DNA from: Betaproteobacteria bacterium
GTDB lineage: Bacteria > Pseudomonadota > Gammaproteobacteria > Burkholderiales > JACQAP01
DNA: 64,000 nucleotides
Assembly (NCBI GenBank): GCA_016194905.1
Contig: JACQAP010000009.1
Span: 77,569-141,568 of the forward strand
Reading direction: 5' to 3'
Part shown: in pieces, positions 1 to 64,000 of the stretch
How the letters are laid out: each line of letters starts with the position of its first letter
How positions within the stretch are numbered: the stretch's first letter is position 1
Notes under the pieces: generated by a model
The model's input: only the letters and a program-made list of their open reading frames with translations
The model's database searches: none
Told to the model about the DNA's origin: nothing
Translations under genes and position numbers: made by a program

Positions 1-363
1 CCGGTCGAGGATATCCATGAAGTTGAGGAACGGCGTTACCAGGCCATGATCCAGATGGACGCAGATGCACTGGCCAACGCGCTGGCCGACGAGTTCTTCT
101 ACCATCAGCCCAACGGCAAGACCAACGACAAGCCGGGATACATCCAGCAGATGATGACCGGCACGGTGAAGATCTTCTCCGCTGAGCGCTACGACGTGAA
201 GGTCAACGTCTACGGCGACGTCGCCACGGCAATGGGAGGCACGCGCCTGGACATCGAGATCGGCGGCGAACGCCGCAAGGTGGACCTGCGTTACCTGAAC
301 GTCTGGGTGCACCGTGACGACCGTTGGCAACTCGCCAAGCGCCAGTCCGCCTTCAAGCAGTAG
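1..363 (+). CDS. NTF2-fold protein (SnoaL-like/DUF4440 type); 5' end may lie outside the window
   Basis: The frame is open from nt 1 (PVEDIHEVEERRYQAMIQMDADALANALADEFFYHQ...). The EERRYQAM..D...L and C-terminal RDDRWQL pattern and the size fit DUF4440/SnoaL proteins. Track ORF 46..363 is the same frame. Confidence 0.6.
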   Translation, partial: PVEDIHEVEERRYQAMIQMDADALANALADEFFYHQPNGKTNDKPGYIQQMMTGTVKIFSAERYDVKVNVYGDVATAMGGTRLDIEIGGERRKVDLRYLNVWVHRDDRWQLAKRQSAFKQ

Positions 364-1528
364 GCCGCAGGAACAGCACGCCGCGCCAGAGCGTCAGCGA
401 GCCGGCGGCAAGGAACGCCGCCGCATAGCTTCCGCTCAAATGGACGATCGCCCAGAAGATCGTCGGCAGGAAAACCACGCCCGCATAAGTCATCGCCAGC
501 GATGCGCCGGTGGCCGATCCCGCCTTTCCCGGCGGTGCCATGCGCACCACTTCGGACAAGTACACGCCGTTCCAGCCGATCGCGCTTGCGCCATAGACGA
601 AGCTGACAACCAGCATCACGACGTAAGGCCAGGAAGGCGCCATCGATGCCGTCACGAAGGCCGATAACGCCATGATTGCACCAAGCCACCCCAACACTGT
701 GCGCGGCGATATCCAGTTGTCCGCGACGACCCCCCAGAGAATCCGCCCGACGCTGCCGGCCACCATCGCGATCGACAGCGCGGCCCCGGCGCCGCTGATC
801 GTCAGGCCCATGCGATCGGTGAGGAACACGACCAGGAACGAGCCCATGCACATCTGCATTCCCGAGTAGGAAAAGGAGGCAAGCGCGAGTTCGCGCAGCC
901 GCGGGTGCGACATGACGAGTTTGAACGGCTCGAGAAAATGCAAAGGCGCCGCCGGTCGCGGCGCGTGCGGGGCGAAATCCACGCCGGCACGATAAGGCTG
1001 CACGGCAATGGCCAGCGCAAGACATGACAGGCCGGCGATAAGCGCGGCTTCCTTCCAGCCGAAGCCCACGATCAGCAGCGGAATCAAGACACCCGCCAGC
1101 GCGCCGCCGATCGGAACGCCGGTCTGCTTCAGCGAGAAGATGAAAGCCCGCATGCCCTCCGGCGTGCGTTCGGCAAGGATTGCGGAACTGGAAGGCGTGA
1201 CCACGCCGTAACCGGTACCGATGACCAGCGCACCGAGCGCGACCAGCCACGTATTTGCGTTCGCCATCAACGCCACGCCGGCGGAGCAGAGCACCAACGA
1301 GATCTGGCTCGCACGCATGGCGCCGAAGCGGTTGATGAGATTGCCCGCGGAAAATGCGGTGAAAGTGGCGGCCAGATAGATCAGCGCGGTAACGATGCCG
1401 ACCGCGCTTGCTGGGAGTCCGATCTCCGTTTGCGCGACCGGCGCCAGTACCGGCGGCGTGTAGACCACCAGCGAGACCAGCGCCTGGATCGTCATCGTGA
1501 CGATCAGCGGCCACACCACGCCTTTCAT
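353..1528 (-). CDS. MFS transporter
   Basis: 391 aa, hydrophobic throughout, with about 12 helix-length Gly/Ala-rich segments and no soluble domain. ATG at 1528. Confidence 0.8.
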   Translation of the reverse strand: MKGVVWPLIVTMTIQALVSLVVYTPPVLAPVAQTEIGLPASAVGIVTALIYLAATFTAFSAGNLINRFGAMRASQISLVLCSAGVALMANANTWLVALGALVIGTGYGVVTPSSSAILAERTPEGMRAFIFSLKQTGVPIGGALAGVLIPLLIVGFGWKEAALIAGLSCLALAIAVQPYRAGVDFAPHAPRPAAPLHFLEPFKLVMSHPRLRELALASFSYSGMQMCMGSFLVVFLTDRMGLTISGAGAALSIAMVAGSVGRILWGVVADNWISPRTVLGWLGAIMALSAFVTASMAPSWPYVVMLVVSFVYGASAIGWNGVYLSEVVRMAPPGKAGSATGASLAMTYAGVVFLPTIFWAIVHLSGSYAAAFLAAGSLTLWRGVLFLRPTA

Positions 1529-1541
1529 TTAAAAAGAGAAT

Positions 1542-1811
1542 GAACCACGGAGAACACGGATACCCTCGCGATAGCGTGGAGTACCCTTTTAGAGCACGGA
1601 GAAAACCTGTGAACGAAATAGGTGTTGGAAAGTGAATGCGTTGGCAGCAGTGCCCCTGGACGTTGTGTGCACCGGTGAACTGACCGATACCCACGCAAAT
1701 TCACTGCTCGCATCCCGCCTTGCCCCCCCCTTTTCCGTTTCTTTGCCTTTCCTCCGTGTCCTAAAAGGGTACTCCACGCTATCGCGAGGGTATCCGTGTT
1801 CTCCGTGGTTC
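1542..1811. repeat. Intergenic palindromic element E1: perfect 50-bp inverted repeat (1542-1591 / 1762-1811) around a 170-bp centre
   Basis: Left arm is gaaccacggagaacacggataccctcgcgatagcgtggagtaccctttta. The right arm is its exact reverse complement. Outer ends are built of CACGGAG words. It fills the gap between the MFS start and the metY stop. Confidence 0.95.
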
Positions 1812-1818
1812 ACGCCTT

Positions 1819-3105
1819 CTAAGCTTTGGACTGGGCAAGAGCCTGGTCGAGGTCCCACAGGATGTCGTTGACGTCCTCGATGCCGATCGAAAGCCGGATC
1901 ATGTCGGGTCCGACGCCGGCTTTGATCTGGTCTTCCTCGGAAAGCTGACGGTGCGTGGTCGATGCGGGATGGATCACCAGTGTCTTGGCATCGCCGACAT
2001 TGGCCAGGTGCGAGAAGAACTGCAGCCCCTCGATGAATTTCACACCGGCTTCCATGCCGCCCTTGATGCCGAAGGTCATGATCGAGCCGCTGCCCTTAGG
2101 CAGGTATTTTTGCGCGAGCGCATGGTATTGGCTGCCCGGCAGGCCCGGATAGTTCACCCAGGAAACGCGCGGGTGCTCCTGCAAGAACGTTGCGACCGCC
2201 ATCGCATTTTGGACATGGCGCTCGACGCGCACATGCAGCGTCTCCAGTCCCTGCAGCAGAATCCACGCGCTAAACGGCGACAGGACCGGACCTAGCGTGC
2301 GCATGGTTTCCATGCGGCATTTCATGGTGTAGCCGAAATCGCCGAAGGTCTCGTGGAAAATCACCCCGTGGTAGCCGCGCGAAGGCTCGGTCATCATCGG
2401 ATACTTGCCGTTGCCCCACGGGAACTTGCCCGACTCGACCACGACACCGCCCATGGTGGTGCCGTGGCCGCCGATGAACTTGGTCGCGGAATGAATGACG
2501 ATGTCGGCGCCGAATCTGATCGGCTGGCACAGGTAGGGCGACGCGAATGTATTATCGATGATCAGCGGCACGCCGGCCTCTTTGGCAATTTTTGCCACGG
2601 CCTCGATGTCGAGCACGTTGATCTGCGGGTTGCCCATGGTCTCGGCGTAGATCGCGCGCGTCTTCGGCGTGATCGCCTTGCGGAAGTTTTCCGGATCGTC
2701 CGCATTGACGAATATGGTGTGGATGCCGAACTGGCGGAAGGTCACGTCGAACTGCGAATACGTGCCGCCGTAGAGCGTACTGGACGAGACGATCTCGTCG
2801 CCTTCGCGCAGGATGGTCAGCAGAGCACACATCTGGGCGGCCTGGCCCGAAGACGCGGCCAGCGCCGCGCGCCCGCCTTCGAGCGCGGCCATGCGCTCCT
2901 CGAACACCGCGACGGTCGGATTCGAAATGCGCGAATAGACGTTGCCGAAAGTCTGAAGATTGAAGAGGCTCGCCGCATGCTCCGCGGAGTCGAACACGAA
3001 GGACGTGGTCTGGTAGATCGGTACCGCGCGCGCACCGGTGGCCGCGTCGGGAATCTGTCCCGCGTGGAGGCACAAGGTGCCGAATCCGAATTCTCTGTCT
3101 GCCAT
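1819..3105 (-). CDS. metY: O-acetylhomoserine sulfhydrylase / aminocarboxypropyltransferase (PLP-dependent)
   Basis: 428 aa. FGTLCLHAGQ, PIYQTTSF, SRISNPT and HSATKFIGGHG (PLP-lysine region) are hallmarks of Cys/Met-metabolism PLP enzymes of the MetY/Met17 type. Confidence 0.9.
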   Translation of the reverse strand: MADREFGFGTLCLHAGQIPDAATGARAVPIYQTTSFVFDSAEHAASLFNLQTFGNVYSRISNPTVAVFEERMAALEGGRAALAASSGQAAQMCALLTILREGDEIVSSSTLYGGTYSQFDVTFRQFGIHTIFVNADDPENFRKAITPKTRAIYAETMGNPQINVLDIEAVAKIAKEAGVPLIIDNTFASPYLCQPIRFGADIVIHSATKFIGGHGTTMGGVVVESGKFPWGNGKYPMMTEPSRGYHGVIFHETFGDFGYTMKCRMETMRTLGPVLSPFSAWILLQGLETLHVRVERHVQNAMAVATFLQEHPRVSWVNYPGLPGSQYHALAQKYLPKGSGSIMTFGIKGGMEAGVKFIEGLQFFSHLANVGDAKTLVIHPASTTHRQLSEEDQIKAGVGPDMIRLSIGIEDVNDILWDLDQALAQSKA

Positions 3106-3112
3106 GGTAATT

Positions 3113-3214
3113 CAGTGAATAGTGAACGGTGATCAGTGAATGGTGAAAAGCAAATCGTGCCCGGGCATCGGTCCTGGTTCCTTCCGTTCACTGTTCACCA
3201 TTTACCGTTCACTG
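3113..3214. repeat. Intergenic palindromic element E2 (GTGAAYRGT word arms)
   Basis: Left arm 3113-3150 (cagtgaatagtgaacggtgatcagtgaatggtgaaaag) and right arm 3181-3214 (cttccgttcactgttcaccatttaccgttcactg) are imperfect reverse complements. The centre holds the palindrome TGCCCGGGCA. Confidence 0.8.
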
Positions 3215-3216
3215 CT

Positions 3217-3696
3217 TCAGTAAGGTAACCACTTCGGCCGCTTGGCGGAAATGACCTTGGTGTTCACGCCGACCCAGTTGAGCCCGCCGAACAGCCGGCC
3301 GTGTTCGATCTTCACGCAGCGGTCCTGCACCACTTCCAGCCCGGCCTTACGCGCCTTCGCCGCTGCTTTTTCGTTCATCACGCCGATCTGCATCCACAAT
3401 ACCTTGGCGCCGATGGCGATGGCCCCGTCCGCGATCGGTTCGATGTCTTCGCTTTTGCGGAAGCAATCCACGATGTCGACTTTATCGGGAATGTCCTTGA
3501 GCGAGGCGTAGCACGTCTCTCCCAGGACCTCCTTGTACATAGGGTTCACCGGGATGACGCGGTAGCCGTGCTCCTGCATGTATTTTGCGGCAAAGGAACT
3601 GGGCCGGTACCAATTGGCCGACAGTCCGACCACGGCAATGGTCTTGTACTGCTTGAGGATGCGGCGCAGGGTGTTGATGTCGGTGGAGTCGCTCAT
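3217..3696 (-). CDS. CoA-binding protein (YccU-like)
   Basis: 159 aa. The KTIAVVGLS...RPS...GYRVIPVNP motif is typical of the CoA_binding_2 family. Confidence 0.85.
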   Translation of the reverse strand: MSDSTDINTLRRILKQYKTIAVVGLSANWYRPSSFAAKYMQEHGYRVIPVNPMYKEVLGETCYASLKDIPDKVDIVDCFRKSEDIEPIADGAIAIGAKVLWMQIGVMNEKAAAKARKAGLEVVQDRCVKIEHGRLFGGLNWVGVNTKVISAKRPKWLPY

Positions 3697-3762
3697 GCGT
3701 GATTTGTGCTGAAAGAAAGCGTTGCGCGGAAAGCCGGCAGTTTATCACCGGCGCCGGATACT

Positions 3763-4797
3763 TTAGCCCGCCTTCAGTTTCGCCTGCCGTTGCTCTTTCG
3801 GCAGCTTGCCGATCTCCTTGACCGCCGCATAGAAGCGCCTGAAGTCGCCGCCGTTCTCCGCCAGCACCCGGCGGAAGCCGGGTACCAGCTCGGAATAAGT
3901 CGCAACCGGTACGAGATGGGCGTTGTTCAGCTCCTCGGCAAAGAAACGGTCGTAGCCGGCATAGCCTCCCCAGGAAGATCTCAGGGTCAGGTACTCCGCT
4001 TTCATGGCGGCGAAGGTTTCGGCTTTCTTCTGGCGCTTGTCCGTGTCCGTCGCTGCACTCGCGTACAGCGTCCTGAGGCTGTCGCGGTACTTCATCACCA
4101 GGTCGATGAAGGCGCCTTTGCGTCGTTCGTATAATTCGAAGGCGGCACGTTTCGCGGGATCGCCATCGCGCGCCAGCCAGCGGTCGACGCCCTCCAGTTC
4201 CACGGCGACGGCAAACGACTCGTTGAACACGGTGTCTCCGGGAACGTAAACAACCTGATGCGCGAGCTCGTGAAAGATCAACCGCGCGAGTTCGCCATCG
4301 GGATAGCGCATGACGGTATTGAGCACGGGATCGTCGAACCAGCCCAGCGTGGAATAAGCCGGAATGCCGGTGACGAAGACGTCCAGGCCTTTGCGCCGCA
4401 ATTCCTCACCGAACTGCTCGGCACGAGCCTGGCTGAAATAACCGCGGTAGCCGACGCAACCGGCAAACGGGAAGCACCACTCCTTCGGCGCAACCGAAAG
4501 CTCGCCGGCCGCAAATACATTCCAGACCACGAACGGACGTTCCAGGTCGGCGTATTTCCGGTAGCTGCCGTTATCCGGCAGTGCCAGTTCGCCGGAAGCG
4601 AAATTCCGCACGCGCAGCACCAGCGACAGGCGTTCGCGCACCTGCGGCGGCGTGTGCGTGTCGTCGATGACCTGCGCGATCGAACGGCTGCGATTCCAGA
4701 TCTGCATCTGCCCTTCGACGGCCTGGTAGTAGTAGCCGATGTTTGTGCAACCGCAGAGTCCGCTGACCAGCGCGAGTATGAAAGCTAATCGGGTCAT
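3763..4797 (-). CDS. Putative zinc aminopeptidase lipoprotein (COG4324-type)
   Basis: 344 aa with a lipobox (LVSGLCGC) at the N-terminus and HELAH (HExxH) in IFHELAHQVVY. The overall pattern matches 'predicted aminopeptidase' family proteins. Confidence 0.75.
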   Translation of the reverse strand: MTRLAFILALVSGLCGCTNIGYYYQAVEGQMQIWNRSRSIAQVIDDTHTPPQVRERLSLVLRVRNFASGELALPDNGSYRKYADLERPFVVWNVFAAGELSVAPKEWCFPFAGCVGYRGYFSQARAEQFGEELRRKGLDVFVTGIPAYSTLGWFDDPVLNTVMRYPDGELARLIFHELAHQVVYVPGDTVFNESFAVAVELEGVDRWLARDGDPAKRAAFELYERRKGAFIDLVMKYRDSLRTLYASAATDTDKRQKKAETFAAMKAEYLTLRSSWGGYAGYDRFFAEELNNAHLVPVATYSELVPGFRRVLAENGGDFRRFYAAVKEIGKLPKEQRQAKLKAG

Positions 4798-5426
4798 TGG
4801 CCGAACCTGCCGTTCTTCAGAAACGCGCAGGCGGCACGCGCGACCGCCGGCGAAACCAGCATCGCGCTATGGCTGGTATGCAGCACGATCGAATCGGCCG
4901 CTCCCGGCACATGGGTTTCGTCCAGAATCACGACTCCGTCGTTCGGCCTGGGCAGGTGCGCGAACAGCCTGCCGAGACCGATGGAGACATCTCCCGCGAT
5001 CGCGCCGAGCTCGACGCCATCCGGGATTGGCGGCCGGGGCTGACGCAACCAGTCCTGGAGCGTGCGCCCGAGCAATCCGCGACTCGCCGCGAATCGCGCC
5101 ATACCCTGCGCGGCGACGCTGTTTGCATACGGACTGCCGACCAGCACCACTCGATGCGCCTTGACCTGCGGATGATTGTGCAACATGGTCATGATCAGCA
5201 GACCGCCGAGGCTGTGACCCACCAGATTCAATGGCGCGCCGGACTTTTCGCAGACCGAGGCCAGTCGTCGCGCGTTCTCGCGCAGGCCCCGCCGCACGGA
5301 TTGATAGCCATGCCTGGTCACGGCAAAGCCGCAGCGCTCCAGTCGCCGGGCGAGCGGCAGCATGGCCAGGCCGTTCATCCACAAACCGTGGACGAGCACG
5401 ATGCGCTCGCCATCAGCCGGCATCAT
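4794..5426 (-). CDS. Alpha/beta-fold hydrolase (esterase/lipase-like)
   Basis: 210 aa with VLVHG (oxyanion region) and a GHSLGG nucleophile elbow. A 4-bp overlap with the downstream gene suggests an operon. Confidence 0.8.
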   Translation of the reverse strand: MMPADGERIVLVHGLWMNGLAMLPLARRLERCGFAVTRHGYQSVRRGLRENARRLASVCEKSGAPLNLVGHSLGGLLIMTMLHNHPQVKAHRVVLVGSPYANSVAAQGMARFAASRGLLGRTLQDWLRQPRPPIPDGVELGAIAGDVSIGLGRLFAHLPRPNDGVVILDETHVPGAADSIVLHTSHSAMLVSPAVARAACAFLKNGRFGQ

Positions 5427-6336
5427 CCTCGGCTTTCAGGATCTCCAATCCGCGCTTGAGTGCAGTCTGGTATCTGGCTTTGGTCCTGGCGATTTTTTCC
5501 GCCGGCCAGTCGTAGAAGCCTTTGCCGGTTTTCATGCCGATCTCGCCGGCCTTCACCTTCGCCGCGAGTTTCGCGGCCGGTTTTGCGTCGTTGCACAGAT
5601 CCGGAAAAACGGTACTGGAGGCCAGGTAGTTCACGTCGAGTCCCGACATCTCCTTCTGCAGGATCGGTCCGGCGGCGACATAACGAAAACCGAAGCCGTA
5701 ACGCACCGCGATGTCGACATCCTCCGGCGTGGCGATGCCACGTTCGATCAGCGACCACGCTTCGCGCATCAGCGCATGCTGCATGCGGTTGGCGAGGAAG
5801 CCGGGAATGTCCTTCGCCACCATCACCGGCTTGCGACGCAGGCGTTGCATCAACTCGAACACCGATTGCGCCACGGCGGGATCGGTGGCGTCCGACCGCA
5901 CCACTTCCACCAGCGGCACCATGTGCGCCGGCATGAAGAAATGCAGGCCGAGCATGCGGCGCGCGCTCTCAAGGCCGCCGGCAATCCGGCTGATCGGAAA
6001 GCTGGAGGAATTGCTGGTCAGCGCAATGTCGGCGGGCGCGAGCGCTTCGAGTTCGGCAAAGATGCGCTGCTTGAGCGGAAGGTCTTCGTTCACGGACTCG
6101 ACCACGATGCCGGCGTGCTGCCACGGCACATCGCGCGGCGCATCGTGCAGCGAGACATCGGGTCGAACGCCGCCGAGTTCCGCCACCGATCTGGCAAAGC
6201 GTTCCCGCAGCGAATCTCGGGTCTTCCCCGGCCGCTGCACGATATCCACACCCATGCCGCCGGCCGCGAAAATCGCCGCCACGTCGGCGCCCATCGTTCC
6301 GCCGCCAATGATCACGGCTCGTTTTTGCGGCAACAC
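5413..6336 (-). CDS. 3-hydroxyacyl-CoA / 3-hydroxybutyryl-CoA dehydrogenase family protein
   Basis: 307 aa with an N-terminal Rossmann motif (IIGGGTMG), plus VESVNEDLPLKQ and PGFLANR motifs of the 3HCDH N/C domains. Confidence 0.85.
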   Translation of the reverse strand: MLPQKRAVIIGGGTMGADVAAIFAAGGMGVDIVQRPGKTRDSLRERFARSVAELGGVRPDVSLHDAPRDVPWQHAGIVVESVNEDLPLKQRIFAELEALAPADIALTSNSSSFPISRIAGGLESARRMLGLHFFMPAHMVPLVEVVRSDATDPAVAQSVFELMQRLRRKPVMVAKDIPGFLANRMQHALMREAWSLIERGIATPEDVDIAVRYGFGFRYVAAGPILQKEMSGLDVNYLASSTVFPDLCNDAKPAAKLAAKVKAGEIGMKTGKGFYDWPAEKIARTKARYQTALKRGLEILKAEDDAG

Positions 6337-6421
6337 GCTTTTTCTCCCGACTCAAGCCCCGGACGCCGCATTATAGAAGGTGTGGGAGTGCTAGACTTCG
6401 CGCCTTGTTCCGCAGACCGCC

Positions 6422-7159
6422 ATGCCCTTTCCGCCAGAAACCCTGATTGCCGTGCCGCTGATCGGGCTGCTTGCCTACATCATCCTCGGCATTTCCGGGT
6501 TCGGTTCGGCCCTGGTCACCATTCCGCTGCTGGTGCACTTTCTGCCGCTGCAGTCCGTGGTACCGCTCGTCGTAATGGTGGATTTTCTGGCCACCGTCTC
6601 CAATGGCGTGAGGTTCCGCGAGCATGTCGAAGTGGCCGAATTGAAACTGGTTATCCCGGCGGTCATCGCCGGCATCCTGTCCGGCGTGACGCTGCTGGCC
6701 ACGTTGCCGAAGCACGCGGCACTCCTGATGCTCGGCGGCTTCGTTACGGGTTACGGCGTCTACCGTCTGTTGATCAGGCCTTCGAACAAACCGGTGTCGC
6801 GCTGGTGGGGGATACCTACCGGCCTCGTCGGCGGGCTGATCGGTGGATTGTTCGGCGTGGGCGGGCCGATTTACGCGACTTACATGGCAGCGCGCATCCA
6901 TGACCCGGCGAAAATGCGCGCCACGCTTTCGGCGGTGTTCTCTTTCAGCACCGGGCTGCGACTGACGGTCTATCTACTCTCCGGCCTGTTGTTGCAGTCC
7001 GAAGTCTGGTGGGCGTTCCTGTTGTTGCTGCCGTCGATGCCAGTCGGCCTCGCCATCGGCCACCGCCTGCACGCGAAACTCACTCGCGAGCAGGTCGGCG
7101 GTTTCATCAGCGTTCTTCTGGTAGTCAGCGGGCTTTCGCTGTTATTGAGGGCGATCTAA
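6422..7159 (+). CDS. TauE/SafE-family anion exporter (membrane protein)
   Basis: 245 aa with 7-8 hydrophobic helices and a duplicated G-rich motif (GISGFGSALV / GGLFGVGGPI), as in TauE/SafE. Confidence 0.8.
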   Translation: MPFPPETLIAVPLIGLLAYIILGISGFGSALVTIPLLVHFLPLQSVVPLVVMVDFLATVSNGVRFREHVEVAELKLVIPAVIAGILSGVTLLATLPKHAALLMLGGFVTGYGVYRLLIRPSNKPVSRWWGIPTGLVGGLIGGLFGVGGPIYATYMAARIHDPAKMRATLSAVFSFSTGLRLTVYLLSGLLLQSEVWWAFLLLLPSMPVGLAIGHRLHAKLTREQVGGFISVLLVVSGLSLLLRAI

Positions 7160-7176
7160 ACTCCGAGCCTCTCCGG

Positions 7177-7374
7177 CTACACCGGGAGCCGTACTTTCCC
7201 TTTCTTAGTTATCCGAACGGGTGCCTTGCCGCCGGCCACGATTGCCCACAGTTCCGCCGCGCTGGTAAACGGGCGGCGGACGCCGGATTCGACGACCTCC
7301 ACCACCCCGTTCACCCGCGTGCCTTTTTTTGCGGGACCGAGCACCCGAACGACGAAGCTTCGCAATTCGCGCAC
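7177..7374 (-). CDS. Small conserved protein, family S (paralog of 16270..16458)
   Basis: 65 aa (GTG start, uncertain). SFVVRV...GVVEVVESGVRRPFTSAAELWAIVAGG...KKGKV aligns with STFIVRL...GVVEDVRSGRRIPFASAEELWRAVSGG...AKGKV of the second copy. Confidence 0.7.
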   Translation of the reverse strand: MRELRSFVVRVLGPAKKGTRVNGVVEVVESGVRRPFTSAAELWAIVAGGKAPVRITKKGKVRLPV

Positions 7375-7405
7375 GGGAAGGCCTCGTGGAACGGATGAAC
7401 TGGGA

Positions 7406-7888
7406 CTAACGCAATTTCCAGCTTCCCCATTCGCGAGTACACACCGCGATCTGACCCGCGGGCGGCGGCGCGTCGGTGACGGGCATCCAGTTGCTGGCGA
7501 CCGCGATGCCGTTGTACTTGCCGGTACCGCCGACAGCGCGAAAGCTACCGCTCTCCTGATTTTTGCGGTTGAACAGGCCGAATATCTTGTCGCCCGCCGG
7601 ATCCGTGTATTCGCAGGACCCCATCTCGTTGTACTCGCCGTTGACCAGAGTCCAGGTACCGTTGCATACGGATGTCGTGTTGTGAAAGAGCCCGCTTGCG
7701 ACGGGACTTACGCCATTGACGGTGTAGGACCCACCCATGGCATCTTTTGAATGCATGATCATGTGGTGCGCTCCCACGAAGCATTCGTTCTGATCGTACT
7801 TGCCTTCCTTCGCCAGATCGGCGCCGACGGCGCTTGCGCCGATGATGCAAAGCGATACTCCAATAAGCGATGCTAGTTTGCGGTTCAT
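7406..7888 (-). CDS. Secreted 4-Cys protein with GTGK[YF]xG motif, family D (paralog D1)
   Basis: ATG at 7888 is preceded by AGGAGAGGG. It has a signal peptide (LIGVSLCIIGASAVGA). ADLAKEGKYD..CF, C.G.W, G.CE.TDP.GDK.FG and GGTGKYNG are shared with 15764..16258. Confidence 0.8.
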   Translation of the reverse strand: MNRKLASLIGVSLCIIGASAVGADLAKEGKYDQNECFVGAHHMIMHSKDAMGGSYTVNGVSPVASGLFHNTTSVCNGTWTLVNGEYNEMGSCEYTDPAGDKIFGLFNRKNQESGSFRAVGGTGKYNGIAVASNWMPVTDAPPPAGQIAVCTREWGSWKLR

Positions 7889-8022
7889 GATTTCCCTCTC
7901 CTGTTTCATTGACGGTTGAACGATCGCAGCCGGGGCTTTCCTCCGGCGCCCATGGCGGAAACCGGGGGCTTTCCGAAATACCCTTCTGTTCTCGGCCGCT
8001 GGAGAGGTTGCGGCGATACAGG

Positions 8023-8059
8023 GTACGGATAAGTTACCGAATCGAGATCCGGTTACGGT
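8023..8059 (-). promoter_or_regulatory. Candidate SARP-type direct repeats between regulator R1 and its cargo
   Basis: GTACGGAT (8023), GTTACCGA (8033) and GTTACGGT (8052). The first two are 11 bp apart. They lie 22-58 bp after the R1 stop and about 135-165 bp upstream of the D1 start. Confidence 0.4.
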
Positions 8060-8080
8060 CTTGCAATCTGCCCGCCGCCG

Positions 8081-11000
8081 CTACACCTGCTGCACGGAGC
8101 GGAACAGGGCCTCGCTTTCGCGGGAGGGAGTAATGCCAAGCGTTACGGAGAGAATCTGGCGCAGGCGACGGTATACGGTCATGGCATCGGCATGGCGGCC
8201 GCGCTCGATGTGGCAGCGTATGAGGCCCTGGTAGAATTCCTCGGCCAGATCATCGGCGTCAATCCCGCGTTGGTACAACGAGGCCGCGGCGTCCAAGTCT
8301 CCCGCTCGTTCGAGCCTAACCCCTTCTCGTTCCGCATGACGGATGAACTTGCCACGCAGCCGCTCACGAGGGGACAACGCCCAGGACGACTCGCGCTCCT
8401 CGGGCAGAAACTGTCCTTGATAGAGCCTCTCGATCCGACTGGAGTCCACTCCCGCATCGGCGGCCTGCTCGAACGCGTTCGCGTCGATCCAGACCTCGTG
8501 GGGATTCACGCTGACCCGACCATTCTCCACCTGCACCGTATTCGGATTGCGGAGCAGCTTGCGCAAGCGATGCAGCGCAATCTTGCAGGCTTCCCGAGCA
8601 GCAGCACCTTCCTCGTCCGGCCAAAGCGCGTCCATGAGCTTCGTTTCCGGAACATCCACTCCTCCGAAGGCTATGATGGCCTTAAGGAGGGTAATCGGTT
8701 TTCTGGGTACCTTGTGAGAAAAGGACAGCACCTTGTCCTCCAAAAGAATCTTGAAGTGGCCAAGCGTGTAAATTCGGACCCGCCAAGGCCATTGGTCTGC
8801 TTGATTGGAGGGCGCCGGCAGCGAAAGGCGGCGTATCAGCACATTGACGTAGCCTGGCTCGAGCCCCAACTCCAGAGCCTCCGCACACAATCTTGGCGCC
8901 CACAATCTTATGAATCGCAAGGGCCAGTCACAGCCGGAGATGCGCTGCAACTCGAAGCCGCGCCGCAAATGTTCAGGCACAGATGTGCGATTGCCTTCTT
9001 CGAGTCCCAGGAATGCTTCGGAAAAATGAACCTCAGCCTTGAGCCAAAGCGAGCGTGACGTGTCAGCAAGATTCCTTGCCTCCGATATCCAGCGTCGCGC
9101 GTCGGCAAAGTCTCGCAGCACCGTCAAGCTCAATGCGAGCTGAATACGCGACACGCAACGCAGGAAATGCGTACCCGCCTCGTCGAAACTATTCACCGCG
9201 CGCTTGGCCGACACATATGCCCCCGCCGGGTCACCGTCGAACGCGGCAACCCACGCTTTGATCGATTCCGCGATGGCCTCGTTGTAAGGACGGCCTGACA
9301 TCTCCGTTTCATTGAGACGATTCGACCAGCGACGTGCGGCCTCTGCATTTCCCACACCGAACTCGACATGAGCGCCAACAATCGCCGCAAAGCGCGATAC
9401 TGCTGGCAGGCCGTCGTCCCGGCCGATGCGCTCGGCTTCCGAGACCGCCGCACGGCTTTTCTTTTCGTCGCCCGCCACCAGTTCGAAGAGGGAAATCATG
9501 AACCAACCCAAACCTGCACTCATTGGCGTGACTTCTGGATGTCCGAGGAGCTGCTCGAGCAAAGGCGCCGCTTTGCGTGCGATTTCGAGTGGTCCTGTGC
9601 GGGTGCCGTAGGCAACGAGGTACGCCGCCGCCAAGGTTCGCAGGTTGATGCTGCCGCCGATTTGTACCAGATCGAAGACTCGATCGGTGCAGGCATCCAG
9701 TGCGGGATCATCGGGTTTGCAGTACGACAACGCAATGAGGAGGGCAGAACGTGCGCGCAGTTCCGCTTCGGCATTCTCGAAGACCGTCACTTGTTCCAAT
9801 AGCACCTTCAGCGCCCCGATCCACTGATCCATCGCACGGAAATTGGTGTATTCGAATATGTAGGTCTGAATCACTCCCGCTGCGGCCTGGACTTGACACA
9901 TGAAGTCGGCCTGACGAGTCGCCGCTTCATGGCTCGCCTCCAGCGCTACCCTCGCCCCCCTAGCATCGACCGGCGTCTTCGCAGTGCCATACCAATGCAG
10001 CAACCAGCAATGGTTCTCGACCACTTCCTTCGGAAGAGCATCAATCCATTCCACGACGACCCGCCAGCGACCTTGCGCGATAAGTCTCGAGGCCTGGCGA
10101 AGAATGACCGCGATCGCGGCGGGTACATCGCCGCAGCGAAGGTAAAGCGGAAACGCCTCCTCGGAGTGGTCGTTCGCGTCGAGGATCTGCGCTGACCGTC
10201 GGGTAATGTCGGCATCCTGGTCTGGACTGAATGTCAGTTGTGCCCGATGCTGGAGGAATGCCTGAAAGAGTGCATGAAACTGATATACGCGCTGTTCGGT
10301 TGAACGCCGATCCGTGAACAGATGACGCCGGTGCAGATCTTCCAGTAGTAGCGAAGCCGTCGTGGTCCCGGTGAGATCCTCCGCCGTTCTTGCAGTCATT
10401 CCTGGCAGATAACTGAGGCGCAAAAGCTCGTCCTGACTTTGCGGGTGCATCTGATCGAAAAGCTGGCCGGCAAAATAGTTGAACACTTCGCGCAGAGAAT
10501 CAGACACGGTAGTACTTGGGAGATCGCCGCCGCGACGCCATCGCGCAAGCAGCAGAACGAGTCCGGCTGTCCAGCCCCCGCTTTTCTCATGAAGTTCGGC
10601 GATCTGAGAGTCGCTAAGCTGGATCCGCCCGGCACCGACAGCGCGTGCCTCCTCAAAGGTGAGCTTCAGATCCTCCCAATCGACAAACGCGACGTTCTCG
10701 TTGGCAATTAGCCGCGCGTAGCAGTCCGGCGGATCGCGCCGACTGACGGCGATCAGCATGATGCCCGGCGACACCTCTTCCACCGCTTGCGCGATCAGTT
10801 GGTGGAACTTCTGCTCCGGCCCAACTTCCTGATAGTTGTCCAGAACCACTGCCGCACCTTCCGGCAGCCGGCCAAACAATTCGCGGAAAAACCTGCGTGA
10901 GAACCCCTCGGCGTCCTGAAGATATTCGGGTGTGAGCAACGGCAGTGGCCGCTGCCCTTTGCGGCCAAAAGGTTTCGCCGCTTCCCCGAGGTAGTAGAAG

Positions 11001-11236
11001 AAGGTGGGGAGGTCTGCATCGCCGGGATCGACCTGGTACCAAATGCCCTTGATAACACGAGCATCGAGCCAACTGGCTACCAGCGTGGTCTTGCCTGCTC
11101 CTGGCGGGCCGACCACGCAGATCGCGGATTTATGCTCGCGGGCTTCGTTGAGCAGCACAAACAACCGCTCGCGCGCCACTGCCTTGTAAAGGCGCGGACG
11201 AGTCAGTTTGGCAAGCTGTGGTGGCTTCTTCGGCAT
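8081..11236 (-). CDS. MalT-type STAND P-loop ATPase with C-terminal SARP module (winged helix + BTAD), paralog R1
   Basis: 1051 aa. MalT-like N-terminus (LAKLTRPRLY...VVGPPGAGKTTL, Walker-B-like VVLDNYQEV) and a long helical middle. C-terminus is WPWRVRIYTLGHFKILLEDKVL...LWPDEEG...HRLRKLL (OmpR-type wHTH) plus DDLAEEFYQGLIRCH...YRRLRQILSVTLGITPSRESEALF (BTAD). Confidence 0.85.
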   Translation of the reverse strand: MPKKPPQLAKLTRPRLYKAVARERLFVLLNEAREHKSAICVVGPPGAGKTTLVASWLDARVIKGIWYQVDPGDADLPTFFYYLGEAAKPFGRKGQRPLPLLTPEYLQDAEGFSRRFFRELFGRLPEGAAVVLDNYQEVGPEQKFHQLIAQAVEEVSPGIMLIAVSRRDPPDCYARLIANENVAFVDWEDLKLTFEEARAVGAGRIQLSDSQIAELHEKSGGWTAGLVLLLARWRRGGDLPSTTVSDSLREVFNYFAGQLFDQMHPQSQDELLRLSYLPGMTARTAEDLTGTTTASLLLEDLHRRHLFTDRRSTEQRVYQFHALFQAFLQHRAQLTFSPDQDADITRRSAQILDANDHSEEAFPLYLRCGDVPAAIAVILRQASRLIAQGRWRVVVEWIDALPKEVVENHCWLLHWYGTAKTPVDARGARVALEASHEAATRQADFMCQVQAAAGVIQTYIFEYTNFRAMDQWIGALKVLLEQVTVFENAEAELRARSALLIALSYCKPDDPALDACTDRVFDLVQIGGSINLRTLAAAYLVAYGTRTGPLEIARKAAPLLEQLLGHPEVTPMSAGLGWFMISLFELVAGDEKKSRAAVSEAERIGRDDGLPAVSRFAAIVGAHVEFGVGNAEAARRWSNRLNETEMSGRPYNEAIAESIKAWVAAFDGDPAGAYVSAKRAVNSFDEAGTHFLRCVSRIQLALSLTVLRDFADARRWISEARNLADTSRSLWLKAEVHFSEAFLGLEEGNRTSVPEHLRRGFELQRISGCDWPLRFIRLWAPRLCAEALELGLEPGYVNVLIRRLSLPAPSNQADQWPWRVRIYTLGHFKILLEDKVLSFSHKVPRKPITLLKAIIAFGGVDVPETKLMDALWPDEEGAAAREACKIALHRLRKLLRNPNTVQVENGRVSVNPHEVWIDANAFEQAADAGVDSSRIERLYQGQFLPEERESSWALSPRERLRGKFIRHAEREGVRLERAGDLDAAASLYQRGIDADDLAEEFYQGLIRCHIERGRHADAMTVYRRLRQILSVTLGITPSRESEALFRSVQQV

Positions 11237-11309
11237 CCCTTGCTCCCGAAGCGAGATGACGATGCCATTCTATGCCCGTAAATCAGATCCAGCCGCATGA
11301 TCGCTTCGG

Positions 11310-11549
11310 GTGGGTACAATGGTGCGAACAACCGAGGCAGAGTCCATGATCCGAAACGTTGAGCGATGGCAAAAGTGGGAAGCAGCGCAGATGCGGGGGG
11401 CCGTGGATTTTCCGCGTAACCAGCGAATGTTCGAGGCCCTGTACCGGCACGCCCGGCGGCTCAATCCCACAGCCCTGTTGCGGTTCCCCGAAGACCTGGA
11501 ATTCAAGATCCGCCTGGCCGGGGCGCTGAATGTTCGAGCGCCTGCTTGA
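11310..11549 (+). CDS. Small hypothetical protein, partner of the downstream nucleotidyltransferase
   Basis: 79-aa ORF whose 3' end overlaps the next gene start by 20 nt. It is divergent from R1. No motif recognised. Confidence 0.5.
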   Translation: MGTMVRTTEAESMIRNVERWQKWEAAQMRGAVDFPRNQRMFEALYRHARRLNPTALLRFPEDLEFKIRLAGALNVRAPA

Positions 11550-12078
11550 ACGTCTCGCCGGCAGTCTCGACCGGCACAAGATTCCCTATATGGTCATCGG
11601 CGGGCAGGCCGTCCTGGTTTACGGCGAGCCGCGCCTGACCAGGGACATTGACGTGACTGTTGGCGTGGATGCGAATCGGACCGACGCAATGCTGGTAGTG
11701 GCGCGAGAACTGGGGCTGAACGTCCGCGTCGAGCACCCCGCTGAATTCGTCCGGGATACGATGGTTCTTCCGTGCGAGGATGTGACTACGGGCATTCCGA
11801 TTGATTTTATTTTCTCGCGCTCGCCCTACGAGGTGGAAGCGCTGGCACGAGTGCGACGCGTGACTGTCGGAAGAGGTCAAGTCGCGTTTGCGAGCCTCGA
11901 AGACCTGATCATCCACAAACTCATTGCCGGCCGGCCGCGGGACATGGAAGACGTCCGGACCATCCTCCTGAAGAACCGGATATACGATCGAGCCTATGTG
12001 GCGAAATGGCTTGTCGAGTTCGACAAACTTCTGGATCGCCCTCTTGCACGGCAGCTAAAGGAACTCGACCCCGGTTGA
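11530..12078 (+). CDS. Minimal nucleotidyltransferase-fold protein (Pol-beta superfamily)
   Basis: 182 aa. IGGQAVLVYGEPRLTRDIDV fits the G[GS]-x(9-13)-D-x-D nucleotidyltransferase signature. Confidence 0.7.
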   Translation: MFERLLERLAGSLDRHKIPYMVIGGQAVLVYGEPRLTRDIDVTVGVDANRTDAMLVVARELGLNVRVEHPAEFVRDTMVLPCEDVTTGIPIDFIFSRSPYEVEALARVRRVTVGRGQVAFASLEDLIIHKLIAGRPRDMEDVRTILLKNRIYDRAYVAKWLVEFDKLLDRPLARQLKELDPG

Positions 12079-12105
12079 CGGCTCCGTTGAAGTGACGAAG
12101 TTGTT

Positions 12106-12262
12106 CTTACCGTTCACTGTTCACCTTTCGCCATTTATGGTCGAATACCCGTGCGAATACCCTACGTGCGTAGCACGTCGGAGTACTCTTCTAGTACCCT
12201 TTTAGACCGGTTATGGTCGCAGACCGGTATCCCCTTGTGGGAATCCCCTTGCGGGGCACCGC
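12106..12262. repeat. Intergenic element E3 (word arm + conserved core shared with E4 and E1)
   Basis: 12107-12131 carries ttaccgttcactgttcacc words. 12132-12163 is identical to 13519-13550 (32 nt). It is followed by a hairpin, GGAGTAC..CCTTTTAG and TTATGGTCGnAGACCGGTATCCCC, as in E4. Confidence 0.85.
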
Positions 12263-12264
12263 CC

Positions 12265-13503
12265 TTACGGCCGTTCCATCTTGCAGGTCGTGGGCAGGAT
12301 GTTGTCCTTCGCTTCTATGCGGACATCGGATTTCCACCCATATCCAGTATCGTCGGCGTCGTACTTCACATCAGCGGTGCCGGCTTTGACGAAACTCGAA
12401 ACATAGAGCGGCATGATCACCTGGTGATCATCGCCTCGCATCCACACCTCTCCCACGCCGCCGTCGTAGCGCAGGTCTTCCAGTGCCTTTGCGATTTGGA
12501 TCGGATCCGCGGAGCCGGCCTTGTCGATCGCGCGGGCGAGCATCTCGACGAAGTACTTGTAAGGCATGAATCCCCAGTCCTCCCTGAAGCGCTTCTTGTA
12601 GTCCAGGGAGTAGCGTTCCAGGGGGTGGCCTGCAATGTTCGCGTTCCAGGCTGCCACCGTCTTGACGCGGTTGGCGCCGGCAGCGCCAAAGGCGCGCGGT
12701 GTACCGACAAGAAAGCCGTAGTTGGTATAGAAGGTCGCTTTCAGCCCGGAGTCTTCGGCTGATTTGATCAGCAGCGCAAGGTCGCTGCCCCAGTTGCCGG
12801 TCAGCACCGTATCCGCTCCGCTCGATTTTATCTTGGCGACATAGGGCGCGAAATCCTTGACTTTGCCCAGCGGAATCAGCTCGTCTCCCACGATCTCGAT
12901 GTCGGGACGTTTCTTTGCGAGCATTTCCCTCGCCACCCGCTTGAAGGAATGTCCGTAGGCATAGTCGGGGTTGATCATGTAGAGCTTCTTCGCGGTCTTC
13001 TGCGTGGACAGGACGCCCGTCAAAGCGTCGATTTTCATGTCCAGGTTGGCCTCGAAGCGGAAGTGCCAGAAATTGCATTTCTCTTCGGTGAGCACGGTAT
13101 CGGTCGCGCCATTGTTCAGGTACAGGATCTCGCGCCCGGGATTGCGCTGGTTGTACTTGAGTACCGCGTCGGTCATGGCGTGCGCGACATGCGAACCGAC
13201 GCCCTGGGTAATCAGGCGGATGTTCTGATCGATCGCCTGCTTGAGGACCACCAGACTTTCCTGGGGGCTGGACTTGTTGTCGAGCAGCACCAGTTCCAGT
13301 TTGGTTCCACCCAGAACACCGCCGCGCGCGTTGATATCATCCACCGCCATCTGGATGTGACGGCTTCCCATCTCCCCCTGAAGCGCCGCCGGGCCGCTGA
13401 ACGGATCGATCACCGCTATCCTGATGTTCTCGGCGGCTGCCATCGACATGCCGCCTAACACCGAGGCCAGCACGAACGCTGCCCTGCAGAATATCCGGAT
13501 CAT
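12265..13503 (-). CDS. LivK/LivJ-type (branched-chain amino acid family) periplasmic substrate-binding protein, orphan copy 1
   Basis: ATG at 13503 is preceded by GAAGGG. It has a signal peptide and IRIAVIDPFSGPAALQGEMGSRHIQMAVDDINARGGVLGGTKLELVLLDNKSSPQES, typical of Peripla_BP_6 proteins. It is a paralog of the next gene. Confidence 0.85.
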   Translation of the reverse strand: MIRIFCRAAFVLASVLGGMSMAAAENIRIAVIDPFSGPAALQGEMGSRHIQMAVDDINARGGVLGGTKLELVLLDNKSSPQESLVVLKQAIDQNIRLITQGVGSHVAHAMTDAVLKYNQRNPGREILYLNNGATDTVLTEEKCNFWHFRFEANLDMKIDALTGVLSTQKTAKKLYMINPDYAYGHSFKRVAREMLAKKRPDIEIVGDELIPLGKVKDFAPYVAKIKSSGADTVLTGNWGSDLALLIKSAEDSGLKATFYTNYGFLVGTPRAFGAAGANRVKTVAAWNANIAGHPLERYSLDYKKRFREDWGFMPYKYFVEMLARAIDKAGSADPIQIAKALEDLRYDGGVGEVWMRGDDHQVIMPLYVSSFVKAGTADVKYDADDTGYGWKSDVRIEAKDNILPTTCKMERP

Positions 13504-13518
13504 GCTTGTCCCTTCACG

Positions 13519-13690
13519 CATTTATGGTCGAATACCCGTGCGAATACCCTGGCGAAGCCCGGAGTACCCTTTTAGCTAGGAGTTATGGTCGAAGACCGGT
13601 ATCCCCTGGGAATCCTTCGGAATCCCTTGGGAACCCTGTGGGCGCATTTCACACCTTTACCGTTCGCTGTTTACCGTTCACCATTCGCCG
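13519..13690. repeat. Intergenic element E4 (conserved core + word arm)
   Basis: 13519-13550 is identical to 12132-12163. GGAGTACCCTTTTAG is at 13561-13575. ttaccgttcgctgtttaccgttcaccattcgcc words are at 13655-13688. Confidence 0.85.
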
Positions 13691-13693
13691 CCG

Positions 13694-14935
13694 TCACGGC
13701 CTTTCCATCTTGCATGTCGTCGGCAGAATATTGTCTTTCGCTTCTATGCGCGTATCGACGTGCCAGCCAAAGCCGGTTTCGTCCGCATCGTACTTCACGC
13801 CCTGCTTGCCGACCTTGGCGAAGGTCGCCACGAACAGCGGCTCCATGATCTGGTGATCATCCGCGCGCATCCACGCTTCGCCGACGCCGGCGTCGTAGCG
13901 CATGTCTTCCAGCGCCTTGGCGACCTTGACCGGATCGGCCGAGCCTGCCTTGTCGATCGCTTTCGTCCACATGTCGATCGTGTACTTGATCGGCAGGAAT
14001 CCCCAGTCTTCACCGTATTTCTTTCTGTACTCCAGATAATCCTTTTCCAGCGGATTGCCCGGCAGATTCGGATACCAGCTCGCGACGGTCTTCACGCGTT
14101 CGGCGCCCGCAGGACCGAAAGACTTCGGTGTGCCGACAAGGTAGGCGTAGTTGGTATAAAAATTCGCCGGCAGTCCGGCTTCCTCCGCGGACTTGATCAG
14201 AAGCGCAAGGTCGCTGCCCCAGTTACCCGACAGCACGGTATCGGCGCCGCTCGCCTTGATCTTGGCGATGTAAGGCGAGAAGTCCTTCACCTTGCCGGTC
14301 GGATGCAGTTCGTCGCCGACGATCTGGATGTCCGGCCGCTTCCTTGCGATCATTTCCTTGGCCACGCGGCTGACCGACTGGCCGTAGGCGTAATCCTGGT
14401 TGATCAGGTAGATCTTCCTGATGTTTCTGTCCTTCGCGATCACGCCGGTGAGGGCGTCGATCTTCATGTCCACGTTCGCGTCGAAGCGGAAATGCCAGTA
14501 ATTGCATTTCTCGTTGGTCAGCGCCGGATCGATCGCCGCGTGATTGAGGAAAAGAATCTCCTGACCGGGATTGCGCTGGTTGTACTTGAGCACGCCATCG
14601 GTCAGGGCATGGGCCACGTGCGAACCATTGCCCTGGGTGATGTAACGGATACCCTGGTCGGTAGCCTGCTTGAGGGCGATCAGACTTTCCTGCGGGCTGC
14701 TCTTGTTGTCCAGAGTGACTAACTCGAGTTTGATTCCCCCAAGTACGCCACCGCGCGAGTTGATCTCGTCGATCGCCGCCTGGATGTGCCGGTCGCCCTC
14801 CTTGCCTTGCAGCGCAAACGGCCCGCTTTGCGGGTCGATGTGGGCGATCTTGATGGTGTCGGCCGCTGCAGCGCAGCGAATTGCTGCAATGCCGAAAAGA
14901 AAAACTAGAGCCAGCCTGCCAGAAGCATGACACAT
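13694..14935 (-). CDS. LivK/LivJ-type periplasmic substrate-binding protein, orphan copy 2
   Basis: ATG at 14935 is preceded by GGGGGGAG. It has a signal peptide and is alignable end to end with copy 1; both end in DNILPTTCKMERP. Confidence 0.85.
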   Translation of the reverse strand: MCHASGRLALVFLFGIAAIRCAAAADTIKIAHIDPQSGPFALQGKEGDRHIQAAIDEINSRGGVLGGIKLELVTLDNKSSPQESLIALKQATDQGIRYITQGNGSHVAHALTDGVLKYNQRNPGQEILFLNHAAIDPALTNEKCNYWHFRFDANVDMKIDALTGVIAKDRNIRKIYLINQDYAYGQSVSRVAKEMIARKRPDIQIVGDELHPTGKVKDFSPYIAKIKASGADTVLSGNWGSDLALLIKSAEEAGLPANFYTNYAYLVGTPKSFGPAGAERVKTVASWYPNLPGNPLEKDYLEYRKKYGEDWGFLPIKYTIDMWTKAIDKAGSADPVKVAKALEDMRYDAGVGEAWMRADDHQIMEPLFVATFAKVGKQGVKYDADETGFGWHVDTRIEAKDNILPTTCKMERP

Positions 14936-15105
14936 GATCTCCCCCCGTCGATTTTTGTGTGTCCTCCAACTCGCGCCCAGTATATCCAGATGACGAGGCA
15001 GGCAAGAAGGTGGCGCATGGCACCCCGGTCCCCGATTGCCTCGCAATTCGTAATCCATCTGTAAGGAACCCGGTCATAGAGTAGCCAAGGTTGCACACCG
15101 CAATC

Positions 15106-15125
15106 CGTCGCCGCGTGCGGCGACG
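15106..15125 (+). promoter_or_regulatory. Perfect palindrome upstream of D3 (operator or stem-loop candidate)
   Basis: CGTCGCCGC-gt-GCGGCGACG lies about 40 bp upstream of the D3 ATG in the SBP2/D3 divergent region, and is preceded by AATCCGT. Confidence 0.35.
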
Positions 15126-15163
15126 CGCGCAATAAATTCCAACACCTGTGAGGAGAAGAAAAT

Positions 15164-15631
15164 ATGGGAACAAAGAAACTGTTGTCCTGCTCGGCCGCGG
15201 CACTCCTGATTGCCGGCACTGCCGGACAGACACTCGCAGCCGAATGCTCGGGCTATGACATTCTCGTCAACCAGGTTGCCGATACGCTCGACGTCGGCAA
15301 TGGGCACACGATGACCGTGATTCGTGCGTGGAGCATTCTCATCACCGACGATCCCAAGAGCGTTTACAACCTCGCCACCGGCGAGTGCCACGGAACGATC
15401 CTCGCGACACCGGACGGCAAGGGCCAGGCCTCCGGCTATTGCGCGCGTCGCGACAAGGATAAGGACACGCAAAGCATTCAGTGGACGCAGGCACCTGGCG
15501 CGGAAAAGGGCGAATGGCGCACAACCGGGGGCACTGGAAAATTTGCCGGGCGCACCGACTCAGGATGGTTTCAGGGTGTCAGTGCGGACGGAAAGATGTC
15601 GATTTCCAGATGGGGCGGCAAGTGTCGATAG
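15164..15631 (+). CDS. Secreted 4-Cys protein with GTGK[YF]xG motif, family D (divergent paralog D3)
   Basis: 155 aa; RBS GAGGAGAAG; signal peptide. Four Cys (AECSG, GECHG, GYCARRDKDKD, GKCR) and TTGGTGKFAG sit at positions equivalent to those in D1 and D2. Confidence 0.75.
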   Translation: MGTKKLLSCSAAALLIAGTAGQTLAAECSGYDILVNQVADTLDVGNGHTMTVIRAWSILITDDPKSVYNLATGECHGTILATPDGKGQASGYCARRDKDKDTQSIQWTQAPGAEKGEWRTTGGTGKFAGRTDSGWFQGVSADGKMSISRWGGKCR

Positions 15632-15666
15632 AGTTTGCCAGGTTTGGATACGAGGCCTGACCGCTG

Positions 15667-15690
15667 CCGCTGCGATACATCTCGCAGCGG
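15667..15690. terminator. Stem-loop between convergent D3 and D2 (possible bidirectional terminator)
   Basis: CCGCTGCGA-tacatc-TCGCAGCGG is a perfect 9-bp stem. The T-rich stretch (ttgtttcattattt) starts 10 nt downstream, so it is not a textbook intrinsic terminator. Confidence 0.45.
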
Positions 15691-15763
15691 CGACGGCGGG
15701 TTGTTTCATTATTTCCCTCCCTATGGATGAGTTTGCGCGTCTGGAACTTATTCCGGCACGCCG

Positions 15764-16258
15764 TTACTTCAACCGGTAGGTCCCGGTTGCACGATTGCAG
15801 TTCTGCAAGGTGCCTGGCCCCTGGGTCGCAAACTGACCGACCGCCGCATACGAGCCGCCACCGGTCATGCCGGAATACTTGCCGGTACCGTTCATGACCT
15901 GCCACTTCCCGCCGCTACCCGTGTTCGCATACTTGCCGAACTGCTTGTCGCCGTCGGGGTCGGTCGTCTCGCAATAGCCGTTCTCCTGATAAACGCCGTC
16001 GATCACCGCCCACACCCCGGAACAGCGGATTCCGTTCAGGTGATAAAGCCCACCGTTGGGCAGATTGCTGACCATGGGTCCGTAAAGATCCAGAACCCCG
16101 GCGATCAGCTTGTCCGAATGGGCTATGGCAGGCAAAGGCCCGCCGAAGCAAAGATTGACGTCGTACTTGCCTTCCTTGGGCAAATCGGCATAAACAGGCG
16201 AAGCGCTGATTGCGATCAAGGCGAATGCGACAACGAAAGCGGATTTTCTGCCAAGCAT
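15764..16258 (-). CDS. Secreted 4-Cys protein with GTGK[YF]xG motif, family D (paralog D2)
   Basis: ATG at 16258 is preceded by AAGGAGGAG. It has a signal peptide (FVVAFALIAISASPVYA). ADLPKEGKYD.N.CF, IRCSGVW, GYCETTDPDGDKQFG and NGTGKYSG are present. Confidence 0.8.
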   Translation of the reverse strand: MLGRKSAFVVAFALIAISASPVYADLPKEGKYDVNLCFGGPLPAIAHSDKLIAGVLDLYGPMVSNLPNGGLYHLNGIRCSGVWAVIDGVYQENGYCETTDPDGDKQFGKYANTGSGGKWQVMNGTGKYSGMTGGGSYAAVGQFATQGPGTLQNCNRATGTYRLK

Positions 16259-16269
16259 GTGACTCCTCC

Positions 16270-16458
16270 TTATTCTGATTTTGATGGTGAGACTTTCCCT
16301 TTGGCGTTCCGGGGAAAACCTCCTGACACTGCACGCCACAACTCCTCGGCACTCGCAAAAGGTATGCGACGGCCGGACCTGACGTCTTCGACCACGCCGG
16401 CGAGCGGCCGCCGCGCCTGACGATAAAGGCGAACGATGAATGTAGATCCCGGATCCAT
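16270..16458 (-). CDS. Small conserved protein, family S (paralog of 7177..7374)
   Basis: 62 aa from the ATG at 16458, which is preceded by GGGGAGGG (the track start at 16476 is TTG). Alignment is given under 7177..7374. Confidence 0.7.
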   Translation of the reverse strand: MDPGSTFIVRLYRQARRPLAGVVEDVRSGRRIPFASAEELWRAVSGGFPRNAKGKVSPSKSE

Positions 16459-16498
16459 GGTCCCTCCCCGGCGCAAAGTCAGGCTAGCCCGGCAGGGA

Positions 16499-16517
16499 TT
16501 ACGGATGGGTTACGGAT
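16499..16517 (-). promoter_or_regulatory. Candidate SARP box: two TTACGGAT direct repeats with 11-bp period
   Basis: TTACGGAT is at 16499-16506 and again at 16510-16517. They sit in the 55-73-bp gap between the R2 stop (16532) and the S2 start, 41-59 nt upstream of the S2 ATG. Confidence 0.45.
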
Positions 16518-16531
16518 TTCCGCCTTGACGG

Positions 16532-19500
16532 TCAGTTGCCCTGAATGGACTTGAACAGCCGCTCGCTTTGCGGGGAAGGTTGAATGCCGAGCGTGACGGA
16601 AAGGGTCTGACGCAGACGTCGGTATACCGCCATGGCCTCTGCGCGGCGGTCCTGCTGCATGTGGCAACGCATCAGGCCCTGGTAGAGCTCCTCGGCAAGG
16701 TCGTCGGAATCGATGCCCTTCTGGTAGAGCAGCACCGCAACCTCAAGTCGGCCTTCGCTCTCGTACTGTCGGCCGGTTCGCGATACATAGTGCAGGAACT
16801 GGCTGCGCAAGCGCTCGCGCATCGGGACGGCCCATGACGCATCGGTGTCTTCGCACAGAAAGTGGCCACGATAGAGCCGCCAGACGGGATCGATCATGTC
16901 CGGCACCTGCACAGCGTCAAGCGCGCGCTCGCGGCCGGAGATCATTCGTTCAAATGCCCGGGTGTCGACCCAGCATTTGCGCGGATCCAGCGATATCAGG
17001 CCTTCGGACAACTGCAGTACGTCGGCATGATCGAGCAGCTTGCGCAGCCGATGCAGGCTCACCGCAAGCGTTTCGTGAGCCGCATCTCCGCTCTCGTCGG
17101 GCCACAGCGCATCGATCAGCTTTTGTTCAGGCACGGCAGTGGCGCCGAAAGCTACAATTGCCTTGAGCAGAGCAAGCGTTTTCTTGGGCGCCTTGCGCGA
17201 AAACACCAACGGCTCGCCGTCGACTTCGATCCGGAATTCGCCGAGCGTATGAATTTTGACCGGCCAAGGCCAGTCCGGTACGTCGGACTCGCGCGGAGGC
17301 ACCTCGAATTTTCGAATGTATTCCCGTATGTAGGGCACCTCGATACCCGCCTGTAAAGCTTCCGCGACCATCCAGTCGAACATTGGGACGCAACCGCGCG
17401 CATAAGGCCAGGCATTGAACTCCTTTCCCATCACGATCGATTCGGCCAGTTGTTGACGTGCGCGAACGCGGTCGCCACGCAGGTTCGAGATGAATGCACG
17501 GCACTGCAGGATTGACGGTCGATAGCGCTCCATGAAGGTGCCCTCCGAAGCAATCCATGCCTCATCCAGCCATTTTTCGGCAAGCTCGATTTCGCCGACC
17601 ATAGCCGGTGCCGGTGCGCATTGAGCCCGCCACGCGACGTAGAAGAAAGGTGCGCCCAGTTTGGTCGCCGACTCCACGGCAACTTTTGCGTGATACGCGG
17701 CCCCAGAGGCATCTCCCGTGCTGATGGCTATGAAACACCTCGCGAGGTGGAATTGCGCCATGTTCATGGGCTGCCCCTGGCTGAAAGTGCCCTCCAGTCC
17801 GGCCACTGAAGCTTTTGCCGCCGAGAATTCCCGCCATGCGACCGCGTAATAAGTGCGGAAACAATGTGAAAAGAACTCCGTCTGCCTCAGTCCGTTCGCA
17901 GACGCAATCCGGTCAGAGTGCTCCAATGCCTGCACTGTCAGATCGCGATCTCCGGCCCGGTGATACTGATATCCGACAAACATCCACCACCACGCCTTGT
18001 TCAGCGGGGTAACCTCGGGACGTTCGACGAGTGGGCCGATGCGTACCACGATTGCGCGCGCCCGTGATGGCTCCATTGCAAGGGTGTGGTAAATCATGAG
18101 ACCGGTTGCCGCCGCGACAATCTGGTTCCGGTCGCCGTCCCCTTGCAAGAGCTCGGTGAGCCGAGTGACGACGCTGCCCATCAGGGGGTGCCCAGTGTGG
18201 CGATAGGTAAACGCAATCATCAACGCACCCAGCACGTGGATCTCATCTGCGGCGCTGGCAAAGGCCGGTCTTTCGGCAAGAATGGACCCGATCTCTTCCA
18301 CCCACCGGTCGAGGGGTTGGAAATTTGTGTACTCGAGGTAGTAGGTGCGGATAATCCAAGCCGCGGACACAAGTTGGCCGACACCGTCCGCGTTCGTCCT
18401 GAAGGCTTCAAAGGCTCGTTCAAACAGTCCTCGCGCATCGGGCACTCCTTCATAAACGCGGGCGCTGCCGGCCCAGTACAGCAACCAGGGGTTAAGCTGC
18501 ACCAGATCGTTCGGCAGATCGCGTATCCAGTCGCGCAACGTCTGCCATCGCCCTTGTGCGAGCAACTGGGGCGCAAGCGAATGAACCACGCCCGCTGCAT
18601 CCAGCCAAAGTTTCGCGTCTCTTAGTAGTGGAAAGGCTGCTTCCAGCGCGCCTTTATCGCGCATCATCAAGCCGGCGCACGCGAGCAGTTCGCGAATCTC
18701 TGTTTCCGAGATCGAGTCCTGCAATCGCCTGCCAAGAAAGTCCCGGAATAGATCGTGATATTGATACCGCTGTTCATTCGCGCCGCGCTTGTAAGTAAAT
18801 AGGTGCCGCCTGCACAACGAGTCGAGCAGCACTTCCGCATGGGTGTTGCCGCTGAGCGCTACGGCGGCATCGACCGAAAATGAGGAGAAGACCGAAGTCC
18901 TGAGGAGAGTGTTTTTGTCGCTCACCGATGCCGCGTCGAAGATTTGAGTCGCAAAGTAATCGAATGTGGCATCTTTCGCGAGGCTATCGATCTCGGCATC
19001 GCCGGCAAGCCGCCCGCGAAAGCGCTCCACGGTGAGCGTCAATCCCGCCGCCCATCCGTCGGACTTCTCATACAGCTTTTCCAGTACGCGAGGGTCGATG
19101 TCCCCCCGGGCCTTTGCGATCGCATGCGCCTCGTCGGGAGTAAGCCTCAGATCCTCCCATCCAATTTGAGCGACGGCCTCGCTGGCGACATGTCGCGAAA
19201 ACTCCGGCGGCGGTTCGGTGCGACTGATGCAGACAAGGTTGACATGCTCCGGCACTTCCGGGACCGCAGCGCTCAGTACCCGCGGGATCGCCCCTTGTTG
19301 TGGAACATCCTGAAAGTTATCGAAGACGAAAAAACTGTTCTCCGGCGCGCGCGCGAAGAGATCCCGGAAGTAGCGTCTGGCAAAGCCTTCGAGGTCGGGT
19401 AGGTACTCGGCAGTCAGCAGGGGGAGGGGCTGCGACTTGCGGGCGAACGACTGGGCCGATTCGGTGAGGTAATAAAAGAACGTCGACACGTCGGCATCTC

Positions 19501-19711
19501 CAAGGTCGACGTGATACCAGACGCCCGCCCGTTCGCGGGATTCCAGATAGCTCGCGATGAGCACGGTCTTGCCGGCACCGGGCGGTCCGGCAACCCAGAT
19601 CGCAGGATGCTTGCGCTTCTCGTCGAGCAGCCTGAACAGCCGCTCGCGCGGCACCGCGTCATAAAGACGCGGGCGCGAAAGCTTGGCCAGTTGCTGCGGC
19701 TTCTTCGACAC
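16532..19711 (-). CDS. MalT-type STAND P-loop ATPase with C-terminal SARP module, paralog R2
   Basis: 1059 aa. LAKLSRPRLY...VAGPPGAGKTVL, FVFDNFQDV, C-terminal WPWPVKIHTLGEFRIEVDGEPLVF...LWPDESGD...HRLRKLL and DDLAEELYQGLMRCH...YRRLRQTLSVTLGIQPSPQSERLF. Confidence 0.85.
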   Translation of the reverse strand: MSKKPQQLAKLSRPRLYDAVPRERLFRLLDEKRKHPAIWVAGPPGAGKTVLIASYLESRERAGVWYHVDLGDADVSTFFYYLTESAQSFARKSQPLPLLTAEYLPDLEGFARRYFRDLFARAPENSFFVFDNFQDVPQQGAIPRVLSAAVPEVPEHVNLVCISRTEPPPEFSRHVASEAVAQIGWEDLRLTPDEAHAIAKARGDIDPRVLEKLYEKSDGWAAGLTLTVERFRGRLAGDAEIDSLAKDATFDYFATQIFDAASVSDKNTLLRTSVFSSFSVDAAVALSGNTHAEVLLDSLCRRHLFTYKRGANEQRYQYHDLFRDFLGRRLQDSISETEIRELLACAGLMMRDKGALEAAFPLLRDAKLWLDAAGVVHSLAPQLLAQGRWQTLRDWIRDLPNDLVQLNPWLLYWAGSARVYEGVPDARGLFERAFEAFRTNADGVGQLVSAAWIIRTYYLEYTNFQPLDRWVEEIGSILAERPAFASAADEIHVLGALMIAFTYRHTGHPLMGSVVTRLTELLQGDGDRNQIVAAATGLMIYHTLAMEPSRARAIVVRIGPLVERPEVTPLNKAWWWMFVGYQYHRAGDRDLTVQALEHSDRIASANGLRQTEFFSHCFRTYYAVAWREFSAAKASVAGLEGTFSQGQPMNMAQFHLARCFIAISTGDASGAAYHAKVAVESATKLGAPFFYVAWRAQCAPAPAMVGEIELAEKWLDEAWIASEGTFMERYRPSILQCRAFISNLRGDRVRARQQLAESIVMGKEFNAWPYARGCVPMFDWMVAEALQAGIEVPYIREYIRKFEVPPRESDVPDWPWPVKIHTLGEFRIEVDGEPLVFSRKAPKKTLALLKAIVAFGATAVPEQKLIDALWPDESGDAAHETLAVSLHRLRKLLDHADVLQLSEGLISLDPRKCWVDTRAFERMISGRERALDAVQVPDMIDPVWRLYRGHFLCEDTDASWAVPMRERLRSQFLHYVSRTGRQYESEGRLEVAVLLYQKGIDSDDLAEELYQGLMRCHMQQDRRAEAMAVYRRLRQTLSVTLGIQPSPQSERLFKSIQGN

Positions 19712-19893
19712 GCCCCCTCCTGCCGAATCCGAATCGATCTGCGGCAGATGATAGCGCGGGAGATTTGTAAAACGCTATGCCTTTATCATTTCCGTGGAGC
19801 GAAATAATCCGTTTGGCGATTACCGCGGCAGCCGAAAGAGGTCGTGGACTGTTTGCACCAGCAATTCCGGTTGCTCTCCGTGAACCCGAGGCC

Positions 19894-20250
19894 CTAACGG
19901 CAGGAAGCGGCCATGACCGGCCGCCATGCCGATTGCGTATCCTCAAGATACTGCCTCTGTACCGCCAGTGCCTCCTGCTCGCGGGTCATCCATTCTGCGC
20001 AGTCGCGCGCCTCGCCGCGCCTCGCGAACTGCCGGTGATGCTCCAGCTCATGCAGCACGATCGACAACCAGCGCGGGTCCGTCCAGTTGATATCGTTCCT
20101 GATATACAGTTGACCCTTGTCATACGCCGCCTCGCAAGGGCAGGGCATGGCCTCTCTTGGCACGATCAGCACCACAGGAAACTCTTCCGGGATGGGCTCC
20201 GTCGTGAGCGTCCGCAGTACTAGCAGCAATTCGACCAGAGTGCTTTTCAT
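19894..20250 (-). CDS. HExxH-motif protein (family P, cytoplasmic paralog)
   Basis: 118 aa from the ATG at 20250 (the track start at 20280 is GTG). SIVLHELEHHRQ...REQEALAVQRQYL aligns with SVLLHELVHYVQ...REQEAYAIQKIFL of 25515..26129. Confidence 0.65.
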   Translation of the reverse strand: MKSTLVELLLVLRTLTTEPIPEEFPVVLIVPREAMPCPCEAAYDKGQLYIRNDINWTDPRWLSIVLHELEHHRQFARRGEARDCAEWMTREQEALAVQRQYLEDTQSAWRPVMAASCR

Positions 20251-20345
20251 CGGCGCAATTTTTCCTGCCTCGTCAAGCACGCCGCCGAAGTGATGTGAGA
20301 AAGGCCTCGCCGCGGCTGTTGCTGGGCTTTACTCGGGAGAGAGTC

Positions 20346-20479
20346 ATTGCCTAATTGCACCGCGCGAGGCCTGTAAACGTGCGTGTTCGTGGTCATCACT
20401 TGCCGCGCAACTATTGCGCAGGAAGGTGGCTACGCTATTGCACGCATACTTACAGATGGCTAACTAATTGCAGAATTGC
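20346..20479. promoter_or_regulatory. ATTGC-repeat region in the R3/P1 intergenic gap
   Basis: Six ATTGC copies start at 20346, 20354, 20413, 20437, 20467 and 20475. The 9-mer CTAATTGCA occurs twice (20351, 20464). The palindrome GCGCAA-cta-TTGCGC is at 20405-20419. Confidence 0.35.
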
Positions 20480-20591
20480 CGTGTGGAAACTACCAACGAG
20501 CCTTATTTCCCCGTCGGAGATTGACCGTGGCGGCCGCCACGCGAGGCCAATATGGAATCGGGGAGGTGACTTTTCGCTTACATGAACGCGA

Positions 20592-23500
20592 TCAGCGGCT
20601 GGAAAGTTTCCGGAACAGCTCCTCGGTCGCCGGAGATGGCTGGACGCCGTGGACCCGGGTAAGCAGTTCGCGCATCCGGCGATAGGCTTCGAGCGCCTCC
20701 GGCGTGCGACCCACCTGATGGTGGCAGCGCATCAGGCCCTGATGGAAGGTCTCCGCGAGTTCGTCAGCCTCAATGCCCCGAATGTATAGATCGAGCGCCT
20801 CTTCGTGGCGCCCCTCCTGCTCGAACCGGCGAGCGGCCGAACTGACTAGTTCGAGATAACGCGCGCGCAATTTGTCCCGGGTGGAGAAAGCCCAATGCGC
20901 GTCGTCATCGTCGGGGAGGAAGGATCCGCGGTAGAGTTTAATTGCCCGCATCGTCTGGGCGTGTATCGGTCCGGGTGCGCGCGTGCCTGCGCTTTCCGAT
21001 TCGAACGCCAATGAATCGACCCATACGCGACCCGGATCGAGAGAGATGCGGCCTTCACGTTCCGTGATGAGATCATTCTTCCCGAGCAATCTGCGAAGCC
21101 GATGCAATGCGGTGGTAAAGGATTGGTGCGCGGTGTCGCCGTCCTCGTCCGGCCAGAGGGCATCGGCAAGTTTCCGCTCGGTAACTTCCTTGCCGCCGAA
21201 AGATATGATGGCCTTGAGCAACGAAAGCAGTTTTTTCGGCGTCTTGGCGGCAAACACCAGCGGCTCTCCATCGAGTTCGACGGAAAATTGTCCGAGGCTG
21301 CGGATTTTCACCGGCCACGGCCAGACCTCCAGATACGGCTCAGGCGCCTCAAGGCCGAATTCTCGGATGAAGGCAAGCGCTCTTTGAACATGAATCCCGC
21401 GTTCCATGGCAGCGGCCGCCAGCATCGCGGCCCATCCCCAGCACCAGGCCAGCATGTGCCCATACTGGTCCATGCCGTGGCGTTCGTGCGCGAAAATCCT
21501 GTTCAATCTGTCGTCCAGCACCGGCAAATCGCCTTGCCTCAGTGCCATGATTGCCTCGGCCGCATCGGGCGCAAAACGTGCCCATTCCATGTTTACGCGA
21601 TCGGACGAGCGGCGATGCTCTTCGATCCATCTCCGGCCCGCGACATGATCACCCGACTCGACGGTTCCCCAGATCAGGCCGGTCAGCGCCATGAAAATAT
21701 GAGGAATCGATCCGGCTTCGACATACAGTTCGTAGGCCCGCGCGCCATGGCTCAGCGGCGACGCTGGGTCACCCGTGTACACGCCAAACCAGGACTTCAT
21801 GTTCACCAGGGACGCAACCTCATAGGGTTGCGCAGGGATCATGATCTCTTCGAAGCGCTCGATGCGGCGTCGGCCCGACTCGATGCGTCGCTGGTCCATG
21901 TCGAAGTAGAAACCGAGGATGCACGCGAAGCGCTCCGCAATATGCATCCCTTCATCGCTGGCGATCGACAGGTTTCTTGCCACGGCCTGCTCACCGAGCG
22001 AAACATCGCTGGCGTTGCAGGCATACCAGTTGATGACTGCCCAGGCGAAGATCCTCCGGAAGACGGTGACGGCAGGATCTGCGAGCAACGGCGTAAGCAG
22101 CACAGCGGCTCGTCGGCTAACCTGCAGATGTCCGGTAAAGCTTCCATACAAGGTAAGATAAGTCGCCGCCGTTACGCGAAGATTGACGTCCGCGCCGGTC
22201 CGAAGCAATTCATCGACTCGAACCACGCACTGGTCAATCCGCTTGTGGTCCGGCATCCGGTAAACAAGCGCGATCAGCATGGCCGATTGCGCGCGCAACT
22301 CCGCATTCGGCTCCATCGAGCGCATTTGCGGCTCGAACATCCTTTCCAGAACGGGAATCCAACGATCCAACGGTGTGAACACCGCGTACTCGAGAAAATA
22401 GGCTTCGACCATGCCGGCCGCCGTCTGTACCTGGCACAGCAGATCATCTTCTCTGATCGACTGTTGGCAGGCTCGTTCCAGAATTGAGCGGGCACGCGGC
22501 GGATCAACCCCGATCCACGCGGTGCCCAGCCAGTGCAGCAGCCAGCAGTTCTTCGCCACCAGTTCCTCGGGCAGTTCGCCGACCCAATCCACGACCATTC
22601 TCCAGCGCCCTTGCGAGATAAAGCGCATGGCCTCGTGCAGCACAAGCGCCTGCGCCCCAGCCCAGTCCCGCGCTTCGACATGAAGCGCCATGGCGGCTTC
22701 AACCTCTCCCACCTGCTCCAGTTGTTGTGCCGCCAGGCGGGCAATTGCGCCTTGCTGAGACGGACTCAGCTCCTGGCGCGCACGATGCCTCAGGAAGGCA
22801 CGGAACAGCGCGTGGAACTGATAGACCGGTTCTGCGCTCCGGCGCCGGTCAGTGAACAAATGACGGCGATAGAGTTGTTCAAGCAACCGGGCCGCAGAGA
22901 CATTTCCGGTCAGCGCTTCAGCCATGGATTCCGGAATGTTGGGCGGGTAACTCAACAGCAGGAGCATGCGGCGGGTTTCCGCGTCAGCGCGGTCGAACAA
23001 CTGCCCGGCGAAATAGCCGAACACTTCCTGCAGGGAATCCGGCGCGGACAGATCTTCGATGCTTGCGCCGCGCTGCAGACGCTCCGCCAGCAGGATCAGA
23101 CCTGCCGCCCAGCCGCCGGAGCGCTCATGCAATTCATCGAGCAGCCGATCATCCATTGGCGCATGTTGATGCACGATCTGCCTTGTTTCCTCGCGCGTGA
23201 GTTTCAACGGTTCCCATTCGATCAGTGCCAACGTCCGGTTCGCGCTCAGGAGGGCGAATTCTCCGTCGGGCACGACTCGGCTCACGATGACAACCGGGAT
23301 GCCGTGCGGGGCATTCTCGATCGCAATCCGGACGACTTCATGGAAGACGGCTTCGCTGCCTGCCTCTTGGAAATTGTCCAGCACCAGAACCGCCGGCGCT
23401 GACAGACGACTGAACAGCTCCCGGAAGTAACGCCGGGCAAAACCGGGAACATCGGCCAGGTGTTCGGGAGTCAGCAGGGGCAGCGGCCGCAGCTTGCGCG

Positions 23501-23783
23501 GCCGGCCGGACCGGGCACGCTCCGCGATGCCGAGGTAATAGAAGAAGCTCGCCGGGTCGGCATCCCCGGCATCGACCTGATACCAGATGCCGGACTTGCC
23601 GCGGCTTTTCAGCCAGCCCGCCACCAATGTGGTTTTGCCTGCGCCGGGGGGTGCCGCGATCCACAGGGCAGGATGCTCGCTCGCCTCGTCGAGAAGGCTG
23701 AACAAACGCTCTCTTGGCAGCGCGTCATAGAGCCGCGGCCGGCTCAGTTTTGCAAGCTGGGCTTTGCGCGAACCTACCGCCAT
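20592..23783 (-). CDS. MalT-type STAND P-loop ATPase with C-terminal SARP module, paralog R3
   Basis: 1063 aa. LAKLSRPRLY...IAAPPGAGKTTL, LVLDNFQEA, C-terminal WPWPVKIRSLGQFSVELDGEPLVF...LWPDEDGD...HRLRRLL and DELAETFHQGLMRCH...YRRMRELLTRVHGVQPSPATEELF. Confidence 0.85.
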   Translation of the reverse strand: MAVGSRKAQLAKLSRPRLYDALPRERLFSLLDEASEHPALWIAAPPGAGKTTLVAGWLKSRGKSGIWYQVDAGDADPASFFYYLGIAERARSGRPRKLRPLPLLTPEHLADVPGFARRYFRELFSRLSAPAVLVLDNFQEAGSEAVFHEVVRIAIENAPHGIPVVIVSRVVPDGEFALLSANRTLALIEWEPLKLTREETRQIVHQHAPMDDRLLDELHERSGGWAAGLILLAERLQRGASIEDLSAPDSLQEVFGYFAGQLFDRADAETRRMLLLLSYPPNIPESMAEALTGNVSAARLLEQLYRRHLFTDRRRSAEPVYQFHALFRAFLRHRARQELSPSQQGAIARLAAQQLEQVGEVEAAMALHVEARDWAGAQALVLHEAMRFISQGRWRMVVDWVGELPEELVAKNCWLLHWLGTAWIGVDPPRARSILERACQQSIREDDLLCQVQTAAGMVEAYFLEYAVFTPLDRWIPVLERMFEPQMRSMEPNAELRAQSAMLIALVYRMPDHKRIDQCVVRVDELLRTGADVNLRVTAATYLTLYGSFTGHLQVSRRAAVLLTPLLADPAVTVFRRIFAWAVINWYACNASDVSLGEQAVARNLSIASDEGMHIAERFACILGFYFDMDQRRIESGRRRIERFEEIMIPAQPYEVASLVNMKSWFGVYTGDPASPLSHGARAYELYVEAGSIPHIFMALTGLIWGTVESGDHVAGRRWIEEHRRSSDRVNMEWARFAPDAAEAIMALRQGDLPVLDDRLNRIFAHERHGMDQYGHMLAWCWGWAAMLAAAAMERGIHVQRALAFIREFGLEAPEPYLEVWPWPVKIRSLGQFSVELDGEPLVFAAKTPKKLLSLLKAIISFGGKEVTERKLADALWPDEDGDTAHQSFTTALHRLRRLLGKNDLITEREGRISLDPGRVWVDSLAFESESAGTRAPGPIHAQTMRAIKLYRGSFLPDDDDAHWAFSTRDKLRARYLELVSSAARRFEQEGRHEEALDLYIRGIEADELAETFHQGLMRCHHQVGRTPEALEAYRRMRELLTRVHGVQPSPATEELFRKLSSR

Positions 23784-24055
23784 CGTCCCCTCCCAAGGTC
23801 GAGTCCGGCTTCAAAAGCAGTGCCCATCCGGCACCACTTGACACCCTATGCTTTCTGCATTTTAGGAAGCTTTGAGGGAACCGGCCAGCAATGAATGACT
23901 GGCCAACTACAGATGAATAACGCCGAGCTGGTAACTTTTGGCTTACTTTTTATGAGCTGACCGGGTTTGAAGTACCCCATGGAGAGTTGGCGATGCCGAG
24001 CCAGAGACCGGAACGAACCGGATTCAGGCACCGCAAGGTCATTCCCCGGTATTCG

Positions 24056-25210
24056 CTACCGCAACGGCCGAAAGAACTCACGGATTTCCTGCGCCAGAAG
24101 TTCCGGCTGTTCGAGCGCAGCGAAGTGGCCGCCCTTCGGTATCCGGGTCCAGCGGCGTATGTCGCTGTACATTTTCTCCGCGAGCGAGCGCGGTGGCCTG
24201 AGGATCTCTTTCGGAAATTCCGCGTAACCCATCGGCACACCGATGCGCGCGCCATCGGGTATCGGCCACGGCCCGTGCATGCGCGCGTAGTACGGCCAGA
24301 ACGAGGAACCGATCGCGCCGGTGACCCAATAGAGCATGATGTTGGTCAGCATGTCGTCGCGGCCGAGATAGCCGTCGAGATCGCCGCGGTGATCGCTCCA
24401 GGTGTGGAATTTTTCGACGATCCAGGCCGCCAGGCCCACCGGCGAATCGGTCAGGCCATACGCCAGCGTCTGCGGCTTGGTGCCCTGGATCCACGTATAG
24501 CCGACTTCTTCTTTCATCCAGTGCGCCCGCTCCTCGAAGTAGCGCTTCTCCTCTTCGGTCGGATTTTCCGGCAGCGCGGTGTCGCGCCTGAGGCTAAGCA
24601 GGTTCAGGTGAATGCCGGCAAGCCGTTCTGGATATGCATAACCGAGCCGCGAGGTGACGAACCCGCCCCAGTCGCCGCCCTGCGCCGCAAAGCGCGTGAA
24701 GCCAAGCACATCCGTCATCAGTTCCGCAAACACGTCGGCAATCTGCTGGATGGAGAAGCGCTGCTGATGCGGTGTGAACGAAAACGTATAGCCCGGCAGC
24801 GACGGCGCGATCACGGTGAATGCATCCGCTGGGTCGCCGCCGAAGCGGCCCGGGTCGGTCAGCATCGGGATAATTTTGTGGAACTCGTGTATCGAGCCGG
24901 GCCACCCATGCGAGATCAGCAGCGGCATCGGTGCTGGGCCCTTGCTTTCTTCGCGGATGAAATGGACATCGATGCCGGCCAGCTTCACCTTGTACTGCTT
25001 GAAGCCGTTCAACTGCGCTTCGTGCTTGCGCCAGTCGTAACCATCGCGCCAGTATTCCACCAGCGATTTCAGGTAGGGCAAGTCGGTGCCGTACTGCCAA
25101 TGGTTTTCGGGCACCTCGTCGGGCCAGCGTACGCGTGTCAACCGGGCCCTGAGATCGGCAAGCACGTCATCGCCGACGTGCAGGGAAAAGGGTGTCAGGT
25201 TTGCAGCCAT
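24056..25210 (-). CDS. Epoxide hydrolase (microsomal/EHN-domain type)
   Basis: ATG at 25210 is preceded by GGAG. The N-terminal EHN pattern is present (F.LHV.D..L.DL..RL...RWPDE......W.YG.....L..L..YW...YDWR). HGWPGS motif and alpha/beta hydrolase core are present. Confidence 0.85.
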   Translation of the reverse strand: MAANLTPFSLHVGDDVLADLRARLTRVRWPDEVPENHWQYGTDLPYLKSLVEYWRDGYDWRKHEAQLNGFKQYKVKLAGIDVHFIREESKGPAPMPLLISHGWPGSIHEFHKIIPMLTDPGRFGGDPADAFTVIAPSLPGYTFSFTPHQQRFSIQQIADVFAELMTDVLGFTRFAAQGGDWGGFVTSRLGYAYPERLAGIHLNLLSLRRDTALPENPTEEEKRYFEERAHWMKEEVGYTWIQGTKPQTLAYGLTDSPVGLAAWIVEKFHTWSDHRGDLDGYLGRDDMLTNIMLYWVTGAIGSSFWPYYARMHGPWPIPDGARIGVPMGYAEFPKEILRPPRSLAEKMYSDIRRWTRIPKGGHFAALEQPELLAQEIREFFRPLR

Positions 25211-25321
25211 GGCTATCTCCGCATTCGGAAGCCGCATTGTTCGCCACGCAAGGCAGCGCCGTCCAATACATTGCGCACGGCGGATTGATAGCTGCCGGGA
25301 ATTGAACGGGTCAACCCGTTA

Positions 25322-25494
25322 ACCGCAAAGGCGCAAAGGAAACGCGAAGGAAAGCAATGCGAGAAAAGGACTGAAGGGAATTGATCATCACTGCCAATTG
25401 CCAATGTTGACGCTACATGTGCAACCGACTTTTGGCCCCGACCCATTACCTGGATTTTCTTTGCGTTCCCTTTGCGCCTTCGCGTCTTTGCGGT
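25322..25494. repeat. Intergenic palindromic element E5 (CGCAAAGG/CGCGAAGG word arms)
   Basis: Left arm 25322-25357 (accgcaaaggcgcaaaggaaacgcgaaggaaagcaa). Right arm 25457-25494 (ttctttgcgttccctttgcgccttcgcgtctttgcggt). They are imperfect reverse complements with permuted words. Confidence 0.8.
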
Positions 25495-25514
25495 GAAGAC
25501 CTTTCGGCGCAGGT

Positions 25515-26129
25515 CTATTGAGGCTTGTCGTCGTCGCAGGTGGACTTGTGCGCGGAGTAACCGACGCGAGTCGGGCTGCCGGTCATGAACAGAAAGATCT
25601 TCTGGATTGCATAGGCTTCCTGCTCGCGCTGATACCAGCGCATGCAGGGCCTCATGTCCCCATGCTCGTCGCTCATGTCCTGCACGTAGTGCACGAGTTC
25701 GTGCAGCAGCACCGAGCGGTCGAACAGATTCGTTTCCGGCTTGAGCTGTTCGTCCAGATAGATACCCTCGCCGGGACGGTAGACGGCAAGCGCGGCGCAT
25801 TTCGCGTTGCACACGATTGCTTCGATGCGTTCGTGGGGAACCCGGATGACCTCGGGCGTCGCCACCAGCCGGTGATACTTGGAAATTTGATAGAGCGCCG
25901 AGACCAGGGCGGGCATCAATTCGGCTTCGGTCAATACGTCGACGCCGGCATTGCCGAGATACTTGCGGGAAACCACGCTGCCGTCGTCGGCATAGTTGCT
26001 GTACATTCCCGCCGATTCGCCGCCACCGGCTTTCGACAAGATGCGCTTGTCGGCGTCCGCCGGATACGAGTCGAGCGAAATGGCCAGCGCGAACGCGAGA
26101 CTCAGCGACGCCGCACGGCGAATGCTCAA
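25515..26129 (-). CDS. Secreted HExxH-motif protein (family P paralog)
   Basis: A TTG start at 26129 overlaps the TGA of the Sel1 gene (TTGA) and gives the signal-peptide-like N-terminus SIRRAASLSLAFALAISLDS. LLHELVHYVQ...REQEAYAIQ are present. The start is uncertain. Confidence 0.6.
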   Translation of the reverse strand: MSIRRAASLSLAFALAISLDSYPADADKRILSKAGGGESAGMYSNYADDGSVVSRKYLGNAGVDVLTEAELMPALVSALYQISKYHRLVATPEVIRVPHERIEAIVCNAKCAALAVYRPGEGIYLDEQLKPETNLFDRSVLLHELVHYVQDMSDEHGDMRPCMRWYQREQEAYAIQKIFLFMTGSPTRVGYSAHKSTCDDDKPQ

Positions 26130-26992
26130 GTGGATTTCTCGCCGGGCAGCAACGGCTTCGGCGGTTCCGGCTTTACCGGTTGGGTGATCGCATCGATCGC
26201 CGCGGCTCTTTCCTTCGCGCGAGCCACACTCTCCGCATCCAGTCGCGCGGTGAGTTCTTCGATGCCTTTGCGGTTGGACTTGGCCTCTCCGGCGTCCTCC
26301 GGCGGATAGCGCAATTCGGCAACGCTGTACCACGCCAGCGCTTCCACCGGATCGGTGCCAACCGCCCGACCCTCGGCATACATTTTCCCGATGCTATGCA
26401 TCGCCGATGCGTAACCGCGTCCCGCCGACTTGCGAAACCAGGCGAGCGCCTCGGCGTCGTCGCGGGTAACGCCGCTGCCAACTTCGAAGAGTACGCCGAT
26501 GTTGTACATCGCCATCGGCTCGCCCTGTTCCGCGGCACTTTGATACCACGTCATCGCCATCATGAGATTGCGCGGGGTGCCGAGACCGTTCTCATAGAGA
26601 TCGCCGACGCTGTTCATCGCCCAGGCGTTGCCGAGGAAAGCCGACTGGTGCCACCAGTTGAAAGCTTGAGTGTAATCCTGCGGCACGCCGTGCCCATTGG
26701 CGTAAAGCAGGCCGATGTTGTTCATCGCCACCGTGTAGCCGCGCTTGGCCGCTTCCTGCCACCACTTCAACGCTTCTTCGAAGCTCTGCTTGCCGTCGTA
26801 ACCCTTCGCCCACAGCAGCGCGATGTTGTTCATCGCACGGACGTCGTTCTGGCGCAGCAGTTCCGAAAGCCGGCCCGGATCGAGCATGTCCTTGCCCGGG
26901 GTCGGATCGGTAAAGGTTTCTTCCTGATCGAACGCAGGCGCGACGCTCGAGCAGAACAGGAAACCGGACAGGACAAGAAATCGGAGCTTCAT
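26126..26992 (-). CDS. Secreted Sel1-repeat (SLR/TPR-like) protein
   Basis: 288 aa with a signal peptide (MKLRFLVLSGFLFCSSVAPA) and at least 6 tandem Sel1 repeats (A.NN[IL]G.LY..G.GV..D...A..W...[AS]A..G...A). Confidence 0.9.
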   Translation of the reverse strand: MKLRFLVLSGFLFCSSVAPAFDQEETFTDPTPGKDMLDPGRLSELLRQNDVRAMNNIALLWAKGYDGKQSFEEALKWWQEAAKRGYTVAMNNIGLLYANGHGVPQDYTQAFNWWHQSAFLGNAWAMNSVGDLYENGLGTPRNLMMAMTWYQSAAEQGEPMAMYNIGVLFEVGSGVTRDDAEALAWFRKSAGRGYASAMHSIGKMYAEGRAVGTDPVEALAWYSVAELRYPPEDAGEAKSNRKGIEELTARLDAESVARAKERAAAIDAITQPVKPEPPKPLLPGEKST

Positions 26993-27078
26993 GCTGGTGC
27001 CCTCAGTCGTTGGTTATCGCAAGCCAGCCGTCGATTCCTCGCCGGCCTGATCCATGGACCGCCGCGCCCGACGCCGGT

Positions 27079-27948
27079 TCAGCCGCCCTGACCCAGGAAG
27101 GGGATCAGCTCGCGCAACAATTCGTGCGGTGCCTCTTCCGGGATGAAATGACCGCACGGCAGCGAGTTGCCGTGTACATCGGTCGCCTTCTCTTTCCACG
27201 TGCCGAGCACGTCGAACAACGTGTGCATCTTGCCCTGCTCGCCCCAGATGGCCAGCACGGGGCACGACAGTTTCTTGCCCAGATCGCGCTCGTCGTCGGC
27301 AATGTCCACGGTCGCGGCAGCACGATAGTCTTCCAGTCCTGCACGTATCGTTCCCGGCAGCGTAAAGGCGCGCAGGTATTCCGCGAACACCGGCTCCTCG
27401 ATTGCGTCCTGGCGGAAGCACAGCGCGCGAAACATGTTGCGCAGAAAAGGCTCGGCGCTGTTGGCAAGCATGATTTCCGGCAGATCGGGAACCTGAAAGA
27501 AAAACCAGTGCCAGTAGGCGGCCGCGAGATCCTTGCCGGCGTCGCGGAACACCGTGTGCGTCGGCACGATGTCGAGCACGGTCAGATTCTTCACCGCGTC
27601 CGGGTAATCCATCGCCAGCCGATGCGATACGCGCGCCCCGCGATCGTGGCCGACCAGCGCGAAACGTTCGAAGCCGAGGGCTTTCATCGTTTCCCTGATG
27701 TCCTTCGCCATGTTGCGCTTGTCGTAGCCGTCGCGCGGCTTGTCGGAATCGCCATAGCCGCGCAGATCCGGACAAACCACGGTGAAGCGGTTCAGCAGCG
27801 GCGGCGCCACCTTGCGCCACATCTGCGCGGTTTGCGGATAACCGTGCAGCAACACGACAGGATCGCCCTCGCCCCCGATCCACGCGTTGATGCGCACGCC
27901 ATTCGCGCGGATGGTTTGTTGCTGCATTCCCGGCATGAAACTACTCAT
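27079..27948 (-). CDS. Alpha/beta hydrolase, haloacetate dehalogenase / epoxide hydrolase subgroup
   Basis: 289 aa. LLHGYPQT, the Asp nucleophile motif GHDRGARV and the cap-domain pattern are typical of the fluoroacetate/haloacetate dehalogenase-like subgroup. Confidence 0.75.
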   Translation of the reverse strand: MSSFMPGMQQQTIRANGVRINAWIGGEGDPVVLLHGYPQTAQMWRKVAPPLLNRFTVVCPDLRGYGDSDKPRDGYDKRNMAKDIRETMKALGFERFALVGHDRGARVSHRLAMDYPDAVKNLTVLDIVPTHTVFRDAGKDLAAAYWHWFFFQVPDLPEIMLANSAEPFLRNMFRALCFRQDAIEEPVFAEYLRAFTLPGTIRAGLEDYRAAATVDIADDERDLGKKLSCPVLAIWGEQGKMHTLFDVLGTWKEKATDVHGNSLPCGHFIPEEAPHELLRELIPFLGQGG

Positions 27949-27974
27949 CGAGAACCTCTACAAAGATAAACGTT

Positions 27975-28148
27975 GAACCACGGAGGACACGGAGGGCACG
28001 GAGAAAAACAAGAATGGAAAAATGAATTTCGCGAAAGGCTCATGGCATATGGGAGAAAGTATATTTCGACGTTGCAGCCATTTTCTCCGGTCTTCATTTC
28101 CGCGCCTGTTCTTGCACTTCTCCGCGCCCTCCGTGTCCTCCGTGGTTC
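27975..28148. repeat. Intergenic palindromic element E6 (CACGGAG word arms)
   Basis: gaaccacggaggacacggagggc (27975-27997) is the exact reverse complement of 28126-28148, and pairing extends imperfectly inward. The word type is the same as at the E1 outer ends. Confidence 0.9.
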
Positions 28149-28154
28149 ACGAAT

Positions 28155-29348
28155 TCATTTCTTTAGATACTTGCGCAGGCGCTCGACGCCTTCGGCAAGT
28201 ACGGGAATCGACTTCGGATACGAGAAGCGCACATGCTGCTTCGCGCGGTGGCCGCCGAAATCGAGTCCGGGCGCGATGGCAACGCCGGCTTTCTCCAGTA
28301 TGTCCCAGCAAAAACCGTAGCTGTCGGACGTTAACCGCTCGCAGTTCGCATAGATATAGAAGGCGCCTTCCGGGGTGACCGGAATGTCGAAGCCGAGGCT
28401 GCGCAGTTCCGGCAACAGGAAATCGCGCTGTTCGCGGAATGCGTCGCGCCTTTTCTCGAGCAGCGCAATTGTGTCCGGATGAAAAGCGGCGAACGCGGCC
28501 TGCTGCGCCAGATCCGACGGAGAAATGAACAGGTTCTGCGCGAGTTTGTCGACCGGGGCGATGTATTGCCCGGGCGCAACCATCCAGCCCAGGCGCCATC
28601 CGGTCATACCGAAATACTTCGAGAAGCTGTTGATGATGAATACGTCGTCGGCAAACTCGAGCGCGCTGCGATCGCGCTTGCCGTAGGTGAGGCCGTGATA
28701 GATCTCGTCCACGATCAGCACGCCGCCGTGCGCCCTGACAACGGCGTGGATGCGTTGCAGTTCGTCGTGATCGATCAGCGTGCCGGTCGGATTCGACGGC
28801 GAGGCGATCAGCACCGCCGCGGTCTTTGCGGTCCAATGTTTTTCCACCAGCGCCGCGGTGAGTTGATACGCGGTATCCGCGCCGACGGGAATGCCGACGG
28901 CCTCGCCTTCCATGGTGCGCACGAAGTGGCGGTTGCACGGATAACCGGGATCGGCCATCAGCACCTGATCGCCGGGGGACAACAACGCGCCCATGGTCAG
29001 CAACAAGGCACCGGACGAACCTGTCGTCACGATTACGCGCGAGCGCGGCACCTCCACGCCGTAGCGCGTGTGGTACCAGGCGGCAATGCTGTCGCGCAAT
29101 TCGGTGATGCCGAGAGACGATGTGTAGCCGATACGCCCGCCTTCGATGGCGCGGATTCCCGCTGCGGCGATCAAGGGCGGCGTCGGTGCATCAGGTTCGC
29201 CGACCACCATGTTGGCGATCGACCTCCCCTGCGCTTCCAGCTCCCTGGCGCGATTGATCAGTACCACGACGTGGAACGGCTCGATGCCTTCCATGCGCGA
29301 CGCGACGTGCGGGCTGTTGGTGGACGGGAGTTTTTCGGGTCGGTTCAT
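28155..29348 (-). CDS. Class I/II PLP-dependent aminotransferase
   Basis: ATG at 29348 is preceded by GAGGA. NSFSKYFGMTGWRLGW (SxSK PLP-lysine motif) and GEPD..TP near the N-terminus are present. Confidence 0.85.
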   Translation of the reverse strand: MNRPEKLPSTNSPHVASRMEGIEPFHVVVLINRARELEAQGRSIANMVVGEPDAPTPPLIAAAGIRAIEGGRIGYTSSLGITELRDSIAAWYHTRYGVEVPRSRVIVTTGSSGALLLTMGALLSPGDQVLMADPGYPCNRHFVRTMEGEAVGIPVGADTAYQLTAALVEKHWTAKTAAVLIASPSNPTGTLIDHDELQRIHAVVRAHGGVLIVDEIYHGLTYGKRDRSALEFADDVFIINSFSKYFGMTGWRLGWMVAPGQYIAPVDKLAQNLFISPSDLAQQAAFAAFHPDTIALLEKRRDAFREQRDFLLPELRSLGFDIPVTPEGAFYIYANCERLTSDSYGFCWDILEKAGVAIAPGLDFGGHRAKQHVRFSYPKSIPVLAEGVERLRKYLKK

Positions 29349-29515
29349 GCAAATCCTCGATTGGAACGCGGGCGACACCGGCGGTGCGGCCGTGCAACCG
29401 GACGAATTTTATGCCGCGCAACCGCTTTGCGGCAACGCGCCGATTCAAAAATCCGGCGCGACCGACTAACATGTCGGTCCTTTCATGCACTCCAACAAGA
29501 CGGGAAAACCGACAA

Positions 29516-30451
29516 ATGAAAATTGCAATCATCGGTAGCGGCGGCGTCGGCGGCTACTTCGGCGCAAGGCTGTCCGCGAGTGGAGAAGACGTGACTTTCA
29601 TCGCGCGCGGCGCGCATCTGGACGCGATGAACACAAACGGTTTGAAGGTCTTGAGCGCGCTCGGCGACCTGCATCTTCCAAAAGTGAAGGCGGCCACTGA
29701 CACCAAGACCATCGGCCAGGTGGATGTGGTCATGATCGCGGTGAAGCTATGGTCTACGGAAGAAGCCGCGCAGTCGGCCAGGCCGTTGATCGGCCCGCAA
29801 ACCGTTGCCGTGTCATTCCAGAACGGCGTGGTCGCAGTGGATACGCTGGTGCCGATCCTGGGTAAAGCGCATGTGATGGGCGGAGTCGCCAATATTGCCG
29901 CGCTGATCGAAGCGCCTGGCGTGATCCGCCATAACGGCGCCATGGCGAATCTTTTCTTCGGCGAACTGGACGGCAGCCGCTCGGCGCGCTCGCAGGGGTT
30001 CTACGAGGCGTGCAAGAAAGCGAACATCAACACCGAACTGGTGGCGGATGTGCACAGAGCGATCTGGGAAAAGTTCGTGCGCCTGGTCACGCTCTCGGCC
30101 ATGACTTCGCTTACGCGGATGCCGGCTGGACCGCTGCGCGCCGATCCCGACACTCGTGCGCTGATGCAGCAGGTGATGGAAGAAGTGATTGCGGTCGGCC
30201 GCGCCAAGGGCGTCAAGTTCGAAGCCGACATCGCCGCCAAGCAGATGTCCAATATCGACTCGATTCCGCCGACCATGGTGGCGTCGATGTGCGGCGATCT
30301 GCGCCGCGGCAACCGGCTGGAACTGCCTTGGTTGTCCGGCACGGTAGCCAAGCTCGGCAAGGAGCTTGGTATTCCGACGCCGGCCAACCAGTTCGTCTAC
30401 GCCGCGCTCAAACTCTACGCCAACGGCCGCCCAGCAGAAGCGCAGATCTAG
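29516..30451 (+). CDS. Ketopantoate reductase (ApbA/PanE) family oxidoreductase
   Basis: 311 aa from MKIAIIGSGGVGGYFGARL (Rossmann motif), with the ApbA N/C-domain layout. Confidence 0.8.
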   Translation: MKIAIIGSGGVGGYFGARLSASGEDVTFIARGAHLDAMNTNGLKVLSALGDLHLPKVKAATDTKTIGQVDVVMIAVKLWSTEEAAQSARPLIGPQTVAVSFQNGVVAVDTLVPILGKAHVMGGVANIAALIEAPGVIRHNGAMANLFFGELDGSRSARSQGFYEACKKANINTELVADVHRAIWEKFVRLVTLSAMTSLTRMPAGPLRADPDTRALMQQVMEEVIAVGRAKGVKFEADIAAKQMSNIDSIPPTMVASMCGDLRRGNRLELPWLSGTVAKLGKELGIPTPANQFVYAALKLYANGRPAEAQI

Positions 30452-30460
30452 GGCAACACC

Positions 30461-30632
30461 CAACGCAGAGGCGCAGAGGACGCAAAGGACGCGGAGGAAA
30501 ATCAAACTCGTGATCGAATAGGGGCTGCACCGAACATGTCTGCAAATAGTTGCAGTGTTTGGCAAGGGATACACAAGATTCACCTGAATTTAATTCCGCG
30601 TATTTCTCTGCGCCCTCTGCGCCTCTGCGTTG
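30461..30632. repeat. Intergenic palindromic element E7 (CGCAGAGG word arms)
   Basis: caacgcagaggcgcagagg (30461-30479) is the exact reverse complement of 30614-30632. Arms continue with CGCAAAGG/GCGGAGG words. There is an inner hairpin CTGCAA-atag-TTGCAG at 30540-30555. Confidence 0.9.
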
Positions 30633-30657
30633 AGGTTTTGACTTTCGGAGATCCAAT

Positions 30658-31755
30658 ATGAGCACAACAAAACTGACAATAAGGACCATTCGCGCGCGAG
30701 CGGTGCTGGTGCCGCTGAAGCGCCCTCCGCAATCGGCGAGCGGCTCGATTCCCGAAGCAGCGCTGGTGCTGGTGGACATCGAAACCGGCGAAGGCATCAC
30801 CGGACATTCCTATCTGTTCGCATTTTCCAAAGCAATGCTGAAGCCGCTGATCGTGACGATCGAGGCGGTGGCCGAAATGATCAAGGGCGATGCGCTGGTG
30901 CCGTATGAGATCGACGTGAAGCTGCGCAAACGGCTGACGCTGTTCGATACACCCGGATTGGTCGGCCTGGCGCTCGCGGGTATCGACATGGCGGCATGGG
31001 ATGCGTATGCCAAAGGCCTCCGCCTGCCGCTGGTTCGCGCGCTCGGCGGCGAGGCCAAGCCGGTGCGAGCCTACAACAGTTGCGGATTGTGGATCAAGGA
31101 TCCGGCGCTGCTCGCGGACGAGGCGTCGCAGCTTATCGCCGAGGGCGGCTACGGCGCGGTAAAGCTGCGCATCGGCCGCCCGAATTTCAAGGAAGACCTT
31201 GCCGCTGTGCGCAACGTGAAGAAGCGCATCGGCGACGACGTCTTCCTGATGTCCGACTTCAACCAGAGCCTGACGGTGAACGAAGCGATCCTGCGCGGGC
31301 GCGCGCTCGACGATGAAGGCCTGTACTGGATCGAGGAACCGATCCGGCACGACAACTATGCCGGTTGCGCCAGGATCGCCGCGGAAGTGAAGACGCCAAT
31401 CCAGATCGGCGAGAACCTGCTGAACACGTTCGAGATGCAGAAGGCGATCGACGCCAGGGCCGCGGAGTACTACATGCCGGACGTGCAGCGCATCGGCGGC
31501 GTCACCGGGTGGCTGCGTGCGGCCGCGCTCGCGCATGCGCACAACCTCGACATGTCCAGCCACCTGTTCCCGGAATTCAGCGCCCACCTGCTGGCGGTGA
31601 CGCCGACCTGCCACTGGCTGGAGTACATGGACTGGGCCAATGCCATCCTGCAGCAACCGTTCGAGGTCAAGAACGGCCATGTGCTCGTCCCTGATCGCCC
31701 CGGTGCCGGAATAAGCTGGAACGAAGACGCCGTAAGCCGTTACGCGATGCGATAG
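30658..31755 (+). CDS. Enolase-superfamily enzyme (mandelate racemase/muconate lactonizing family)
   Basis: 365 aa. Metal-ligand pattern D (SDFNQ), E (IEEP), E (GENL) and a KLRIG region. Substrate unknown. Confidence 0.85.
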   Translation: MSTTKLTIRTIRARAVLVPLKRPPQSASGSIPEAALVLVDIETGEGITGHSYLFAFSKAMLKPLIVTIEAVAEMIKGDALVPYEIDVKLRKRLTLFDTPGLVGLALAGIDMAAWDAYAKGLRLPLVRALGGEAKPVRAYNSCGLWIKDPALLADEASQLIAEGGYGAVKLRIGRPNFKEDLAAVRNVKKRIGDDVFLMSDFNQSLTVNEAILRGRALDDEGLYWIEEPIRHDNYAGCARIAAEVKTPIQIGENLLNTFEMQKAIDARAAEYYMPDVQRIGGVTGWLRAAALAHAHNLDMSSHLFPEFSAHLLAVTPTCHWLEYMDWANAILQQPFEVKNGHVLVPDRPGAGISWNEDAVSRYAMR

Positions 31756-32005
31756 TCGCCAACTACCTTTTGCGCCAGCTTCGCCGCTGGCGCGTTGTGG
31801 TGTAAACGCGTGGATTACAGATTGCGCCCACAAATTGCGAAGCGCCGGGCGCCGGTCAACCTCGCAATAGGGTCCCGCAGATTCTGAACCACCCCGCCGC
31901 GCGGCCGCGTGGAATGAATATGCAGTCAGGAAATGCCCGTAGCGTAAAATGGTGGCTTCCCGAGCGCTCCCATGAGAGAAAGCGCCGTCAACCGAGGATA
32001 CGGCA

Positions 32006-33391
32006 ATGACCCTTGCAGCCAAAGAAATTCAAACCGCGATCGACGAGCTGAAAGCCGTCTTCGGCGACCGCCTTTCCACCAACACCGGCGTTCGCGACCA
32101 CCACAGCAAAGACGAGTCCTGGCATCACCCGCATCGTCCCGACGCCGTGGTATTCCCGAATACCACTGAGGAGGTGTCGCAGATCGTGCGCATCTGCGCC
32201 AGGCACCAGACGCCTGTGGTGGCCTACGGTACCGGCACCTCGCTGGAAGGCAACGTGATTCCGCACCATGGCGGTGTGGTCGTCGACCTCGCCAACATGA
32301 ACAAGGTCTTGCGAACCAGCGCGGAAGATCTCGACGTCACGGCGCAGGCGCGCGTGACCCGCAAGGAGTTGAACGCGTTCATCCGCGACCAGGGCCTGTT
32401 CTTCCCGATCGATCCGGGCGCGGACGCTTCCCTCGGCGGCATGGCCGCGACGCGCGCGTCGGGAACCAATGCCGTGCGCTACGGCACGATGCGCGAGAAC
32501 GTACTTGCGCTGACCGTGGTGCTCGCCGACGGGCGCATCATCCGCACCTCGCGACGGGCGCGGAAATCGTCCGCGGGTTACGACCTCACCCGGCTTTTCG
32601 TCGGCTCGGAAGGCACGCTCGGCATCATCACCGAAGTCACGTTGCGCCTGTACGGCATACCTGAGGCAATGGCGGCCGCGGTGTGCTCATTCGACCGCAT
32701 CGAAGGCGCGGTCAACACCGTAATCCAGACCATCCAACTCGGCATTCCGGTGGCACGCATCGAGCTGCTCGACGACGTGCAGATGGATTCGCTGAACAAG
32801 TTCTCGAAGCTGAACTATCCGGTCAAGGACACGCTGTTCCTCGAGTTCCACGGTACCGAGAACGGGGTCAAGGAACAGGCGGAGATGGTGCAATCCATCG
32901 CCGCTGAATACGGTGGCGGCGAATTCAAATGGGCGACCAAGACCGAAGACCGCAACGCGCTGTGGACGGCGCGCCACGACGTGACCTATGCCAACAAGGC
33001 GCTGCGTCCCGGCTGCGAAATCTGGGCCACCGATGTCTGCGTACCAATCTCGAAGCTGGCCGAGTGCATCATGGAAACCAAGAAGGACATGAAAAGCAGC
33101 TTTCTGATCGCGCCGCTGGTCGGCCATGTCGGCGACGGCAACTTCCACCTCGGCTTCCTGATCAACCGCGACGATCCGAAGGAACTCGAAGAAGCCGAGC
33201 GCCTGAACGATCGTCTGGTCATGCGCGCGCTGTCGATGGACGGCACCTGCACCGGCGAGCACGGCATTGGCCTGGGCAAGATGAAGTTCCTCATCGCGGA
33301 GCATGGCGACGCCGTCAGCGTAATGCGTCAGATCAAGAAGGCGCTCGATCCGCAGAATATTCTCAATCCAGGGAAAATCTTCACTCTCTAG
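32006..33391 (+). CDS. FAD-linked oxidase (D-lactate dehydrogenase/GlcD-like)
   Basis: 461 aa with an FAD_binding_4 pattern (PVVAYGTGTSLEGN) and a C-terminal FAD-oxidase domain ending in LDPQNILNPGKIF. Confidence 0.85.
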   Translation: MTLAAKEIQTAIDELKAVFGDRLSTNTGVRDHHSKDESWHHPHRPDAVVFPNTTEEVSQIVRICARHQTPVVAYGTGTSLEGNVIPHHGGVVVDLANMNKVLRTSAEDLDVTAQARVTRKELNAFIRDQGLFFPIDPGADASLGGMAATRASGTNAVRYGTMRENVLALTVVLADGRIIRTSRRARKSSAGYDLTRLFVGSEGTLGIITEVTLRLYGIPEAMAAAVCSFDRIEGAVNTVIQTIQLGIPVARIELLDDVQMDSLNKFSKLNYPVKDTLFLEFHGTENGVKEQAEMVQSIAAEYGGGEFKWATKTEDRNALWTARHDVTYANKALRPGCEIWATDVCVPISKLAECIMETKKDMKSSFLIAPLVGHVGDGNFHLGFLINRDDPKELEEAERLNDRLVMRALSMDGTCTGEHGIGLGKMKFLIAEHGDAVSVMRQIKKALDPQNILNPGKIFTL

Positions 33392-33393
33392 GT

Positions 33394-33525
33394 GAGGCGA
33401 GAGGCATGAGGGGTGAGGGGAAAAGGCTTAAAGATTAACCTCTCGCCCTGATCCCTGGCTCTTAAGCTCTTGCGAATCGTCAATCCGCCCTGCTCTTCCG
33501 CCAATCGCCTCACGCCTCTCGCCTC
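33394..33525. repeat. Intergenic palindromic element E8 (GAGGCGAGAGG/GTGAGG word arms)
   Basis: gaggcgagaggcatgagg (33394-33411) versus cctcacgcctctcgcctc (33508-33525) gives 17 of 18 complementary positions. Confidence 0.8.
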
Positions 33526-33530
33526 GCCCA

Positions 33531-33878
33531 GTGACAACGATCTACGGCATCAAAACCTGCGACACCATGAAGAAGGCATTCGCCTGGCTGGACGATCATG
33601 GCGTTCATTACAACTTCCACGACTACAAGGCGGCGGGCATCGACGTCGCGCGCCTGAAAGCTTGGTCGAAGCAGGCCGGTTGGGAAGTTCTTCTGAATAC
33701 GCGCGGCACCACCTGGCGCAAGCTCTCGCCGACACAACAGGCGAATCTCGACGAGAACAAGGCGCTGAAGCTGATGAGCGAGAACCCGAGCTTGATCAAG
33801 CGTCCGGTGATGGAAAACGGCGAGGCTTTGCTGGTAGGTTTCACTCCCGAGCGCTATACCGAAGCATTCAAGCGCTAA
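33531..33878 (+). CDS. ArsC/Spx-family reductase-like protein (YffB type)
   Basis: 115 aa with a GTG start. IYGIKTCDTMKKA...LLNTRGTTWRKL are typical of YffB/ArsC-family proteins. Confidence 0.8.
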   Translation: MTTIYGIKTCDTMKKAFAWLDDHGVHYNFHDYKAAGIDVARLKAWSKQAGWEVLLNTRGTTWRKLSPTQQANLDENKALKLMSENPSLIKRPVMENGEALLVGFTPERYTEAFKR

Positions 33879-33939
33879 AGGCAGCCGCCCCCCGTCTTTC
33901 CCCATTTACCTTTGACCTTCCACCTTCTCTCTTTTATCT

Positions 33940-33963
33940 GGTTCTCAGTCCTTGAGAACCTTT
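33940..33963 (+). terminator. Candidate intrinsic terminator after the ArsC-family gene
   Basis: GGTTCTCA-gtcct-TGAGAACC is followed by only TTT. Confidence 0.4.
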
Positions 33964-34015
33964 GCGCGATCCCCCATATCAAACTGACCACCCATCTTCA
34001 CCGCAGCGATAACGA

Positions 34016-34318
34016 ATGCCTACGAACGATAACCAATTCAGACTCCCCGGGAATGACCCGCGCTTTCGCGCGCCTGTCTCCGGTTTTCTGGGCAAGATTC
34101 TGACGACGGCGGCGAGTGCCGCGGTGCTTGTCATGGCATTCATGCTCTCGCTACTTGTATTTGCGGTGGTAGCGGCAATCGGGCTGATCCTCGGCGGCTA
34201 CCTGTGGTGGAAAACTCGTGCGCTGCGCCGGCGGATGCGCGAACGGCCGCCCGGCGGACGTGTCATAGATGGCGAAGTGATTCGCGACGTCGAACCGCGG
34301 GATATGAATCCACGCTGA
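34016..34318 (+). CDS. Small membrane protein (hypothetical)
   Basis: 100 aa with two adjacent hydrophobic helices (AASAAVLVMAFMLSLLVFAVVAAIGLILGGYLWW) followed by a basic stretch. Confidence 0.55.
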   Translation: MPTNDNQFRLPGNDPRFRAPVSGFLGKILTTAASAAVLVMAFMLSLLVFAVVAAIGLILGGYLWWKTRALRRRMRERPPGGRVIDGEVIRDVEPRDMNPR

Positions 34319-34414
34319 GCCGGCACCCCTTCGCCCGCGCGCCAGCGTGTCGTGCGCGCCAGGGCGAAGATTTCTGAAGCAACTACTGCCAAGGCAAGAA
34401 TCACAGCACAGGGC

Positions 34415-34457
34415 TTGACAAGGTTGCCCGCGAAGGCTGATACTAAACCATATGGTT
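34415..34457 (+). promoter_or_regulatory. Sigma70-like promoter plus palindromic operator of the first ArsR gene (possibly leaderless)
   Basis: TTGACA (34415-34420), 18-nt spacer, GATACT (34439-34444). The 12-bp palindrome AACCATATGGTT (34446-34457) contains the ATG at 34452. There is no room for an RBS. Confidence 0.5.
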
Positions 34458-34892
34458 AAGTATTCAGAAGACTCGCTCGATACCGTCTTCGCTGCCCTGG
34501 CCGATCCGACGCGCCGCGGTGTTATCGAATTGCTGGACGGCGGCAGCCTGCCCGTGAGCGAACTTGCTGCGCCGCACAGCATGTCGCTGCCCGGCTTCAT
34601 GAAGCACCTGCGCGTGCTCGAGGACGCCGGTCTCATCACCCGCTCCAAGGAAGGACGGGTGGTGAACTGCACGCTTTCGGCCGAGTCAATGAAGGACGCT
34701 GCGGCGTGGATGGCGCGCTATGAGAAATTCTGGACGGAACGTCTCGACGCGCTCGGCCGCTATCTGTATCACCAGAAGGAGTTGACACCATGGCAAACAA
34801 AATCAACGAGCGGCCGTCGCTCTCCCTCACTCGCACCTACCCCGTCGCCCCCGAAAAAGTCTGGCGGGCGTGGACGGACCCGGAAGCGTTGA
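34452..34892 (+). CDS. ArsR/SmtB-family transcriptional regulator
   Basis: FAALADPTRRGVIELL...SVSELA....S.P..MKHLRVLEDAGLI is the ArsR HTH pattern. The Pro/Ser/Arg-rich tail overlaps the next gene by 103 nt. Confidence 0.8.
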   Translation: MVKYSEDSLDTVFAALADPTRRGVIELLDGGSLPVSELAAPHSMSLPGFMKHLRVLEDAGLITRSKEGRVVNCTLSAESMKDAAAWMARYEKFWTERLDALGRYLYHQKELTPWQTKSTSGRRSPSLAPTPSPPKKSGGRGRTRKR

Positions 34893-35242
34893 AACACTGG
34901 TTCGGGCCGGACGAGGAGAAAGTCTCGTTTGCGCAAACCGATGTGCGGGTGGGCGGTCGCTTTCACGTCATCTTCAGCACTCTCGATGGCGAGCAGCACG
35001 ACGTCAGCGGCGTGTACCGGGAAGTGCAGCCGCACCGCAAACTGGTGTTCACCTGGGCGTGGAAGAGCACGCCTGAGCGTGAATCGCTGGTGACTCTCAG
35101 CTTCCGGCCCTCGGGCAGTGGCACCGAATTCAACATGCTGCACGAGCAGTTCTTCGATGTTGCGGCGCGCGACCGACATGAGTACGGCTGGACCGGCAGT
35201 CTCGCCAAACTCGAACGCTTTCTGCGGGAGAGTCAGCGATAA
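34790..35242 (+). CDS. SRPBCC-fold protein (AHSA1/Aha1-like)
   Basis: 150 aa. L.LTRTY.VAPEKVWRAWTDPEALKHWFGP...GG.F is the typical AHSA1-domain N-terminus. Confidence 0.85.
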   Translation: MANKINERPSLSLTRTYPVAPEKVWRAWTDPEALKHWFGPDEEKVSFAQTDVRVGGRFHVIFSTLDGEQHDVSGVYREVQPHRKLVFTWAWKSTPERESLVTLSFRPSGSGTEFNMLHEQFFDVAARDRHEYGWTGSLAKLERFLRESQR

Positions 35243-35275
35243 GACGGACAGACAACGACAGCCGAGGAGGTAACT

Positions 35276-35653
35276 ATGCTGGGAAATAACGATGCAGCCG
35301 CAACCATCGCGGTCAGCAACATGGAAACAGCGAGGAAATTTTACGAAGGCACGCTCGGTCTGAAAAAAGTGCGCGAGGAAGGCAAGGAAATGATCGCCTA
35401 CCGGAGCGGGAACTCCACCATCAACGTATATCGATCGAAGTACGCCGGCACCAACCAGGCGACGGCCTTGACATGGATGGTCGGCGATGACGTCGAGGGT
35501 GTTGTCCGCGAGCTGAAAGCCAAGGGCGTGACCTTCGAACATTACGACATGCCGGACACAAAGCGGGAGGGCGACGTCCATATCGGCGGGCACATGAAGC
35601 TCGCCTGGTTCAAGGATCCGGACGGCAACATCCTCAACATCGTCAGCGGATAG
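35276..35653 (+). CDS. VOC-family (glyoxalase/bleomycin-resistance fold) protein
   Basis: 125 aa. FYEGTLGLK...AWFKDPDGNILNIV is the VOC beta-alpha-beta-beta-beta pattern. Confidence 0.8.
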   Translation: MLGNNDAAATIAVSNMETARKFYEGTLGLKKVREEGKEMIAYRSGNSTINVYRSKYAGTNQATALTWMVGDDVEGVVRELKAKGVTFEHYDMPDTKREGDVHIGGHMKLAWFKDPDGNILNIVSG

Positions 35654-35738
35654 CAGTCAGCCTGCGTTACACACTGTTCGACTGTGCCGGGCTCTCATTG
35701 ACCGGCGTTCTTCCACGCGTTAATGAAAGGAGATCACC

Positions 35739-36107
35739 ATGGGCAATCCTGTCGTTCACTGGGAATTGATGTCGAAGGATCCGGCGAAAGTGTCGGCGTT
35801 CTACGAAAAGATCTTCGATTGGAAGATCCAGCACATCCCCGAAATGAATTACCGCATGGTCGAAACCGGCGGCGAGGGCGGCATCAACGGCGGCATCCTG
35901 AAGCCGGAGCGCGAGGGACCGTGGCCGGGCAACATGCTTTTCTATGTCAACGTCGACGACCTTGCGGCCTATCGCAAGAAAGTGGTTGCGGCAGGAGGCA
36001 AGATCCACGTCGAGGAACAGGCGGTGCCAGGCATGGGTGCATTCTCCCTGTTCACGGATCCAGAGGGGCGCATGATGGGATTGTGGAAGGCAGCCAAAAA
36101 GCAATGA
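35739..36107 (+). CDS. VOC-family protein
   Basis: 122 aa. VVHWELMSKDPAKVSAFYEKIFDWK...FTDPEGRMMGLW. Confidence 0.8.
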   Translation: MGNPVVHWELMSKDPAKVSAFYEKIFDWKIQHIPEMNYRMVETGGEGGINGGILKPEREGPWPGNMLFYVNVDDLAAYRKKVVAAGGKIHVEEQAVPGMGAFSLFTDPEGRMMGLWKAAKKQ

Positions 36108-36232
36108 ACACCGACGGGCGCCACGCGGCACTACACGCCGGTCAAGGACAATCCGCCGCATCTCAAGGACTTCTCCCAAGAGGTTCGGCGGATCACATCA
36201 TCGACTGGTGGCGGCAATTCGCGCTCGGGCGC

Positions 36233-36283
36233 TTGACAAGATTTTTTTATTGCTGGTATATTTAACTCTTAGGTTAATTAACC
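36233..36283 (+). promoter_or_regulatory. Sigma70-like promoter plus palindromic operator of the second ArsR gene
   Basis: TTGACA (36233-36238), 18-nt spacer, TATATT (36257-36262). The 12-bp palindrome GGTTAATTAACC is at 36272-36283, then GGAGAG RBS and the ATG at 36303. Confidence 0.55.
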
Positions 36284-36302
36284 GGAGAGTGAAATTCAAA
36301 GC

Positions 36303-36665
36303 ATGTCCCCCGACCGCCTCAGCAGCACGTTCGCGGCCCTTGCCGATCCCACCCGGCGCGCAATCCTTGCCCGGCTCGCTTCGGGGGAAAAATCCGTGAA
36401 CGATCTGGCGGAGCCCTTCGAGATGAGCCTTCCGGCGGTATCCAAGCATCTCAAGGTGCTGGAGTCCGCGGGTCTCATCACACGCGGCCGCGAGGCACAG
36501 TGGCGCCCCTGCCGGCTCGAGGCGGGGCCGCTCAAGGACATCTCCAACTGGGTCGAACGCTACCGGCAGTTTTGGGAGAAAAGTTTCGATCGACTGGACG
36601 CCTATCTGCGCGAAATCCAATCGAAGGAAAAGAAAGGAAAAACCAGTGGTCGCAAAAAGAAGTAG
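36303..36665 (+). CDS. ArsR/SmtB-family transcriptional regulator
   Basis: 120 aa. FAALADPTRRAILARL..GEKSVNDLAEPF.MSLPAVSKHLKVLESAGLI. Confidence 0.9.
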   Translation: MSPDRLSSTFAALADPTRRAILARLASGEKSVNDLAEPFEMSLPAVSKHLKVLESAGLITRGREAQWRPCRLEAGPLKDISNWVERYRQFWEKSFDRLDAYLREIQSKEKKGKTSGRKKK

Positions 36666-37131
36666 TGCCGCCGAGGCAACGTCGGATCGGGAGATCGTCC
36701 TGACTCGCGCTTTCGAAGCGTCGCGCGAACTCGTCTGGAAAGCGTGGACGGATCCGAAACACATCAACGAGTGGTGGGGCCCGCGAGGTTTCACGACCAC
36801 CACTCACGAGATCGACGTGCGGCCGGGCGGCGTCTGGCGGTTCATGATGCACGGCCCGGATGGCGTCGACTATCCGAACAGGATCGTCTATCTCGAGATC
36901 GTGAAACCCGAGCGCCTGGTTTATAACCATAGCGGGGACGGAGAGGCCGAGGACGTGCAGTTTCAAGTAACGGTGACCTTCGCGGAGGAAGGCGGCAAGA
37001 CCAGGCTCACCCTCCGGATGCTCTTCGCGACGGCTGCGGAACGGGACAAGACCGTGGAGCAGTATGGGGCCATCGAGGGCGGGAACCAGACTCTGGATCG
37101 CCTCGGCGAATATTTGGCGCAGATGGTTTAG
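36646..37131 (+). CDS. SRPBCC-fold protein (AHSA1-like)
   Basis: 161 aa. REIVLTRAFEASRELVWKAWTDPKHINEWWGPRGF. It overlaps the ArsR gene by 20 nt. Confidence 0.85.
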   Translation: MVAKRSSAAEATSDREIVLTRAFEASRELVWKAWTDPKHINEWWGPRGFTTTTHEIDVRPGGVWRFMMHGPDGVDYPNRIVYLEIVKPERLVYNHSGDGEAEDVQFQVTVTFAEEGGKTRLTLRMLFATAAERDKTVEQYGAIEGGNQTLDRLGEYLAQMV

Positions 37132-37239
37132 ACCTGGCGCCCATGCGGGACAGAAGCAGGCGACATGAGTTCGGGAGTCGTCATCCTCTGCTACCGGCCC
37201 TCAACACAGGGCTGCAAACAACCTGAAGGAGACAAGACA

Positions 37240-37668
37240 ATGCGATTCATGGTGATAGTCAAAGCAGACAAGAACTCCGAGGCAGGCGTCCTTCCGGACG
37301 AGAAGCTTCTGGCCGAGATGGGAAAGTACAACGAGGAGCTGGCGAAGGCCGGCGTGCTGCTCGCAGGCGAAGGGCTCCACCCGAGTTCGAAGGGCGCACG
37401 CGTCAGGTTTTCCGGCACGAAACGGATCGTAATCGACGGACCCTTCCCCGAGACGAAGGATCTGGTCGCGGGCTTCTGGCTGTTCCAGGTGAAGTCGAAG
37501 GAAGAAGCGATCGAATGGGTCAAGCGCTGTCCCAATCCCTTCCCGGGCACGGACTCCGAGATCGAGATTCGCCAGGTATTCGAGGCGGATGATTTCGGCG
37601 CCGAGTTCACGCCCGAGCTCAGGGAACAAGAGGAGCGCATACGGGCCCAGGCGGCCGCGAAACGATAG
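37240..37668 (+). CDS. YciI-family (DGPF domain) protein
   Basis: 142 aa from MRFMVIVKAD, preceded by RBS GAAGGAG. Has ...LL.EM..YNEEL.KAGVLL.GEGL and GFWL..VKS.EEA.EW. Confidence 0.8.
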   Translation: MRFMVIVKADKNSEAGVLPDEKLLAEMGKYNEELAKAGVLLAGEGLHPSSKGARVRFSGTKRIVIDGPFPETKDLVAGFWLFQVKSKEEAIEWVKRCPNPFPGTDSEIEIRQVFEADDFGAEFTPELREQEERIRAQAAAKR

Positions 37669-37706
37669 CAGCCTCTCCCATTTCAATACCGCGAAAAGGA
37701 AATGCA

Positions 37707-38120
37707 ATGCTAGTCCAATCCTATCTGTTTTTCGATGGCCGCTGCGAGGAGGCGGTCGAGTTCTACCGCAGCAAACTCGGCGCCGAGGTGACGATGCTCA
37801 TGCGCTTCAGTGACAGTCCCGAGCCCCATCCACCTGGCATGATCCCGCCGGGATCCGAAAACAAGGTGATGCATACGAGCTTTCGCATCGGCGACACGAC
37901 GGTGATGGCTTCCGACGGCAGGTGCACCGGCAAGCCGAGCTTTCAGGGCTTTTCCCTGTCGCTATCGGTGGCGAACGAAACCGAGGCTGAACGGCTGTTC
38001 GCTTTGCTGGGTGATGGCGGCCAGGTACAGATGCCTTTGAGCAAAACCTTTTTCTCGCCGCGCTTCGGCATGGTCGCCGACCGCTTCGGCGTGTCGTGGA
38101 TGATCATCGTCGCACCGTAA
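37707..38120 (+). CDS. VOC-superfamily protein, PhnB-like
   Basis: 137 aa. YLFFDGRCEEAVEFYRSKLGAEV...FGMVADRFGVSWMI is typical of PhnB/3-demethylubiquinone-9 3-methyltransferase-domain proteins. Confidence 0.8.
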   Translation: MLVQSYLFFDGRCEEAVEFYRSKLGAEVTMLMRFSDSPEPHPPGMIPPGSENKVMHTSFRIGDTTVMASDGRCTGKPSFQGFSLSLSVANETEAERLFALLGDGGQVQMPLSKTFFSPRFGMVADRFGVSWMIIVAP

Positions 38121-38164
38121 GCGAAAGCCTTCCCACAATTCAAGCCATAGGGAGAAGAGTCACC

Positions 38165-38704
38165 ATGCTCAAGATCATCCTCATTGCCCTCGCCATCATT
38201 GTTGTCGTGCTTGCCGTCGTCGTGGCACTGCAGCCCGCCGATTTCCGCATTGCGCGCAGCGCCACTATCTCCGCTCCCGCGCCTGCGATATTTGCCCAAG
38301 TCGACGACCTCCACAAATGGGAAGCCTGGAACCCGTGGCAGAAAGTCGATCCGGCGATGAAGCTGACCTTTGCAGGCCCGCCGGCCGGGCCTGGCGCGTC
38401 TTACTCATGGGCCGGCAACAAGGATGTGGGCGAAGGACGCCTGACGATCATCGAGAGCCGCCCGAGCGACCTCGTCCGGATCAAGCTCGAGTTCATGAAG
38501 CCCTTCGCAGCCACCAACACGGCGACGTTCACGTTCAAGCCCGAAGGCAATCAAACGGCCGTGACGTGGAGCATGGAAGGCAAGAACAATTTCTTTGCCA
38601 AGGCGATCAATCTTTGCATGAACATGGACAAGATGGTCGGCGGTCAATTCGAGAAGGGTCTGGCCGATATGAAATCGGTGGCGGAGTCGGCACCGAAGCA
38701 ATAG
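38165..38704 (+). CDS. Membrane-anchored SRPBCC-fold (polyketide cyclase/START-like) protein
   Basis: 179 aa from MLKIILIALAIIVVVLAVVVAL (N-terminal TM helix), preceded by RBS GGGAGAAGAG. SRPBCC-like body (I.AP...IF..V.DL.KW..W.PW). Confidence 0.7.
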   Translation: MLKIILIALAIIVVVLAVVVALQPADFRIARSATISAPAPAIFAQVDDLHKWEAWNPWQKVDPAMKLTFAGPPAGPGASYSWAGNKDVGEGRLTIIESRPSDLVRIKLEFMKPFAATNTATFTFKPEGNQTAVTWSMEGKNNFFAKAINLCMNMDKMVGGQFEKGLADMKSVAESAPKQ

Positions 38705-38750
38705 CGCGCCAGCCCTCGGTCCATCGGATTTCATCTCTGGAGAAAACGCC

Positions 38751-39329
38751 ATGTCATTGACGAAGTGCTTGCTCGCCGCCGTTATCGCCGGTGCTGCGTT
38801 TCCCGCGGTTGCCGCACCCGACAACTACACCATCGACCCCATGCATACCTACCCGAGCCTCGAGTTCTCCCACATGGGTCTCTCCGTCTGGCGCGGCAAA
38901 TTCAACAAGACCTCCGGAAAGGTTTTGCTCGACCGCGCTGCCAGGACGGGAAATGTCGAAGTCACGATCGACGTCTCGAGCATCAACTTCGGCCTCGCCG
39001 CGATGGACGAGAAAGCGCGCTCGGATGATTTCTTCGATACCGCAAAATTTCCGACCGCCACCTACAAGGGCAAGCTCAAGTTCGCCGGCGACAAGCCCAA
39101 GACCGTCGACGGCCAGATCACGATCATGGGCGTTACGCGCCCAGTGACGCTCAGTATCAATCTCTTCAACTGCATGCCGCATCCGATGCTCAAGAAAGAG
39201 GTGTGCGGAGCTGACGCCGAAGGCGAGCTCAACTGGTCGGAATACGGCATGAAAATGAGCCAGTACGGTCAGGGCGACGCCGGCAAGGTGCACCTGCGCG
39301 TCCAGGTCGAAGCGATCAAGGACGAATGA
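38751..39329 (+). CDS. YceI-family periplasmic protein
   Basis: 192 aa with a signal peptide. Y.IDP.HT...F...H.G.S...G.F....G.... is the YceI-like lipid/polyisoprenoid-binding domain pattern. Confidence 0.85.
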   Translation: MSLTKCLLAAVIAGAAFPAVAAPDNYTIDPMHTYPSLEFSHMGLSVWRGKFNKTSGKVLLDRAARTGNVEVTIDVSSINFGLAAMDEKARSDDFFDTAKFPTATYKGKLKFAGDKPKTVDGQITIMGVTRPVTLSINLFNCMPHPMLKKEVCGADAEGELNWSEYGMKMSQYGQGDAGKVHLRVQVEAIKDE

Positions 39330-39363
39330 GCCTGACCGCGATATCCTCTTCAGGAGAAAAATC

Positions 39364-39897
39364 ATGCCCGCGGAAAAATCCTCTCCCCAGGCCGACCGCC
39401 CCTTCGTCATATCGCGCGAGTTCAACGCGCGACGAGACATCGTGTGGAAGTCCTGGACCGAGGCCGAACACCTGAAACAGTGGTGGGGACCGAAAGGCTT
39501 CACCGTGCACACCTGCAAGGTCGATCTCCGGCCGGGCGGCAAGTTTCATTACGGCATGAGCGCGCCCGACGGCAGCGACATGTGGGGCCGGTTCGTCTAC
39601 CGCGAAATCGATCCGCCGCGGAGGCTGGTATTCATCGTGTCGTTTTCCGACCCGGAGGGTGGCTTAAGCCGGCACCCCGGCCACCTCAATTGGCCGCTGC
39701 AAATGCTTTCGACAGTGACTTTCGAGGAAGCCGGCGGAAAGACTACGGTCACCGTGCAGTGGGAGGCGTATGAGGCAACGGACCTGGAGCGCCAGACCTT
39801 CCAGGACGGAATGGCGTCGATGCAGCAGGGCTGGACCGGAACCTTCGAGCAATTCAACGACTACCTGGCAAAGGCCGTCAGGGAACAGCGCATATAA
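39364..39897 (+). CDS. SRPBCC-fold protein (AHSA1-like)
   Basis: 177 aa. FVISREFNARRDIVWKSWTEAEHLKQWWGPKGF. Confidence 0.85.
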   Translation: MPAEKSSPQADRPFVISREFNARRDIVWKSWTEAEHLKQWWGPKGFTVHTCKVDLRPGGKFHYGMSAPDGSDMWGRFVYREIDPPRRLVFIVSFSDPEGGLSRHPGHLNWPLQMLSTVTFEEAGGKTTVTVQWEAYEATDLERQTFQDGMASMQQGWTGTFEQFNDYLAKAVREQRI

Positions 39898-39924
39898 CCG
39901 CAACCAGGATTGGGAGATACTCAA

Positions 39925-40395
39925 ATGCAAAAAATCACGCCGTTCCTGTGGTTCGACGGCAAAGCCGAGGAGGCAATGAACTTCTATGTCTCCATTTTCA
40001 AGAACTCGAAGACCGGGCGCGTTACCCGTTATGGCGATGCGGGGCCGGGGCCGAAGGGAACGGTCATGTCCGCGACCTTCGAACTCGACGGGCAGGAGTT
40101 CTTTGCGCTGAACGGCGGCCCGGTTTTCACCTTCACCCCTGCCATTTCGTTCTTCGTGAACTGCGAGACGCAGGAAGAAGTCGATGAATTCTGGGAGAAG
40201 TTTTCCGCGGGCGGAGAAAAGCAAAGATGCGGCTGGCTCAAGGACAAATTCGGCCTGTCGTGGCAGATCGTTCCTTCCATCCTGGGAAAATTGCTGCAGG
40301 ACAAAGATGCCGGGAAGTCGACGAGAGTCATGAATGCGATGATGCAAATGGGCAAACTCGACATAAAGCGCCTGGAACAGGCGGCGCTGCAATGA
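39925..40395 (+). CDS. VOC-superfamily protein, PhnB-like
   Basis: 156 aa from MQKITPFLWFDG.AEEAMNFY, preceded by RBS GGGAGA. Has ...GWLKDKFGLSWQIVP. Confidence 0.8.
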   Translation: MQKITPFLWFDGKAEEAMNFYVSIFKNSKTGRVTRYGDAGPGPKGTVMSATFELDGQEFFALNGGPVFTFTPAISFFVNCETQEEVDEFWEKFSAGGEKQRCGWLKDKFGLSWQIVPSILGKLLQDKDAGKSTRVMNAMMQMGKLDIKRLEQAALQ

Positions 40396-40880
40396 GCACC
40401 AAAGAATTATCCGTGGCAAAGCCCGGTGCGACAGCCGAGGCACAGGACCGCGTGCTGCTTTTCACCCGCGTCTTCAACGCACCCCGCGATGTGGTGTTCC
40501 GCGCATGGACCGAGCCGGAACAACTCGTGCAGTGGTGGGCTCCGGAGGGATTCTCCGTGGCCTTCCTCGAGATGGACATCCGCCCGGGCGGCGTCTGGCG
40601 CAAGTGCATGCGCTCGCCTGAAGGCACCGACTACTGGCGGCGTGGTGTCTATCTCGAGGTGGTGGAACCGGAGCGGCTCGTGTTCACCTACATTTCGGAT
40701 GACCCTGAGAGCGATCCCGACCACGAGACGATCGTGACCATCACCTTCGCGGATCACGGCGCGAAGACACTGATGACTTTCCGGCAGGCCGAATTCGAGT
40801 CGGTTGCGGCGCGCGATTCCCACCAAGGTGGTTGGACCAGTTGCCTGCAGCGATTCGCCGCTTACGTGGCGCGGGCGTAA
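40392..40880 (+). CDS. SRPBCC-fold protein (AHSA1-like)
   Basis: 162 aa. ATGA overlap with the upstream stop. LLFTRVFNAPRDVVFRAWTEPEQLVQWWAPEGF. Confidence 0.85.
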   Translation: MSTKELSVAKPGATAEAQDRVLLFTRVFNAPRDVVFRAWTEPEQLVQWWAPEGFSVAFLEMDIRPGGVWRKCMRSPEGTDYWRRGVYLEVVEPERLVFTYISDDPESDPDHETIVTITFADHGAKTLMTFRQAEFESVAARDSHQGGWTSCLQRFAAYVARA

Positions 40881-40998
40881 TACCGACCCTGCGGGGCTGA
40901 AGATAACGCGGCGCCCGCCCGGCCTGAAGGTGATTGAGCCCTCTTTCGCATCGCATCCCGGATACAGCGTCGCAAGGCAAGGCAAAGGAGAAATAACA

Positions 40999-42495
40999 GT
41001 GGCAAACGATGTCGACAGCCGCAAGCGCTGGCTGGCTCTATACGTGCTGTGTCTCGGCGTGCTAATGATCGTTCTCGACACGACGATCGTGAACGTCGCC
41101 CTGCCGTCGATCCGGGAAGATCTCGGCTTCTCCGAAACCTCGTTGGTGTGGGTTGTGAATGCGTACATGCTCACATTCGGCGGCTTCCTGCTGCTTGGCG
41201 GCCGGTTGGGCGATCTCTTCGGGCACCGCAGGCTGTTCCTGTTCGGCATCACCCTCTTCACGCTCGCATCGCTTGCCTGCGGACTGTCGAACTCGCAGGC
41301 GTTGCTCATCGCAGCTCGTGCGGTGCAGGGGCTCGGCGGCGCGGTCGTCTCCGCCGTCGCGCTCTCGCTGATCATGAATCTCTTCACCGAGCCGTCCGGG
41401 CGCGCAAAGGCGATGGGCATCTACGGCTTCGTGTGCGCCGGCGGAGGCAGCATCGGTGTGTTGCTCGGCGGCGTGCTGACGAGCGCGTTCAACTGGCACT
41501 GGATTTTCCTCGTCAATCTGCCGATCGGCGTCGCGGTTTATGCCCTCTGCCTCGTCCTGCTGCCGGATGCGCGCGGTCAGACGGCGACTGGCCGTCTGGA
41601 TGTCGCCGGCGCCGCGACGGTAACCTCGTCTTTGATGCTTGCCGTCTACGCGATCGTGAACGGCAACGAAGCCGGCTGGACGTCCGCGCCAACGCTTGGG
41701 CTGCTCGCAGCAGCGGCGGTGCTGCTCGCGACCTTCCTCGGTATCGAAAGCCGGGCACGCGAACCGCTCATGCCGCTTGGCCTGTTCCGGCTGCGCAATG
41801 TCGCCACCGCCAACGTCGTCGGCGTCCTGTGGGCCGCCGCGATGTTCGCCTGGTTCTTCATTTCCGCGCTCTACCTGCAGCTCGTGCTCGGCTACAGCGC
41901 GCTGCAGGTCGGACTCGCCTTCCTGCCGGCCAATCTGATCATGGCGACGTTCTCGCTCGGCCTCTCCGCAAAGATCGTCATGCGTTTCGGCATCAGGCCG
42001 CCGCTCGCGGTGGGACTGTTGCTGGCTGCGGTCGGGCTCTTGCTCTTCGCGCGGGCACCGGTGGATGGTCTCTTCGTCGTCGATGTGCTACCCGGCATGC
42101 TCCTCCTCGGCCTGGGCGCCGGCATCGCGTTCAACCCGGTGCTGCTCGCCGCCATGAGCGACGTGAGCCCAAACGAATCCGGGCTCGCCTCGGGAGTGGT
42201 CAACACCTCGTTCATGATGGGCGGGGCGCTCGGCCTCGCGATCCTGGCCAGCCTGGCGGGCGCCCGCGCGAACAACCTGCTCTCGTCCGGCGCGGGCTCG
42301 CTCGCTGCCCTCAACGGCGGCTACCACGTTGCCTTCCTGATTGGCGCTGTGTTCGCCGCCGCAGCGGCCTTGCTCAGCGCCGTGCTTCTTCGTGCCGGAC
42401 GGCAGGTGCCCGCATACGAAGGTGAAAAAGCGAGTGGGGGAATGCAGGCTGCGGCGGGACAAGCTGGCGAATCGGCTGCTGCCCACCGATATTGA
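40999..42495 (+). CDS. MFS transporter, DHA2 (EmrB/QacA, 14-TMS) type
   Basis: GTG at 40999 follows AAGGAGAAATAACA. LALYVLCLGVLMIVLDTTIVNVALPSI and LGGRLGDLFGHRR motifs. About 14 hydrophobic segments. Confidence 0.85.
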   Translation: MANDVDSRKRWLALYVLCLGVLMIVLDTTIVNVALPSIREDLGFSETSLVWVVNAYMLTFGGFLLLGGRLGDLFGHRRLFLFGITLFTLASLACGLSNSQALLIAARAVQGLGGAVVSAVALSLIMNLFTEPSGRAKAMGIYGFVCAGGGSIGVLLGGVLTSAFNWHWIFLVNLPIGVAVYALCLVLLPDARGQTATGRLDVAGAATVTSSLMLAVYAIVNGNEAGWTSAPTLGLLAAAAVLLATFLGIESRAREPLMPLGLFRLRNVATANVVGVLWAAAMFAWFFISALYLQLVLGYSALQVGLAFLPANLIMATFSLGLSAKIVMRFGIRPPLAVGLLLAAVGLLLFARAPVDGLFVVDVLPGMLLLGLGAGIAFNPVLLAAMSDVSPNESGLASGVVNTSFMMGGALGLAILASLAGARANNLLSSGAGSLAALNGGYHVAFLIGAVFAAAAALLSAVLLRAGRQVPAYEGEKASGGMQAAAGQAGESAAAHRY

Positions 42496-42512
42496 AGGAG
42501 GCTTCAGGGAAA

Positions 42513-42941
42513 ATGCTCGATTCCAATTCTGAAGCAGCAACACACGCAGAGGACAGGATCGGCCTGCGCGTTGCGTCGATGGGACGCTTCCCGCCCCGGG
42601 CGGTGCGCCGTGCGATCGAATACATCCACGCCAATCTCGCGGGCGATCTCCGTCTGGAGAACATTGCCGGCGCCGCCGGACAGAGCGTATTCCATTTCTC
42701 GCGAACGTTCAGGAACACGACCGGATTGGCGCCGCATCGCTATCTGCCGCAGGCGCGCATCGAGAGGGTCAAAGCGTTGCTGCTCGAGAGCGATCGAAGC
42801 CTGGCGGCAATCGCCGAGGAGAGCGGATTTTCCGACCAGAGTCACATGAGCAAGGTCTTCAGGCGGCTTACCGGTGCGACGCCAAAGACTTTCAGAAGCA
42901 AGTGGAGAAAGAAATGCTGCTTAAGAACAAGAACGCCGTGA
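42513..42941 (+). CDS. AraC-family HTH protein (short, DNA-binding domain only)
   Basis: RRAIEYIHANL..DL.LE.IA.AAG.S..HFSR.F...TG..P..Y....RIE..K.LL....S...IA...GF.DQSH..K.F....G..P..F. Start ambiguous: TTG at 42492 or ATG at 42513. Confidence 0.75.
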   Translation: MLDSNSEAATHAEDRIGLRVASMGRFPPRAVRRAIEYIHANLAGDLRLENIAGAAGQSVFHFSRTFRNTTGLAPHRYLPQARIERVKALLLESDRSLAAIAEESGFSDQSHMSKVFRRLTGATPKTFRSKWRKKCCLRTRTP

Positions 42942-43711
42942 TCTATGGTGGAGGAGGTGCGATCGGCGGTGCTGTCGCGCGCGCGTTTGCCCGCGAAGGC
43001 GCGAAAGTCTTCCTTGCCGGTCGCACCCTTGCGAAGCTCGATGCGGTAGCCAGGGAGATCTCCGCCGCAGGAGGAACGGCCGAGACGGCCCAAGTCGATG
43101 CGCTCGACCAGAGCGCCGTCGAGAAACACGCCGATGCCGTGGCCGCGAAAGCCGGCAGCATCGACATTGCGCTGAACGCCGTCGGCATCCTGCACGTGCA
43201 GGGCCCTCCGCTCGCGGAGCTGTCCTTCGAAGACTATGCGCATCCGATCACGGCGTATACGCGAACGCATTTCCTCACGGCGAAGGCGGTCGCGCGGCAC
43301 ATGGCGAAGCAAGGCTCCGGGGTGATCCTTACGCTGTCGACGCCGGGATCGCGCATGACGGGACAGGGATTCCTGGGCTATGGCGTGACATGCGGCGCCA
43401 TTGAGACATTTTCGCGCATCCTGGCGGATGAGCTCGGCCCCAACGGCATCCGCGTTCTGTGCCTGCGGCCCGATGCAATCCCCGAAGCGGTGGCCACATC
43501 GCACGCCCGTGAAGTCTTCAGTGGCTTCGCGCAGCGGGCCGGCACCACGGTCGAGGCCATGCTGGCGGAACGTGCGCGCACCGGAACGCTGCTTGGACGC
43601 TTCCCGACTCTTGCCGAAGTCGCGAACTATGCGGCTTTCGTGGCCTCGGATCGCGCCAGCGCGATGACCGGCGTCATCGCCAATCTGACCTGTGGCTCAC
43701 TCGTCGACTAA
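42914..43711 (+). CDS. SDR-family oxidoreductase
   Basis: ATG at 42914 is preceded by GGAG. N-terminal NAVIYGGGGAIGGAVARAFAREGAKVFLAGR dinucleotide-binding motif. Confidence 0.8.
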   Translation: MLLKNKNAVIYGGGGAIGGAVARAFAREGAKVFLAGRTLAKLDAVAREISAAGGTAETAQVDALDQSAVEKHADAVAAKAGSIDIALNAVGILHVQGPPLAELSFEDYAHPITAYTRTHFLTAKAVARHMAKQGSGVILTLSTPGSRMTGQGFLGYGVTCGAIETFSRILADELGPNGIRVLCLRPDAIPEAVATSHAREVFSGFAQRAGTTVEAMLAERARTGTLLGRFPTLAEVANYAAFVASDRASAMTGVIANLTCGSLVD

Positions 43712-43733
43712 CGGCAGCCAGGACGATGTTCTC

Positions 43734-44120
43734 ATGAACCCCAACAGTGGCCCCGGTCACAGCAAGCATCCCGAGCATCGCGTCGTGACCAAGCCGGCGG
43801 GCGGGCGCGTGCGGGTGATTTTCAATGGCGAGGTCATTGCCGATACGCGGAATGCAATCAAGCTCGAAGAAAGCGGCTATCCGCCCGTCTACTATGTCCC
43901 GCGCCAGGACGTAAAAATGGACTGCCTGACGCGGACCGAGCACCGGACCTATTGCCCGTTCAAGGGCCACGCTTCGTATTACACGTTGTCTTCGGGCGAA
44001 CGGACAGAGCAGAACGCGGTCTGGAGCTACGAACAGCCGTACGACGAAGTCAGTGTGATCAGGGAACGGCTCGCGTTCTATCCTAACAAGGTCGATCGCA
44101 TCGAATCGCTCCCGGCCTGA
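43734..44120 (+). CDS. DUF427-domain protein
   Basis: 128 aa from MNPNSG. V.F.G..IADT..A..L.E.GYPPVYY.P..DV......T...T.CP.KG.A.YY is characteristic of DUF427. Confidence 0.75.
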
Positions 44121-44206
44121 GCAGTGCCCTCCCGCAAGCACGCTTGGCAACAGAATCCTCGTCGTTGCCGAAATCTCCTGGCTGGAATGACGCTAAACTC
44201 GCACCG

Positions 44207-45133
44207 ATGCCACCGATCATCGCCATTTCCAACCTGACCAAGACCTACGCTTCGGGCCTGCAGGCGCTGAAGCGCATCGACCTCGGAATCCGCAAGGGCG
44301 AGATCTTCGCCCTGCTTGGTCCCAACGGTGCGGGCAAGACCACGCTGATTAGCATCGTCTGCGGCATCGTCACGCCGACCACGGGCACCGTGCTGGTGGA
44401 CGGCCACGACATCGTTCGCGACTACCGCGAGTGCCGCTCGAAGATCGGTCTCGTACCCCAGGAGTTGCATACCGACATGTTCGAGACGGTGTGGAACACC
44501 GTGAACTTCAGCCGAGGGCTGTTCGGGCGTGCGCCCAATGTGGTGCATCTCGAAAAGGTGTTGCGCGACCTGTCGCTCTGGGAAAGGCGCAACGACAAGA
44601 TCATGACCTTGTCCGGCGGTATGAAGCGCCGCGTGTTGATCGCCAAGGCGCTGGCTCACGAGCCGGAAATCCTGTTCCTGGATGAGCCGACGGCGGGCGT
44701 GGACGTGGAGTTGCGGCGCGACATGTGGGGGCTGGTGCAGCGGCTGCGCGCCGGCGGCGTGACCATCATCCTGACCACGCACTACATCGACGAGGCCGAG
44801 GAAATGGCCGACCGCATCGGCGTGATCAACAAGGGGGAACTGATCCTGGTCGAAGAAAAGACCGAACTCATGAAGAAGCTCGGCAAGAAGCAGATGACGC
44901 TGCATCTGCAGGAGCCCATGGCGGCGATCCCCGCGGGCCTGAGCGACTGGCGCCTCATCCTGAAAGACAGCGGCAACGAACTGGAATACAACTTCGACGC
45001 GCGCGAGGAGGGGACGGGCATCCCGATGCTGCTGCGCCGGCTGAGCGAGCTCGGCATCGGGTTCAAGGATCTGCAGACCCGGCAAAGCTCGCTCGAGGAT
45101 ATCTTTGTCAGCCTGGTACACGAATCCGCATGA
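44207..45133 (+). CDS. ABC transporter ATP-binding protein (ABC-2 exporter type)
   Basis: Walker [10 protein letters not shown], signature LSGGMKRR, Walker B ILFLDEPT. Confidence 0.9.
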
Positions 45134-45918
45134 GTGCGTCCGCAAAGGTTCCGGCGTTCAACCGCCATGGCGTGCTGGCGATCTACCGCTTCGAGCTGGC
45201 GCGCTTCAAGCGCACCTTTTGGCAGAGCCTGGTGACGCCGGTGATCACCACCTCGCTCTACTTCGTGGTGTTCGGTGCAGCGATCGGCGCGCGCATGAGC
45301 GAAGTGGGCGGCGTGCCCTACGGCGCCTTCATCGTGCCGGGGCTCGTCATGCTGTCGCTCTTTACCGAGAGCCTCAACAACGCCTCGTTCGGCATCTATC
45401 TGCCGAGGTTCACCGGCACCATCTACGAAGTCCTGTCCGCACCGGTGTCGGCGCTCGAGATCGTGCTCGCCTACGTCGGGGCGGCGGCGACCAAGTCGGT
45501 CATCCTCGGCCTGGTGATTCTGGCGACGGCGACGCTGTTCGTGCCGATCCACATCCTGCATCCGGTGTGGATGATCGCCTTCCTGGTGCTGACCGCGGCG
45601 ACCTTTTGCCTGTTCGGCTTCATCATCGGCATCTGGGCGAAGGGCTTCGAGCAGTTGCAGTTCATCCCGATGCTGGTCATCACGCCGCTGACTTTCCTGG
45701 GTGGCGCCTTCTATTCGATCGACATGCTGCCGCCGGCGTGGCGCACGGTGAGCCTGTTCAATCCGATCGTCTACCTGATCAGCGGTTTTCGCTGGAGCTT
45801 CTACGAAAATTCGGACGTCGGCGTGGGATTGAGCCTCGCGATGACGCTTGCGTTCTTCATGGCCTGCCTCGCCGGCGTGGTATGGGTTTTCCGGACGGGG
45901 TACCGGCTGAAGAGCTGA
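45130..45918 (+). CDS. ABC-2 type transporter permease
   Basis: 262 aa. ATGA overlap with the ATPase gene. About 6 TM segments and a YadH-like pattern ([20 protein letters not shown]). Confidence 0.85.
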
Positions 45919-46016
45919 GGAGCTCCAAGAATCCTTTGCGGAATGACGATGGATCGGATGAGGACTTTCGGGGTCTACATTTCCGATTCCCTCCACTCAA
46001 CGAAGGGCAGGTGCAA

Positions 46017-46706
46017 ATGAACAATGACAGTCTGAAGGTCCGGGCGTGCGTATTCGATGCCTATGGAACCCTTTTCGATTTTGCATCGGCGGCGGCAGGC
46101 TGCCGCGATGCGCTCGGCGACAAGGCCGCCACGCTCACTGCGCTCTGGCGCGACAAACAGCTCCAGTACACCTGGTTGCGCGGTTTACAGGGCCGCCATG
46201 CGGATTTCTGGCAGGTCACGTCGGACGCGCTCGATTTCACCATGGAGTCCCTCGGCATCGCTGATGCCAGCCTGCGCAGCAGGCTCCTGGATCTCTACCG
46301 TACGCTGAAATGTTTTCCTGAAGTTCCGCAAGTGCTGGAGGATTTGAAGCAGGCGGGATTCGTCACGGCGATCCTGTCGAATGGCACGCCGGGCATGCTG
46401 GCGGACGCCGTCGAGGGCGCGGGTCTGGGCAGCCTCTTCGATCACGTCCTGTCCGTGGAACAAGTGGGCGTTTTCAAACCTCATCCCGATGTTTACCGGC
46501 TGGCCGTCGATACCCTCGGCGTTGGCGCCGCGGAAATCGCCTTCCAGTCATCGAACGCGTGGGATGCCCACGCGGCCTCGGCGTTCGGCATGCGCGTGGT
46601 CTGGTGCAACCGGTATGCCCAGCGGCGCGAGCGCCTTCCCGGCTCACCCGACCGCGAAATCCGCACTCTCGCCGAGCTGCCGGCCCTGCTGCTCAAAGCG
46701 GGATAA
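46017..46706 (+). CDS. Haloacid dehalogenase type II (HAD superfamily)
   Basis: 229 aa. Nucleophile motif FDAYGTLFD, WR.KQL.YTWL, ILSNG, SSNAWD. This is the L-2-haloacid dehalogenase pattern. Confidence 0.85.
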   Translation: MNNDSLKVRACVFDAYGTLFDFASAAAGCRDALGDKAATLTALWRDKQLQYTWLRGLQGRHADFWQVTSDALDFTMESLGIADASLRSRLLDLYRTLKCFPEVPQVLEDLKQAGFVTAILSNGTPGMLADAVEGAGLGSLFDHVLSVEQVGVFKPHPDVYRLAVDTLGVGAAEIAFQSSNAWDAHAASAFGMRVVWCNRYAQRRERLPGSPDREIRTLAELPALLLKAG

Positions 46707-46833
46707 GCGCGTTCCCAATAAAGCTCGAATTGCACAAAAATCTGCGGCGGACATACATTGCCCTTGGTGCGATCATCGATCTCCCGCTTCGCCGTCAGAA
46801 CGTTCTCTCATACCAGGTTGAACTTCGTCTTCC

Positions 46834-47892
46834 ATGCCAAACAAGAAACTCGACCAGGCAGTGCAATTCGCGATCGACCACGAATCCCCCTGGACGCGCG
46901 AGATTACCGACAAGTGGGGCGTTCATCACGACGACCCGCCGCCCTGGAACAAGCTTCTCGGGCCGGTGCATGCGCGCGGCCCCGTGTCGGGCACCATCAT
47001 CCTCGACGGGAAAACCCTGACTTCGTGGGGCGAACCGGATCGACCCGACCTCACTTTCAGCATCGCGAAAACCTATCTCGCACTGCTGGCCGGCGTCGCC
47101 CACGACCGCGGGCTGTTGCCCGACGTCGATGAACCCGTTCGCGCGCGGGTACCCGGCATCGGATTCGACGACGGCCGTAATGCACTGGTGACCTGGGCGC
47201 AGCTTCTGCAACAGACCAGCGAATGGGAAGGTATGGTCTTCGGGATTTCGGATCAGGCGGACCGCTACCGCAGCATTCCGTATCAGTCGCCCAAGCCCAC
47301 GGGGAAGAAGGGCGATCCGCGTCCGCTGCAGGTGCCGGGCACGTACTGGGAATACAACGACGTGCGCATCAACCAGCTCTCGCTGTCCCTGCTGCACTTG
47401 TTCGGTCGTCCACTGCCCGAAGTCTTTCGCGAATCCATCATGCAACCCATCGGCGCCAGCGATGCCTGGCGCTGGGTCGGGTACGACAACTCGTGGATCG
47501 AGATCAACGGGAAGAAGGTCCAGTCCGTGCCCGGCGGCACGCACTGGGGCGGCGGCATGTCCATCGGCGCCCACGATCAGGCGCGCGTCGGCCAGATGAT
47601 GCTCGAAGGCGGCAAGGCCAACGGCCGTCAGGTGGTTTCCGCGGACTGGATCAAGCGCATGGCCACACCGTGCACCATCGCGCCCTTCTACGGTTACTTG
47701 ACCTGGATCAATCACGGACAGCGCATCTTCCGCAGCGTGCCCGCTTCGAGCCGATTCGCCTTCGGCGCCGGCGGCAACTTCGTGTGGATCGAGCCCGATC
47801 GCCGCATGGTGCTGGTGGTGCGCTGGATCGATGCAGACCATGCCGACGAATTCTTCGGGCGGGTGTTGAAAGCAATCGCTACTCTAGAATAA
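46834..47892 (+). CDS. Serine hydrolase (beta-lactamase/transpeptidase-like fold)
   Basis: 352 aa with an S-x-x-K candidate (FSIAKTY). The overall pattern matches beta-lactamase-related serine hydrolases. Confidence 0.7.
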   Translation: MPNKKLDQAVQFAIDHESPWTREITDKWGVHHDDPPPWNKLLGPVHARGPVSGTIILDGKTLTSWGEPDRPDLTFSIAKTYLALLAGVAHDRGLLPDVDEPVRARVPGIGFDDGRNALVTWAQLLQQTSEWEGMVFGISDQADRYRSIPYQSPKPTGKKGDPRPLQVPGTYWEYNDVRINQLSLSLLHLFGRPLPEVFRESIMQPIGASDAWRWVGYDNSWIEINGKKVQSVPGGTHWGGGMSIGAHDQARVGQMMLEGGKANGRQVVSADWIKRMATPCTIAPFYGYLTWINHGQRIFRSVPASSRFAFGAGGNFVWIEPDRRMVLVVRWIDADHADEFFGRVLKAIATLE

Positions 47893-48083
47893 CAGCACAA
47901 CCGGAGATCGGCCGACCACGGGACCAGCCGGCTTGTCACGCGTGAGCGAACAGGCCTGCTCCAAGGTCTCATGCTTCAACCAGTGTTCCTGCTCTCCGGC
48001 TTTTCCCCCGAAGCATCCTGCTCAAGTCCGGGCTCGAACGGGTCGATATCCAGACTGGGGTGGAATCGACTTCGGAAACGGGA

Positions 48084-49724
48084 ATGGCACAGTTCGGCGA
48101 CTACGAGTTGGTGGAAAAAATCGGGGAAGGCGGCATGGCCATGGTGTACAAGGGCGTGCAGGGCTCGCTCGGCCGCCCGGTGGCGATCAAGGTCCTCTCC
48201 CGGACGCTGACCGACGACCCGGAAGTCGTCGAGAGCTTCAACCGGGAGTCGCTCATCATCGCCCGGCTCAACCATCCGAACATCATCCACGTGATCGATC
48301 GCGGCATCGCCGACGCCGTGCCGTATTTCGTGATGGAGTTCGTCGAAGGCACGCACCTGGGCAGAGTCATCGCGGAGGGACGATACGACTTCCACCAGAA
48401 GGTGGACGTCATCATCCAGATGTGCAAGGCCTTGGCCTACGCCCACAAGAACGGCGTGATCCATCTCGACATCAAACCGGCCAACATCCTGATCGACACC
48501 GAGGGCAATGTCATGGTCGCCGACTTCGGCATCGCCCACCTGTTCGGCGGCGGCGGAGAGGAGGCGCAGAGCACGCCGGTGATGGGCACGCCGAGCTACA
48601 TGTCGCCCGAGCAAAAGCTGGGCACCGCCAGCGTGACGAGGGCCAGCGACATCTACTCGCTGGGCGTCGTGATGTACGAACTCTTCACCGGGAAAAAGCC
48701 GGTTGTCGGCGTGCTACCTTCAGCGATCGACGCACAGATTCCCCGGCGCCTCGACGAAATCATCGTCCATTGCCTGCGAACGAATCCCGCCGATCGATTC
48801 GCCGGCGCCGATGCGGTCAAGGACGCGCTACTCGCGCTCCTGCAGGGCTCGCACATCCGGCAGGAGCAGAAAGAGCATGCCGTCGAGGGTTTCAAGAACC
48901 TAGCCGACAAGTTCGGCCTGCTCGATGTCATCCAGGAGAGCCGCTTCGGTGCCGACTACCTGTTCGAGAACCGGGCCACCCGCCAACTCCTCGTGATCAA
49001 GAAGATCTTCAACGCAAAGTCCGGCGTGTCGGAGGCCAGATTGCTGGCCAACCTCAAGCATCCCCACGTGGCGGACGTGTATGGCACCTCGACCAACGGA
49101 CGGGTATCGATCATCGTCATGGAGTACCTGGCCGGCGGTTGCCTCAAGGATCGCCTCGCGAACGTACCGCCCTGGCAGGAAAGCCTGCTGACGGTGCGCG
49201 AAATCTGCGATGGCCTGTCGTTCCTGCACAAGAACCGGATGATCCACGGCAATCTCCGGCCCGCCAATATCCTCATGTCCGAGGACGGCCATGCGAAACT
49301 CTCGGGCATCGGGCTGGAAGAACATTACCTCGATGATGAAAGCCAGGCGAACTGGTACAGCCTGCCCGATGAACCGAAATCCGTTGGCTCAGACATCTTT
49401 TCCGCTGGAATGATCTTCTCCGAAATGCTCACCGGCTCGATCCCGATCGAGAAGAAGGGTCACCTCATCCAGAACGACTCGTTCCGGTCCCTCCCAATGG
49501 AACTTCGTCGGATGATCGCGAAGATGCTTGCGCCGGATCTGGCCGACCGGTACGGGAATTCCGACGAAATCCTCGCGGTGATCGACGACTTGCTTGTACA
49601 CGCGAACAAATACGGATCGGATTCTTCAGGCAGTCACGAACCGCAAAGGTCGATGGCATCCCGCCTTGGCCTCTCCCGCCTGTCTGGCGCTGTCGGTGCC
49701 TTGGTGAAGAACGCGTTCAGCTAG
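48084..49724 (+). CDS. Tandem Ser/Thr kinase - pseudokinase protein
   Basis: Domain 1: GEGGMAMVY, VAIK, HLDIKPAN (non-RD), DFG, SPE. Domain 2: degenerate G-loop (ESRFGADY), VIKK, HGNLRPAN (Asp to Asn), SGIG in place of DFG. Start is ATG at 48084 or GTG at 48060. Confidence 0.85.
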   Translation: MAQFGDYELVEKIGEGGMAMVYKGVQGSLGRPVAIKVLSRTLTDDPEVVESFNRESLIIARLNHPNIIHVIDRGIADAVPYFVMEFVEGTHLGRVIAEGRYDFHQKVDVIIQMCKALAYAHKNGVIHLDIKPANILIDTEGNVMVADFGIAHLFGGGGEEAQSTPVMGTPSYMSPEQKLGTASVTRASDIYSLGVVMYELFTGKKPVVGVLPSAIDAQIPRRLDEIIVHCLRTNPADRFAGADAVKDALLALLQGSHIRQEQKEHAVEGFKNLADKFGLLDVIQESRFGADYLFENRATRQLLVIKKIFNAKSGVSEARLLANLKHPHVADVYGTSTNGRVSIIVMEYLAGGCLKDRLANVPPWQESLLTVREICDGLSFLHKNRMIHGNLRPANILMSEDGHAKLSGIGLEEHYLDDESQANWYSLPDEPKSVGSDIFSAGMIFSEMLTGSIPIEKKGHLIQNDSFRSLPMELRRMIAKMLAPDLADRYGNSDEILAVIDDLLVHANKYGSDSSGSHEPQRSMASRLGLSRLSGAVGALVKNAFS

Positions 49725-49745
49725 CGCTCGCAAGCGGCGACCGAC

Positions 49746-49883
49746 TTTGCTATTGGGGCGGGGGATTCGTTTACGTGGATCGAGCCCGAGCGCCGCATGG
49801 TGCTGGTGGTGCGCTGGATCGACGCGGACTAAGCTGACGAATTTTTCGGGCAGGTGTCGAAGGCGATCGACGATCAGACATAG
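49746..49883 (+). pseudogene. 3' fragment of a serine-hydrolase paralog with an in-frame stop
   Basis: Translates FAIGAGDSFTWIEPERRMVLVVRWIDAD*ADEFFGQVSKAIDDQT*. The intact gene end is FAFGAGGNFVWIEPDRRMVLVVRWIDADHADEFFGRVLKAIATLE*. 49776-49829 versus 47785-47838 differ at 3 of 54 nt. Confidence 0.85.
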
Positions 49884-49939
49884 CGCAATTGCCGGCGAAT
49901 GGCACATCGCATTTCCGGGCGAGCATCCAATCAGGTCGA

Positions 49940-50254
49940 TTAAATCTGGGTCACCGCAAGCATGGAGGCCACCTTGGCGGCAATGGGTTCGGCGAACGCG
50001 CAGAACTTTCGCGCTTCGGTGTCCAGGTGCACGACCTTCAGTGTGGTTCTTGCGACAACCTCGTTTTGTTCATCGTTCGTCATCTCGTGAACGAACCGCA
50101 TGCTCTTTTCCTTGACCTCGATCAGCGTGGTTCGCACGGTCACGACATCTCCGGCGTGTAGTTCCTGAATGTAGGAAATATGCTGATCCACGGCCGCCAT
50201 GCCACGCATGGCCGTCCGCAGGTGCGCGAGCGATAAGGATCGGATGTCGATGGC
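49940..50254 (-). pseudogene. 5'-truncated hotdog-fold thioesterase (C-terminal two thirds only)
   Basis: The open frame (AIDIRSLSLAHLRTAMRGMAAVDQHISYIQELHAGDVVTV...VVHLDTEARKF) resembles the central and C-terminal part of 4HBT/YbgC-type thioesterases. The frame is closed at 50255-50257 by the stop codon of the upstream gene. Confidence 0.6.
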
Positions 50255-50629
50255 TTACTTGCAGGCGACCTTCCGGAAAATCTCGCTCATGGTACCGGCG
50301 TCCACCGCTTCCCATTCATGCGGCGAAGCGTCCTCGTAAATCACCTTGCCCTCGCCCATCTTTTCGGCGTGAAGCGAAAGGCTGAGTCCCCGAGATCGCG
50401 GTTCGGCGCAATCGTATTCGACCTGGGCCTTTTGCGAGAAATAGCCGACCTCGACCATGCGCTGAAAAGCCTTGTAGTCGAGCAGCGACCACATCGTCGC
50501 GGTATTGCCTTTCCTGACAATCGTCGCCGGGTCGGCATAGGAAGTGGCGGTATCGTCCTCTCCTACGCTCTTCCATCCCGCCCAGGCATCGCTGCTTAGC
50601 AACAACAGAACAATCGCGAGCTTTTTCAT
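50255..50629 (-). CDS. Secreted protein resembling the surface-adhesin protein E family
   Basis: ATG at 50629 is preceded by AGGGGG. Signal peptide KKLAIVLLLLSSDAWA. W...........YADP.TI...G.....W.L.DY......V....S.K....YDC...R...L......MG.G.V........W........EIFRKVAC. Confidence 0.6.
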   Translation of the reverse strand: MKKLAIVLLLLSSDAWAGWKSVGEDDTATSYADPATIVRKGNTATMWSLLDYKAFQRMVEVGYFSQKAQVEYDCAEPRSRGLSLSLHAEKMGEGKVIYEDASPHEWEAVDAGTMSEIFRKVACK

Positions 50630-50687
50630 TGCACCCCCTTTTTGTACCAAGTTTACCGGACGCGAGAGGCGCAGGGTTGAAGCCGTA

Positions 50688-50727
50688 GTGGTACGGATTT
50701 TCAGGACGGGCTATCGGCTGAAGAACT
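50688..50727 (+). pseudogene. Short remnant homologous to the 3' end of the ABC-2 permease gene
   Basis: gtggtacggattttcaggacgggctatcggctgaagaact versus 45877-45916 matches at 34 of 40 nt. It encodes [13 protein letters not shown] versus [13 protein letters not shown]. Confidence 0.5.
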
Positions 50728-50992
50728 TTGAGGCAGCAGCGAGGCAAGCTCGGCAACTTTTTCATTTACGCACACTGCTGACTTGACCCGCGGACTCCAA
50801 GAGGCGAGAGCGCCGATCGCTCTAAAGAGCGATTCCAGATCCTCCAATAGACAGGTTTTGATGCCCAGAGGGGGCGTCCGGGCATTCTGATACGCTTGGC
50901 CCACGGCACGCGGTTCGCCCGCTGCCGACGGTATAAAAACCGGGCTGGCGGCGCGGGCAGACCCGGAAACACTTCAATAGAGGAGCGGGACC

Positions 50993-53161
50993 ATGCGGAA
51001 ACCAGGTGTGTTGTACGCAACGATGGCAGCGCTCGGCATCGCCATCTTGTTCGGCGTCGGACAGGCCCCGTTGAACGCGCAGCAGCCCGCCGACCCGGCG
51101 ATCCAGATCGGCGCCAGCGACCTCGGCGGGGCGGTGAAGAGCGCGAACGGTCCGGAAGCGAGCGTTTGGGTGATCGCAGAGACGACTGATCTTCCGACCC
51201 GCTTCGCCAAGATCGTGGTCACCGATGATCGAGGGCGCTACCTCATTCCCGACCTTCCCAAGGCCACCTACAACGTGTGGGTGCGCGGCTACGGACTGGT
51301 CGATTCGCCCAAGGTCCGCAGCGCGCCCGGGAAGCTCCTCGATTTGAGCGCGGTGGTGGCGCCGAGCGCCGCGGCAGCGGCAGAGTATTACCCGGCGATC
51401 TTCTGGTACAGCCTGTTGAAGATTCCGGCACCAAGCGAATTCCCCGGCACGGGGTTCGAGGGCAACGGCATCCAACTGGACATCAGCGGCCAGAGAGAAT
51501 GGCTCAGCACCGTGAAGACCAACGGCTGCATGGCGTGTCACGCGTTAGGCACGCGCGGCACGCGCACATTGCCGAAGGATTTCGCGCACATGAATTCCAC
51601 GGAGGCCTGGGCGCGGCGCATCGCCTCGGGTCAGGCCATGAACAACATGGTTACCGTGGCCGGCCGGCTCGGTACCGCGCGGGCGCTCGCGCAGTGGGCC
51701 GACTGGACCGACCGGATCGCTGCCGGCGAACTCCCCTTCGATCGGCCGGCGCGGCCGCAAGGCATCGAGCGCAACCTCGTGCTGACGCTGTGGGAATGGA
51801 GCCACCCTGGCGCCTACATGCACGACTTGATCTCCACCGATCGGCGCAAACCCACGATCAATGCCAATGGCAAAATGTACGGGGCACCGGAGAACAGCAC
51901 GGATTACTGGCCGGTTCTCGACCCAGTCAGGCACACCGCGACAGAAGTGAAGCACCCCGTCCGCGATCCGAACACGCCGTCTTACCGGACCGATCCGATG
52001 GCGCCTTCTCCTTACTGGGGCCCCGATCCGATCTGGGACAGCCAGAGCAGCACGCACAACCAGATGATGGACGAGAAAGGGCGGGTCTGGGCGGCGGCGC
52101 GTATCCGGCAGGCGAACAATCCCGACGATTGCAAGAAAGGCTCGAACCATCCGTCGGCGAAAGTGTTCCCGCTCGAGAGCGCAATGCGGCATCTCTCGAT
52201 GTACGACCCTGCTTCGAGCAAGTGGACGCTGATCTCGACGTGCTTCCCAACGCACCATGTCATCTTCGCCGAAGACGCCAACAATACCCTGTGGACGTCG
52301 AGCGGGGTGGGTGGCCCGGGCGTGCTCGGCTGGCTGAACCGCAAGAAGTTCGAGGAAACCGGCGACGAGATGGAATCGCAGGGCTGGACGCCCTTCGTGC
52401 TTGATACCAACGGCAACGGCAAGCGCGACGAATGGGTCGAGCCCGACCAGCCGCTCGACCCTGCCAAGGACAAGCGCATCGCGGTCAACCTCTACAGCGT
52501 TGCCGTGAACCCGGTCGACGGTTCGGTCTGGGGAACCGCGCTGGCGCCGTTCCCCAGCTATATCGTGCGCGTCGCGCCGGGGTCCGATCCGGCCAACACG
52601 GCGATCACCGAAATCTACGAGCCGCCGCTGCCCGCTTACGGGGCGCGCGGCGGTGACATCGATCGCAACGGCGTGTTCTGGGCCTCGTACGCGAGCGGCC
52701 ATCTCGGCAGCTTCGACAGGCGCAAGTGCAAGGGACCGTTGAACGGGCCGGGCGCGGCCACCCGCCGGCACTGCCCCGAGGGCTGGACGCTGGTCCGGTT
52801 ACCCGGACCGCAGTTCAGGGACGTGCACGACGACGGCAGCGCCGAGGCGAGCTACTACGTCTGGGTCGACTGGTTCAACACACTGGGGCTCGGCGAAAAC
52901 GTGCCGATCGCGACGGGCAACACCAGTGACGCCTACTTCGCGTTGGTCAACGGCAAGTTCGTGACGCTGCGCGTGCCCTACCCCATGGGCTTCTTCGCGA
53001 AGTGGGCGGAAGGACGCATCGACGATCCGAAAGCCGGGTGGAAAGGCAGGGCACTCTGGGCGACGAATTCCACCCGAGCGCCGTTCCACTCCGAAGACGG
53101 GACAAAAAACCTGTCCAGGGTCTTCAAGTTCCAGCTCAGGCCCGATCCGCTCGCAAGATAA
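50993..53161 (+). CDS. Large secreted protein: carboxypeptidase-regulatory-like N-domain, single CxxCH haem-c motif, propeller-like C-terminal region
   Basis: 722 aa; RBS GAGGAG; signal peptide. VTDDRGRYLIPDLPKATYNVWVRGYG (CarboxypepD_reg-like). NGCMACHALG (CxxCH). The rest is a long W/G/D-rich region. Confidence 0.7.
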   Translation: MRKPGVLYATMAALGIAILFGVGQAPLNAQQPADPAIQIGASDLGGAVKSANGPEASVWVIAETTDLPTRFAKIVVTDDRGRYLIPDLPKATYNVWVRGYGLVDSPKVRSAPGKLLDLSAVVAPSAAAAAEYYPAIFWYSLLKIPAPSEFPGTGFEGNGIQLDISGQREWLSTVKTNGCMACHALGTRGTRTLPKDFAHMNSTEAWARRIASGQAMNNMVTVAGRLGTARALAQWADWTDRIAAGELPFDRPARPQGIERNLVLTLWEWSHPGAYMHDLISTDRRKPTINANGKMYGAPENSTDYWPVLDPVRHTATEVKHPVRDPNTPSYRTDPMAPSPYWGPDPIWDSQSSTHNQMMDEKGRVWAAARIRQANNPDDCKKGSNHPSAKVFPLESAMRHLSMYDPASSKWTLISTCFPTHHVIFAEDANNTLWTSSGVGGPGVLGWLNRKKFEETGDEMESQGWTPFVLDTNGNGKRDEWVEPDQPLDPAKDKRIAVNLYSVAVNPVDGSVWGTALAPFPSYIVRVAPGSDPANTAITEIYEPPLPAYGARGGDIDRNGVFWASYASGHLGSFDRRKCKGPLNGPGAATRRHCPEGWTLVRLPGPQFRDVHDDGSAEASYYVWVDWFNTLGLGENVPIATGNTSDAYFALVNGKFVTLRVPYPMGFFAKWAEGRIDDPKAGWKGRALWATNSTRAPFHSEDGTKNLSRVFKFQLRPDPLAR

Positions 53162-53251
53162 AGTTCGCTCGGCGGGTGCCCTTGAGGGGTACGCGAAGGA
53201 GAGTCGAGTTCATCGCTCAAAAAGGGCGTCACCCTGACAAACCTTCGAGGA

Positions 53252-53287
53252 AACAGGCCAGCGAAAATTGCTGGCCTGTTTTCGTTT
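53252..53287 (+). terminator. Rho-independent terminator after 50993..53161
   Basis: AACAGGCCAGC-gaaaatt-GCTGGCCTGTT (11-bp stem) is followed by TTCGTTT. Confidence 0.75.
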
Positions 53288-53458
53288 CGGCATGCCTTAA
53301 TTATTCAAATCTGCGCTATTTGTCGGATCCATTGCTCGAATATGCCTGACAGATAATAGGCGAATCAATAAATAGGTTTACTTGAGCAGCCGTGGCTGGA
53401 CAGTTTATGCACACTGCAGGCCTGGCGACCGTTGCCTGACGCACATAAGGAGAGCACC

Positions 53459-53947
53459 ATGACCCGGCGATCGTTTTACCTGAGTATTCTTTGCCTTGGC
53501 TTCGCATTCTCTCAAAGCGTCAACGCCCAACAAGAGTCGCACGCGGGACAGGCTCGACAGCCGGGACCCGAATATCTGACCTCGCCTGCAACGACCCTTC
53601 TCAAGCGGCCGTTTTCCGAAGCGGTTCGCGTCGGGAATATGCTTTACTTGTCTGGCTTCACCGGGAGGATCCCGGGCACGAATACGGTGGTGCCAGGCGG
53701 GATACAGGCGGAAACGAAGCAGGTAATGGAGAACATCAAGGGGGCGCTCGACCGATACGGATCGGACTTTGACCACGTGGTCAAATGCACCGTGATGCTA
53801 CTCGACATCCAGGAGTGGGCCGCCATGAACGAAGTCTATCGAACCTACTTTCCCCAGGACCGCATGCCCGCGCGAAGTGCGTTTGCGACAAACGGCCTGG
53901 CGTTCGGGGCGAGAGTGGAAATCGAGTGTTTGGCGACGATGAGGTAA
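53459..53947 (+). CDS. RidA/YjgF-family protein with N-terminal signal peptide
   Basis: ATG at 53459 follows AAGGAG. Signal-like SFYLSILCLGFAFSQSVNA. RidA core (VGNMLYLSGF...ETKQVMENIK..L...G.....VVK.TV.L.D......MNEVY..YF....PARSA). Confidence 0.8.
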   Translation: MTRRSFYLSILCLGFAFSQSVNAQQESHAGQARQPGPEYLTSPATTLLKRPFSEAVRVGNMLYLSGFTGRIPGTNTVVPGGIQAETKQVMENIKGALDRYGSDFDHVVKCTVMLLDIQEWAAMNEVYRTYFPQDRMPARSAFATNGLAFGARVEIECLATMR

Positions 53948-53953
53948 ACAGTA

Positions 53954-54529
53954 ATGCGGCAATGCAAGCTGTCATTTCTTTTGGTTTTGATTTCGGCGCT
54001 GATTGCGTCAGCGCTGATGATGCAGGGGGTCCATGCAGAGGAGGACAAGGCCATGACGCTCAAACTGACTTCGACTGCCTTCGTGCACGAAGGCGGAATT
54101 CCCAAAATCCATACCTGCCAGGGACAGGACGTTTCGCCGCCGCTCGCCTGGAGCGGCGTTCCGGCGAACGCGAAGAGCCTGGTGCTGATCATAGACGATC
54201 CCGACGCGCCCGATCCCGCCGCGCCGAAGATGACCTGGGTCCACTGGGTGCTCTACAACATTCCGCCTTTGGCGACCGGTCTGCCGCAGGGCGTCTCGCC
54301 GAAAGAATTACCCGCAAGCACGCTGCAAGGCAACAGCGATTTCCTGCGCATCGGCTACGGCGGCCCCTGCCCGCCTATCGGCCGCCATCGCTACTTTCAC
54401 AAGCTCTACGCGCTCGACGTCGTGCTTCCTGACATGAAGAAGCCGCGCAAGCAGGATGTGGAGAAGGCGATGAAGGGGCATGTCATCGAACAGGCGGTGT
54501 TGATTGGGACTTATCAGAAAAACCAGTGA
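53954..54529 (+). CDS. YbhB/YbcL-family (PEBP/Raf kinase inhibitor-like) protein, secreted
   Basis: 191 aa with a signal peptide. SPPL.WSGVP...KS..LI.DDPDAP........HWV.YNIP...GY.GPCPP.G.HRY.F.LYALD. Confidence 0.85.
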   Translation: MRQCKLSFLLVLISALIASALMMQGVHAEEDKAMTLKLTSTAFVHEGGIPKIHTCQGQDVSPPLAWSGVPANAKSLVLIIDDPDAPDPAAPKMTWVHWVLYNIPPLATGLPQGVSPKELPASTLQGNSDFLRIGYGGPCPPIGRHRYFHKLYALDVVLPDMKKPRKQDVEKAMKGHVIEQAVLIGTYQKNQ

Positions 54530-54846
54530 ATACGAACGCGCTAACGAACCCTGCCGTCAAAGCCGCCATCGAGGCGCTGCAGAGCGGCGACCGCAAAGCC
54601 TGGTCCGCGCTCTTCGAACCCGACGCCAGGCTCTACGACGACGGCGCCCCTCGCAGCCTCGAGAAGTTCACGCAGGACGCTCTCGGCCACGAACGGTTCA
54701 CGTCTATCGACCGGGTGGAAAACAACGGCCTCGACCTGACCGGCGCATTCCATTCGGACCAGTGGGGCGACTTTCGAACCTATTTCAGGTTCCAGCTCTC
54801 CCCGTCCGGCAAGATCAAGCGCCTGGACATCGGGCAGGCGGATTAG
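54526..54846 (+). CDS. NTF2-fold (SnoaL-like) small protein
   Basis: 106 aa. GTG start overlaps the upstream stop (GTGA). The size and pattern (AIEALQSGDRKAW.ALF..DA.L.DDG) fit a SnoaL-like protein. Confidence 0.55.
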   Translation: MNTNALTNPAVKAAIEALQSGDRKAWSALFEPDARLYDDGAPRSLEKFTQDALGHERFTSIDRVENNGLDLTGAFHSDQWGDFRTYFRFQLSPSGKIKRLDIGQAD

Positions 54847-54857
54847 AGGGGCACATC

Positions 54858-55118
54858 ATGCACACGATCATTGTCCTTGCGATTGGTTTCGGCTTGCTCG
54901 GCCTGTGCGCCATCGCCGGGCGTGTCCTTGGCGGCACGCCCGGGATCGCGACGGCCGCACTCATCTTTCTTCCGCTGTGGCTCGTCGGGGCGGGCATCAA
55001 CATGGTTATGGGGGTCAAGCAGGCCGGCTACTCGGTCGCGGAGGAGGCGCCCATGTTTCTCCTCGTGTTTGCGGTGCCGGCAGTGGCGGCCCTCATCGTG
55101 TGGTGGATGCTTCGCTGA
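54858..55118 (+). CDS. Small integral membrane protein
   Basis: 86 aa with three hydrophobic helices (IIVLAIGFGLLGLCAIAG / ALIFLPLWLVGAGINMVMG / MFLLVFAVPAVAALIVWWML). Confidence 0.6.
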   Translation: MHTIIVLAIGFGLLGLCAIAGRVLGGTPGIATAALIFLPLWLVGAGINMVMGVKQAGYSVAEEAPMFLLVFAVPAVAALIVWWMLR

Positions 55119-55342
55119 AGCGCTGCAACTTGCGGCCACCGCGGCGGACTCGCGCGCCCCCAATGCGTCTGACCCCGCCTGGCCCCACGGTTCCGGCCAA
55201 AATCCCGATAAGCGGCAGATTTATCCTCCTGTTCGGAGCACTGGCTTGTCTTGCAGACTGCGAAGATGGCAGCGTTTCCAAAGAATCGCATGTCCTGCCA
55301 TTACGGTGTCCGCGATTGCAGGCTTTTTACAAGGAGCTCTAT

Positions 55343-55690
55343 ATGGCTGATGACAATCACAATGGCTGCCTGGTTGTTGGTGAAGGCGTGAAACTCAGCG
55401 GTAACTTTGTTGTGCCGAACAGCGCTTCCATTTCCGGAACGATCGATGGGGATTTGACCGCGCGTGAAATCCTCGTGGGCAACACCGGTGTCCTGAAAGG
55501 GAAGGTAACCGCCGACCTGGTCGATGTTCGCGGAGAAATTCACGAAAACGTGACTTCCACCAAGGCCCTCTTCGTCCGATCGACAGGCAAGGTCATCGGC
55601 GAAATCCAGTATGCCGAAATCGAGATTGAAAAAGGCGGTGACCTGCAGGGCAATCTCAGCAAGATAGCGGCGGCCGGTACCGCGGCCTGA
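55343..55690 (+). CDS. Bactofilin-family cytoskeletal protein
   Basis: 115 aa; RBS AAGGAG. The repetitive beta-helix pattern is typical of bactofilins (G..V.L.G......S..I.G.I.G.L.A..I.V...G...G.V.A..V.V.GE....V). Confidence 0.8.
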   Translation: MADDNHNGCLVVGEGVKLSGNFVVPNSASISGTIDGDLTAREILVGNTGVLKGKVTADLVDVRGEIHENVTSTKALFVRSTGKVIGEIQYAEIEIEKGGDLQGNLSKIAAAGTAA

Positions 55691-55707
55691 CATTTGGCTC
55701 ATTGCAC

Positions 55708-56181
55708 ATGAACATGTTCAGCAAAAATCCGGAGTTCAAGCATTCGCAGGACAAATCCGGGCAACACGCGGTTTTGGCCATGCCGGAAAGAACCCCGCGT
55801 CCGGAACCCGTCCGCCAGCCGGCACCCTTGTCCGTAAAACCGTCGATTGTCGACAAGGGATCAGCGCCGTTATCGGTAACATCGTCCCTCATCAGCGAGG
55901 GATTTGAATTCACGGGCGACATCAAGTCCGCAGGTTCATTGACCGTGGACGGCGCAATCAAGGGTAATCTCGTTGTACAAACACTTTTGATTGGCGCCAA
56001 AGGGCTGGTGGACGGCAGTGTAAAAGCCGACAGCATCAACGTGGAGGGATGCCTGTCCGGTGCGATTGAGTGCAAGGATCTGGTGGTGGGTAGCCGTGCC
56101 GTTGTAGATGGCAAATTGAGTTACAACACCATCACCATCCGAAGAGGCGGCACCATCAAGGGCGACCTGATACGCGAGTAA
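55708..56181 (+). CDS. Bactofilin-family protein with disordered N-terminal extension
   Basis: The C-terminal about 100 aa (SLISEGFEFTGDIKSAGSLTVDGAIKGNLVV...VEGCLSGAIECKDLVVGSRAVVDGKLSY..ITI..GG.IKG) is a bactofilin repeat pattern. Start ambiguous: TTG at 55702, ATG at 55708 or ATG at 55714. Confidence 0.75.
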   Translation: MNMFSKNPEFKHSQDKSGQHAVLAMPERTPRPEPVRQPAPLSVKPSIVDKGSAPLSVTSSLISEGFEFTGDIKSAGSLTVDGAIKGNLVVQTLLIGAKGLVDGSVKADSINVEGCLSGAIECKDLVVGSRAVVDGKLSYNTITIRRGGTIKGDLIRE

Positions 56182-56419
56182 GCGTCAGCCCAGGCAAAGG
56201 TTACGATGTCTGGGCTGATCAGCCTGCGTCGATCAGGTTGACCCTGAGCCAATTCTGAATTCTCCGACACCCGGGTCCTCCGGGCTGATACGAGTTTCAA
56301 GAACAGTAGTGTCAGGATTGCTGTCGACCATGGCGCGGTCGCGCTGGCACATGCTCAAATGCGTTTCTTTATCTCGACCCTGGCGATCCGACCTCAGCTC
56401 GGCAAGCGCCTCACGCGGA

Positions 56420-57058
56420 TCACCCCGCAACGGGCGTACGAGCCAGTTGCCCCTTCAGCCGTACCACTTCTTTTTCGAGATCGGCGATGCGCCGGTCGCG
56501 CTGTTCGAGCGTGCGCGCGACATCCGCGGCTTCGAAGCGCTGCGGAATATGCTTCGGACAGTTGGTGTCCCACGCCGTCACGGTGAACAGGATCACCCGC
56601 TCGCCCCGCGACTTTTCATTCTTGGGCATCAGCTTCTCCAGCAACGCGGGATCATCCTCGACCACGCGCGCCTCGCCCCAGATTTTCACGCGCTGGCGAT
56701 GCGCGTAATCGATCAGGAACAGGTGGGCCTTGGGATTTTCCGCGAGATTGCCCAACGTGATGAACTGCCGGTTGCCGCGAACGTCCGCAAAGGCGATCGT
56801 CTTGTCATCGAGAACGTGCAGGAACCCCGCGGGTCCGCCGCGATGCTGGATGTACGGCTGACCGGCGGCATTCGCCGTGCCGAGGAACACGCTGGTCTGC
56901 GCGGTGATGAACCCGGCGAGGTCCGGCGTGATTGTGGTTTCCCAGCCCTCTCCTTCTTCCATCCGGGCATACGCCGTACGCGAGCCGTGCCGGGCCTGAA
57001 TGGCTTTGACGGTGGGGGTAAAGGCGACATCGCTGGGAACAAGAGTCGGTTTGGTCAT
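56420..57058 (-). CDS. Pyridoxamine 5'-phosphate oxidase-family (FMN-binding split barrel) protein
   Basis: ATG at 57058 is preceded by AGGAGAA. FLGTANAAGQPYIQHRGGPAGFLHVLDD.TIAFADV.GN.Q..TLGNL..NP.A.LFLIDY..R.R.KIWG. Confidence 0.75.
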   Translation of the reverse strand: MTKPTLVPSDVAFTPTVKAIQARHGSRTAYARMEEGEGWETTITPDLAGFITAQTSVFLGTANAAGQPYIQHRGGPAGFLHVLDDKTIAFADVRGNRQFITLGNLAENPKAHLFLIDYAHRQRVKIWGEARVVEDDPALLEKLMPKNEKSRGERVILFTVTAWDTNCPKHIPQRFEAADVARTLEQRDRRIADLEKEVVRLKGQLARTPVAG

Positions 57059-57198
57059 GGCGGTTCTCCTATTCAAGATGGGTCGAAGTCGGTTCGCTTC
57101 GCCTAGTGCATTGCGAATGGAGCGCATCGTGAAGAATTCCGATGGAAAGAAGAATCACCGCCGATTACAATTCATTCTTCCGTTTACCGGAATACTGA

Positions 57199-58098
57199 AT
57201 GGACCGGTTTCACCTCATGGCCGTCTATGTGGCGGTGGCGGAAGAAGAGAGCTTCGCCGGCGGCGCGCGCAGGCTGGGGATGTCCCCGCCTGCCGTGACC
57301 CGGGCGATCGCCTCGCTTGAAAAGCGCCTCGGCGTAAACCTGCTTACCCGGACCACCCGCTTCGTCCGGGCTACCGATGCGGGGCAGCGTTACCTGGAAC
57401 ATGCGCGGCGCATCATCGCGGACGCGGATGAAGCCGACGAAGCCGTCGCCGGCGTGAACGCTGCGCCGCGCGGCCAGCTCTCCGTCACCGCGCCGGTGCT
57501 GTTCGGCCGCATGTTCGTCATGCCCAGCGTCGTCGAATACCTGAGGCACTTTCCCGACATGTCCATCTCGGCGGTATTCCTCGATCGGATCGTCAACCTG
57601 CTCGAAGAAGGCATGGATGTGGGCATACGCATCGGCGAACTGCCCGACTCGAGCATGAGGGCGATCGGCGTCGGCCATGTGCGCCGCGTCGTGTGCGCCG
57701 CGCCGGATTACCTCAAGGCGAATGGCGTTCCGCGTGCGCCGGCCGATCTCGCCAAGCACGCCGTTGTCGCCGCGAACCCGGTCTCGCCTTCCGTCGATTG
57801 GAAATTCGTGAACGGCAAGAAAACGACGAGTGTCAAATTGACACCGCGGCTGACGGTAACGAACAATGAAGCCGCCATCGTGGCAGCCGTGCAGGGTTTC
57901 GGCGTGACTCGCCTGCTCTCCTATCAGATCGCTGCGTTCCTGGCCTCGGGTCAATTGAAAGCCGTTCTGAGCGACTTCGAGCCGCCACGCCTGCCTATCC
58001 ATGTCCTGCACAGCGAAGGCCGGCAGGCCTCTGCCAAGGTCAGAACTTTTGTTGACTTGCTGGTGGAAAGATTGAGAGCGGACAAGGCGCTGAGCTAG
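57199..58098 (+). CDS. LysR-family transcriptional regulator
   Basis: 299 aa. N-terminal HTH (F..VAEE.SFAGGARRLGMSPPAVTRAI..LE..LGV.LL.RTTR). Divergent from the PNPOx-family gene. Confidence 0.9.
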   Translation: MDRFHLMAVYVAVAEEESFAGGARRLGMSPPAVTRAIASLEKRLGVNLLTRTTRFVRATDAGQRYLEHARRIIADADEADEAVAGVNAAPRGQLSVTAPVLFGRMFVMPSVVEYLRHFPDMSISAVFLDRIVNLLEEGMDVGIRIGELPDSSMRAIGVGHVRRVVCAAPDYLKANGVPRAPADLAKHAVVAANPVSPSVDWKFVNGKKTTSVKLTPRLTVTNNEAAIVAAVQGFGVTRLLSYQIAAFLASGQLKAVLSDFEPPRLPIHVLHSEGRQASAKVRTFVDLLVERLRADKALS

Positions 58099-58104
58099 AT
58101 AGTC

Positions 58105-58971
58105 TCAGCAGGGCTCCAGTAATACATAACCCGCGAATTTTCGCAGAGCGTCCCTCCGCTCCTTCGACAGGAAAAGGCCCCAGAATTTCACTGCAACCTT
58201 GGCAAGCGGGGGTAGCGGGATCGGCCGGCGCAGGCGCTCGCCTTCGTCGGCCAGCCAGCGGATCTCTTTGGATTGCCACCCGTGCTGCCGGAAGAAACCG
58301 AACCAGTCGCCAGGCGCAAACTTGAACGGGGCATTTTGCATCTTCTGCCCCAGCCCTTTGCGGTGGCGGAACTTCATCGCCTCGGGGGAAAAGTTATCCA
58401 CCAGCCAATAGCGGACACGATCCAGGGCTCTGAGGTCGTCCGCCAGCAACGCCGCCTCCTCGACGCTCAGATAAGGAACGACGCCTTCGGTGAGAACCAG
58501 AATCCTGTTAGCTTGAGCATTGACGCGGGAAAACAGTTTCTGCCGCGCCGGACGGCCGGCGAGATCGATCCTCACGCGCTCCAGACGGCAGCGCGGGGTC
58601 TCGTGCGCCAACCGGCTTTCCTTGTACTCGATGATGTGGGGATAGTCGGCTTCTATCCAGTGCAGCGATGCCGGCAGGTTCATTCGGTACGGACGCGTAT
58701 CCAGTCCCGCGCCGAGGTTGAGGACGGTGTCGACGCCTTCGCCGATTGCAGCCCGGATGAAGTCGTCGATGATGCAGGTCCGGATCACGATCGTCCAACC
58801 GATGATGCGCGAGTTGGGCATCGACACCGCTATTTCCCCGCCGCGCTCTCCCGCCAGGCGGGCGGCAAACGGGTCGCGGAACAGCGCGTCGGCCCGTTCG
58901 GATTCGAGCGCACGATGATGCGCGATCCAGAATGCGGTATCGGAGACGTCTCTGATCAGGGGCTCGGCCAT
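58105..58971 (-). CDS. Class I SAM-dependent O-methyltransferase (leucine carboxyl methyltransferase/Omt-type family)
   Basis: 288 aa. DTAFWIAHHRA.ES.R.DALF.DPFA..L and VLNLGAGLDTRPYR (SAM-binding motif). Confidence 0.8.
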   Translation of the reverse strand: MAEPLIRDVSDTAFWIAHHRALESERADALFRDPFAARLAGERGGEIAVSMPNSRIIGWTIVIRTCIIDDFIRAAIGEGVDTVLNLGAGLDTRPYRMNLPASLHWIEADYPHIIEYKESRLAHETPRCRLERVRIDLAGRPARQKLFSRVNAQANRILVLTEGVVPYLSVEEAALLADDLRALDRVRYWLVDNFSPEAMKFRHRKGLGQKMQNAPFKFAPGDWFGFFRQHGWQSKEIRWLADEGERLRRPIPLPPLAKVAVKFWGLFLSKERRDALRKFAGYVLLEPC

Positions 58972-59043
58972 GCGAGGGAAAAAATACCGGATTGCAGATC
59001 ACAGCGGTACGTTTACGGAAACGCGTCGCCTGAAGTGTACCGG

Positions 59044-59727
59044 ATGAACAAGGAGCAACATGCGTTTCTTCCCTATACGGTCGGAACAGGACTCACGGAG
59101 TTGAACAAGGGATTGTTGCAGGCGAACGCGGTGCCGCTGGACGACTCGTACAAGGCGACGTTCGGTGTATCCATCGACGATCAGCGCGTCGACCAGAAAT
59201 CCGGAAAGGTCAAAGGCCAGGAGGGAATTTACGGCCAGTATCGCGCGGAAGCGATTTTCGAGGCCAACCGTTCGCTGCACCGCCCGCTGCTTTCGCAAGG
59301 CATGCCGGAACCAGAAGCGAAGAACTACGTCCTGACCGGAAATTACCGTTACGCGTTCACGCGCAACCAGATCCTTCTCGCGATCGTGTACCGGCACCCG
59401 GGTGAGCAGCCCTTCCGCGTGGCGGCCAGGCAAACCGGCATCGTGACGACGTTCCGTCCGGATCAGCGCGGCTGGTACGAACCTTACGAGCGCGATGTGA
59501 ATGGACAACCGATCGATGAAGTCGTCGACTGGGTCGCAATGGAGTACAAGCTGCTTCGTCAGGAAAAGGTTGTCGCGACGATGATGGTCCTCTCGGCCGA
59601 GTCCATCAAATCCGGCAAGCGTTCGCCGGACTACTGGCAGGCGGAAGGTCCCTGGATGGCCGGGGAAACTACAGAAGTGATGCGGCAATCGCAGATCAGG
59701 GCGAAAACCCCACTGCCGACGACTTGA
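59044..59727 (+). CDS. Hypothetical protein (no recognisable domain)
   Basis: 227 aa from the ATG at 59044. The longer track ORF 58273..59727 is antisense shadow over the methyltransferase gene. It is followed by a strong terminator. Confidence 0.55.
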   Translation: MNKEQHAFLPYTVGTGLTELNKGLLQANAVPLDDSYKATFGVSIDDQRVDQKSGKVKGQEGIYGQYRAEAIFEANRSLHRPLLSQGMPEPEAKNYVLTGNYRYAFTRNQILLAIVYRHPGEQPFRVAARQTGIVTTFRPDQRGWYEPYERDVNGQPIDEVVDWVAMEYKLLRQEKVVATMMVLSAESIKSGKRSPDYWQAEGPWMAGETTEVMRQSQIRAKTPLPTT

Positions 59728-59750
59728 TAGTTATTCGTAGCGACTTCGAA

Positions 59751-59779
59751 CCCCGCCCGAGTGACGGGGTTTTTATTTT
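59751..59779 (+). terminator. Rho-independent terminator
   Basis: CCCCG-cccgagtga-CGGGG, extendable to AACCCCG/CGGGGTT, is followed by TTTTTATTTT, 24 nt after the stop at 59727. Confidence 0.8.
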
Positions 59780-59850
59780 CGGCGACAAAGCGCTGGGCCG
59801 AGCGATGCACCCGCACGCGGCAGCGGCGGAGAGATTCTCCCAAAATCCGC

Positions 59851-60855
59851 TTAACCTTCAGCATCCGTGCGAAGGCCTTTGCTCCGGATCTCGCTCCTAC
59901 GCCAGCTTGCCGGAGGCATGCCGAATTCACGTTTGAAGGCGCGGTTGAATGCCGCCTCCGAATCGTAGCCCACGTGTTCCGCCACGTCGGCAAGCGACTT
60001 TTCACCGTCACGCAGTTGCTGAGCGGCGATCTGCAGGCGCCAGCGGGCCAGGTATTGCATGGGCGGCTGCCCGAGGAAATCGGTGAAGCGCTGGGCCAGC
60101 GCGGAGCGCGACAATCCCACCTTGCGCGCGAGCTCATCGACCGTCCATGCATGCGCGGGCTGGCTATGCAGCAACGACAGCGCGCGGCCGACGAAGCGGT
60201 CGCGCAATCCCGCGAGCCAGTTCTTCTCGTCCGCCGGCAATGTATCGATACAGCGACGCACCGCTTCGACGAACAACAGCTCGGAGAGCTTGCCCAGCAC
60301 CGTCGCGCTGCCCGGTCGCGAAACTGCCGCTTCCTCCGAAGCGAAGCGCAGCGATGATTCGAGCCAGGCGGATCCGCTGCTGTTGCGCACGTCCACCTTG
60401 AAAATGCGCGGCAGCGAAGCCAGCAGGGGATTGCTCAGCGCTTCGTCGCAGGCGAGGAACCCGCACACCACCCGCGTCTTCTCTCCTCCTCCGCCGTAAG
60501 TCAGCCTCATCACGTCCCCGGGAGGGGTATCCAACTGATCGGCCAGCAGGGCGGCCGACGGTGTGCGCGGCAGATCGAGCACGCTGCCCATGACGTGCGT
60601 CTCGCCTTGCGGGACCACCAGGAGCTCGCCGGCGGAAAGCCGCAGGGCGGAGGTGTCGTCATCGGCAAGCCGTGCCCAGCATGATCCCTCCACAATCAGA
60701 TGATAGGAGACCACTCGTTGCGAGCTCGGCAGAAAATCGGCGCAAAGCGACCTCTCTGCCCGGCCTTCCACGCACCACGGGGCACTGAACTCCGCGTTCA
60801 GGAAGACGGCGCCGCTGAGCCTCACAGCGCGAAGAACGTCCGACAAGGCATCCAT
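59851..60855 (-). CDS. AraC-family transcriptional regulator with N-terminal cupin-type sensor domain
   Basis: 334 aa. N-terminus MDALSDVLRAVRLSGAVF..AEFSAPW (AraC cupin_6 type). C-terminal double HTH (W.V.ELA...G.SRS.L...F....G..P..YL..WR...A). Confidence 0.9.
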   Translation of the reverse strand: MDALSDVLRAVRLSGAVFLNAEFSAPWCVEGRAERSLCADFLPSSQRVVSYHLIVEGSCWARLADDDTSALRLSAGELLVVPQGETHVMGSVLDLPRTPSAALLADQLDTPPGDVMRLTYGGGGEKTRVVCGFLACDEALSNPLLASLPRIFKVDVRNSSGSAWLESSLRFASEEAAVSRPGSATVLGKLSELLFVEAVRRCIDTLPADEKNWLAGLRDRFVGRALSLLHSQPAHAWTVDELARKVGLSRSALAQRFTDFLGQPPMQYLARWRLQIAAQQLRDGEKSLADVAEHVGYDSEAAFNRAFKREFGMPPASWRRSEIRSKGLRTDAEG

Positions 60856-60988
60856 AGTAGAGGGTCAATTCCGGCGTCCCGCGCAAGAAAATCGGACGCC
60901 TGAGCATTCAACCGGAATACGAGGGCGGGAATACTAGCATCCGACCACCAACGCAACAACGACGCCATTTCATTCAAGGAGTACAACA

Positions 60989-61822
60989 ATGTCCGCAGTC
61001 ATTTCCACTTCCCCACCCGCCATTGATCTCGCCGCCGTCAAGACCCGCCAGCAAGCCGCCTGGTCCACGGGCAACTATGCCGTCGTGGGCACCACTCTGC
61101 AGATCGTCGGCGAGAACCTTTGCGAAGCGCTCGACCTGCGCGCAGGCAGCCGCGTGCTCGACGTCGCCGCCGGCAACGGCAATGCCACGCTTGCGGCCGC
61201 GCGCCGCTGGTGCGACGTGACCTCCACCGATTATGTGTCCTCGCTGCTCGAGTCCGGGCGAGCGCGGGCGCAGGCCGAAGGCCACACGATCCAGTTCCAG
61301 GAAGCCGACGCCGAGAACCTGCCCTTCCCCGACGCGTCGTTCGACGCGGTGATGTCCACCTTCGGCGTGATGTTCACCCCGAACCAGGACAAGGCGGCGA
61401 GCGAGCTCGCGCGCGTCTGCGAGCCCGGCGGCCGGATCGGCCTGGCGAACTGGACTCCCGAGAGCTTCATCGGACAACTGTTCAAAACGATCGGCAAGTA
61501 CATCCCGCCCGCGCCGGGCGTCAAATCCCCGGCACTGTGGGGCACGAAGGCAAGGCTCGGGGAGCTCTTCGGCAAAACCGCGAACGAGATCCGCACGACC
61601 AGCCGCCAGTTCACCTTCCGCTATCGCTCGCCGGCACACTGGATCGAAGTGTTCCGCACCTACTACGGCCCGATGAACAAGACTTTCGGCGCGCTCGATG
61701 CCGGGAAGCAGGCTGCCTTCACCCGGGACTTGCAGGCTCTCATGGAGCGCGACAACCGCTCGGGCGACGGCACGCTGGTGCTGCCGAGCGAGTACCTCGA
61801 AGTCGTGATCGAGCGGAAGTAA
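60989..61822 (+). CDS. Class I SAM-dependent methyltransferase
   Basis: 277 aa. VLDVAAGNGNATLAAA (motif I), FPDASFDAV.S.FG.MF, GGRIGLANW. Confidence 0.85.
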   Translation: MSAVISTSPPAIDLAAVKTRQQAAWSTGNYAVVGTTLQIVGENLCEALDLRAGSRVLDVAAGNGNATLAAARRWCDVTSTDYVSSLLESGRARAQAEGHTIQFQEADAENLPFPDASFDAVMSTFGVMFTPNQDKAASELARVCEPGGRIGLANWTPESFIGQLFKTIGKYIPPAPGVKSPALWGTKARLGELFGKTANEIRTTSRQFTFRYRSPAHWIEVFRTYYGPMNKTFGALDAGKQAAFTRDLQALMERDNRSGDGTLVLPSEYLEVVIERK

Positions 61823-61895
61823 TGGCTTCCGGCAAAAATCAATCGGCCGGACAGGCCTGCATCGGCAGGACGAGTGCAAACCAACGAGGTGCATC

Positions 61896-62330
61896 ATGAG
61901 CAACGGAAAATCTTACAAAGGCAGTTGCTTTTGCGGCGCGGTTCAGTTCACGGTCAGTGGCGAGCCGGCCGCAATGGGTTATTGCCATTGCGAGTCGTGT
62001 CGAAGCTGGTCGGCGGGACCTGTCAACGCCTTCACTCTATGGAAACCCGAAGCGGTGCAGATCACGCGGGGAGCGGACAACATCGGCACTTACAACAAGA
62101 CGCCGCGCAGTTATCGCAAATGGTGCAAGACGTGTGGAGGCCACCTCTTCACCGAGCATCCCGGCTGGGCACTCACCGACGTGTATGCGGCGGCTATTCC
62201 TGACTTTCCTTATCAAGCCGGCATCCATGTCAACTATCAGGAGACGAAGCTGCGCATCAAGGACGGGTTGCCGAAGATGAAAGACGTCCCGAAGGAAATG
62301 GGGGGCTCGGGTGTCAGCATGGCGGAATAA
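61896..62330 (+). CDS. GFA/CENP-V-family protein (glutathione-dependent formaldehyde-activating enzyme fold)
   Basis: 144 aa. Cys-rich zinc pattern: GSCFCGAV, YCHCESCR, WCKTCGGHLF. Confidence 0.85.
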   Translation: MSNGKSYKGSCFCGAVQFTVSGEPAAMGYCHCESCRSWSAGPVNAFTLWKPEAVQITRGADNIGTYNKTPRSYRKWCKTCGGHLFTEHPGWALTDVYAAAIPDFPYQAGIHVNYQETKLRIKDGLPKMKDVPKEMGGSGVSMAE

Positions 62331-62379
62331 CACGGCGGGCTCTTCAAGCACCATCGCCGGCGGCGGTCGCCGCATGATG

Positions 62380-62410
62380 ACGACGTCGCCTTTTTCGGCG
62401 ACGTCGTTTG
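62380..62410 (+). terminator. Candidate intrinsic terminator after the GFA gene
   Basis: ACGACGTCGCC-tttttc-GGCGACGTCGT (11-bp stem) is followed by only TTTG. Confidence 0.45.
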
Positions 62411-62483
62411 TCATCGGCATTTCCCCGGCGAACCGCTGCTTTTCCACCGAGGAGCGTTCTGCACGACAAATGCTGGTAGATGC

Positions 62484-62589
62484 CGTGACGGCGTGACGGT
62501 CGTGACGGCGCGATAGTTCGGTGGCGAACGCCTGAGTTCTGAAGCGGGAGGACTCGACCTCGCGGCGTCACGACGTCACGACCGTCACG
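62484..62589. repeat. Intergenic palindromic element E10 (GTGACGG word arms)
   Basis: Left arm is cgtgacggcgtgacggtcgtgacggcg (62484-62510). Right arm is cgcggcgtcacgacgtcacgaccgtcacg (62561-62589). The centre is 50 bp. Confidence 0.85.
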
Positions 62590-62673
62590 AAACCTGCAGA
62601 AGCGGTGCGTCTGCAAAGAACGCCGGTGTCTGCGTCAAGTCTGCAATCTGGCTCGCGTGCAAAATTCACCATC

Positions 62674-64000
62674 ATGCAAGCGACCTCTCTAGCCCTCGAT
62701 CACCTCCTGCGCGCCGTCGGCGATCCCGTCGTCGAGCTTTGCGATATCGGACCAGGGCATCCCGAGTTCAATCAAGCACAGACCATCCGGGCCGCAGCTG
62801 GCGTCCTCGCGAAAATTCCGGACACCTTTCCTGCGATCGCGCAAGCGATCCGGACAGCCGATGGCCGCGCGGTATCGCCGCAGACACGCGCCCACTTTGC
62901 TGCGGCCGAGGCGTGGCTATCCGGGAACCCGGTCCTCGCCGCTGAACGCTATGCGTCGATTCTGGACAGGTGGCCTTGCGATCTGCTGGCGCTGCGGCTC
63001 GCGCTGTCGTGCTACTTCTTCCTTGGTTGGCATGACCAGCTCTGCGCGGTCGTCGATGCGGTTGTGCCGGCATGGACGCGTGATCAGCGCAATTTCGGAT
63101 TCGTGCTTGCCATGGCGTCATTCGCGCACGCTGAAAACGGCGACGCCGCGTACGCCGAGGCACTGGGGCGGGAAGCGCTGGCGAGCGACCCTGCCTGCCC
63201 GCTGGGCGTGCACGCGGTGGCGCACGCGATTGCCGAGTCCGGGCGACACCGCGACGGTGCACAATGGATGCGCGATCAGGGCGCCCAATGGGCCACGGAG
63301 AGCCGCATGCGCACGCACAACGCATGGCATCTCGCCATGTTCGACGCCGAGGCAGGAAACGTCGCGTCGGCGCTCGGCATACTCGATGCCTGGTTGCTTC
63401 CCGCCAGTGCGGGATCGCCACTCGACGCGTGCGACGCCGCTGCTCTGCTATGGCGCCTCGCGACCGCGGGGGTCGACGACGAAGGCCGCTGGGGCAGGGT
63501 TTCCGACGCCTTCGAACGGACAATGACGCCGGGATTCTGGCCCTATGTCGACCTTCATGCGGCGCTCGCGCACTTGAGCGCCGGCAAGCAGGCGCGGGCA
63601 CAACGTCTCGTTCAGGCGATCGAGCAATGTGCGCAAGGCGGCAACTACGCAGCCTTGCGCGCGCGGCACATCACCCAGCCAGGTTTGCGGGCGCTTGGCG
63701 CCTGGGCCGAAGGCCGCTACGGCGAGGCCGCCGGGCTGCTCGCAGGCCTGCGACCCGTTCTCGGCGACGTCGGCGGAAGCCGCGTCCAGTTGGAAGTCTT
63801 CAAGAGCATCGAGCACGAGGCCGTCCGTCGGCAACGCGCTCGGCAGTCCAAACTCTCTCTTGAACGCCCGGTTGAACGCAGCTTCGGATTCCTTTCCTCG
63901 GTAAGTCCCTTACGCAGAGAGCAAGCCGTACAATGCGTTGGCGGGGATACTTTGCGCCATGCTTGGCGTGCCGTGGCGTCCAGTGATCCAGGGCATGACC
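62674..64000 (+). CDS. TTC38-like tetratricopeptide-repeat protein, 3' end outside window (not in the ORF track)
   Basis: I translated by hand from the ATG at 62674 and found no stop up to nt 64000. WPCDLLALRLALSCYFFLG, FGFVLAMASFAHAENGD...AEALGREAL, GVHAVAHAIAESGR and THNAWHLAMF match the TTC38 family pattern. Confidence 0.75.
   Translation, partial: MQATSLALDHLLRAVGDPVVELCDIGPGHPEFNQAQTIRAAAGVLAKIPDTFPAIAQAIRTADGRAVSPQTRAHFAAAEAWLSGNPVLAAERYASILDRWPCDLLALRLALSCYFFLGWHDQLCAVVDAVVPAWTRDQRNFGFVLAMASFAHAENGDAAYAEALGREALASDPACPLGVHAVAHAIAESGRHRDGAQWMRDQGAQWATESRMRTHNAWHLAMFDAEAGNVASALGILDAWLLPASAGSPLDACDAAALLWRLATAGVDDEGRWGRVSDAFERTMTPGFWPYVDLHAALAHLSAGKQARAQRLVQAIEQCAQGGNYAALRARHITQPGLRALGAWAEGRYGEAAGLLAGLRPVLGDVGGSRVQLEVFKSIEHEAVRRQRARQSKLSLERPVERSFGFLSSVSPLRREQAVQCVGGDTLRHAWRAVASSDPGHD

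Follow-up and report, generated by a model that had tools for sequence, protein, structure and literature searches.

Palindromes with arms of tandem short words in a betaproteobacterial genome look like gene-less copies of a widespread, little-described selfish cassette

The intergenic palindromes that we describe here look like gene-less copies of a kind of cassette that is little described yet widespread. The stretch of DNA that was analysed (64 kb, hereafter the window) holds seven palindromes with arms of tandem words and two single arms (Table 1), and we consider it probable that all nine belong to a superfamily of small selfish cassettes, as members that carry no gene and are either non-autonomous or decayed. 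A first-pass annotation had reported the same palindromes and single arms, all of which are present where it placed them, and had ascribed them to one family with a common architecture, a view that our analysis supports; it had overlooked the full-length relatives, which carry a GxxExxY or a four-helix-bundle gene.

Table 1. Palindromic elements, single arms and module 1 copies of the window.
Feature	Position	Strand	Description
E1	1541..1812	.	palindrome, TGAACC...GGTTCA ends, CACGGAG(R)A words; metY stop to MFS start
Module 1	1560..1590	+	ATACCCT-hairpin-GGAGTACCCTTTT within left-arm word of E1, at CACGG^AG
Module 1	1763..1793	-	right arm of E1, mirror position
E3	3113..3214	.	palindrome of GTGAAYR heptamers
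Single arm	12107..12131	.	TTCACYR heptamers
Single arm	13655..13688	.	TTCACYR / TTTACCG heptamers
E25	25319..25497	.	palindrome, CGCAAAGG / CGCGAAGG words, TTAACC...GGTGAA ends
E28	27974..28149	.	palindrome, TGAACC ends, CACGGAGRR words
E30	30461..30632	.	palindrome, CGCAGAGG words, CCCAAC...GTTGAGG ends
E33	33385..33534	.	palindrome of GAGGNNN heptamers
E62	62484..62590	.	palindrome of CGTGACGG octamers

According to Tandem Repeats Finder, the arms have periods of 7-9 nt: 7 in E3 and E33, and 8-9 in E1, E25, E28, E30 and E62. Every element folds as a single long hairpin on both strands (z from -4.5 to -19), with a minimum free energy (MFE) of -178 kcal/mol (z = -19) for E1. The arms of E1 (65 nt) are 95% complementary and those of E28 (41 nt) 90%. 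Perfect pairing, previously given as 19-50 nt, reaches such lengths only in E1 (longest run 52 nt), E28 (24 nt) and E30 (19 nt); in E3, E25, E33 and E62, perfect runs of 10-16 nt lie within longer imperfect stems. The heptamer arrays of E3 and E33 are found 3-8 nt from a stop or start codon: E3 occupies the entire gap from the stop of a CoA-binding gene to the start of metY, whose ATG lies 8 nt past the element without a Shine-Dalgarno (SD) sequence, and E33 extends over both the upstream gene's stop codon and the GTG with which an ArsC-family gene starts.

That these elements are neither CRISPR arrays nor plain terminators, as had been proposed, is borne out by arms without spacers and without the 24-48-nt repeat-spacer periodicity of a CRISPR array, and by loops of 40-140 nt with no T-run downstream. 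True terminators occur elsewhere in the window, for example at 59750-59790. The window contains no transposase, as already noted, and no rRNA, GxxExxY gene or four-helix-bundle gene; its elements are without an ORF, and all copies lie between protein genes. No part of the window matched Rfam at the gathering score, and a match of the E28 hairpin to MIR408 (E = 9e-5) was rejected as spurious.

A census of about 20 related MAGs from one uncultured betaproteobacterial clade yielded 172 elements in 866 kb. Since the loci were gathered by a pattern derived from these elements, the element densities are biased upwards; divergent gaps, with 0.52 per kb against 1.04-1.19 per kb, are twofold poorer in elements. 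CRCNRRGG words are found in 108 census elements, with the purine-rich arm on the 5' side in 105 and on the 3' side in 3, and most words are variants of the 9-mer CRCNRAGGA (CACGGAGGA, CGCAAAGGA, CGCAGAGGA). The first-pass annotation had described a different word at each locus, but the words recur genome-wide and across genomes: E25 has an orthologue with an identical word (L003:169-364), and the word class of E62 recurs at L022:5809-5937. The words are thus subfamily markers and not locus-specific. Nor is the centre always unique, as had been thought: five copies in the MAG CAYNFN (a single contig holds three) and three in CAYODB have arms and centre in common within each genome and unrelated flanks, and therefore point to a dispersed, MITE-like family.

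The comparison of orthologous gaps in relatives, which had been suggested as a check, revealed differences between strains at the two metY gaps. Strains whose MetY proteins are 86-97% identical carry elements of different subfamilies, an empty gap (26 nt, in L141 and L142) or a half element (L137), while genera with MetY identities of 82% or less have no elements there. The word itself varies between strains at one orthologous gap, that of E3 being filled in other strains by GGTGATT, CGTGAATRY (about 20 copies), GTGAGGN or CACAGAGG elements. In L003 and L140, the array is expanded in one arm only. We found no target-site duplication and no clean empty/filled pair at nucleotide resolution, and no direct repeat flanks 18 copies of the TGAACC type. 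The single case of a 100% identical element in two contexts (L210 and L211) depends on a short Logan contig that is possibly chimeric at the repeat.

Full-length relatives are of two kinds. In the first, CRCNRAGGA words with TGAACC or TCACC ends bracket the gene of a 125-aa GxxExxY PD-(D/E)XK nuclease (TIGR04256, E ~1e-40), at L003:15358-15840, L082, L092, L210, L212, L219 and L220, and also in a Caulobacterales MAG (L221). The structural model of this protein shows a predicted PD-(D/E)XK fold; the catalytic residues D67 and K79 are invariant and E77 nearly so. The 5' arm ends in a word (GGAGGA) that lies 6-10 nt ahead of the ATG and is the SD sequence of the ORF. In L021, a decay intermediate, the centre of the palindrome consists of the first ~40 codons of the gene. 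Finished genomes of Bacteroides finegoldii, Sphingomonas, Bernardetia and Gemmatirosa combine a GxxExxY gene with inverted CRCNRAGGA words; in three distant cases, the flanking arrays are direct instead of inverted. Protein clades match word types.

In the second kind, CGTGAATRY arms bracket a four-helix-bundle gene of the 23S-rRNA-IVS type, and decay intermediates were found here too: L118 and L222 contain a deleted and a frameshifted copy of the gene between such arms. Such genes with inverted tandem 7-8-mers also occur in Nostoc punctiforme, N. edaphicum, Calothrix, Azospirillum, Gemmatirosa, Picosynechococcus and Riemerella, and the arrays are direct in two cyanobacterial cases. The Nostoc genes are bracketed by heptamers resembling STRR, repeats known from heterocystous cyanobacteria. 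For the heptamer classes of E3, E33 and E62, the analysis revealed no partner gene. Among searchable papers, we found none that links GxxExxY or four-helix-bundle genes to such arms. Since an ORF or a recognisable remnant is present in only 4 of 282 palindromes from the betaproteobacterial sample, and none of the seven palindrome centres of the window holds any gene remnant, we infer the descent of the window elements from ORF-bearing copies on the basis of their shared arms and, for E28, of sub-terminal sequence (GGAGAAGTGCAAG ... GTTTTTCTCCGTG) that resembles the UTRs of elements bearing the GxxExxY ORF.

In the model that we propose, a full-length unit measures ~0.45-0.5 kb and has an array of 2-5 G/A-rich words, each 7-9 nt long, in tandem; next come a small ORF, which encodes either the 125-aa GxxExxY nuclease or a four-helix-bundle protein (23S-rRNA-IVS/Avd type), and the reverse-complement array. 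Cassettes occupy operon spacers, in most cases right behind a stop codon and in the orientation of the host genes, and loss of the ORF by internal deletion leaves the 100-290-bp palindromes of the window. In the GxxExxY type, the final word of the 5' arm acts as ribosome-binding site, which explains why, on either strand, the purine-rich arm is the first of the two. The tandem words may be reiterated binding sites for the cassette protein, as suggested by a word type that tracks the protein lineage and is conserved across phyla; their copy number could drift through replication slippage, and nuclease-dependent transposition or homing may give rise to new copies. Once transcribed, the arms would pair as a long stem cleavable by RNase III, and insertion in an operon, or in rRNA as for the classical IVS, would therefore be tolerated.

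A reading as chance or assembly artefact can be dismissed. The window has 8 inverted repeats of at least 16 nt with loops of 20-300 nt, whereas 40 dinucleotide-preserving shuffles yielded 0.4 on average and 3 at most; 4 of the 8 have at least 20 matched bases, against 0 in any shuffle. Nothing speaks for an artefact beyond the frequent breaks of assemblies at elements (L001 ends inside E1), and the same structures recur in independent assemblies (JGI, ENA, NCBI, Logan) as well as in cultured strains with finished genomes. An unlikely but more serious alternative is that these are non-mobile RNA hairpins that evolved locally in polycistronic mRNAs for processing or stability, made by slippage and kept in pairing by selection, the GxxExxY and four-helix-bundle genes being separate selfish genes with a preference for inserting into such hairpins. 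It would fit the presence of elements at the same gaps across strains, their rarity in divergent gaps, the expansion of one arm alone, the L216 gene, which lies between complete elements and not inside one, and a weak RNA-level signal: in sense orientation, G:U mismatches outnumber A:C ones (59 vs 37, p = 0.03). Among the window elements, the sense strand has no consistent MFE advantage over the antisense strand. Locally evolved hairpins would leave unexplained, however, whole-element paralogues with unrelated flanks within one genome, word and end sequences kept across four phyla only alongside the gene, truncated ORFs exactly between the arms and an arm whose last word is the SD sequence of the ORF; the covariation term of the family alignment is also close to zero.

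Selfish cassettes, the reading that we prefer, have much in common with REPIN/RAYT systems and with MITEs such as Correia, ERIC and NEMIS (PMC3116915): short, non-autonomous, hairpin-forming intergenic elements, nested and clustered insertions and, as for REPIN/RAYT, several flavours per genome, each with its own repeat-flanked enzyme gene. The MITE/REPIN and RNase III-stem analogies of the first-pass annotation were the right ones. It is nevertheless very improbable that the elements are a REP/BIME (REPIN) population mobilised by a RAYT (an IS200-like Y1 transposase) encoded elsewhere in the genome. They are indeed intergenic, palindromic, high-copy and clustered or nested, and, as in the RAYT/REPIN picture (PMC3116915), a gene can lie between its own repeats: in L216 and Gemmatirosa, complete ORF-less elements stand on either side of the gene, in the manner of REPINs around a RAYT gene; yet their arms are arrays of non-palindromic 7-9-nt words and not a single REP hairpin (a 20-40-nt imperfect palindrome with a conserved GTAG or CGTC tag at one end, neither of which occurs in the arms) or a unique terminal inverted repeat, the gene between the arms encodes a minimal PD-(D/E)XK nuclease (TIGR04256) in place of a Y1 or DDE transposase, and no RAYT was noticed incidentally in 1.3 Mb of sequence. 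Terminal inverted repeats, a length below 500 bp, non-coding content and multiple copies agree with MITEs, whereas the lack of a target-site duplication and a parent-like element that encodes this nuclease and no known transposase do not. We give scarcely any credence to integron attC-like sites or other targets of site-specific recombination: attC sites are likewise conserved in architecture and variable in sequence, and some elements have ACCCAAC...GTTGGGT ends, compatible with the core sites RYYYAAC / GTTRRRY, but such ends are confined to the CCCAAC subfamily, most ends being TGAACC or TCACC, attC sites are not made of tandem words, the flanking housekeeping genes, on both strands, are syntenic, and the sequence analysed contains no cassette array and no intI.

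Among the known systems closest to the elements are the 23S rRNA IVSs of Coxiella, Leptospira and Salmonella, which have a ~28-bp stem and a loop that may hold an S23p/four-helix-bundle ORF, lie in helix 25 or 45, are cleaved by RNase III and are regarded as selfish, their ORF decaying over time (PMC4990558). Terminal inverted repeats, an ORF of the same protein family (TIGR02436 / PF05635) and a location inside a transcribed unit are shared, as are stems and ORF-bearing relatives (L118, L222, Nostoc, Azospirillum, Riemerella); all copies here lie between protein genes and not in helix 25 or 45, however, most lack an ORF, and GxxExxY is the principal partner gene. To our knowledge, tandem-word arms have not been reported for IVSs. 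The first-pass annotation could match the elements to no described family, but heptamer arrays of Xanthomonas (PMC4692102) and Beggiatoaceae (PMC4679880) have been described, as have cyanobacterial STRR, and E3 and E33 are likewise intergenic head-to-tail 7-nt units near ORFs. Arrays of GGGAATC in Xanthomonas and GGGGAYT in Nostoc are 89-93% intergenic, near the end of the upstream ORF and mostly between co-oriented genes, with 70-75 convergent, stem-loop-capable GGGAATC pairs in Xanthomonas; the original description is of simple repeats that form G-quadruplexes, each genome having a single word and no gene accompanying the arrays (Rehm et al. 2015, PMC4692102), whereas many word classes coexist here and full-length copies carry an ORF. 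TAACTGA heptamers of Beggiatoaceae, Cyanobacteria and Bacteroidetes, whose patchy distribution suggests horizontal transfer, resemble the present arrays in abutting start codons, where they replace the SD sequence, and in breaking assemblies, but are nearly always direct (169 direct sets vs one indirect), with no palindromic partner arm or ORF-bearing form (PMC4679880).

More tentatively, a single pan-bacterial class of mobile cassettes, so far unrecognised and ending in inverted short-word arrays, might have GxxExxY and four-helix-bundle genes as its coding cores. The long-unexplained heptamer repeats (STRR of cyanobacteria, GGGAATC pairs of Xanthomonas and possibly the TAACTGA arrays), the 23S rRNA IVSs of the classical kind and the palindromes described here would then all be full, decayed or orphaned forms of this class, and a still smaller hyper-parasite of 31-37 nt would insert at one fixed bond of the 9-mer.

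The putative hyper-parasite, module 1, is a tiny hairpin-bearing insertion of 31-37 nt found inside the tandem short repeats and inside its own copies. Its target is defined (CRCNR^AG within the 9-mer word): among 151 copies, CRCNR precedes 139 and AG follows 150. In the L003 and L002 orthologues of E1, it is present in one arm only. The small dispersed repeats (SDR) of Nostoc punctiforme are reportedly also tiny hairpin insertions in tandem short repeats and in themselves, but module 1 differs from them in its sequence, its phylum and its fixed target.

The first-pass annotation had described palindromes with tandem-word arms in intergenic gaps, and these structures are confirmed: the top matches of an inverted-repeat finder in the window were seven intergenic palindromes (E1 to E62, named by position in kilobases), with arm periods of 7-9 according to Tandem Repeats Finder. 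Using our own finder (at least 16 nt, loops of 20-300 nt), we counted 8 inverted repeats in the window versus 0.4 on average and at most 3 in 40 dinucleotide-preserving shuffles, and four window repeats had at least 20 matched bases, compared with none in any shuffle. Each element folds into one long hairpin on either strand (z-scores of -4.5 to -19), the longest perfect runs being 52 nt in E1, 24 nt in E28, 19 nt in E30 and 10-16 nt in the remaining palindromes. The elements occupy gaps among ordinary metabolic genes (neighbours: metY, an MFS transporter, a CoA-binding protein, an epoxide hydrolase, an aminotransferase, PanE, an enolase-superfamily enzyme, an FAD oxidase and ArsC) and often start 3-10 nt past a stop codon. 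Rfam gave no real match in the window, either at gathering or at E-value thresholds, and a tRNA scan of the window found none. A lone pyrimidine-rich arm of ACCTTYN heptamers (TTTACCTTTGACCTTCCACCTTCTC), absent from the earlier list, lies without a partner at 33895-33925, upstream of an ORF at 34016.

Palindromes, single arms and module 1 copies (mini-insertions inside words) in the window
Feature	Position	Strand	Arms	Basis
E1	1541-1812		65 nt, 95% complementary	inverted-repeat finder, top match
E3	3113-3214			inverted-repeat finder, top match
E25	25319-25497			inverted-repeat finder, top match
E28	27974-28149			inverted-repeat finder, top match
E30	30461-30632			inverted-repeat finder, top match
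E33	33385-33534			inverted-repeat finder, top match
E62	62484-62590			inverted-repeat finder, top match
Single arm	12107-12131			seen in sequence
Single arm	13655-13688			seen in sequence
Module 1	1560-1590	+		
Module 1	1763-1793	-		
Module 1	13544-13573	+		

The words are marks of subfamilies and not of loci. In a census of 866 kb, made up of the window and 120 loci of about 20 MAGs, we identified 172 palindromes of this architecture (median length 185 bp, median loop 120 nt), 108 of which carry variants of the 9-mer CRCNRAGGA (CACGGAGGA, CGCAGAGGA, CACGAAGGA, CACAGAGGA, CGCAAAGGA, CGCCAAGGA), and other recurring classes are GTGAAYR, GGTGATT and CGTGAATRY (E3-like), GAGGGNN and AGGSNCG (E33-like) and CGTGACGN (E62-like). 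The locus-specific words proposed earlier were thus not borne out, since word classes recur over these MAGs and differ between strains at one gap. Elements occupy roughly one in four inter-gene gaps of the clade contigs sampled, a density that is biased upwards because the pattern used to collect loci came from the elements themselves; in these same loci, and with crude gene calls, element density is about twofold lower in divergent gaps (0.52 vs 1.04-1.19 per kb). The 5' arm is the purine-rich one, on both strands, in 105 cases versus 3. Judged by MetY homologues and a DNA-pattern scan, the window belongs to a clade of uncultured Betaproteobacteria/Burkholderiales, known from soil, glacier-forefield and peat MAGs only.

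Elements turn over at fixed gaps, as a comparison of eighty metagenomic loci encoding MetY relatives showed. When MetY is 86-97% identical, both flanking gaps almost always contain a palindrome of this architecture, with a word and a centre that vary from strain to strain: CACGGAG, CGCRGAGG, CACGAAGG, CACAGAGG or CACCAAG downstream of metY, and GTGAAYR, GGTGATT, CGTGAATRY (about 20 copies in locus L140), GTGAGGN or CACAGAGG upstream. Presence or absence also differs between orthologous gaps: the downstream gap is empty (26 nt) in L141 and L142, the right arm alone remains in L137, and the gap is 39 nt in L006. In genera with MetY identities of at most 82%, metY gaps are short and plain. Most centres have no common motif, and a k-mer search over all centres found only arms and module 1 to be shared. 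Whole elements, centre included, recur within single MAGs amid unrelated flanks, with five copies of 70-80% identity in MAG CAYNFN (three on one 8-kb contig) and three copies of 83-89% identity in MAG CAYODB, all ending in ACC-ACGGAGGA ... TCCTCCGT-GGT. A target-site logo of TGAACC-type copies revealed no duplication and just occasional extended symmetry. The palindromes are therefore a dispersed family related to MITEs and REPINs, so that this part of the first-pass annotation stands; its different word per locus does not, and it had missed the coding relatives.

These relatives came to light in a long-range inverted-repeat scan for an autonomous element (loops of 321-4000 nt), which mostly returned arms of neighbouring elements, yet led to cases where word arms bracket a GxxExxY gene. 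At L003:15358-15840, TGAACC-(CACGGAGRR)x3-ATGCAAC-ATG is followed by 125 codons, a stop, 34 nt and (YYCTCCGTG)x3-GGTTCA; the product is a GxxExxY protein (TIGR04256, E = 2e-40; Pfam PDDEXK_3), and GGAGGA, the final word of the 5' arm, is at the Shine-Dalgarno position. The same layout was found with CGCRGAGGA words in L082, L092 and L220, with CACGGAG words in L210, L212, L214 and L219, and with CACGGAG words plus an adjoining ORF-less element in L221, a Caulobacterales MAG, while the gene of L216 lies between complete ORF-less elements. Words and protein co-vary: the proteins form two clades (65-84% identity within, 54-63% between) that match two word types. Decaying relatives also exist. The centre of the palindrome at L021:4541-4813 is the first ~40 codons of a GxxExxY gene, and at L118:1828-2192 and its orthologues L222-L226, CGTGAATRY arms surround a four-helix-bundle gene (TIGR02436 / PF05635; 23S-rRNA-IVS type) that has an internal deletion in L118 and a frameshift in L222. 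A six-frame profile search of centres detected an ORF or remnant in 4 of 282 palindromes and none in those of the window. From the initial T of TGAACC onwards, L210 and L211 are 100% identical over 482 bp, and their left flanks are unrelated, a match that is suggestive only because L211 is a short Logan contig that may be chimeric at the repeat.

We considered E28 as an orthologue of the ORF-bearing L003 element and rejected this, the neighbouring hydrolases being just 22% identical; sub-terminal sequences alone align. Elsewhere in L003 (12718-14470), two 72-nt arms of words and module 1, 96% complementary and 1.6 kb apart, have a Bro-N domain gene and an 88-aa ORF between them; the same ends may mobilise this unit as a larger composite, or it may simply be two neighbouring elements.

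The AlphaFold model of the GxxExxY protein (pLDDT 94) has weak best fold neighbours in the PDB (Cas4 SSO0001, a lambda-exonuclease-like enzyme, DrdV, NucC and EcoRV) that are all PD-(D/E)XK nucleases. D67 and K79 are invariant and E77 nearly so. A profile search against PDB sequences gave no significant match and no solved close homologue, and PDDEXK_3 is listed with function 'Unknown' by Steczkiewicz et al. 2012 (PMC3424549).

Bracketing of GxxExxY and four-helix-bundle genes by word arrays recurs across phyla, as seen in finished genomes of cultured bacteria. Among PLSDB records, GxxExxY genes are flanked on both sides by complete GAACC-(CGCAGAGGA)n palindromes in Gemmatirosa kalamazoonensis, lie with CGCGAAGG words in the fabD-fabG gap of Sphingomonas parapaucimobilis, adjoin radA within TTCACC-(CACAGAGGA) ... 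GGTGAA in Bacteroides finegoldii and have CACAGAG words in Bernardetia; three more distant homologues, in Fusobacteria, Prevotella and Persicobacter, have direct or other repeats. Inverted tandem 7-8-mers lie on both sides of four-helix-bundle genes in Nostoc punctiforme (GGGTGTR), N. edaphicum (TAGGGAG), Calothrix, Azospirillum lipoferum, Gemmatirosa, Picosynechococcus and Riemerella. In Pseudanabaena and Oscillatoria, the two arrays have the same orientation. Several of these genes are within operons (nrdB-nrdA, cas10-cmr3, cas6-cas4); the four-helix-bundle cassettes and word arrays of Pseudanabaena pPg_01 (L239), a Picosynechococcus plasmid (L240) and Nostoc edaphicum pNe_5 (L235) sit in CRISPR-Cas operons (cas6/cas4, cas10/cmr3) and an nrdB/nrdA gap.

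Module 1 seems to exploit the palindromes as a hyper-parasite, and we liken it to the Nostoc SDR elements. Its 151 copies in loci L002-L127, 31-37 nt long, read ATACCCT-[short hairpin with compensatory stem variants]-GGAGTACCCTTTT and sit at one bond of the 9-mer, CRCNR^AGGA (CRCNR before 139 and AG after 150 of the 151); they are present or absent between homologous elements and can be nested at GCGA^AG or GCGT^AG within the loops of further copies (L038, L076). Arms also harbour two other small inserts, one being the perfect small hairpin TTCTTTTCTATACCCCCTTGAGGGGTA and the other CTCACCACGCGCCGCAAGCGGCACAAGTGTTCCCTTGAGG (L046:7262-7300, L042:6753-6790 and the L131 downstream gap; L014:4175-4235 and the L130 and L131 upstream gaps). 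A composite repeat of ~130 nt adjoins the single heptamer arms at 12132-12260 and 13519-13650 of the window, in the two gaps flanking a periplasmic-binding-protein gene (12265-13521) whose paralogue is encoded at 13694-15058. Within the repeat are two occurrences of TTATGGTCGAATACCC, module 1 and GGGAATCC / GGTATCCCC words recalling Xanthomonas GGGAATC; the two copies agree at every position of a 32-nt stretch, versus 77% identity of the genes, and the copy at 13519 takes in the downstream gene's start codon.

We propose that the words would be reiterated recognition sites of the cassette protein, with the nuclease driving transposition or homing, and that ORF-less copies would be mobilised in trans or be fossils. 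Word copy number is unequal between arms and between strains, which indicates that it may be altered by slippage. The 105:3 polarity would be explained if the 5' arm must supply the ORF's ribosome-binding site. By analogy with 23S rRNA IVSs, where a 28-bp terminal stem accompanies an S23p ORF and RNase III processing was demonstrated (PMC4990558), the transcript stem could be an RNase III substrate, so that insertion inside operons would be tolerable. The RNA-level signal is weak: sense-orientation mismatches favour G:U over A:C (59 vs 37, p = 0.03), sense folding has no consistent energetic advantage over antisense in the window, and the covariation term is near zero. An upstream stop and a downstream start at the two stem feet make termination-reinitiation across the hairpin conceivable. 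Genes directly 3' of a pyrimidine-rich arm have no Shine-Dalgarno sequence (metY, start 3105; MFS, 1528; ArsC-family, GTG 33531), likewise in most strains of the metY-gap comparison, and the array reaches to 3-12 nt from their start codons. A Shine-Dalgarno sequence is also lacking behind TAACTGA arrays (MacGregor 2015, PMC4679880).

Assignment to REP/REPINs, classical MITEs, attC sites, CRISPRs or terminators fails in each case on defining features, for MITEs on the want of a target-site duplication. Cyanobacterial STRR and SDR repeats are among the closest described things. So are IVS elements (PMC4990558) and REPIN/RAYT systems (PMC3116915), the Xanthomonas GGGAATC heptamer arrays, which form 70-75 convergent pairs at a mean distance of 28 nt from the upstream ORF (PMC4692102), and the Beggiatoaceae TAACTGA arrays, which replace the Shine-Dalgarno sequence (PMC4679880). 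In the open-access literature, we found no paper tying GxxExxY or four-helix-bundle genes to tandem-word arms, and an earlier description elsewhere is possible. That one cassette class lies behind heptamer repeats, IVSs and these palindromes alike is a broader idea, which we consider possible but less likely than not.

Bacterial intergenic heptamer and short tandem repeats (STRR since 1990, GGGAATC, TAACTGA) have been catalogued for decades and, to our knowledge, have no origin or mechanism assigned, and few uncharacterised small genes are annotated in genomes more often than GxxExxY and 'four helix bundle protein'. If the bracketing holds, it would offer a single testable explanation for both, define a new enzyme-repeat pair as a candidate for DNA or RNA recognition, account for the gap-filling elements of a widespread soil betaproteobacterial clade and explain why its metagenome assemblies break at element sites. 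The Logan contig L001, identical to window positions 1777-10650, stops 36 nt into E1, so the elements do break assemblies. Many GxxExxY homologues are on contigs of 0.5-2 kb, and short-read assembly of the clade systematically breaks up at the elements.

Other repeats and paralogues were seen in the window. An 83-bp direct repeat (90% identity) forms the 3' end of gene 46834-47892 (47784-47866) and lies just past the stop of gene 48060-49724 (49775-49857), where it is probably a leftover gene fragment. Within 16 kb lie three paralogous genes (8081-11236, 16532-19711 and 20592-23783, all on the minus strand) whose products, each some 1050 aa long, are SARP/LuxR-like regulators that combine an AAA_16 ATPase, TPR repeats and a BTAD domain, and a nucleotidyltransferase gene (11530-12078, plus strand) of the AbiEii / DUF6036 type, a type IV toxin-antitoxin toxin family, adjoins the repeat region near position 12 kb.

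Follow-up and report, generated by a model that had tools for sequence, protein, structure and literature searches.

MalT-type STAND ATPases with a C-terminal SARP domain are candidate activators of adjacent small-protein and exported-protein genes through predicted SARP-type boxes

Three paralogous proteins, R1, R2 and R3, encoded in the window (the whole 64-kb stretch of DNA that was analysed) join a MalT-like STAND ATPase to a C-terminal SARP domain. They are probably signal-sensing transcription activators that switch on adjacent S, D and H genes (encoding small proteins, predicted exported barrels and a HExxH protein, respectively) through predicted boxes. The architecture itself is not novel. 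At least 2,218 homologues share it and already carry the automatic name "BTAD domain-containing putative transcriptional regulator", which bears out the proviso of the initial annotation that a common architecture would be real and not new. The new part is the cargo adjacency together with the SARP-type box beside R genes, and no description of such an R–box–cargo module, recurrent in uncultured soil and water bacteria, was found in the literature searched. The homologues belong mainly to uncultured Burkholderiales and also to Lysobacter, Nitrospirota and others, and arrays reach ten or more copies per genome in some Burkholderiales. In the literature, SARPs carry the domain at the N-terminus, are restricted to actinomycetes and are cast by reviews as activators of antibiotic clusters (PMC10972967, PMC7040171).

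R1 (8081-11236, minus strand) is an open reading frame of 1051 aa with a MalT-type STAND ATPase (residues ~1-410), a putative helical sensor arm (~411-810) and a SARP region (~811-1051). Its paralogues R2 (16532-19711, minus strand, 1059 aa) and R3 (20592-23783, minus strand, 1063 aa) align with it over the full length at 40-44% identity (mean column identity 64%), so that the three are end-to-end alignable copies on one strand, as had been proposed. The N-terminal motif QLAKL[ST]RPRLY...PPGAGKT was found in all three, with an invariant GPPGAGKT (Walker A). The C-terminal motif WPW.V[KR]I..LG.F...LLKAI..FG...DALWPDE.G likewise recurs, except that R1 reads DKVL where G.P[LV] had been given. Divergence is greatest in the sensor arms (26-36% identity vs 43-59% for the SARP domain), and it is therefore probable that each copy responds to a signal of its own while using closely related boxes.

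The MalT-like N-terminal part is supported by NCBIfam MalT (NF003420), which matches R1-R3 over model positions 5-410 of 903 with E values of 1e-39 to 1e-47, these matches falling under the equivalog cut-off as expected when a match is partial. The structure of MalT (PDB 8bob) aligns over residues 9-406 (E 3e-35). The homologous 400 residues include a SKLSRP-type segment, Walker A and the winged-helix domain. In the Walker B region all three proteins read DN[FY]Q, as had been noted, and so do 100 of 115 family members (DNFQ in 77, DNYQ in 23). This motif aligns to DDYH of MalT and lacks the hhhhDD pattern of MalT/LAL regulators. The replacement of D-D by D-N suggests that hydrolysis is slow or absent, hence a switch driven by nucleotide binding. 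R1-R3 gave no TPR_MalT match in residues 411-810 and no Pfam repeat match in the sensor arm; precomputed PF17874 is present in a few R homologues.

At the C-terminus, Pfam BTAD (PF03704) matches all three proteins at 57-72 bits (cut-off 22.1; E 1e-15 to 1e-20), and the SARP domain of AfsR (8hvr, residues 49-282) aligns to R3 829-1060 with E 5e-11, spanning both winged helix and BTAD (E 1.6e-11 in profile comparison). Pfam Trans_reg_C reached only 20.7 and 18.9 bits in R2 and R3, under the cut-off of 26.2, and gave no match in R1. Of the two C-terminal profiles proposed as a check, BTAD thus held for every copy and Trans_reg_C alone did not, and the predicted winged helix in R1-R3 depends on the AfsR alignment. 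Profile searches gave no LuxR/GerE-type match in R1-R3, in agreement with the proposal that a SARP takes the place of MalT's LuxR helix-turn-helix. Pfam gave no NB-ARC match either, and the order NOD, arm, SARP is the reverse of the AfsR type, as had been claimed. As members of the SARP class, the R proteins have the winged helix and the directly following BTAD; the N-terminal placement and the actinomycete host do not apply to them.

Behind the R stop codons lies a conserved promoter-like element, overlooked in the initial annotation, that consists of two 11-nt direct repeats with the core AT..GTA, a 9-nt spacer and a -10-like TAnnnT hexamer. In the 64-kb window the core sites number four, all within the R cluster, each oriented towards one of the S, D and H genes, and they resemble one another. 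The predicted box for D1 (8020-8041, minus strand) reads TTCGGTAACTT ATCCGTACCCT and is followed after 9 nt by CAACCT at 8010-8005. That for S2 (16496-16517, minus strand) reads ATCCGTAACCC ATCCGTAATCC, with TAGCCT at 16486-16481 after the same 9-nt spacer. On the plus strand, the predicted D3 box (15046-15067) reads ATTCGTAATCC ATCTGTAAGGA, again with a 9-nt spacer before TAGAGT at 15077-15082. The predicted H1 box (20447-20468, minus strand) reads ATTAGTTAGCC ATCTGTAAGTA, with a 9-nt spacer and TAGCGT at 20437-20432, and it is kept with its spacing in two further loci (L006 and L007). SARP repeats are spaced by 11 or 22 bp, lie near the -10 and overlap the -35 (PMC10936776), and the predicted boxes appear to have this arrangement: direct repeats with the 11/22-bp phasing, beside a -10 and overlapping the -35. 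The output of the module, which had been left unspecified, is now answered in part, in that the conserved SARP-type boxes mark the adjoining genes as probable direct targets of R.

By analogy with MalT and AfsR, a ligand on the sensor arm and ATP on the NOD would relieve autoinhibition and allow oligomerisation. The repeats, which overlap the -35, would then be occupied by a pair of adjacent SARP domains that recruit RNA polymerase, and the adjacent transcription units S2-D2, D1-S1, D3 and H1 would be turned on. If transcription starts 7 nt past the hexamer, the predicted box is centred near -32, compared with -29.5 for the afs box, an offset of ~3 bp that counts against the analogy. Since the predicted box covers the place expected for a -35 and departs from the AfsR geometry by ~3 bp, R might instead act there as a repressor or dual regulator that occludes the -35 region, with S and D expressed upon its release. 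We regard this as improbable. No sigma-70-type -35/-10 pair and no recognisable -35 were found in the box-bearing gaps of the window, and the lack of a usable -35 hexamer is typical of activator-dependent promoters. Moreover, BTAD is an activation domain and the characterised SARPs are activators (PMC10972967, PMC10936776).

The boxes recur beyond the window. Direct repeats of 8-mers at an exact 11-nt spacing occurred in 21 of 86 R-downstream regions, compared with 2.6 after shuffling and at most 6 for any other spacing, and this spacing was replicated in an independent set (10/26 vs 1.5). The core AT..GTA-N4-AT..GTA, allowing at most one mismatch, was found in 26 of 82 sense R-downstream regions, vs 2/82 antisense, 0/94 coding and 0.22 shuffled, so by these criteria about one third of such regions carry a box. 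A [TC]AnnnT hexamer stands exactly at +9 in 61 of 95 sites (~3% expected), and a TAGCCT-like hexamer keeps its position in 10 non-redundant loci. Variants of the R recognition helix track variants of the repeat, a correlation that is confounded by shared ancestry.

Pairs of 11-bp direct repeats standing in for the -35 are also the binding sites of PhoB/OmpR-type regulators, and the Pho box, in which a unit of 7-bp repeat plus 4-bp spacer occurs twice ahead of the -10, has the same architecture as the predicted boxes. AfsR and PhoP have been reported on overlapping sequences (PMC10936776). The boxes could accordingly be sites of another winged-helix regulator of the PhoB/OmpR response regulator type, with R acting elsewhere and R, S and D belonging to that regulon. 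This is less probable still, as the invariant core, AT..GTA, differs from the Pho-box TGTCA, the boxes are linked to R genes (the 26 of 82 lie directly past the R stop) and their variants shift together with the R recognition helix; one global regulator fails to account for paralogue-specific box variants. The short R–S gaps (30-260 nt) on the same strand would also suit mere co-transcription of R, S and D, with the repeats being incidental or structural (terminator- or REP-like). This we consider very improbable: the repeats are direct and not inverted, keep a strict 11-nt phase and a fixed -10-like hexamer, and favour the sense strand by 26 to 2. Such a box also stands ahead of D3, on the other strand, and ahead of S genes that lack a neighbouring R.

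Activation of adjacent genes by R, the reading we prefer, is also favoured by the gene order in other genomes. Of the R homologues found there, 68 had 1.5 kb or more of DNA downstream. An S gene (60-80 aa, same strand) followed in 31 of them, a D gene in 21 and either in 35, leaving about half of the R genes without S or D downstream. Conversely, an R gene lay no more than 1.5 kb upstream of 33 of 44 S genes and 27 of 48 D genes. In a census centred on S genes of independent metagenome contigs, an R C-terminus lay 70-260 nt upstream in ~16 of 24. The adjacency holds in loci of Lysobacter, Nitrospirota, Steroidobacteraceae and Acidiferrobacterales. In many genomes, further genes for exported proteins likewise stand immediately behind R genes. 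A HExxH gene followed R in only 2 of 68, and the HExxH–R link is therefore lineage-specific, confined to the closest syntenic loci. For S and D the proposed triplicated sensor-regulator/cargo module thus withstands the refuting condition attached to it in the initial annotation, and for HExxH it is limited to those loci.

Small genes do follow each R, as had been stated, but the label "non-enzymatic" is not secured, given that HExxH is a metallopeptidase-type motif and that the predicted fold of D occurs in enzymes. D1 (7406-7888, minus strand) encodes a 160-aa protein predicted to be an exported dirigent/allene-oxide-cyclase-like eight-stranded beta-barrel; its start was placed at ATG 7888 from homologues, the listed open reading frame starting at 7909. 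S1 (7177-7374, minus strand), a small S-family protein, follows after 31 nt and is probably co-transcribed with D1. S2 (16270-16458, minus strand; start placed at ATG 16458 from homologues) encodes a 62-aa S-family protein of three strands, one helix and a basic tail, and the ribosome-binding site of the D-family exported barrel D2 (15764-16258, minus strand) lies right behind its stop. A third D paralogue, D3 (15164-15631, plus strand), had been overlooked. H1 (19894-20280, minus strand), a small HExxH protein with the motif LHELEHH, occurs in the closest syntenic loci only.

The D proteins have a bacterial signal peptide, conserved cysteines and, close to the C-terminal end, the motif GGTGK[YF], and gave no Pfam or NCBIfam match. 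The model (pLDDT 76) is an eight-stranded antiparallel barrel whose top Foldseek matches are 6ooc, 4h69 and 5k21 (E 3e-4 to 2e-2, TM 0.45-0.55), and it points to an exported beta-barrel of small-molecule type. The predicted barrel resembles the folds of dirigent proteins and allene oxide cyclases as well as the barrels of the AbyU/PyrI4 Diels-Alderase and of PodA. Unlike these, D has no sequence-level family membership and no assignable catalytic residues, and it carries the signal peptide and conserved cysteines. The S family comprises at least 921 sequence clusters and has no known fold or family. S would be a cytoplasmic mini-protein and, since its position parallels that of afsS beside afsR, the leading guesses are that it acts as a regulator further downstream or feeds back on R as a partner.

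Like AfsR of Streptomyces coelicolor, R is a STAND ATPase fused to a SARP (E ~1e-11 against 8hvr), with a predicted box of 22 bp, made up of two 11-bp direct repeats that overlap the -35, and, as predicted main target, an adjoining gene for a protein of ~60-70 aa; for AfsR that target is afsS, the small neighbouring gene which it activates (PMC10936776). The likeness drawn between S and AfsS is one of gene position and size. The two regulators differ in order (NOD, sensor, SARP in R; SARP, NOD, TPR in AfsR), in NOD type (MalT-type vs NB-ARC-type), in hosts (Proteobacteria and Nitrospirota vs actinomycetes), in the box core AT..GTA and its position ~3 bp further upstream, and in that R has no link to antibiotic gene clusters. 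With MalT, R shares the order of ATPase, sensor arm and C-terminal DNA-binding domain; the LuxR/GerE helix-turn-helix is replaced by winged helix and BTAD, and the predicted sites are direct 11-nt repeats, unlike MalT boxes. In SARP-LALs (PimR, FilR, SanG), too, a SARP is joined to an ATP-binding half, in their case of LAL type, and the sites that they bind are heptameric direct repeats. In these actinobacterial pathway regulators the SARP is N-terminal (PMC10972967), so R has the mirror-image order, and its predicted targets are small or exported proteins, unlike those of SARP-LALs.

A wider reading, tentative and rather unlikely, would make R–S the proteobacterial counterpart of AfsR/AfsS, S a new class of small regulators and multi-copy R a sensory repertoire. 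If so, S would relay the signal to further genes or feed back on the STAND sensor, and the R repertoire would control exported dirigent-like barrels, orphan binding proteins and hydrolases, which might process environmental small molecules, for instance plant- or lignin-derived phenolics.

With more than 2,000 relatives, R represents a mirror-image STAND–SARP class that is widespread in Gram-negative environmental bacteria, contrary to the actinomycete-specific view, and the promoter logic of SARPs (two 11-bp repeats over the -35) is apparently retained in it. Regulator, predicted operator and probable first targets lie within a few hundred bases, a compact system in which a MalT-type switch would drive a SARP output, and cultured members suitable for tests include Lysobacter prati, L. 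dokdonensis and Noviluteimonas caseinilytica. The S proteins and the exported D barrels are two sizeable uncharacterised families flagged here as a putative R regulon, and the box motif could be used for regulon prediction in otherwise opaque MAGs.

As had been described, orphan binding proteins lie between the regulators: the Peripla_BP_6 periplasmic binding proteins SBP1 (12265-13521, minus strand) and SBP2 (13694-15058, minus strand; the actual start is probably around 14935), neither of which has a permease or ATPase gene alongside. An AbiEii-like nucleotidyltransferase gene is located between R1 and SBP1. This neighbour, and the frequency of STAND NTPases with large C-terminal sensors among defence proteins (PMC13581612), would fit R as anti-phage, Avs-like pattern-recognition receptors with S, D and HExxH as effectors or unrelated neighbours, a reading that is hardly credible given that PADLOC yielded no more than 13-21-bit P-loop/TPR noise with R1-R3 and no match with S, D and H, that the output domain serves to activate transcription and is neither nuclease nor protease, that the N-terminus is most closely related to the regulator MalT, and that the neighbourhood is conserved chromosomal synteny. 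A second HExxH paralogue (25515-26333, minus strand), overlooked before, is also encoded in the window.

The key new finding at the loci of the R regulators, MalT-type STAND ATPases ending in a SARP, is a SARP-type box: two 11-nt direct repeats followed by a –10-like hexamer. Repeats phased by 11 nt are visible by eye immediately past the stop codons of R2 and R1. When the first 130 nt past 86 R stops were scanned with a spacing-agnostic profile (8-mers, at most one mismatch, spacings 4 to 33), repeats at spacing 11 were found in 21 of the 86 regions versus 2.6 in shuffles, and other spacings gave at most 6. The spacing-11 repeat was replicated in an independent set of regions upstream of S, a family of small cargo proteins (10/26 versus 1.5). 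The core AT..GTA-N4-AT..GTA, with at most one mismatch, occurs on the sense strand of 26 of 82 R-downstream regions, against 2/82 for the antisense strand, 0/94 for R coding sequence and 0.22 for shuffles. In 10 non-redundant loci the distance to a TAGCCT-like hexamer is constant, and [TC]AnnnT stands exactly +9 from the box at 61 of 95 sites (about 3% expected). Boxes are also present in cultured members of Lysobacter and Noviluteimonas.

Within the 64-kb window there are exactly four core sites, all inside the R1–R3 cluster and all with a 9-nt spacer between box and hexamer. Three predicted boxes, given here with their probable targets, are on the minus strand: ATCCGTAACCC ATCCGTAATCC (16517–16496, hexamer TAGCCT), with S2 and the exported barrel protein D2 as target; TTCGGTAACTT ATCCGTACCCT (8041–8020, CAACCT), with D1–S1 as target; and ATTAGTTAGCC ATCTGTAAGTA (20468–20447, TAGCGT), with the HExxH gene H1 as target. 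The fourth, ATTCGTAATCC ATCTGTAAGGA (15046–15067, TAGAGT), is on the plus strand, with D3 as its probable target. In the homologous loci L006 and L007, the flanks have diverged around a conserved H1 box with conserved spacing. No canonical –35/–10 pair was found in the box-bearing gaps.

The regulators themselves are three long minus-strand ORFs, R1 (11236–8081, 1051 aa), R2 (19711–16532, 1059 aa) and R3 (23783–20592, 1063 aa). The initial annotation had proposed three paralogues with shared terminal motifs, a MalT-like N-terminus and a C-terminal SARP in place of the LuxR-type HTH, and this description was borne out: the proteins align end to end at 40–44% identity across their full length, and the quoted motifs are present. 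Their first ~400 residues match MalT (NCBIfam NF003420, positions 5–410 of 903, E 1e-39 to 1e-47; PDB 8bob, E 3e-35), the SARP domain of AfsR (8hvr) matches R3 residues 829–1060 with the winged helix covered (E 5e-11), EmbR is a weaker match to the C-terminus, and domain profile searches found no LuxR-type HTH in R1–R3. In the profile check that had been proposed, Pfam BTAD is well above its cut-off in all three (57–72 bits, cut-off 22), whereas Trans_reg_C by itself falls short of its cut-off in R2 and R3 and gives no hit in R1. Identity between the paralogues is 44–52% in the N-terminal ATPase module (NOD), 43–52% in the SARP domain and 26–36% in the middle sensor arm. The Walker A motif GPPGAGKT is identical in R1, R2 and R3, and their Walker B, DN[FY]Q, aligns to DDYH of MalT; DNFQ or DNYQ is found in 100 of 115 family members, and the D-N pair suggests that hydrolysis may be weak. 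Some close relatives of R3 (P0040–P0046, about 1007 aa) end within the BTAD; they retain the winged helix and lack the last TPR-like helices, and Pfam accordingly calls no BTAD.

A search with R3 returned at least 2,218 proteins at E ≤ 1e-10 (8,000 candidates scored), and nearly all full-length matches carry PF03704 and PF25873. Since these relatives are already named automatically, by NCBI as 'BTAD domain-containing putative transcriptional regulator' and by JGI as 'MalT / DNA-binding SARP family transcriptional activator', the C-terminal SARP architecture is real, yet common and not novel in databases. SARPs have been described as exclusive to actinomycetes (PMC7040171), and all recognised SARP classes carry the SARP at the N-terminus (PMC10972967). 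No paper on a reversed-order class was found in the searched literature, where absence is no proof, and the conserved regulator–box–S/D module, a variant on the SARP/STAND regulator theme, is not described there. In contigs representing one genome per species, 230 stretches contain an R relative, the majority from uncultured Burkholderiales; cultured carriers are Lysobacter prati, L. dokdonensis and Noviluteimonas caseinilytica, and further hosts include Nitrospirota, Steroidobacteraceae, Contendobacter, Acidiferrobacterales and one Desulfobacteraceae MAG. R genes stand in tandem, up to four in a row, on contigs of MAG JAIEQG01 that include L014 and L015, and some MAGs have ten or more copies in all. 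One Burkholderiales MAG has at least seven loci and at least ten R genes within the 80 best matches alone, a large lineage-specific expansion.

Read along the minus strand, R3 is preceded by H2 (26333–25515), a second, longer HExxH paralogue with LLHELVHYVQD and a signal-peptide-like N-terminus, and is followed by H1 (20280–19894, 128 aa), R2, S2 (16458–16270) and D2 (16258–15764). D3 (15164–15631, plus strand) comes next, then two tandem minus-strand Peripla_BP_6 binding proteins (15058–13694 and 13521–12265), a lone DUF6036/AbiEii-like nucleotidyltransferase (11530–12078, plus strand), and R1 with D1 (7888–7406, minus) and S1 (7374–7177, minus). The paralogue sets are S1/S2 and D1/D2/D3; the initial annotation had missed D3, the repeats between genes and the longer HExxH gene. 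The order H2 ... R3-H1-R2-S-D is seen again in L002, L006, L007, L019, L029 and L036. A Sel1-repeat protein (26126–26992, minus) adjoins H2.

Conservation of these neighbourhoods was assessed with S, D and H profiles made from the window and searched against all ORFs of 76 loci. Outside the window, 68 R genes have 1.5 kb or more of DNA downstream; their same-strand neighbours within 1.5 kb on that side included S in 31/68, D in 21/68, both in 17/68, either in 35/68 and HExxH in 2/68. Upstream counts were 8 for S and 10 for D, and most of these genes are cargo belonging to the R one place earlier in a tandem array. Even the most distant taxa show S after R. A census centred on S and independent of R, using metagenome contigs that match a degenerate nucleotide pattern of the S core, placed an R C-terminus 70–260 nt upstream on the same strand for about 16 of 24 S genes (those with at least 350 nt upstream), the rest having other neighbours. 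The proposed regulator/cargo adjacency therefore holds for S and D, whose links to R are conserved, but HExxH accompanies R only at the loci of closest synteny, such as L006, L007 and L019. In a clustering of all ORFs downstream of R, S and D dominate and binding proteins and an exported alpha/beta-hydrolase come next; no other cluster is credible, since high-GC DNA yields off-frame ORFs that add noise.

In published SARP sites the direct repeats are spaced by 11 or 22 bp and the one on the 3' side is near –10 (PMC10936776), a rule that the R-associated boxes fit, although they lie ~3 bp further upstream. Because of this fit, activation by R is the most likely mechanism. The parts, their synteny and the figures for the boxes are observed; the steps of the mechanism would be these: the sensor arm of R would bind a ligand, ATP binding by the NOD would lead to oligomerisation, SARP dimers would occupy the box, and RNA polymerase would be recruited to transcribe S, D and H. 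Use of the boxes by a PhoB-type regulator rather than by R is disfavoured; recognition-helix variants of R, extracted by alignment, track repeat variants, a correspondence confounded by shared ancestry. A role for R as repressor is disfavoured as well. So is plain co-transcription as an account of the adjacency; S genes without an adjoining R keep the two-repeat box and –10-like hexamer in L078, L085, L104 and L107 (in L107, ATCTGTAAGCT ATCTGTAACCT-N9-TAGTAT), and this retention suggests control in trans. An anti-phage STAND, finally, is disfavoured, and the defence reading was rejected on the PADLOC result, which gives no defence-system relationship for R. On the whole, the sensor-regulator/cargo reading of the initial annotation is supported. 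In L078 and L085, a divergent LacI-type regulator stands in place of R.

Over the 95 box sites, the next gene is S at 23, D at 17, another R at 16 (loci L001–L076), H at 4 and some other gene at 32; the remaining 3 fall inside coding regions tagged as R or H. Among the 32, many immediately follow an R and code for exported proteins. The exported alpha/beta-hydrolase is the third recurrent box-preceded target, and most of the remaining genes behind a box likewise begin with a signal peptide. This hydrolase (Peptidase_S15/AXE1-like, about 316–342 aa) lies directly past the R stop in L008, L025, L031, L044 and L060. Boxes ahead of R genes, which hint at autoregulation or regulator cascades, are mostly in tandem arrays, with none ahead of R1–R3.

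S has no match in Pfam, NCBIfam or PADLOC. An exhaustive profile search gave 921 representative clusters at E ≤ 1e-3, and all 150 of the 150 matches listed are free-standing proteins of 50–139 aa; word-indexed searches found 11 close relatives for S and 8 for D. The conserved core, Y[IV]VR[IV]YR...G.VE.V..G...F...ELW, precedes a basic tail, and the predicted fold (three strands and one helix, pLDDT 74) has no significant structural neighbour in a fold search (best E 0.5). D has a signal-peptide-like N-terminus, conserved cysteines, a GGTGK[YF] motif and a predicted eight-stranded barrel (pLDDT 76), most similar to dirigent proteins, allene oxide cyclases, Diels-Alderases and PodA (E 3e-4 to 2e-2, TM 0.45–0.55).

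A leader of about 75–90 nt (about 20300–20372, minus) lies downstream of the predicted H1 promoter and ahead of the H1 start; in L006 and L007 it is better conserved than the DNA around it. The two ends of the leader are complementary (GGCCTCGCGCGG ... CCGCGGCGAGGCC) and its substitutions are unlike those of coding sequence; the three sequences gave no covariation, and Rfam gave no match in window positions 7000–24200. A small ORF just upstream of the nucleotidyltransferase (11310–11549) has no family match, and a toxin-antitoxin pairing of the two is putative and unconfirmed. The Peripla_BP_6 pair (12265–15058, minus) is distantly LivJ/UrtA-like, and the surrounding genes include no ABC permease or ATPase. 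Orphan binding proteins of this kind directly follow R genes in L048 and L053, the former with a different repeat, ATTTGACAGCA ATTGGACAGCG.

Follow-up and report, generated by a model that had tools for sequence, protein, structure and literature searches.

A large unnamed family of small, putatively exported bacterial proteins with a predicted dirigent-type barrel fold and, in one lineage, conserved tandem repeats upstream of its genes

Three small genes, D1, D2, and D3, in a 64-kb stretch of DNA from a soil betaproteobacterium (the window, in what follows, is this whole stretch) encode genuine paralogs that are members of a large bacterial family without a name and whose fold, as predicted, is the dirigent/allene oxide cyclase (AOC)-type barrel. 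A conserved tandem repeat with a -10-like element, newly found here, precedes the D genes (Table 1). The reading that we prefer, with a probability of about 0.6, is that the D proteins are periplasmic, disulfide-stapled barrels of the AOC/dirigent type that have a small-molecule cavity and would be expressed under the control of the regulators R1, R2, and R3 via these repeats.

Table 1. Genes, tandem repeats, and intergenic hairpin of the D region (positions in the window)
Feature	Position	Strand	Description
S1	7177..7374	-	65-aa S2 paralog, 31 nt downstream of D1
D1	7406..7888	-	160-aa precursor, about 137 aa mature, 4-Cys family with predicted barrel fold
Repeat TCGGTAACTTATCCGTAC	8023..8040	-	between R1 and D1; weaker -10-like hexamer CAACCT at 8005-8010
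R1	8081..11236	-	1051 aa; N-terminal AAA_16 (STAND-type) NTPase, C-terminal BTAD (Pfam)
BP1	12265..13521	-	periplasmic solute-binding protein, Peripla_BP_6 (Pfam E 4e-68)
BP2	13694..14935	-	Peripla_BP_6 binding protein like BP1; gene divergently oriented to D3
Repeat TTCGTAATCCATCTGTAA	15047..15064	+	upstream of D3; -10-like hexamer TAGAGT at 15077-15082
D3	15164..15631	+	155-aa precursor, about 130 aa mature; diverged paralog, outer Cys pair shifted
Hairpin	15654..15702		GC-rich, between convergent D3 and D2
D2	15764..16258	-	164-aa precursor, about 140 aa mature; modelled member
S2	16270..16458	-	small cytoplasmic protein of 62 aa; its gene opens the S2-D2 unit and ends 11 nt before D2
Repeat TCCGTAACCCATCCGTAA	16499..16516	-	upstream of S2-D2, 16 nt past the R2 stop codon; -10-like hexamer TAGCCT at 16481-16486
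R2	16532..19711	-	1059 aa; AAA_16, C-terminal Trans_reg_C (sub-threshold) and BTAD (Pfam)
Degenerate repeat TTAGTTAGCCATCTGTAA	20450..20467	-	downstream of R3, upstream of the 128-aa HExxH ORF; -10-like hexamer TAGCGT at 20432-20437
R3	20592..23783	-	1063 aa, R1/R2 paralog

At the coordinates of Table 1, each D reading frame starts with ATG behind a strong Shine-Dalgarno sequence and ends in a stop codon; in D1, the ATG at 7888 comes after GGAGAGGG. The initial annotation, made by reading the DNA alone, had described the three proteins as paralogs, and the alignments bear this out. In BLASTP comparisons, D1 and D2 are 37% identical over their full length (E 1e-31), D2 and D3 are 30% identical over 89 aa (E 1e-10), and D1 matches D3 with E 4e-4. 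A profile of 123 family members, from which the window proteins had been excluded, scored D2, D1, and D3 at 192, 160, and 64 bits, respectively; when mature D3 was shuffled 200 times, no shuffle scored above 6.6 bits. A fourth D copy was absent from the 64-kb window by both tblastn and motif scan.

Most of the sequence features ascribed to the trio at the outset are present, some in corrected form. The motif near the C-terminus, given as GTGK[YF].G, is common to the D proteins as [GN]GTGK[YF].G, and ADL.KEGKYD.N.CF is shared by D1 and D2 as described. The loop reported as G.C....D.[DG][GK]D is found in all three proteins, but reads G.C...D.[AD][GK]D, with three residues rather than four between Cys and Asp and with Ala in D1. 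The mature lengths, first given as approximately 135-140 aa, are 137, 140, and 130 aa for D1, D2, and D3, respectively. Of the four positionally conserved cysteines, only the two middle ones fall in the family columns in D3. The first and last cysteines of D3 are each moved outward by approximately 7-8 residues; since both are shifted in this direction, nearly the same cross-strand register is kept. D1 and D3 each have one extra cysteine, located within the signal peptide.

An exhaustive profile search yielded 1890 clusters (50% identity) with E<=1e-3, of which 748 reach E<=1e-10, and a word-index search yielded 1056 clusters, all of them unnamed and without Pfam domains. The earlier statement that no sequence family could be assigned proved correct: D1-D3 have no Pfam match at E<=10 and no NCBIfam match, nothing significant was found when 126 family members were compared with Pfam, and PDB sequence searches with profiles of either 3 or 126 sequences returned only noise. 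In the Pfam scan, the Dirigent family (PF03018) was touched by two of the 126 members (E 0.08), and a faint sequence echo of DUF3224 was seen in four (best E 0.006). Fusions to the extracytoplasmic PEGA domain occur in two family members. The turn formed by D100, G103, D104, and K105 is invariant, K127 and [YFW]128 are among the nearly invariant polar residues, and R156 is conserved as well.

The signal-peptide features suggest that the D proteins are exported to the periplasm by the Sec pathway. Inspection supports the signal peptides initially assigned to all three proteins, with cleavage expected between ASAVGA and DL in D1, SPVYA and DL in D2, and QTLA and AE in D3. In a heuristic scan of 126 members, a basic N-terminus followed by 10 or more residues without charge was observed in 124 and an AxA-like site in 120, a lipobox-like motif being present in only seven and a twin-arginine-like motif in only four. 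The four cysteines are kept in 121 of 139 full-length members; six members retain only C2 and C3, four retain only C1 and C4, and seven, apparently mostly truncated at the C-terminus, lack C4. In the predicted strand registers of D2, residue 79 faces 96 (86+89 = 79+96) and residue 37 faces 154 (29+162 = 37+154). The pairwise loss of cysteines, C1 with C4 or C2 with C3, and the agreeing predicted registers make two disulfides likely, albeit by an indirect route; the initial annotation had suggested a check for two disulfides.

The AlphaFold (AF2) model of D2 (pLDDT 86, pTM 0.75) is an eight-stranded antiparallel barrel; of its nine strand segments, eight are long. In a Foldseek comparison of this model with the PDB, dirigent proteins occupy the top 12 places (probability 1.0, E 1e-4 to 2e-3), at TM-scores of only about 0.45-0.5. 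The leading matches are 6ooc (GePTS1), 6ood (PsPTS1), 8th2 (PsPTS2), 4rev (DRR206), and 7r5z (the dirigent domain of JAC1). They are followed by the Diels-Alderases PloI4, PyrI4, and Cyc15, by 2q03 (TM 0.72), and by PhnH, PodA, and DUF3237 structures. At least 28 of the top 40 matches belong to the AOC-barrel fold class, as which we count allene oxide cyclase, dirigent, DUF3237, DUF3224, PodA, and the spirotetronate cyclases. At the sequence level, alignment of the D family with dirigent segments by hhalign gave a probability of 4% over 11 columns, only the GTGKY/GGTGAF motif being aligned, and the neighbouring DUF3237 proteins gave no significant match (probability 0.4%). As the Foldseek matches are led by dirigent proteins and no sequence match accompanies them, the original hunch of a dirigent/AOC-type barrel is supported at the level of the predicted fold only, and the faint Pfam and hhalign signals do not extend it to sequence.

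The D proteins had also been put forward as the candidate output of the adjacent regulators, and their upstream regions speak for this. A conserved tandem 11-bp direct repeat, TCyGTAAnnnATCyGTAA, precedes D1, D3, the S2-D2 unit, and the gene for the 128-aa protein. Scanned with a pattern built solely from other loci, the window contains four matches versus 0.23 expected, and none of 100 shuffles reached four; all four are intergenic and co-oriented with the genes just named. The same element is located upstream of S in six other loci (L001, L004, L007, and L024-L026), and an equivalent site precedes a 118-aa gene in L022, L024, and L025. In eight of nine promoters, D1 being the exception, the repeat is followed after 12 nt by a TA[GC]nnT hexamer, and a consensus scan detected no sigma-70 consensus promoter at the repeat sites. 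The single unit CCGTAAYCC has 30 matches in the window versus 20 expected and is not clearly enriched, so that only the tandem form is informative. The repeat was spotted by eye in orthologous intergenic regions, and its conservation is therefore partly due to shared ancestry. The binding sites of SARP regulators have been described as direct repeats of heptamers, arranged in 11-bp units and overlapping the -35 region (PMC10972967). The arrangement of repeat and -10-like hexamer before all three D genes resembles the promoters of such activators and thus links the D genes to R1-R3, which, judging from these sequence features, would bind the tandem repeats.

R1 is 40-43% identical to R2 and R3. 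The Trans_reg_C match in R2 is below the Pfam threshold (20.7 bits vs. a cut-off of 26.2), its precomputed domains being WHD_MalT and BTAD; R3 likewise has a sub-threshold Trans_reg_C match, along with a BTAD domain. The small protein S2, a paralog of S1 (tblastn E 2e-7), has eleven homologs, all unnamed, and many codon differences that are synonymous only, as expected for a coding sequence. Its AF2 model has a beta-beta-beta-alpha core, for which comparison with PDB folds gave no significant match (best E 0.5) and Pfam none. Among solved structures, 4xfk is nearest to the binding protein BP1; it is a binding protein of the Liv type for which no ligand is given. The BP1 family is a conserved neighbour within the lineage (L001, L004, L024, and L026). 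The BP2 reading frame reaches 15058, the ATG at 14935 being its likely start. The 138-nt stretch between D3 and D2 folds at -54.9 kcal/mol (z = -2.95), and its hairpin is likely a two-way terminator; in a consensus scan, terminator-like sites were not above chance. The D island is a variable region bordered by conserved genes, with TauE and 3HCDH on one side and an EHN-type epoxide hydrolase (24056-25237; also in L001 and L025) on the other. No DUF3237 gene was found among the window genes scanned against Pfam.

In relatives, a DUF3237 gene with a signal peptide is located directly downstream of D, and L004 and L024-L026 share the gene order R, S, D, DUF3237, Peripla_BP_6; L001 has an ortholog of the D3 type (10096-10554). 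In L009 and L029, the D homologs are flanked by ABC_sub_bind binding proteins, and in L009 a dCache histidine kinase is encoded downstream. Around the distant D homologs, at 13 genome loci and on seven metagenome contigs, no BTAD-type R, S, or Peripla_BP_6 gene was found within 6-10 kb, which led us to reject an obligate partnership of D and R. At one locus, L011, a large STAND-type protein is encoded approximately 6 kb away, and it matches R in the NTPase region only. When the genes around distant homologs were clustered all against all, none proved common to them beyond occasional matches (solute-binding proteins, alpha/beta hydrolases, and mobile-element genes). These neighbourhoods are heterogeneous, often contain mobile-element genes, and show no consistent pathway. 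The link between D and the regulators is thus limited to one close lineage; the co-occurrence with the regulators that was to be checked holds there, but not across the family.

According to the preferred reading, D1-D3 would be Sec-exported periplasmic proteins of approximately 14-15 kDa, in which one disulfide would join strands 1 and 8 and close the barrel (C37-C154 in D2) and the other would join strands 3 and 4 (C79-C96 in D2). By analogy with every characterised protein of the fold class, the barrel cavity is expected to bind a hydrophobic or aromatic small molecule, making D a candidate cofactor-free binder or converter in the periplasm: the protein would either carry the bound molecule or convert it without a cofactor, and the ligand or product would probably be handed to the neighbouring periplasmic solute-binding proteins. 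The absence of an enzyme-like motif, remarked upon in the initial annotation, carries no weight against catalysis, since the fold class consists mostly of cofactor-free enzymes. Expression of D would be driven by R1-R3 as STAND-NTPase/BTAD activators, with the C-terminal SARP-like module binding the tandem 11-bp repeat in place of a -35 element, and the putative targets would be D1, D3, S2-D2, and the 128-aa gene.

Three other roles may be considered. The D proteins could be cofactor-free catabolic enzymes that act in the periplasm on phenolic dimers of plant or lignin origin, or on aromatics like them, with secreted DUF3237 proteins, the epoxide hydrolase, and alpha/beta hydrolases as partners and with the products passed to Peripla_BP_6 proteins for uptake. 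Dirigent proteins and pterocarpan synthases, which lead the fold matches, handle monolignol and isoflavonoid quinone-methide chemistry, and the signal-peptide-bearing DUF3237 proteins encoded next to D in relatives belong to the family of PhcF, PhcG, and PinX, which act as decarboxylases in the catabolism of phenylcoumaran and pinoresinol (PMC9942872; PMC12607616). The epoxide hydrolase at the border of the island, here and in two related loci, fits as well. However, no DUF3237 gene adjoins any D in the window, the annotated part of the island contains no genes for aromatic ring cleavage or transporter permeases, the nearest solved relative of the binding protein is of the generic Liv type, and the distant D homologs lie outside aromatic-catabolic clusters. 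With a fold analogy and one neighbouring family as its support, we consider a catabolic role doubtful.

If the barrels were not catalytic, they would be passive periplasmic carriers or structural envelope proteins, for instance shuttling a ligand to solute-binding proteins or sensors, or binding Ca2+ or another metal through the D-x-[AD]-G-D-K hairpin. Dirigent proteins in the strict sense are often regarded as scaffolds without catalytic activity, D has neighbours from two unrelated solute-binding families in separate lineages (Peripla_BP_6 in the window, ABC_sub_bind in L009 and L029), and the histidine kinase in L009, the fusions to PEGA surface domains, and the likeness of the invariant turn to acidic metal-binding loops point in the same direction. 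The middle acidic residue of this loop is nevertheless variable (Ala in D1, Asn in P0015), and the near-invariant K127, [YFW]128, and others could equally mark an active site. We regard a purely passive role as unlikely. A defensive function, in which D would neutralise or sequester in the periplasm a toxic exogenous small molecule (e.g., a redox-active or antibiotic metabolite of competitors) that the STAND regulators sense, is suggested by PodA, a fold relative of D that demethylates pyocyanin, and by several natural-product barrels among the fold matches. It would also suit the accessory nature of the D genes in a variable island, their frequent proximity elsewhere to transposase, integrase, or recombinase genes, and the presence of several diverged paralogs with regulators of their own, as in diversification against varied ligands. 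Yet D has no sequence similarity to PodA, whose fold match is weaker than that of dirigent proteins (E 0.05 vs. 1e-4), and efflux or resistance genes are not consistently adjacent, which makes such a function quite improbable.

The preferred reading, a periplasmic small-molecule barrel under R1-R3, could be widened speculatively, and at rather long odds, to a new widespread family (at least about 1000 clusters) of periplasmic, dirigent-like, disulfide-stapled, cofactor-free enzymes with a reversed-architecture SARP-type control and the S partner. The substrates, plant- or lignin-derived phenolics or metabolites of competitors, would be transformed outside the cytoplasm. If this were true, the SARP system of Streptomyces would have a Gram-negative counterpart with reversed architecture and ligand-sensing STAND regulators, and S would be a new small cytoplasmic partner protein. 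If the preferred reading is correct, a large unannotated family, disulfide-stabilised and sited in the bacterial periplasm, joins the dirigent/AOC fold class. Characterised proteins with this fold perform stereocontrolled coupling, cyclisation, decarboxylation, and demethylation without cofactors, and because of this unusual chemistry a periplasmic branch would be a plausible source of new enzymes that convert lignans, lignin, or xenobiotics. The regulatory model is concrete and testable: it specifies the sequence of an operator, four promoters, and R1-R3 as the three candidate activators.

Among known systems, the dirigent proteins and pterocarpan synthases (PF03018) are nearest to the D2 model. 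They are secreted, have a similar size and an eight-stranded antiparallel barrel, and contain a G-T-G-x-aromatic motif on the C-terminal side (GGTG.F..[AH]RG vs. [GN]GTGK[YF].G in D). They are homotrimers with a pocket in each barrel and are involved in phenoxy-radical coupling or quinone-methide chemistry. The D family differs in being bacterial, in its two probable conserved disulfides, and in having no significant sequence similarity to dirigent proteins, the TM-score being only about 0.5. The DUF3237 proteins (PF11578; PhcF, PhcG, PinX, and the hydroalkoxylase PhnH; 9m2y, 9m2z, and 6jjt) are of the same fold class as the D2 model, are encoded in secreted form immediately downstream of D in relatives, and include characterised cofactor-free enzymes acting on aromatic substrates. 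In contrast to D, they have neither the four cysteines nor the GTGK[YF] motif, and the D family has no PF11578 match.

The natural-product barrels (PloI4, 7x7z; PyrI4, 5btu; Cyc15, 8of7; Tsn15, 6noi), PodA (5k21), and the uncharacterised Shewanella protein 2q03 match the D2 model with target-normalised TM-scores of 0.5-0.72. The natural-product barrels and PodA are small bacterial proteins whose ligands are hydrophobic small molecules and whose reactions need no cofactor, but they have no sequence similarity to the D family. With the exception of PodA, they are, as far as is known, cytoplasmic tailoring enzymes encoded within biosynthetic gene clusters, whereas the D proteins appear to be exported and disulfide-bonded, and their genes are located outside a biosynthetic cluster.

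Finally, to our knowledge, the targets of large STAND-BTAD regulators in Proteobacteria are largely unknown, and the closest parallel to R1-R3 is with the SARP activators AfsR, ActII-ORF4, DnrI, and PimR. Both have BTAD domains, to which R2 and R3 add a sub-threshold Trans_reg_C match, and the putative targets of R1-R3 are direct repeats with an 11-bp period that replace the -35 element and are followed by a -10-like hexamer. In large SARPs of the AfsR type the SARP module is N-terminal; in R1-R3 this order is reversed, with the NTPase at the N-terminus and the DNA-binding module at the C-terminus. The host of R1-R3 is a betaproteobacterium, and their putative targets are genes for small, putatively exported proteins instead of antibiotic gene clusters.

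The three D genes, which encode small exported-looking proteins with four cysteines, proved to be complete open reading frames exactly where the initial annotation had placed them (Table), each running from an ATG start to a stop codon behind a strong Shine-Dalgarno sequence (GGAGAGGG, AAGGAGGAG, and GAGGAGAAG); no fourth copy was found in the window. Full-length alignment of D1 and D2 gave 37% identity (E 1e-31), D2 and D3 share 30% identity across 89 residues (E 1e-10), and D1 and D3 align weakly (E 4e-4). To avoid circularity, we used a profile of 123 family members from which all window proteins were left out. It scored D2, D1, and D3 at 192, 160, and 64 bits, the top score among 200 shuffled versions of mature D3 being 6.6 bits, and the proposed paralogy was thus confirmed. 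The shared motifs are as originally described, except that the loop actually reads G.C...D.[AD][GK]D; likewise, the four positionally conserved cysteines hold generally but not in D3, whose first and last cysteines lie outside the family columns. Residues ~38-51 of D1 form a His/Met-rich loop (GAHHMIMHSKDAM; counterpart in D2, GGPLPAIAHSDKL), which recalls Cu(I)-type Met/His motifs and is unique to D1 rather than family-conserved.

Table. Coordinates of the features discussed, in the window unless another locus is named
Feature	Coordinates	Strand	Remarks
S1	7177-7374	-	S family
D1	7406-7888	-	
Repeat site	8023-8040	-	between R1 and D1; hexamer CAACCT (weaker)
R1	8081-11236	-	~1050-1060 aa
79-aa ORF	11310-11549	+	overlaps DUF6036 gene, upstream of it; no Pfam match
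DUF6036/AbiEii-like nucleotidyltransferase	11530-12078	+	182 aa; between R1 and BP1
BP1	12265-13521	-	Peripla_BP_6
BP2	13694-14935	-	Peripla_BP_6
Repeat site	15047-15064	+	5' of D3; hexamer TAGAGT
D3	15164-15631	+	
GC-rich hairpin	15654-15702		between D3 and D2; 11-bp perfect core stem
D2	15764-16258	-	
S2	16270-16458	-	S family
Repeat site	16499-16516	-	16 nt past R2 stop, 41 nt 5' of S2; hexamer TAGCCT
R2	16532-19711	-	~1050-1060 aa
128-aa ORF	19894-20280	-	between R3 and R2; HELEHH (HExxH-like) motif
Repeat site	20450-20467	-	past R3, 5' of 128-aa ORF; hexamer TAGCGT
R3	20592-23783	-	~1050-1060 aa
EHN-type epoxide hydrolase	24056-25237	-	flank
S family, L001	7793-7999, 9794-9985		
S family, L007	4815-5015		
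Small signal-peptide proteins, L001	8506-9048, 10647-11138, 11267-11779, 11894-12448		11267-11779, D family
Small signal-peptide proteins, L007	4299-4784, 9104-9880		
Distant D homolog, L009	4699-9138		locus
Distant D homolog, L029	4849-8612		locus
Distant D homolog, L032	12-5034		locus

As anticipated, no sequence family could be assigned: D1-D3 have no match in Pfam or NCBIfam, and the family has none among PDB sequences. Despite these absent matches, the family is real and large. A word-indexed search with D2 alone as query retrieved 15 proteins only; an exhaustive profile search yielded 1890 clusters (50% identity) at E<=1e-3 and 748 at E<=1e-10, and a 126-member profile recovered 1056 clusters (90% identity), all 'hypothetical' or unnamed and none with a Pfam domain. 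The closer relatives in reference genomes belong to Betaproteobacteria (Burkholderiales and Casimicrobiaceae MAGs, Ramlibacter albus, and Rubrivivax); one member was found in an Acidobacteriota MAG, and two short contigs of metagenomic origin carry the window's own D2 in identical gene order. Members vary little in length (155-175 aa in nearly all). The signal peptides noted for D1-D3 are a family feature, since a heuristic scan detected a basic N-terminus and, after it, a hydrophobic stretch in 124 of 126 members, and an AxA-like cleavage motif in 120; two longer members are fused to PEGA (extracytoplasmic) domains.

Modelling of D2 by AlphaFold2 from a 16-sequence alignment (mean pLDDT 86, pTM 0.75) gave a signal peptide followed by eight long antiparallel strands. 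The leading Foldseek matches in the PDB were dirigent proteins (GePTS1, 6ooc, E 1.2e-4; PsPTS1, 6ood; PsPTS2, 8th2; DRR206, 4rev; and the dirigent domain of JAC1), followed by PloI4, the uncharacterised Shewanella protein 2q03 (TM 0.72 relative to the target), PhnH, PodA, Cyc15, PyrI4, Tsn15, and two DUF3237 structures, all of them barrels of the allene oxide cyclase (AOC)/dirigent class. By this ranking, the earlier association of the GGTGK[YF] signature with such barrels was right at the level of fold; the sequence-level link is not significant. In particular, hhalign of the family against dirigent segments gave a probability of 4%, aligning only W..xGTGKY with E..IVGGTGAF, and the Pfam families Dirigent and DUF3224 gave sub-threshold echoes in a few members only; membership of the D proteins in PF03018 was rejected on these grounds. 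Our confidence in the family and in its predicted fold is good.

The four family cysteines tend to be kept or lost two at a time. Across 139 full-length members, all four are present in 121, the middle pair alone in 6, and the outer pair alone in 4; 7 lack the last cysteine alone and mostly appear C-terminally truncated. In the D2 model, DSSP strand boundaries and antiparallel register place C79 opposite C96 in a hairpin (75-86/89-99) and C37 opposite C154 on the barrel-closing strands (29-41/150-162), and from the paired losses and these registers we infer two disulfides. In D3 and its L001 ortholog the outer pair is found ~7-8 residues further out at both ends, with the cross-strand register unchanged within one residue.

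The large regulators R1-R3 share 39-43% pairwise identity and have an AAA_16/MalT-type NTPase at the N-terminus and a BTAD domain at the C-terminus; sub-threshold Trans_reg_C matches were additionally obtained for R2 and R3. The small S proteins adjoining D1 and D2 (~61-68 aa in the family) lack a signal peptide and share the core F[IV]VR[LI]YR...G[VL][VI]E.V.SG.R..F.S..ELW, after which comes a disordered, basic tail. The AlphaFold2 model of S predicts a beta-beta-beta-alpha core (pLDDT 74), with neither a Pfam match nor a PDB fold match. The pattern of synonymous differences indicates that S is a real coding sequence; among the genes controlled by the repeat-box promoter in relatives, S comes first and ends 1-11 nt before D, and its product may serve R or D as a partner or as a feedback factor.

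CCGTAA-type direct repeats were spotted by reading the intergenic DNA of the window. Alignment of the regions 5' of S from the window, L001, L004, L024, and L026 revealed a conserved unit wTCyGTAAnnnATCyGTAA, with two repeats 11 bp apart, followed after 12 nt by a -10-like hexamer (TAGCCT, TAGGCT, TAGTCT, or TACGCT). The pattern TCNGTAVNNMATCYGTAA, built from non-window loci only and allowing <=2 mismatches, matched the window four times versus 0.23 expected, a number reached in none of 100 shuffles, and all four sites are oriented as the downstream gene. The element was also found 5' of the equivalent genes in L007, L022, L024, and L025, the conservation being not fully independent, as the sites are partly orthologous. 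No sigma-70 consensus promoter was found at the four sites. The binding sites of SARP activators are reported to be heptameric direct repeats in 11-bp units overlapping the -35 region (PMC10972967), and the repeat boxes resemble them in their direct repeats with 11-bp periodicity. This likeness, for boxes lying 5' of D1, D3, and S2-D2, supports the suggestion that the D proteins are candidate outputs of the adjacent regulators. The putative regulon also takes in S and the 128-aa gene, which has no Pfam match and may be a further member; its conserved counterpart in L022, L024, and L025 is 118 aa long and lies between two R genes, with a repeat box and a TAGCCT or TAGCGT hexamer 5'. Our confidence in this promoter architecture is good.

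In minus-strand order, the island comprises R3, the 128-aa ORF, R2, S2, D2, D3 (opposite strand, convergent with D2), BP2, BP1, the DUF6036 nucleotidyltransferase pair, R1, D1, and S1; the reported proximity of D2/D3 to R2 and of D1 to R1 corresponds to the orders R2-S2-D2-D3 and R1-D1-S1. It sits between conserved flanks, one with a CoA-binding protein (assigned by synteny with L001), an aminopeptidase, an alpha/beta hydrolase, a 3-hydroxyacyl-CoA dehydrogenase, and TauE, the other with a microsomal-like epoxide hydrolase (closest solved structures 5f4z, E 2e-92, and 4i19, E 2e-81) that also borders the island in L001, L022, and L025. In L001, L004, L007, and L022-L026 the flanks are common and the interior is variable, the recurrent unit being R, S, D, a secreted DUF3237 protein, and Peripla_BP_6. 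L001 and L007 encode additional small exported proteins bearing GGTG.F-type motifs, and the island appears to be a hot-spot of diversification for exported barrel proteins.

The small signal-peptide proteins of the relatives' islands include the secreted DUF3237 protein, a D-family member with the motif GGTGKYAGIQG, and non-D-family proteins with GGTGKFSSIRG or GGTGPFMGIKG; several of their genes have S genes and repeat boxes 5'. The DUF6036 pair may be a toxin-antitoxin-like module, and a similar pair (DUF6036 and a 177-aa gene) adjoins a regulator in L004. The hairpin in the 138-nt D3-D2 spacer (folding energy -54.9 kcal/mol, z = -2.95) is probably a two-way terminator; it is absent from the list of a simple terminator scan.

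No BTAD-type R, S, or Peripla_BP_6 gene was found within 6-10 kb of distant D homologs at 13 genome loci and on 7 metagenome contigs; the D-R linkage is thus real but limited to one lineage. The large STAND-type protein at L011 matches R in the NTPase region only. Distant homologs lie between two ABC_sub_bind (PF04392) binding proteins at L009, with a dCache-HAMP histidine kinase downstream, and at L029, where a GerE protein is also a neighbour, and downstream of a guanylate-cyclase/AAA_16/TPR pair at L032. As these contexts show, exported D genes tend to neighbour genes from unrelated families whose products are periplasmic binding proteins or STAND-type signalling proteins. Other neighbours are an amidase and hydrolases (L032) and, frequently, transposase, integrase, or recombinase genes, and D behaves as an accessory gene.

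The D proteins are an exported-looking, cysteine-paired family with genes behind activator-type promoters, and their barrel is predicted to be of the AOC/dirigent class. The characterised members considered (dirigents, pterocarpan synthases, allene oxide cyclase, PhnH, PodA, spirotetronate cyclases, and the DUF3237 decarboxylases PhcF, PhcG, and PinX) accommodate a small hydrophobic or aromatic molecule within the barrel, and most convert it cofactor-free. By analogy with this behaviour, the D proteins would bind such a molecule in the periplasm and probably convert it, the ligand or product would pass to the neighbouring solute-binding proteins, and a related signal would prompt the STAND-BTAD regulators to activate the genes. 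Our confidence in this biochemistry is low. Among more specific roles, catabolism of plant or lignin-derived phenolics is at best unlikely, detoxification of competitor metabolites seems no less doubtful, and a non-catalytic carrier or metal-binding function is similarly improbable; the heterogeneous contexts of the distant homologs count against any single pathway.

The fold class itself is already known and has bacterial representatives. New are an unannotated family of at least ~1000 clusters with a presumed periplasmic address and two predicted conserved disulfides, the triplication of D beside paralogous STAND-BTAD regulators, and a defined candidate operator. These regulators differ from the AfsR-type large SARPs, in which the order of the NTPase and BTAD domains is the reverse of that in R1-R3.
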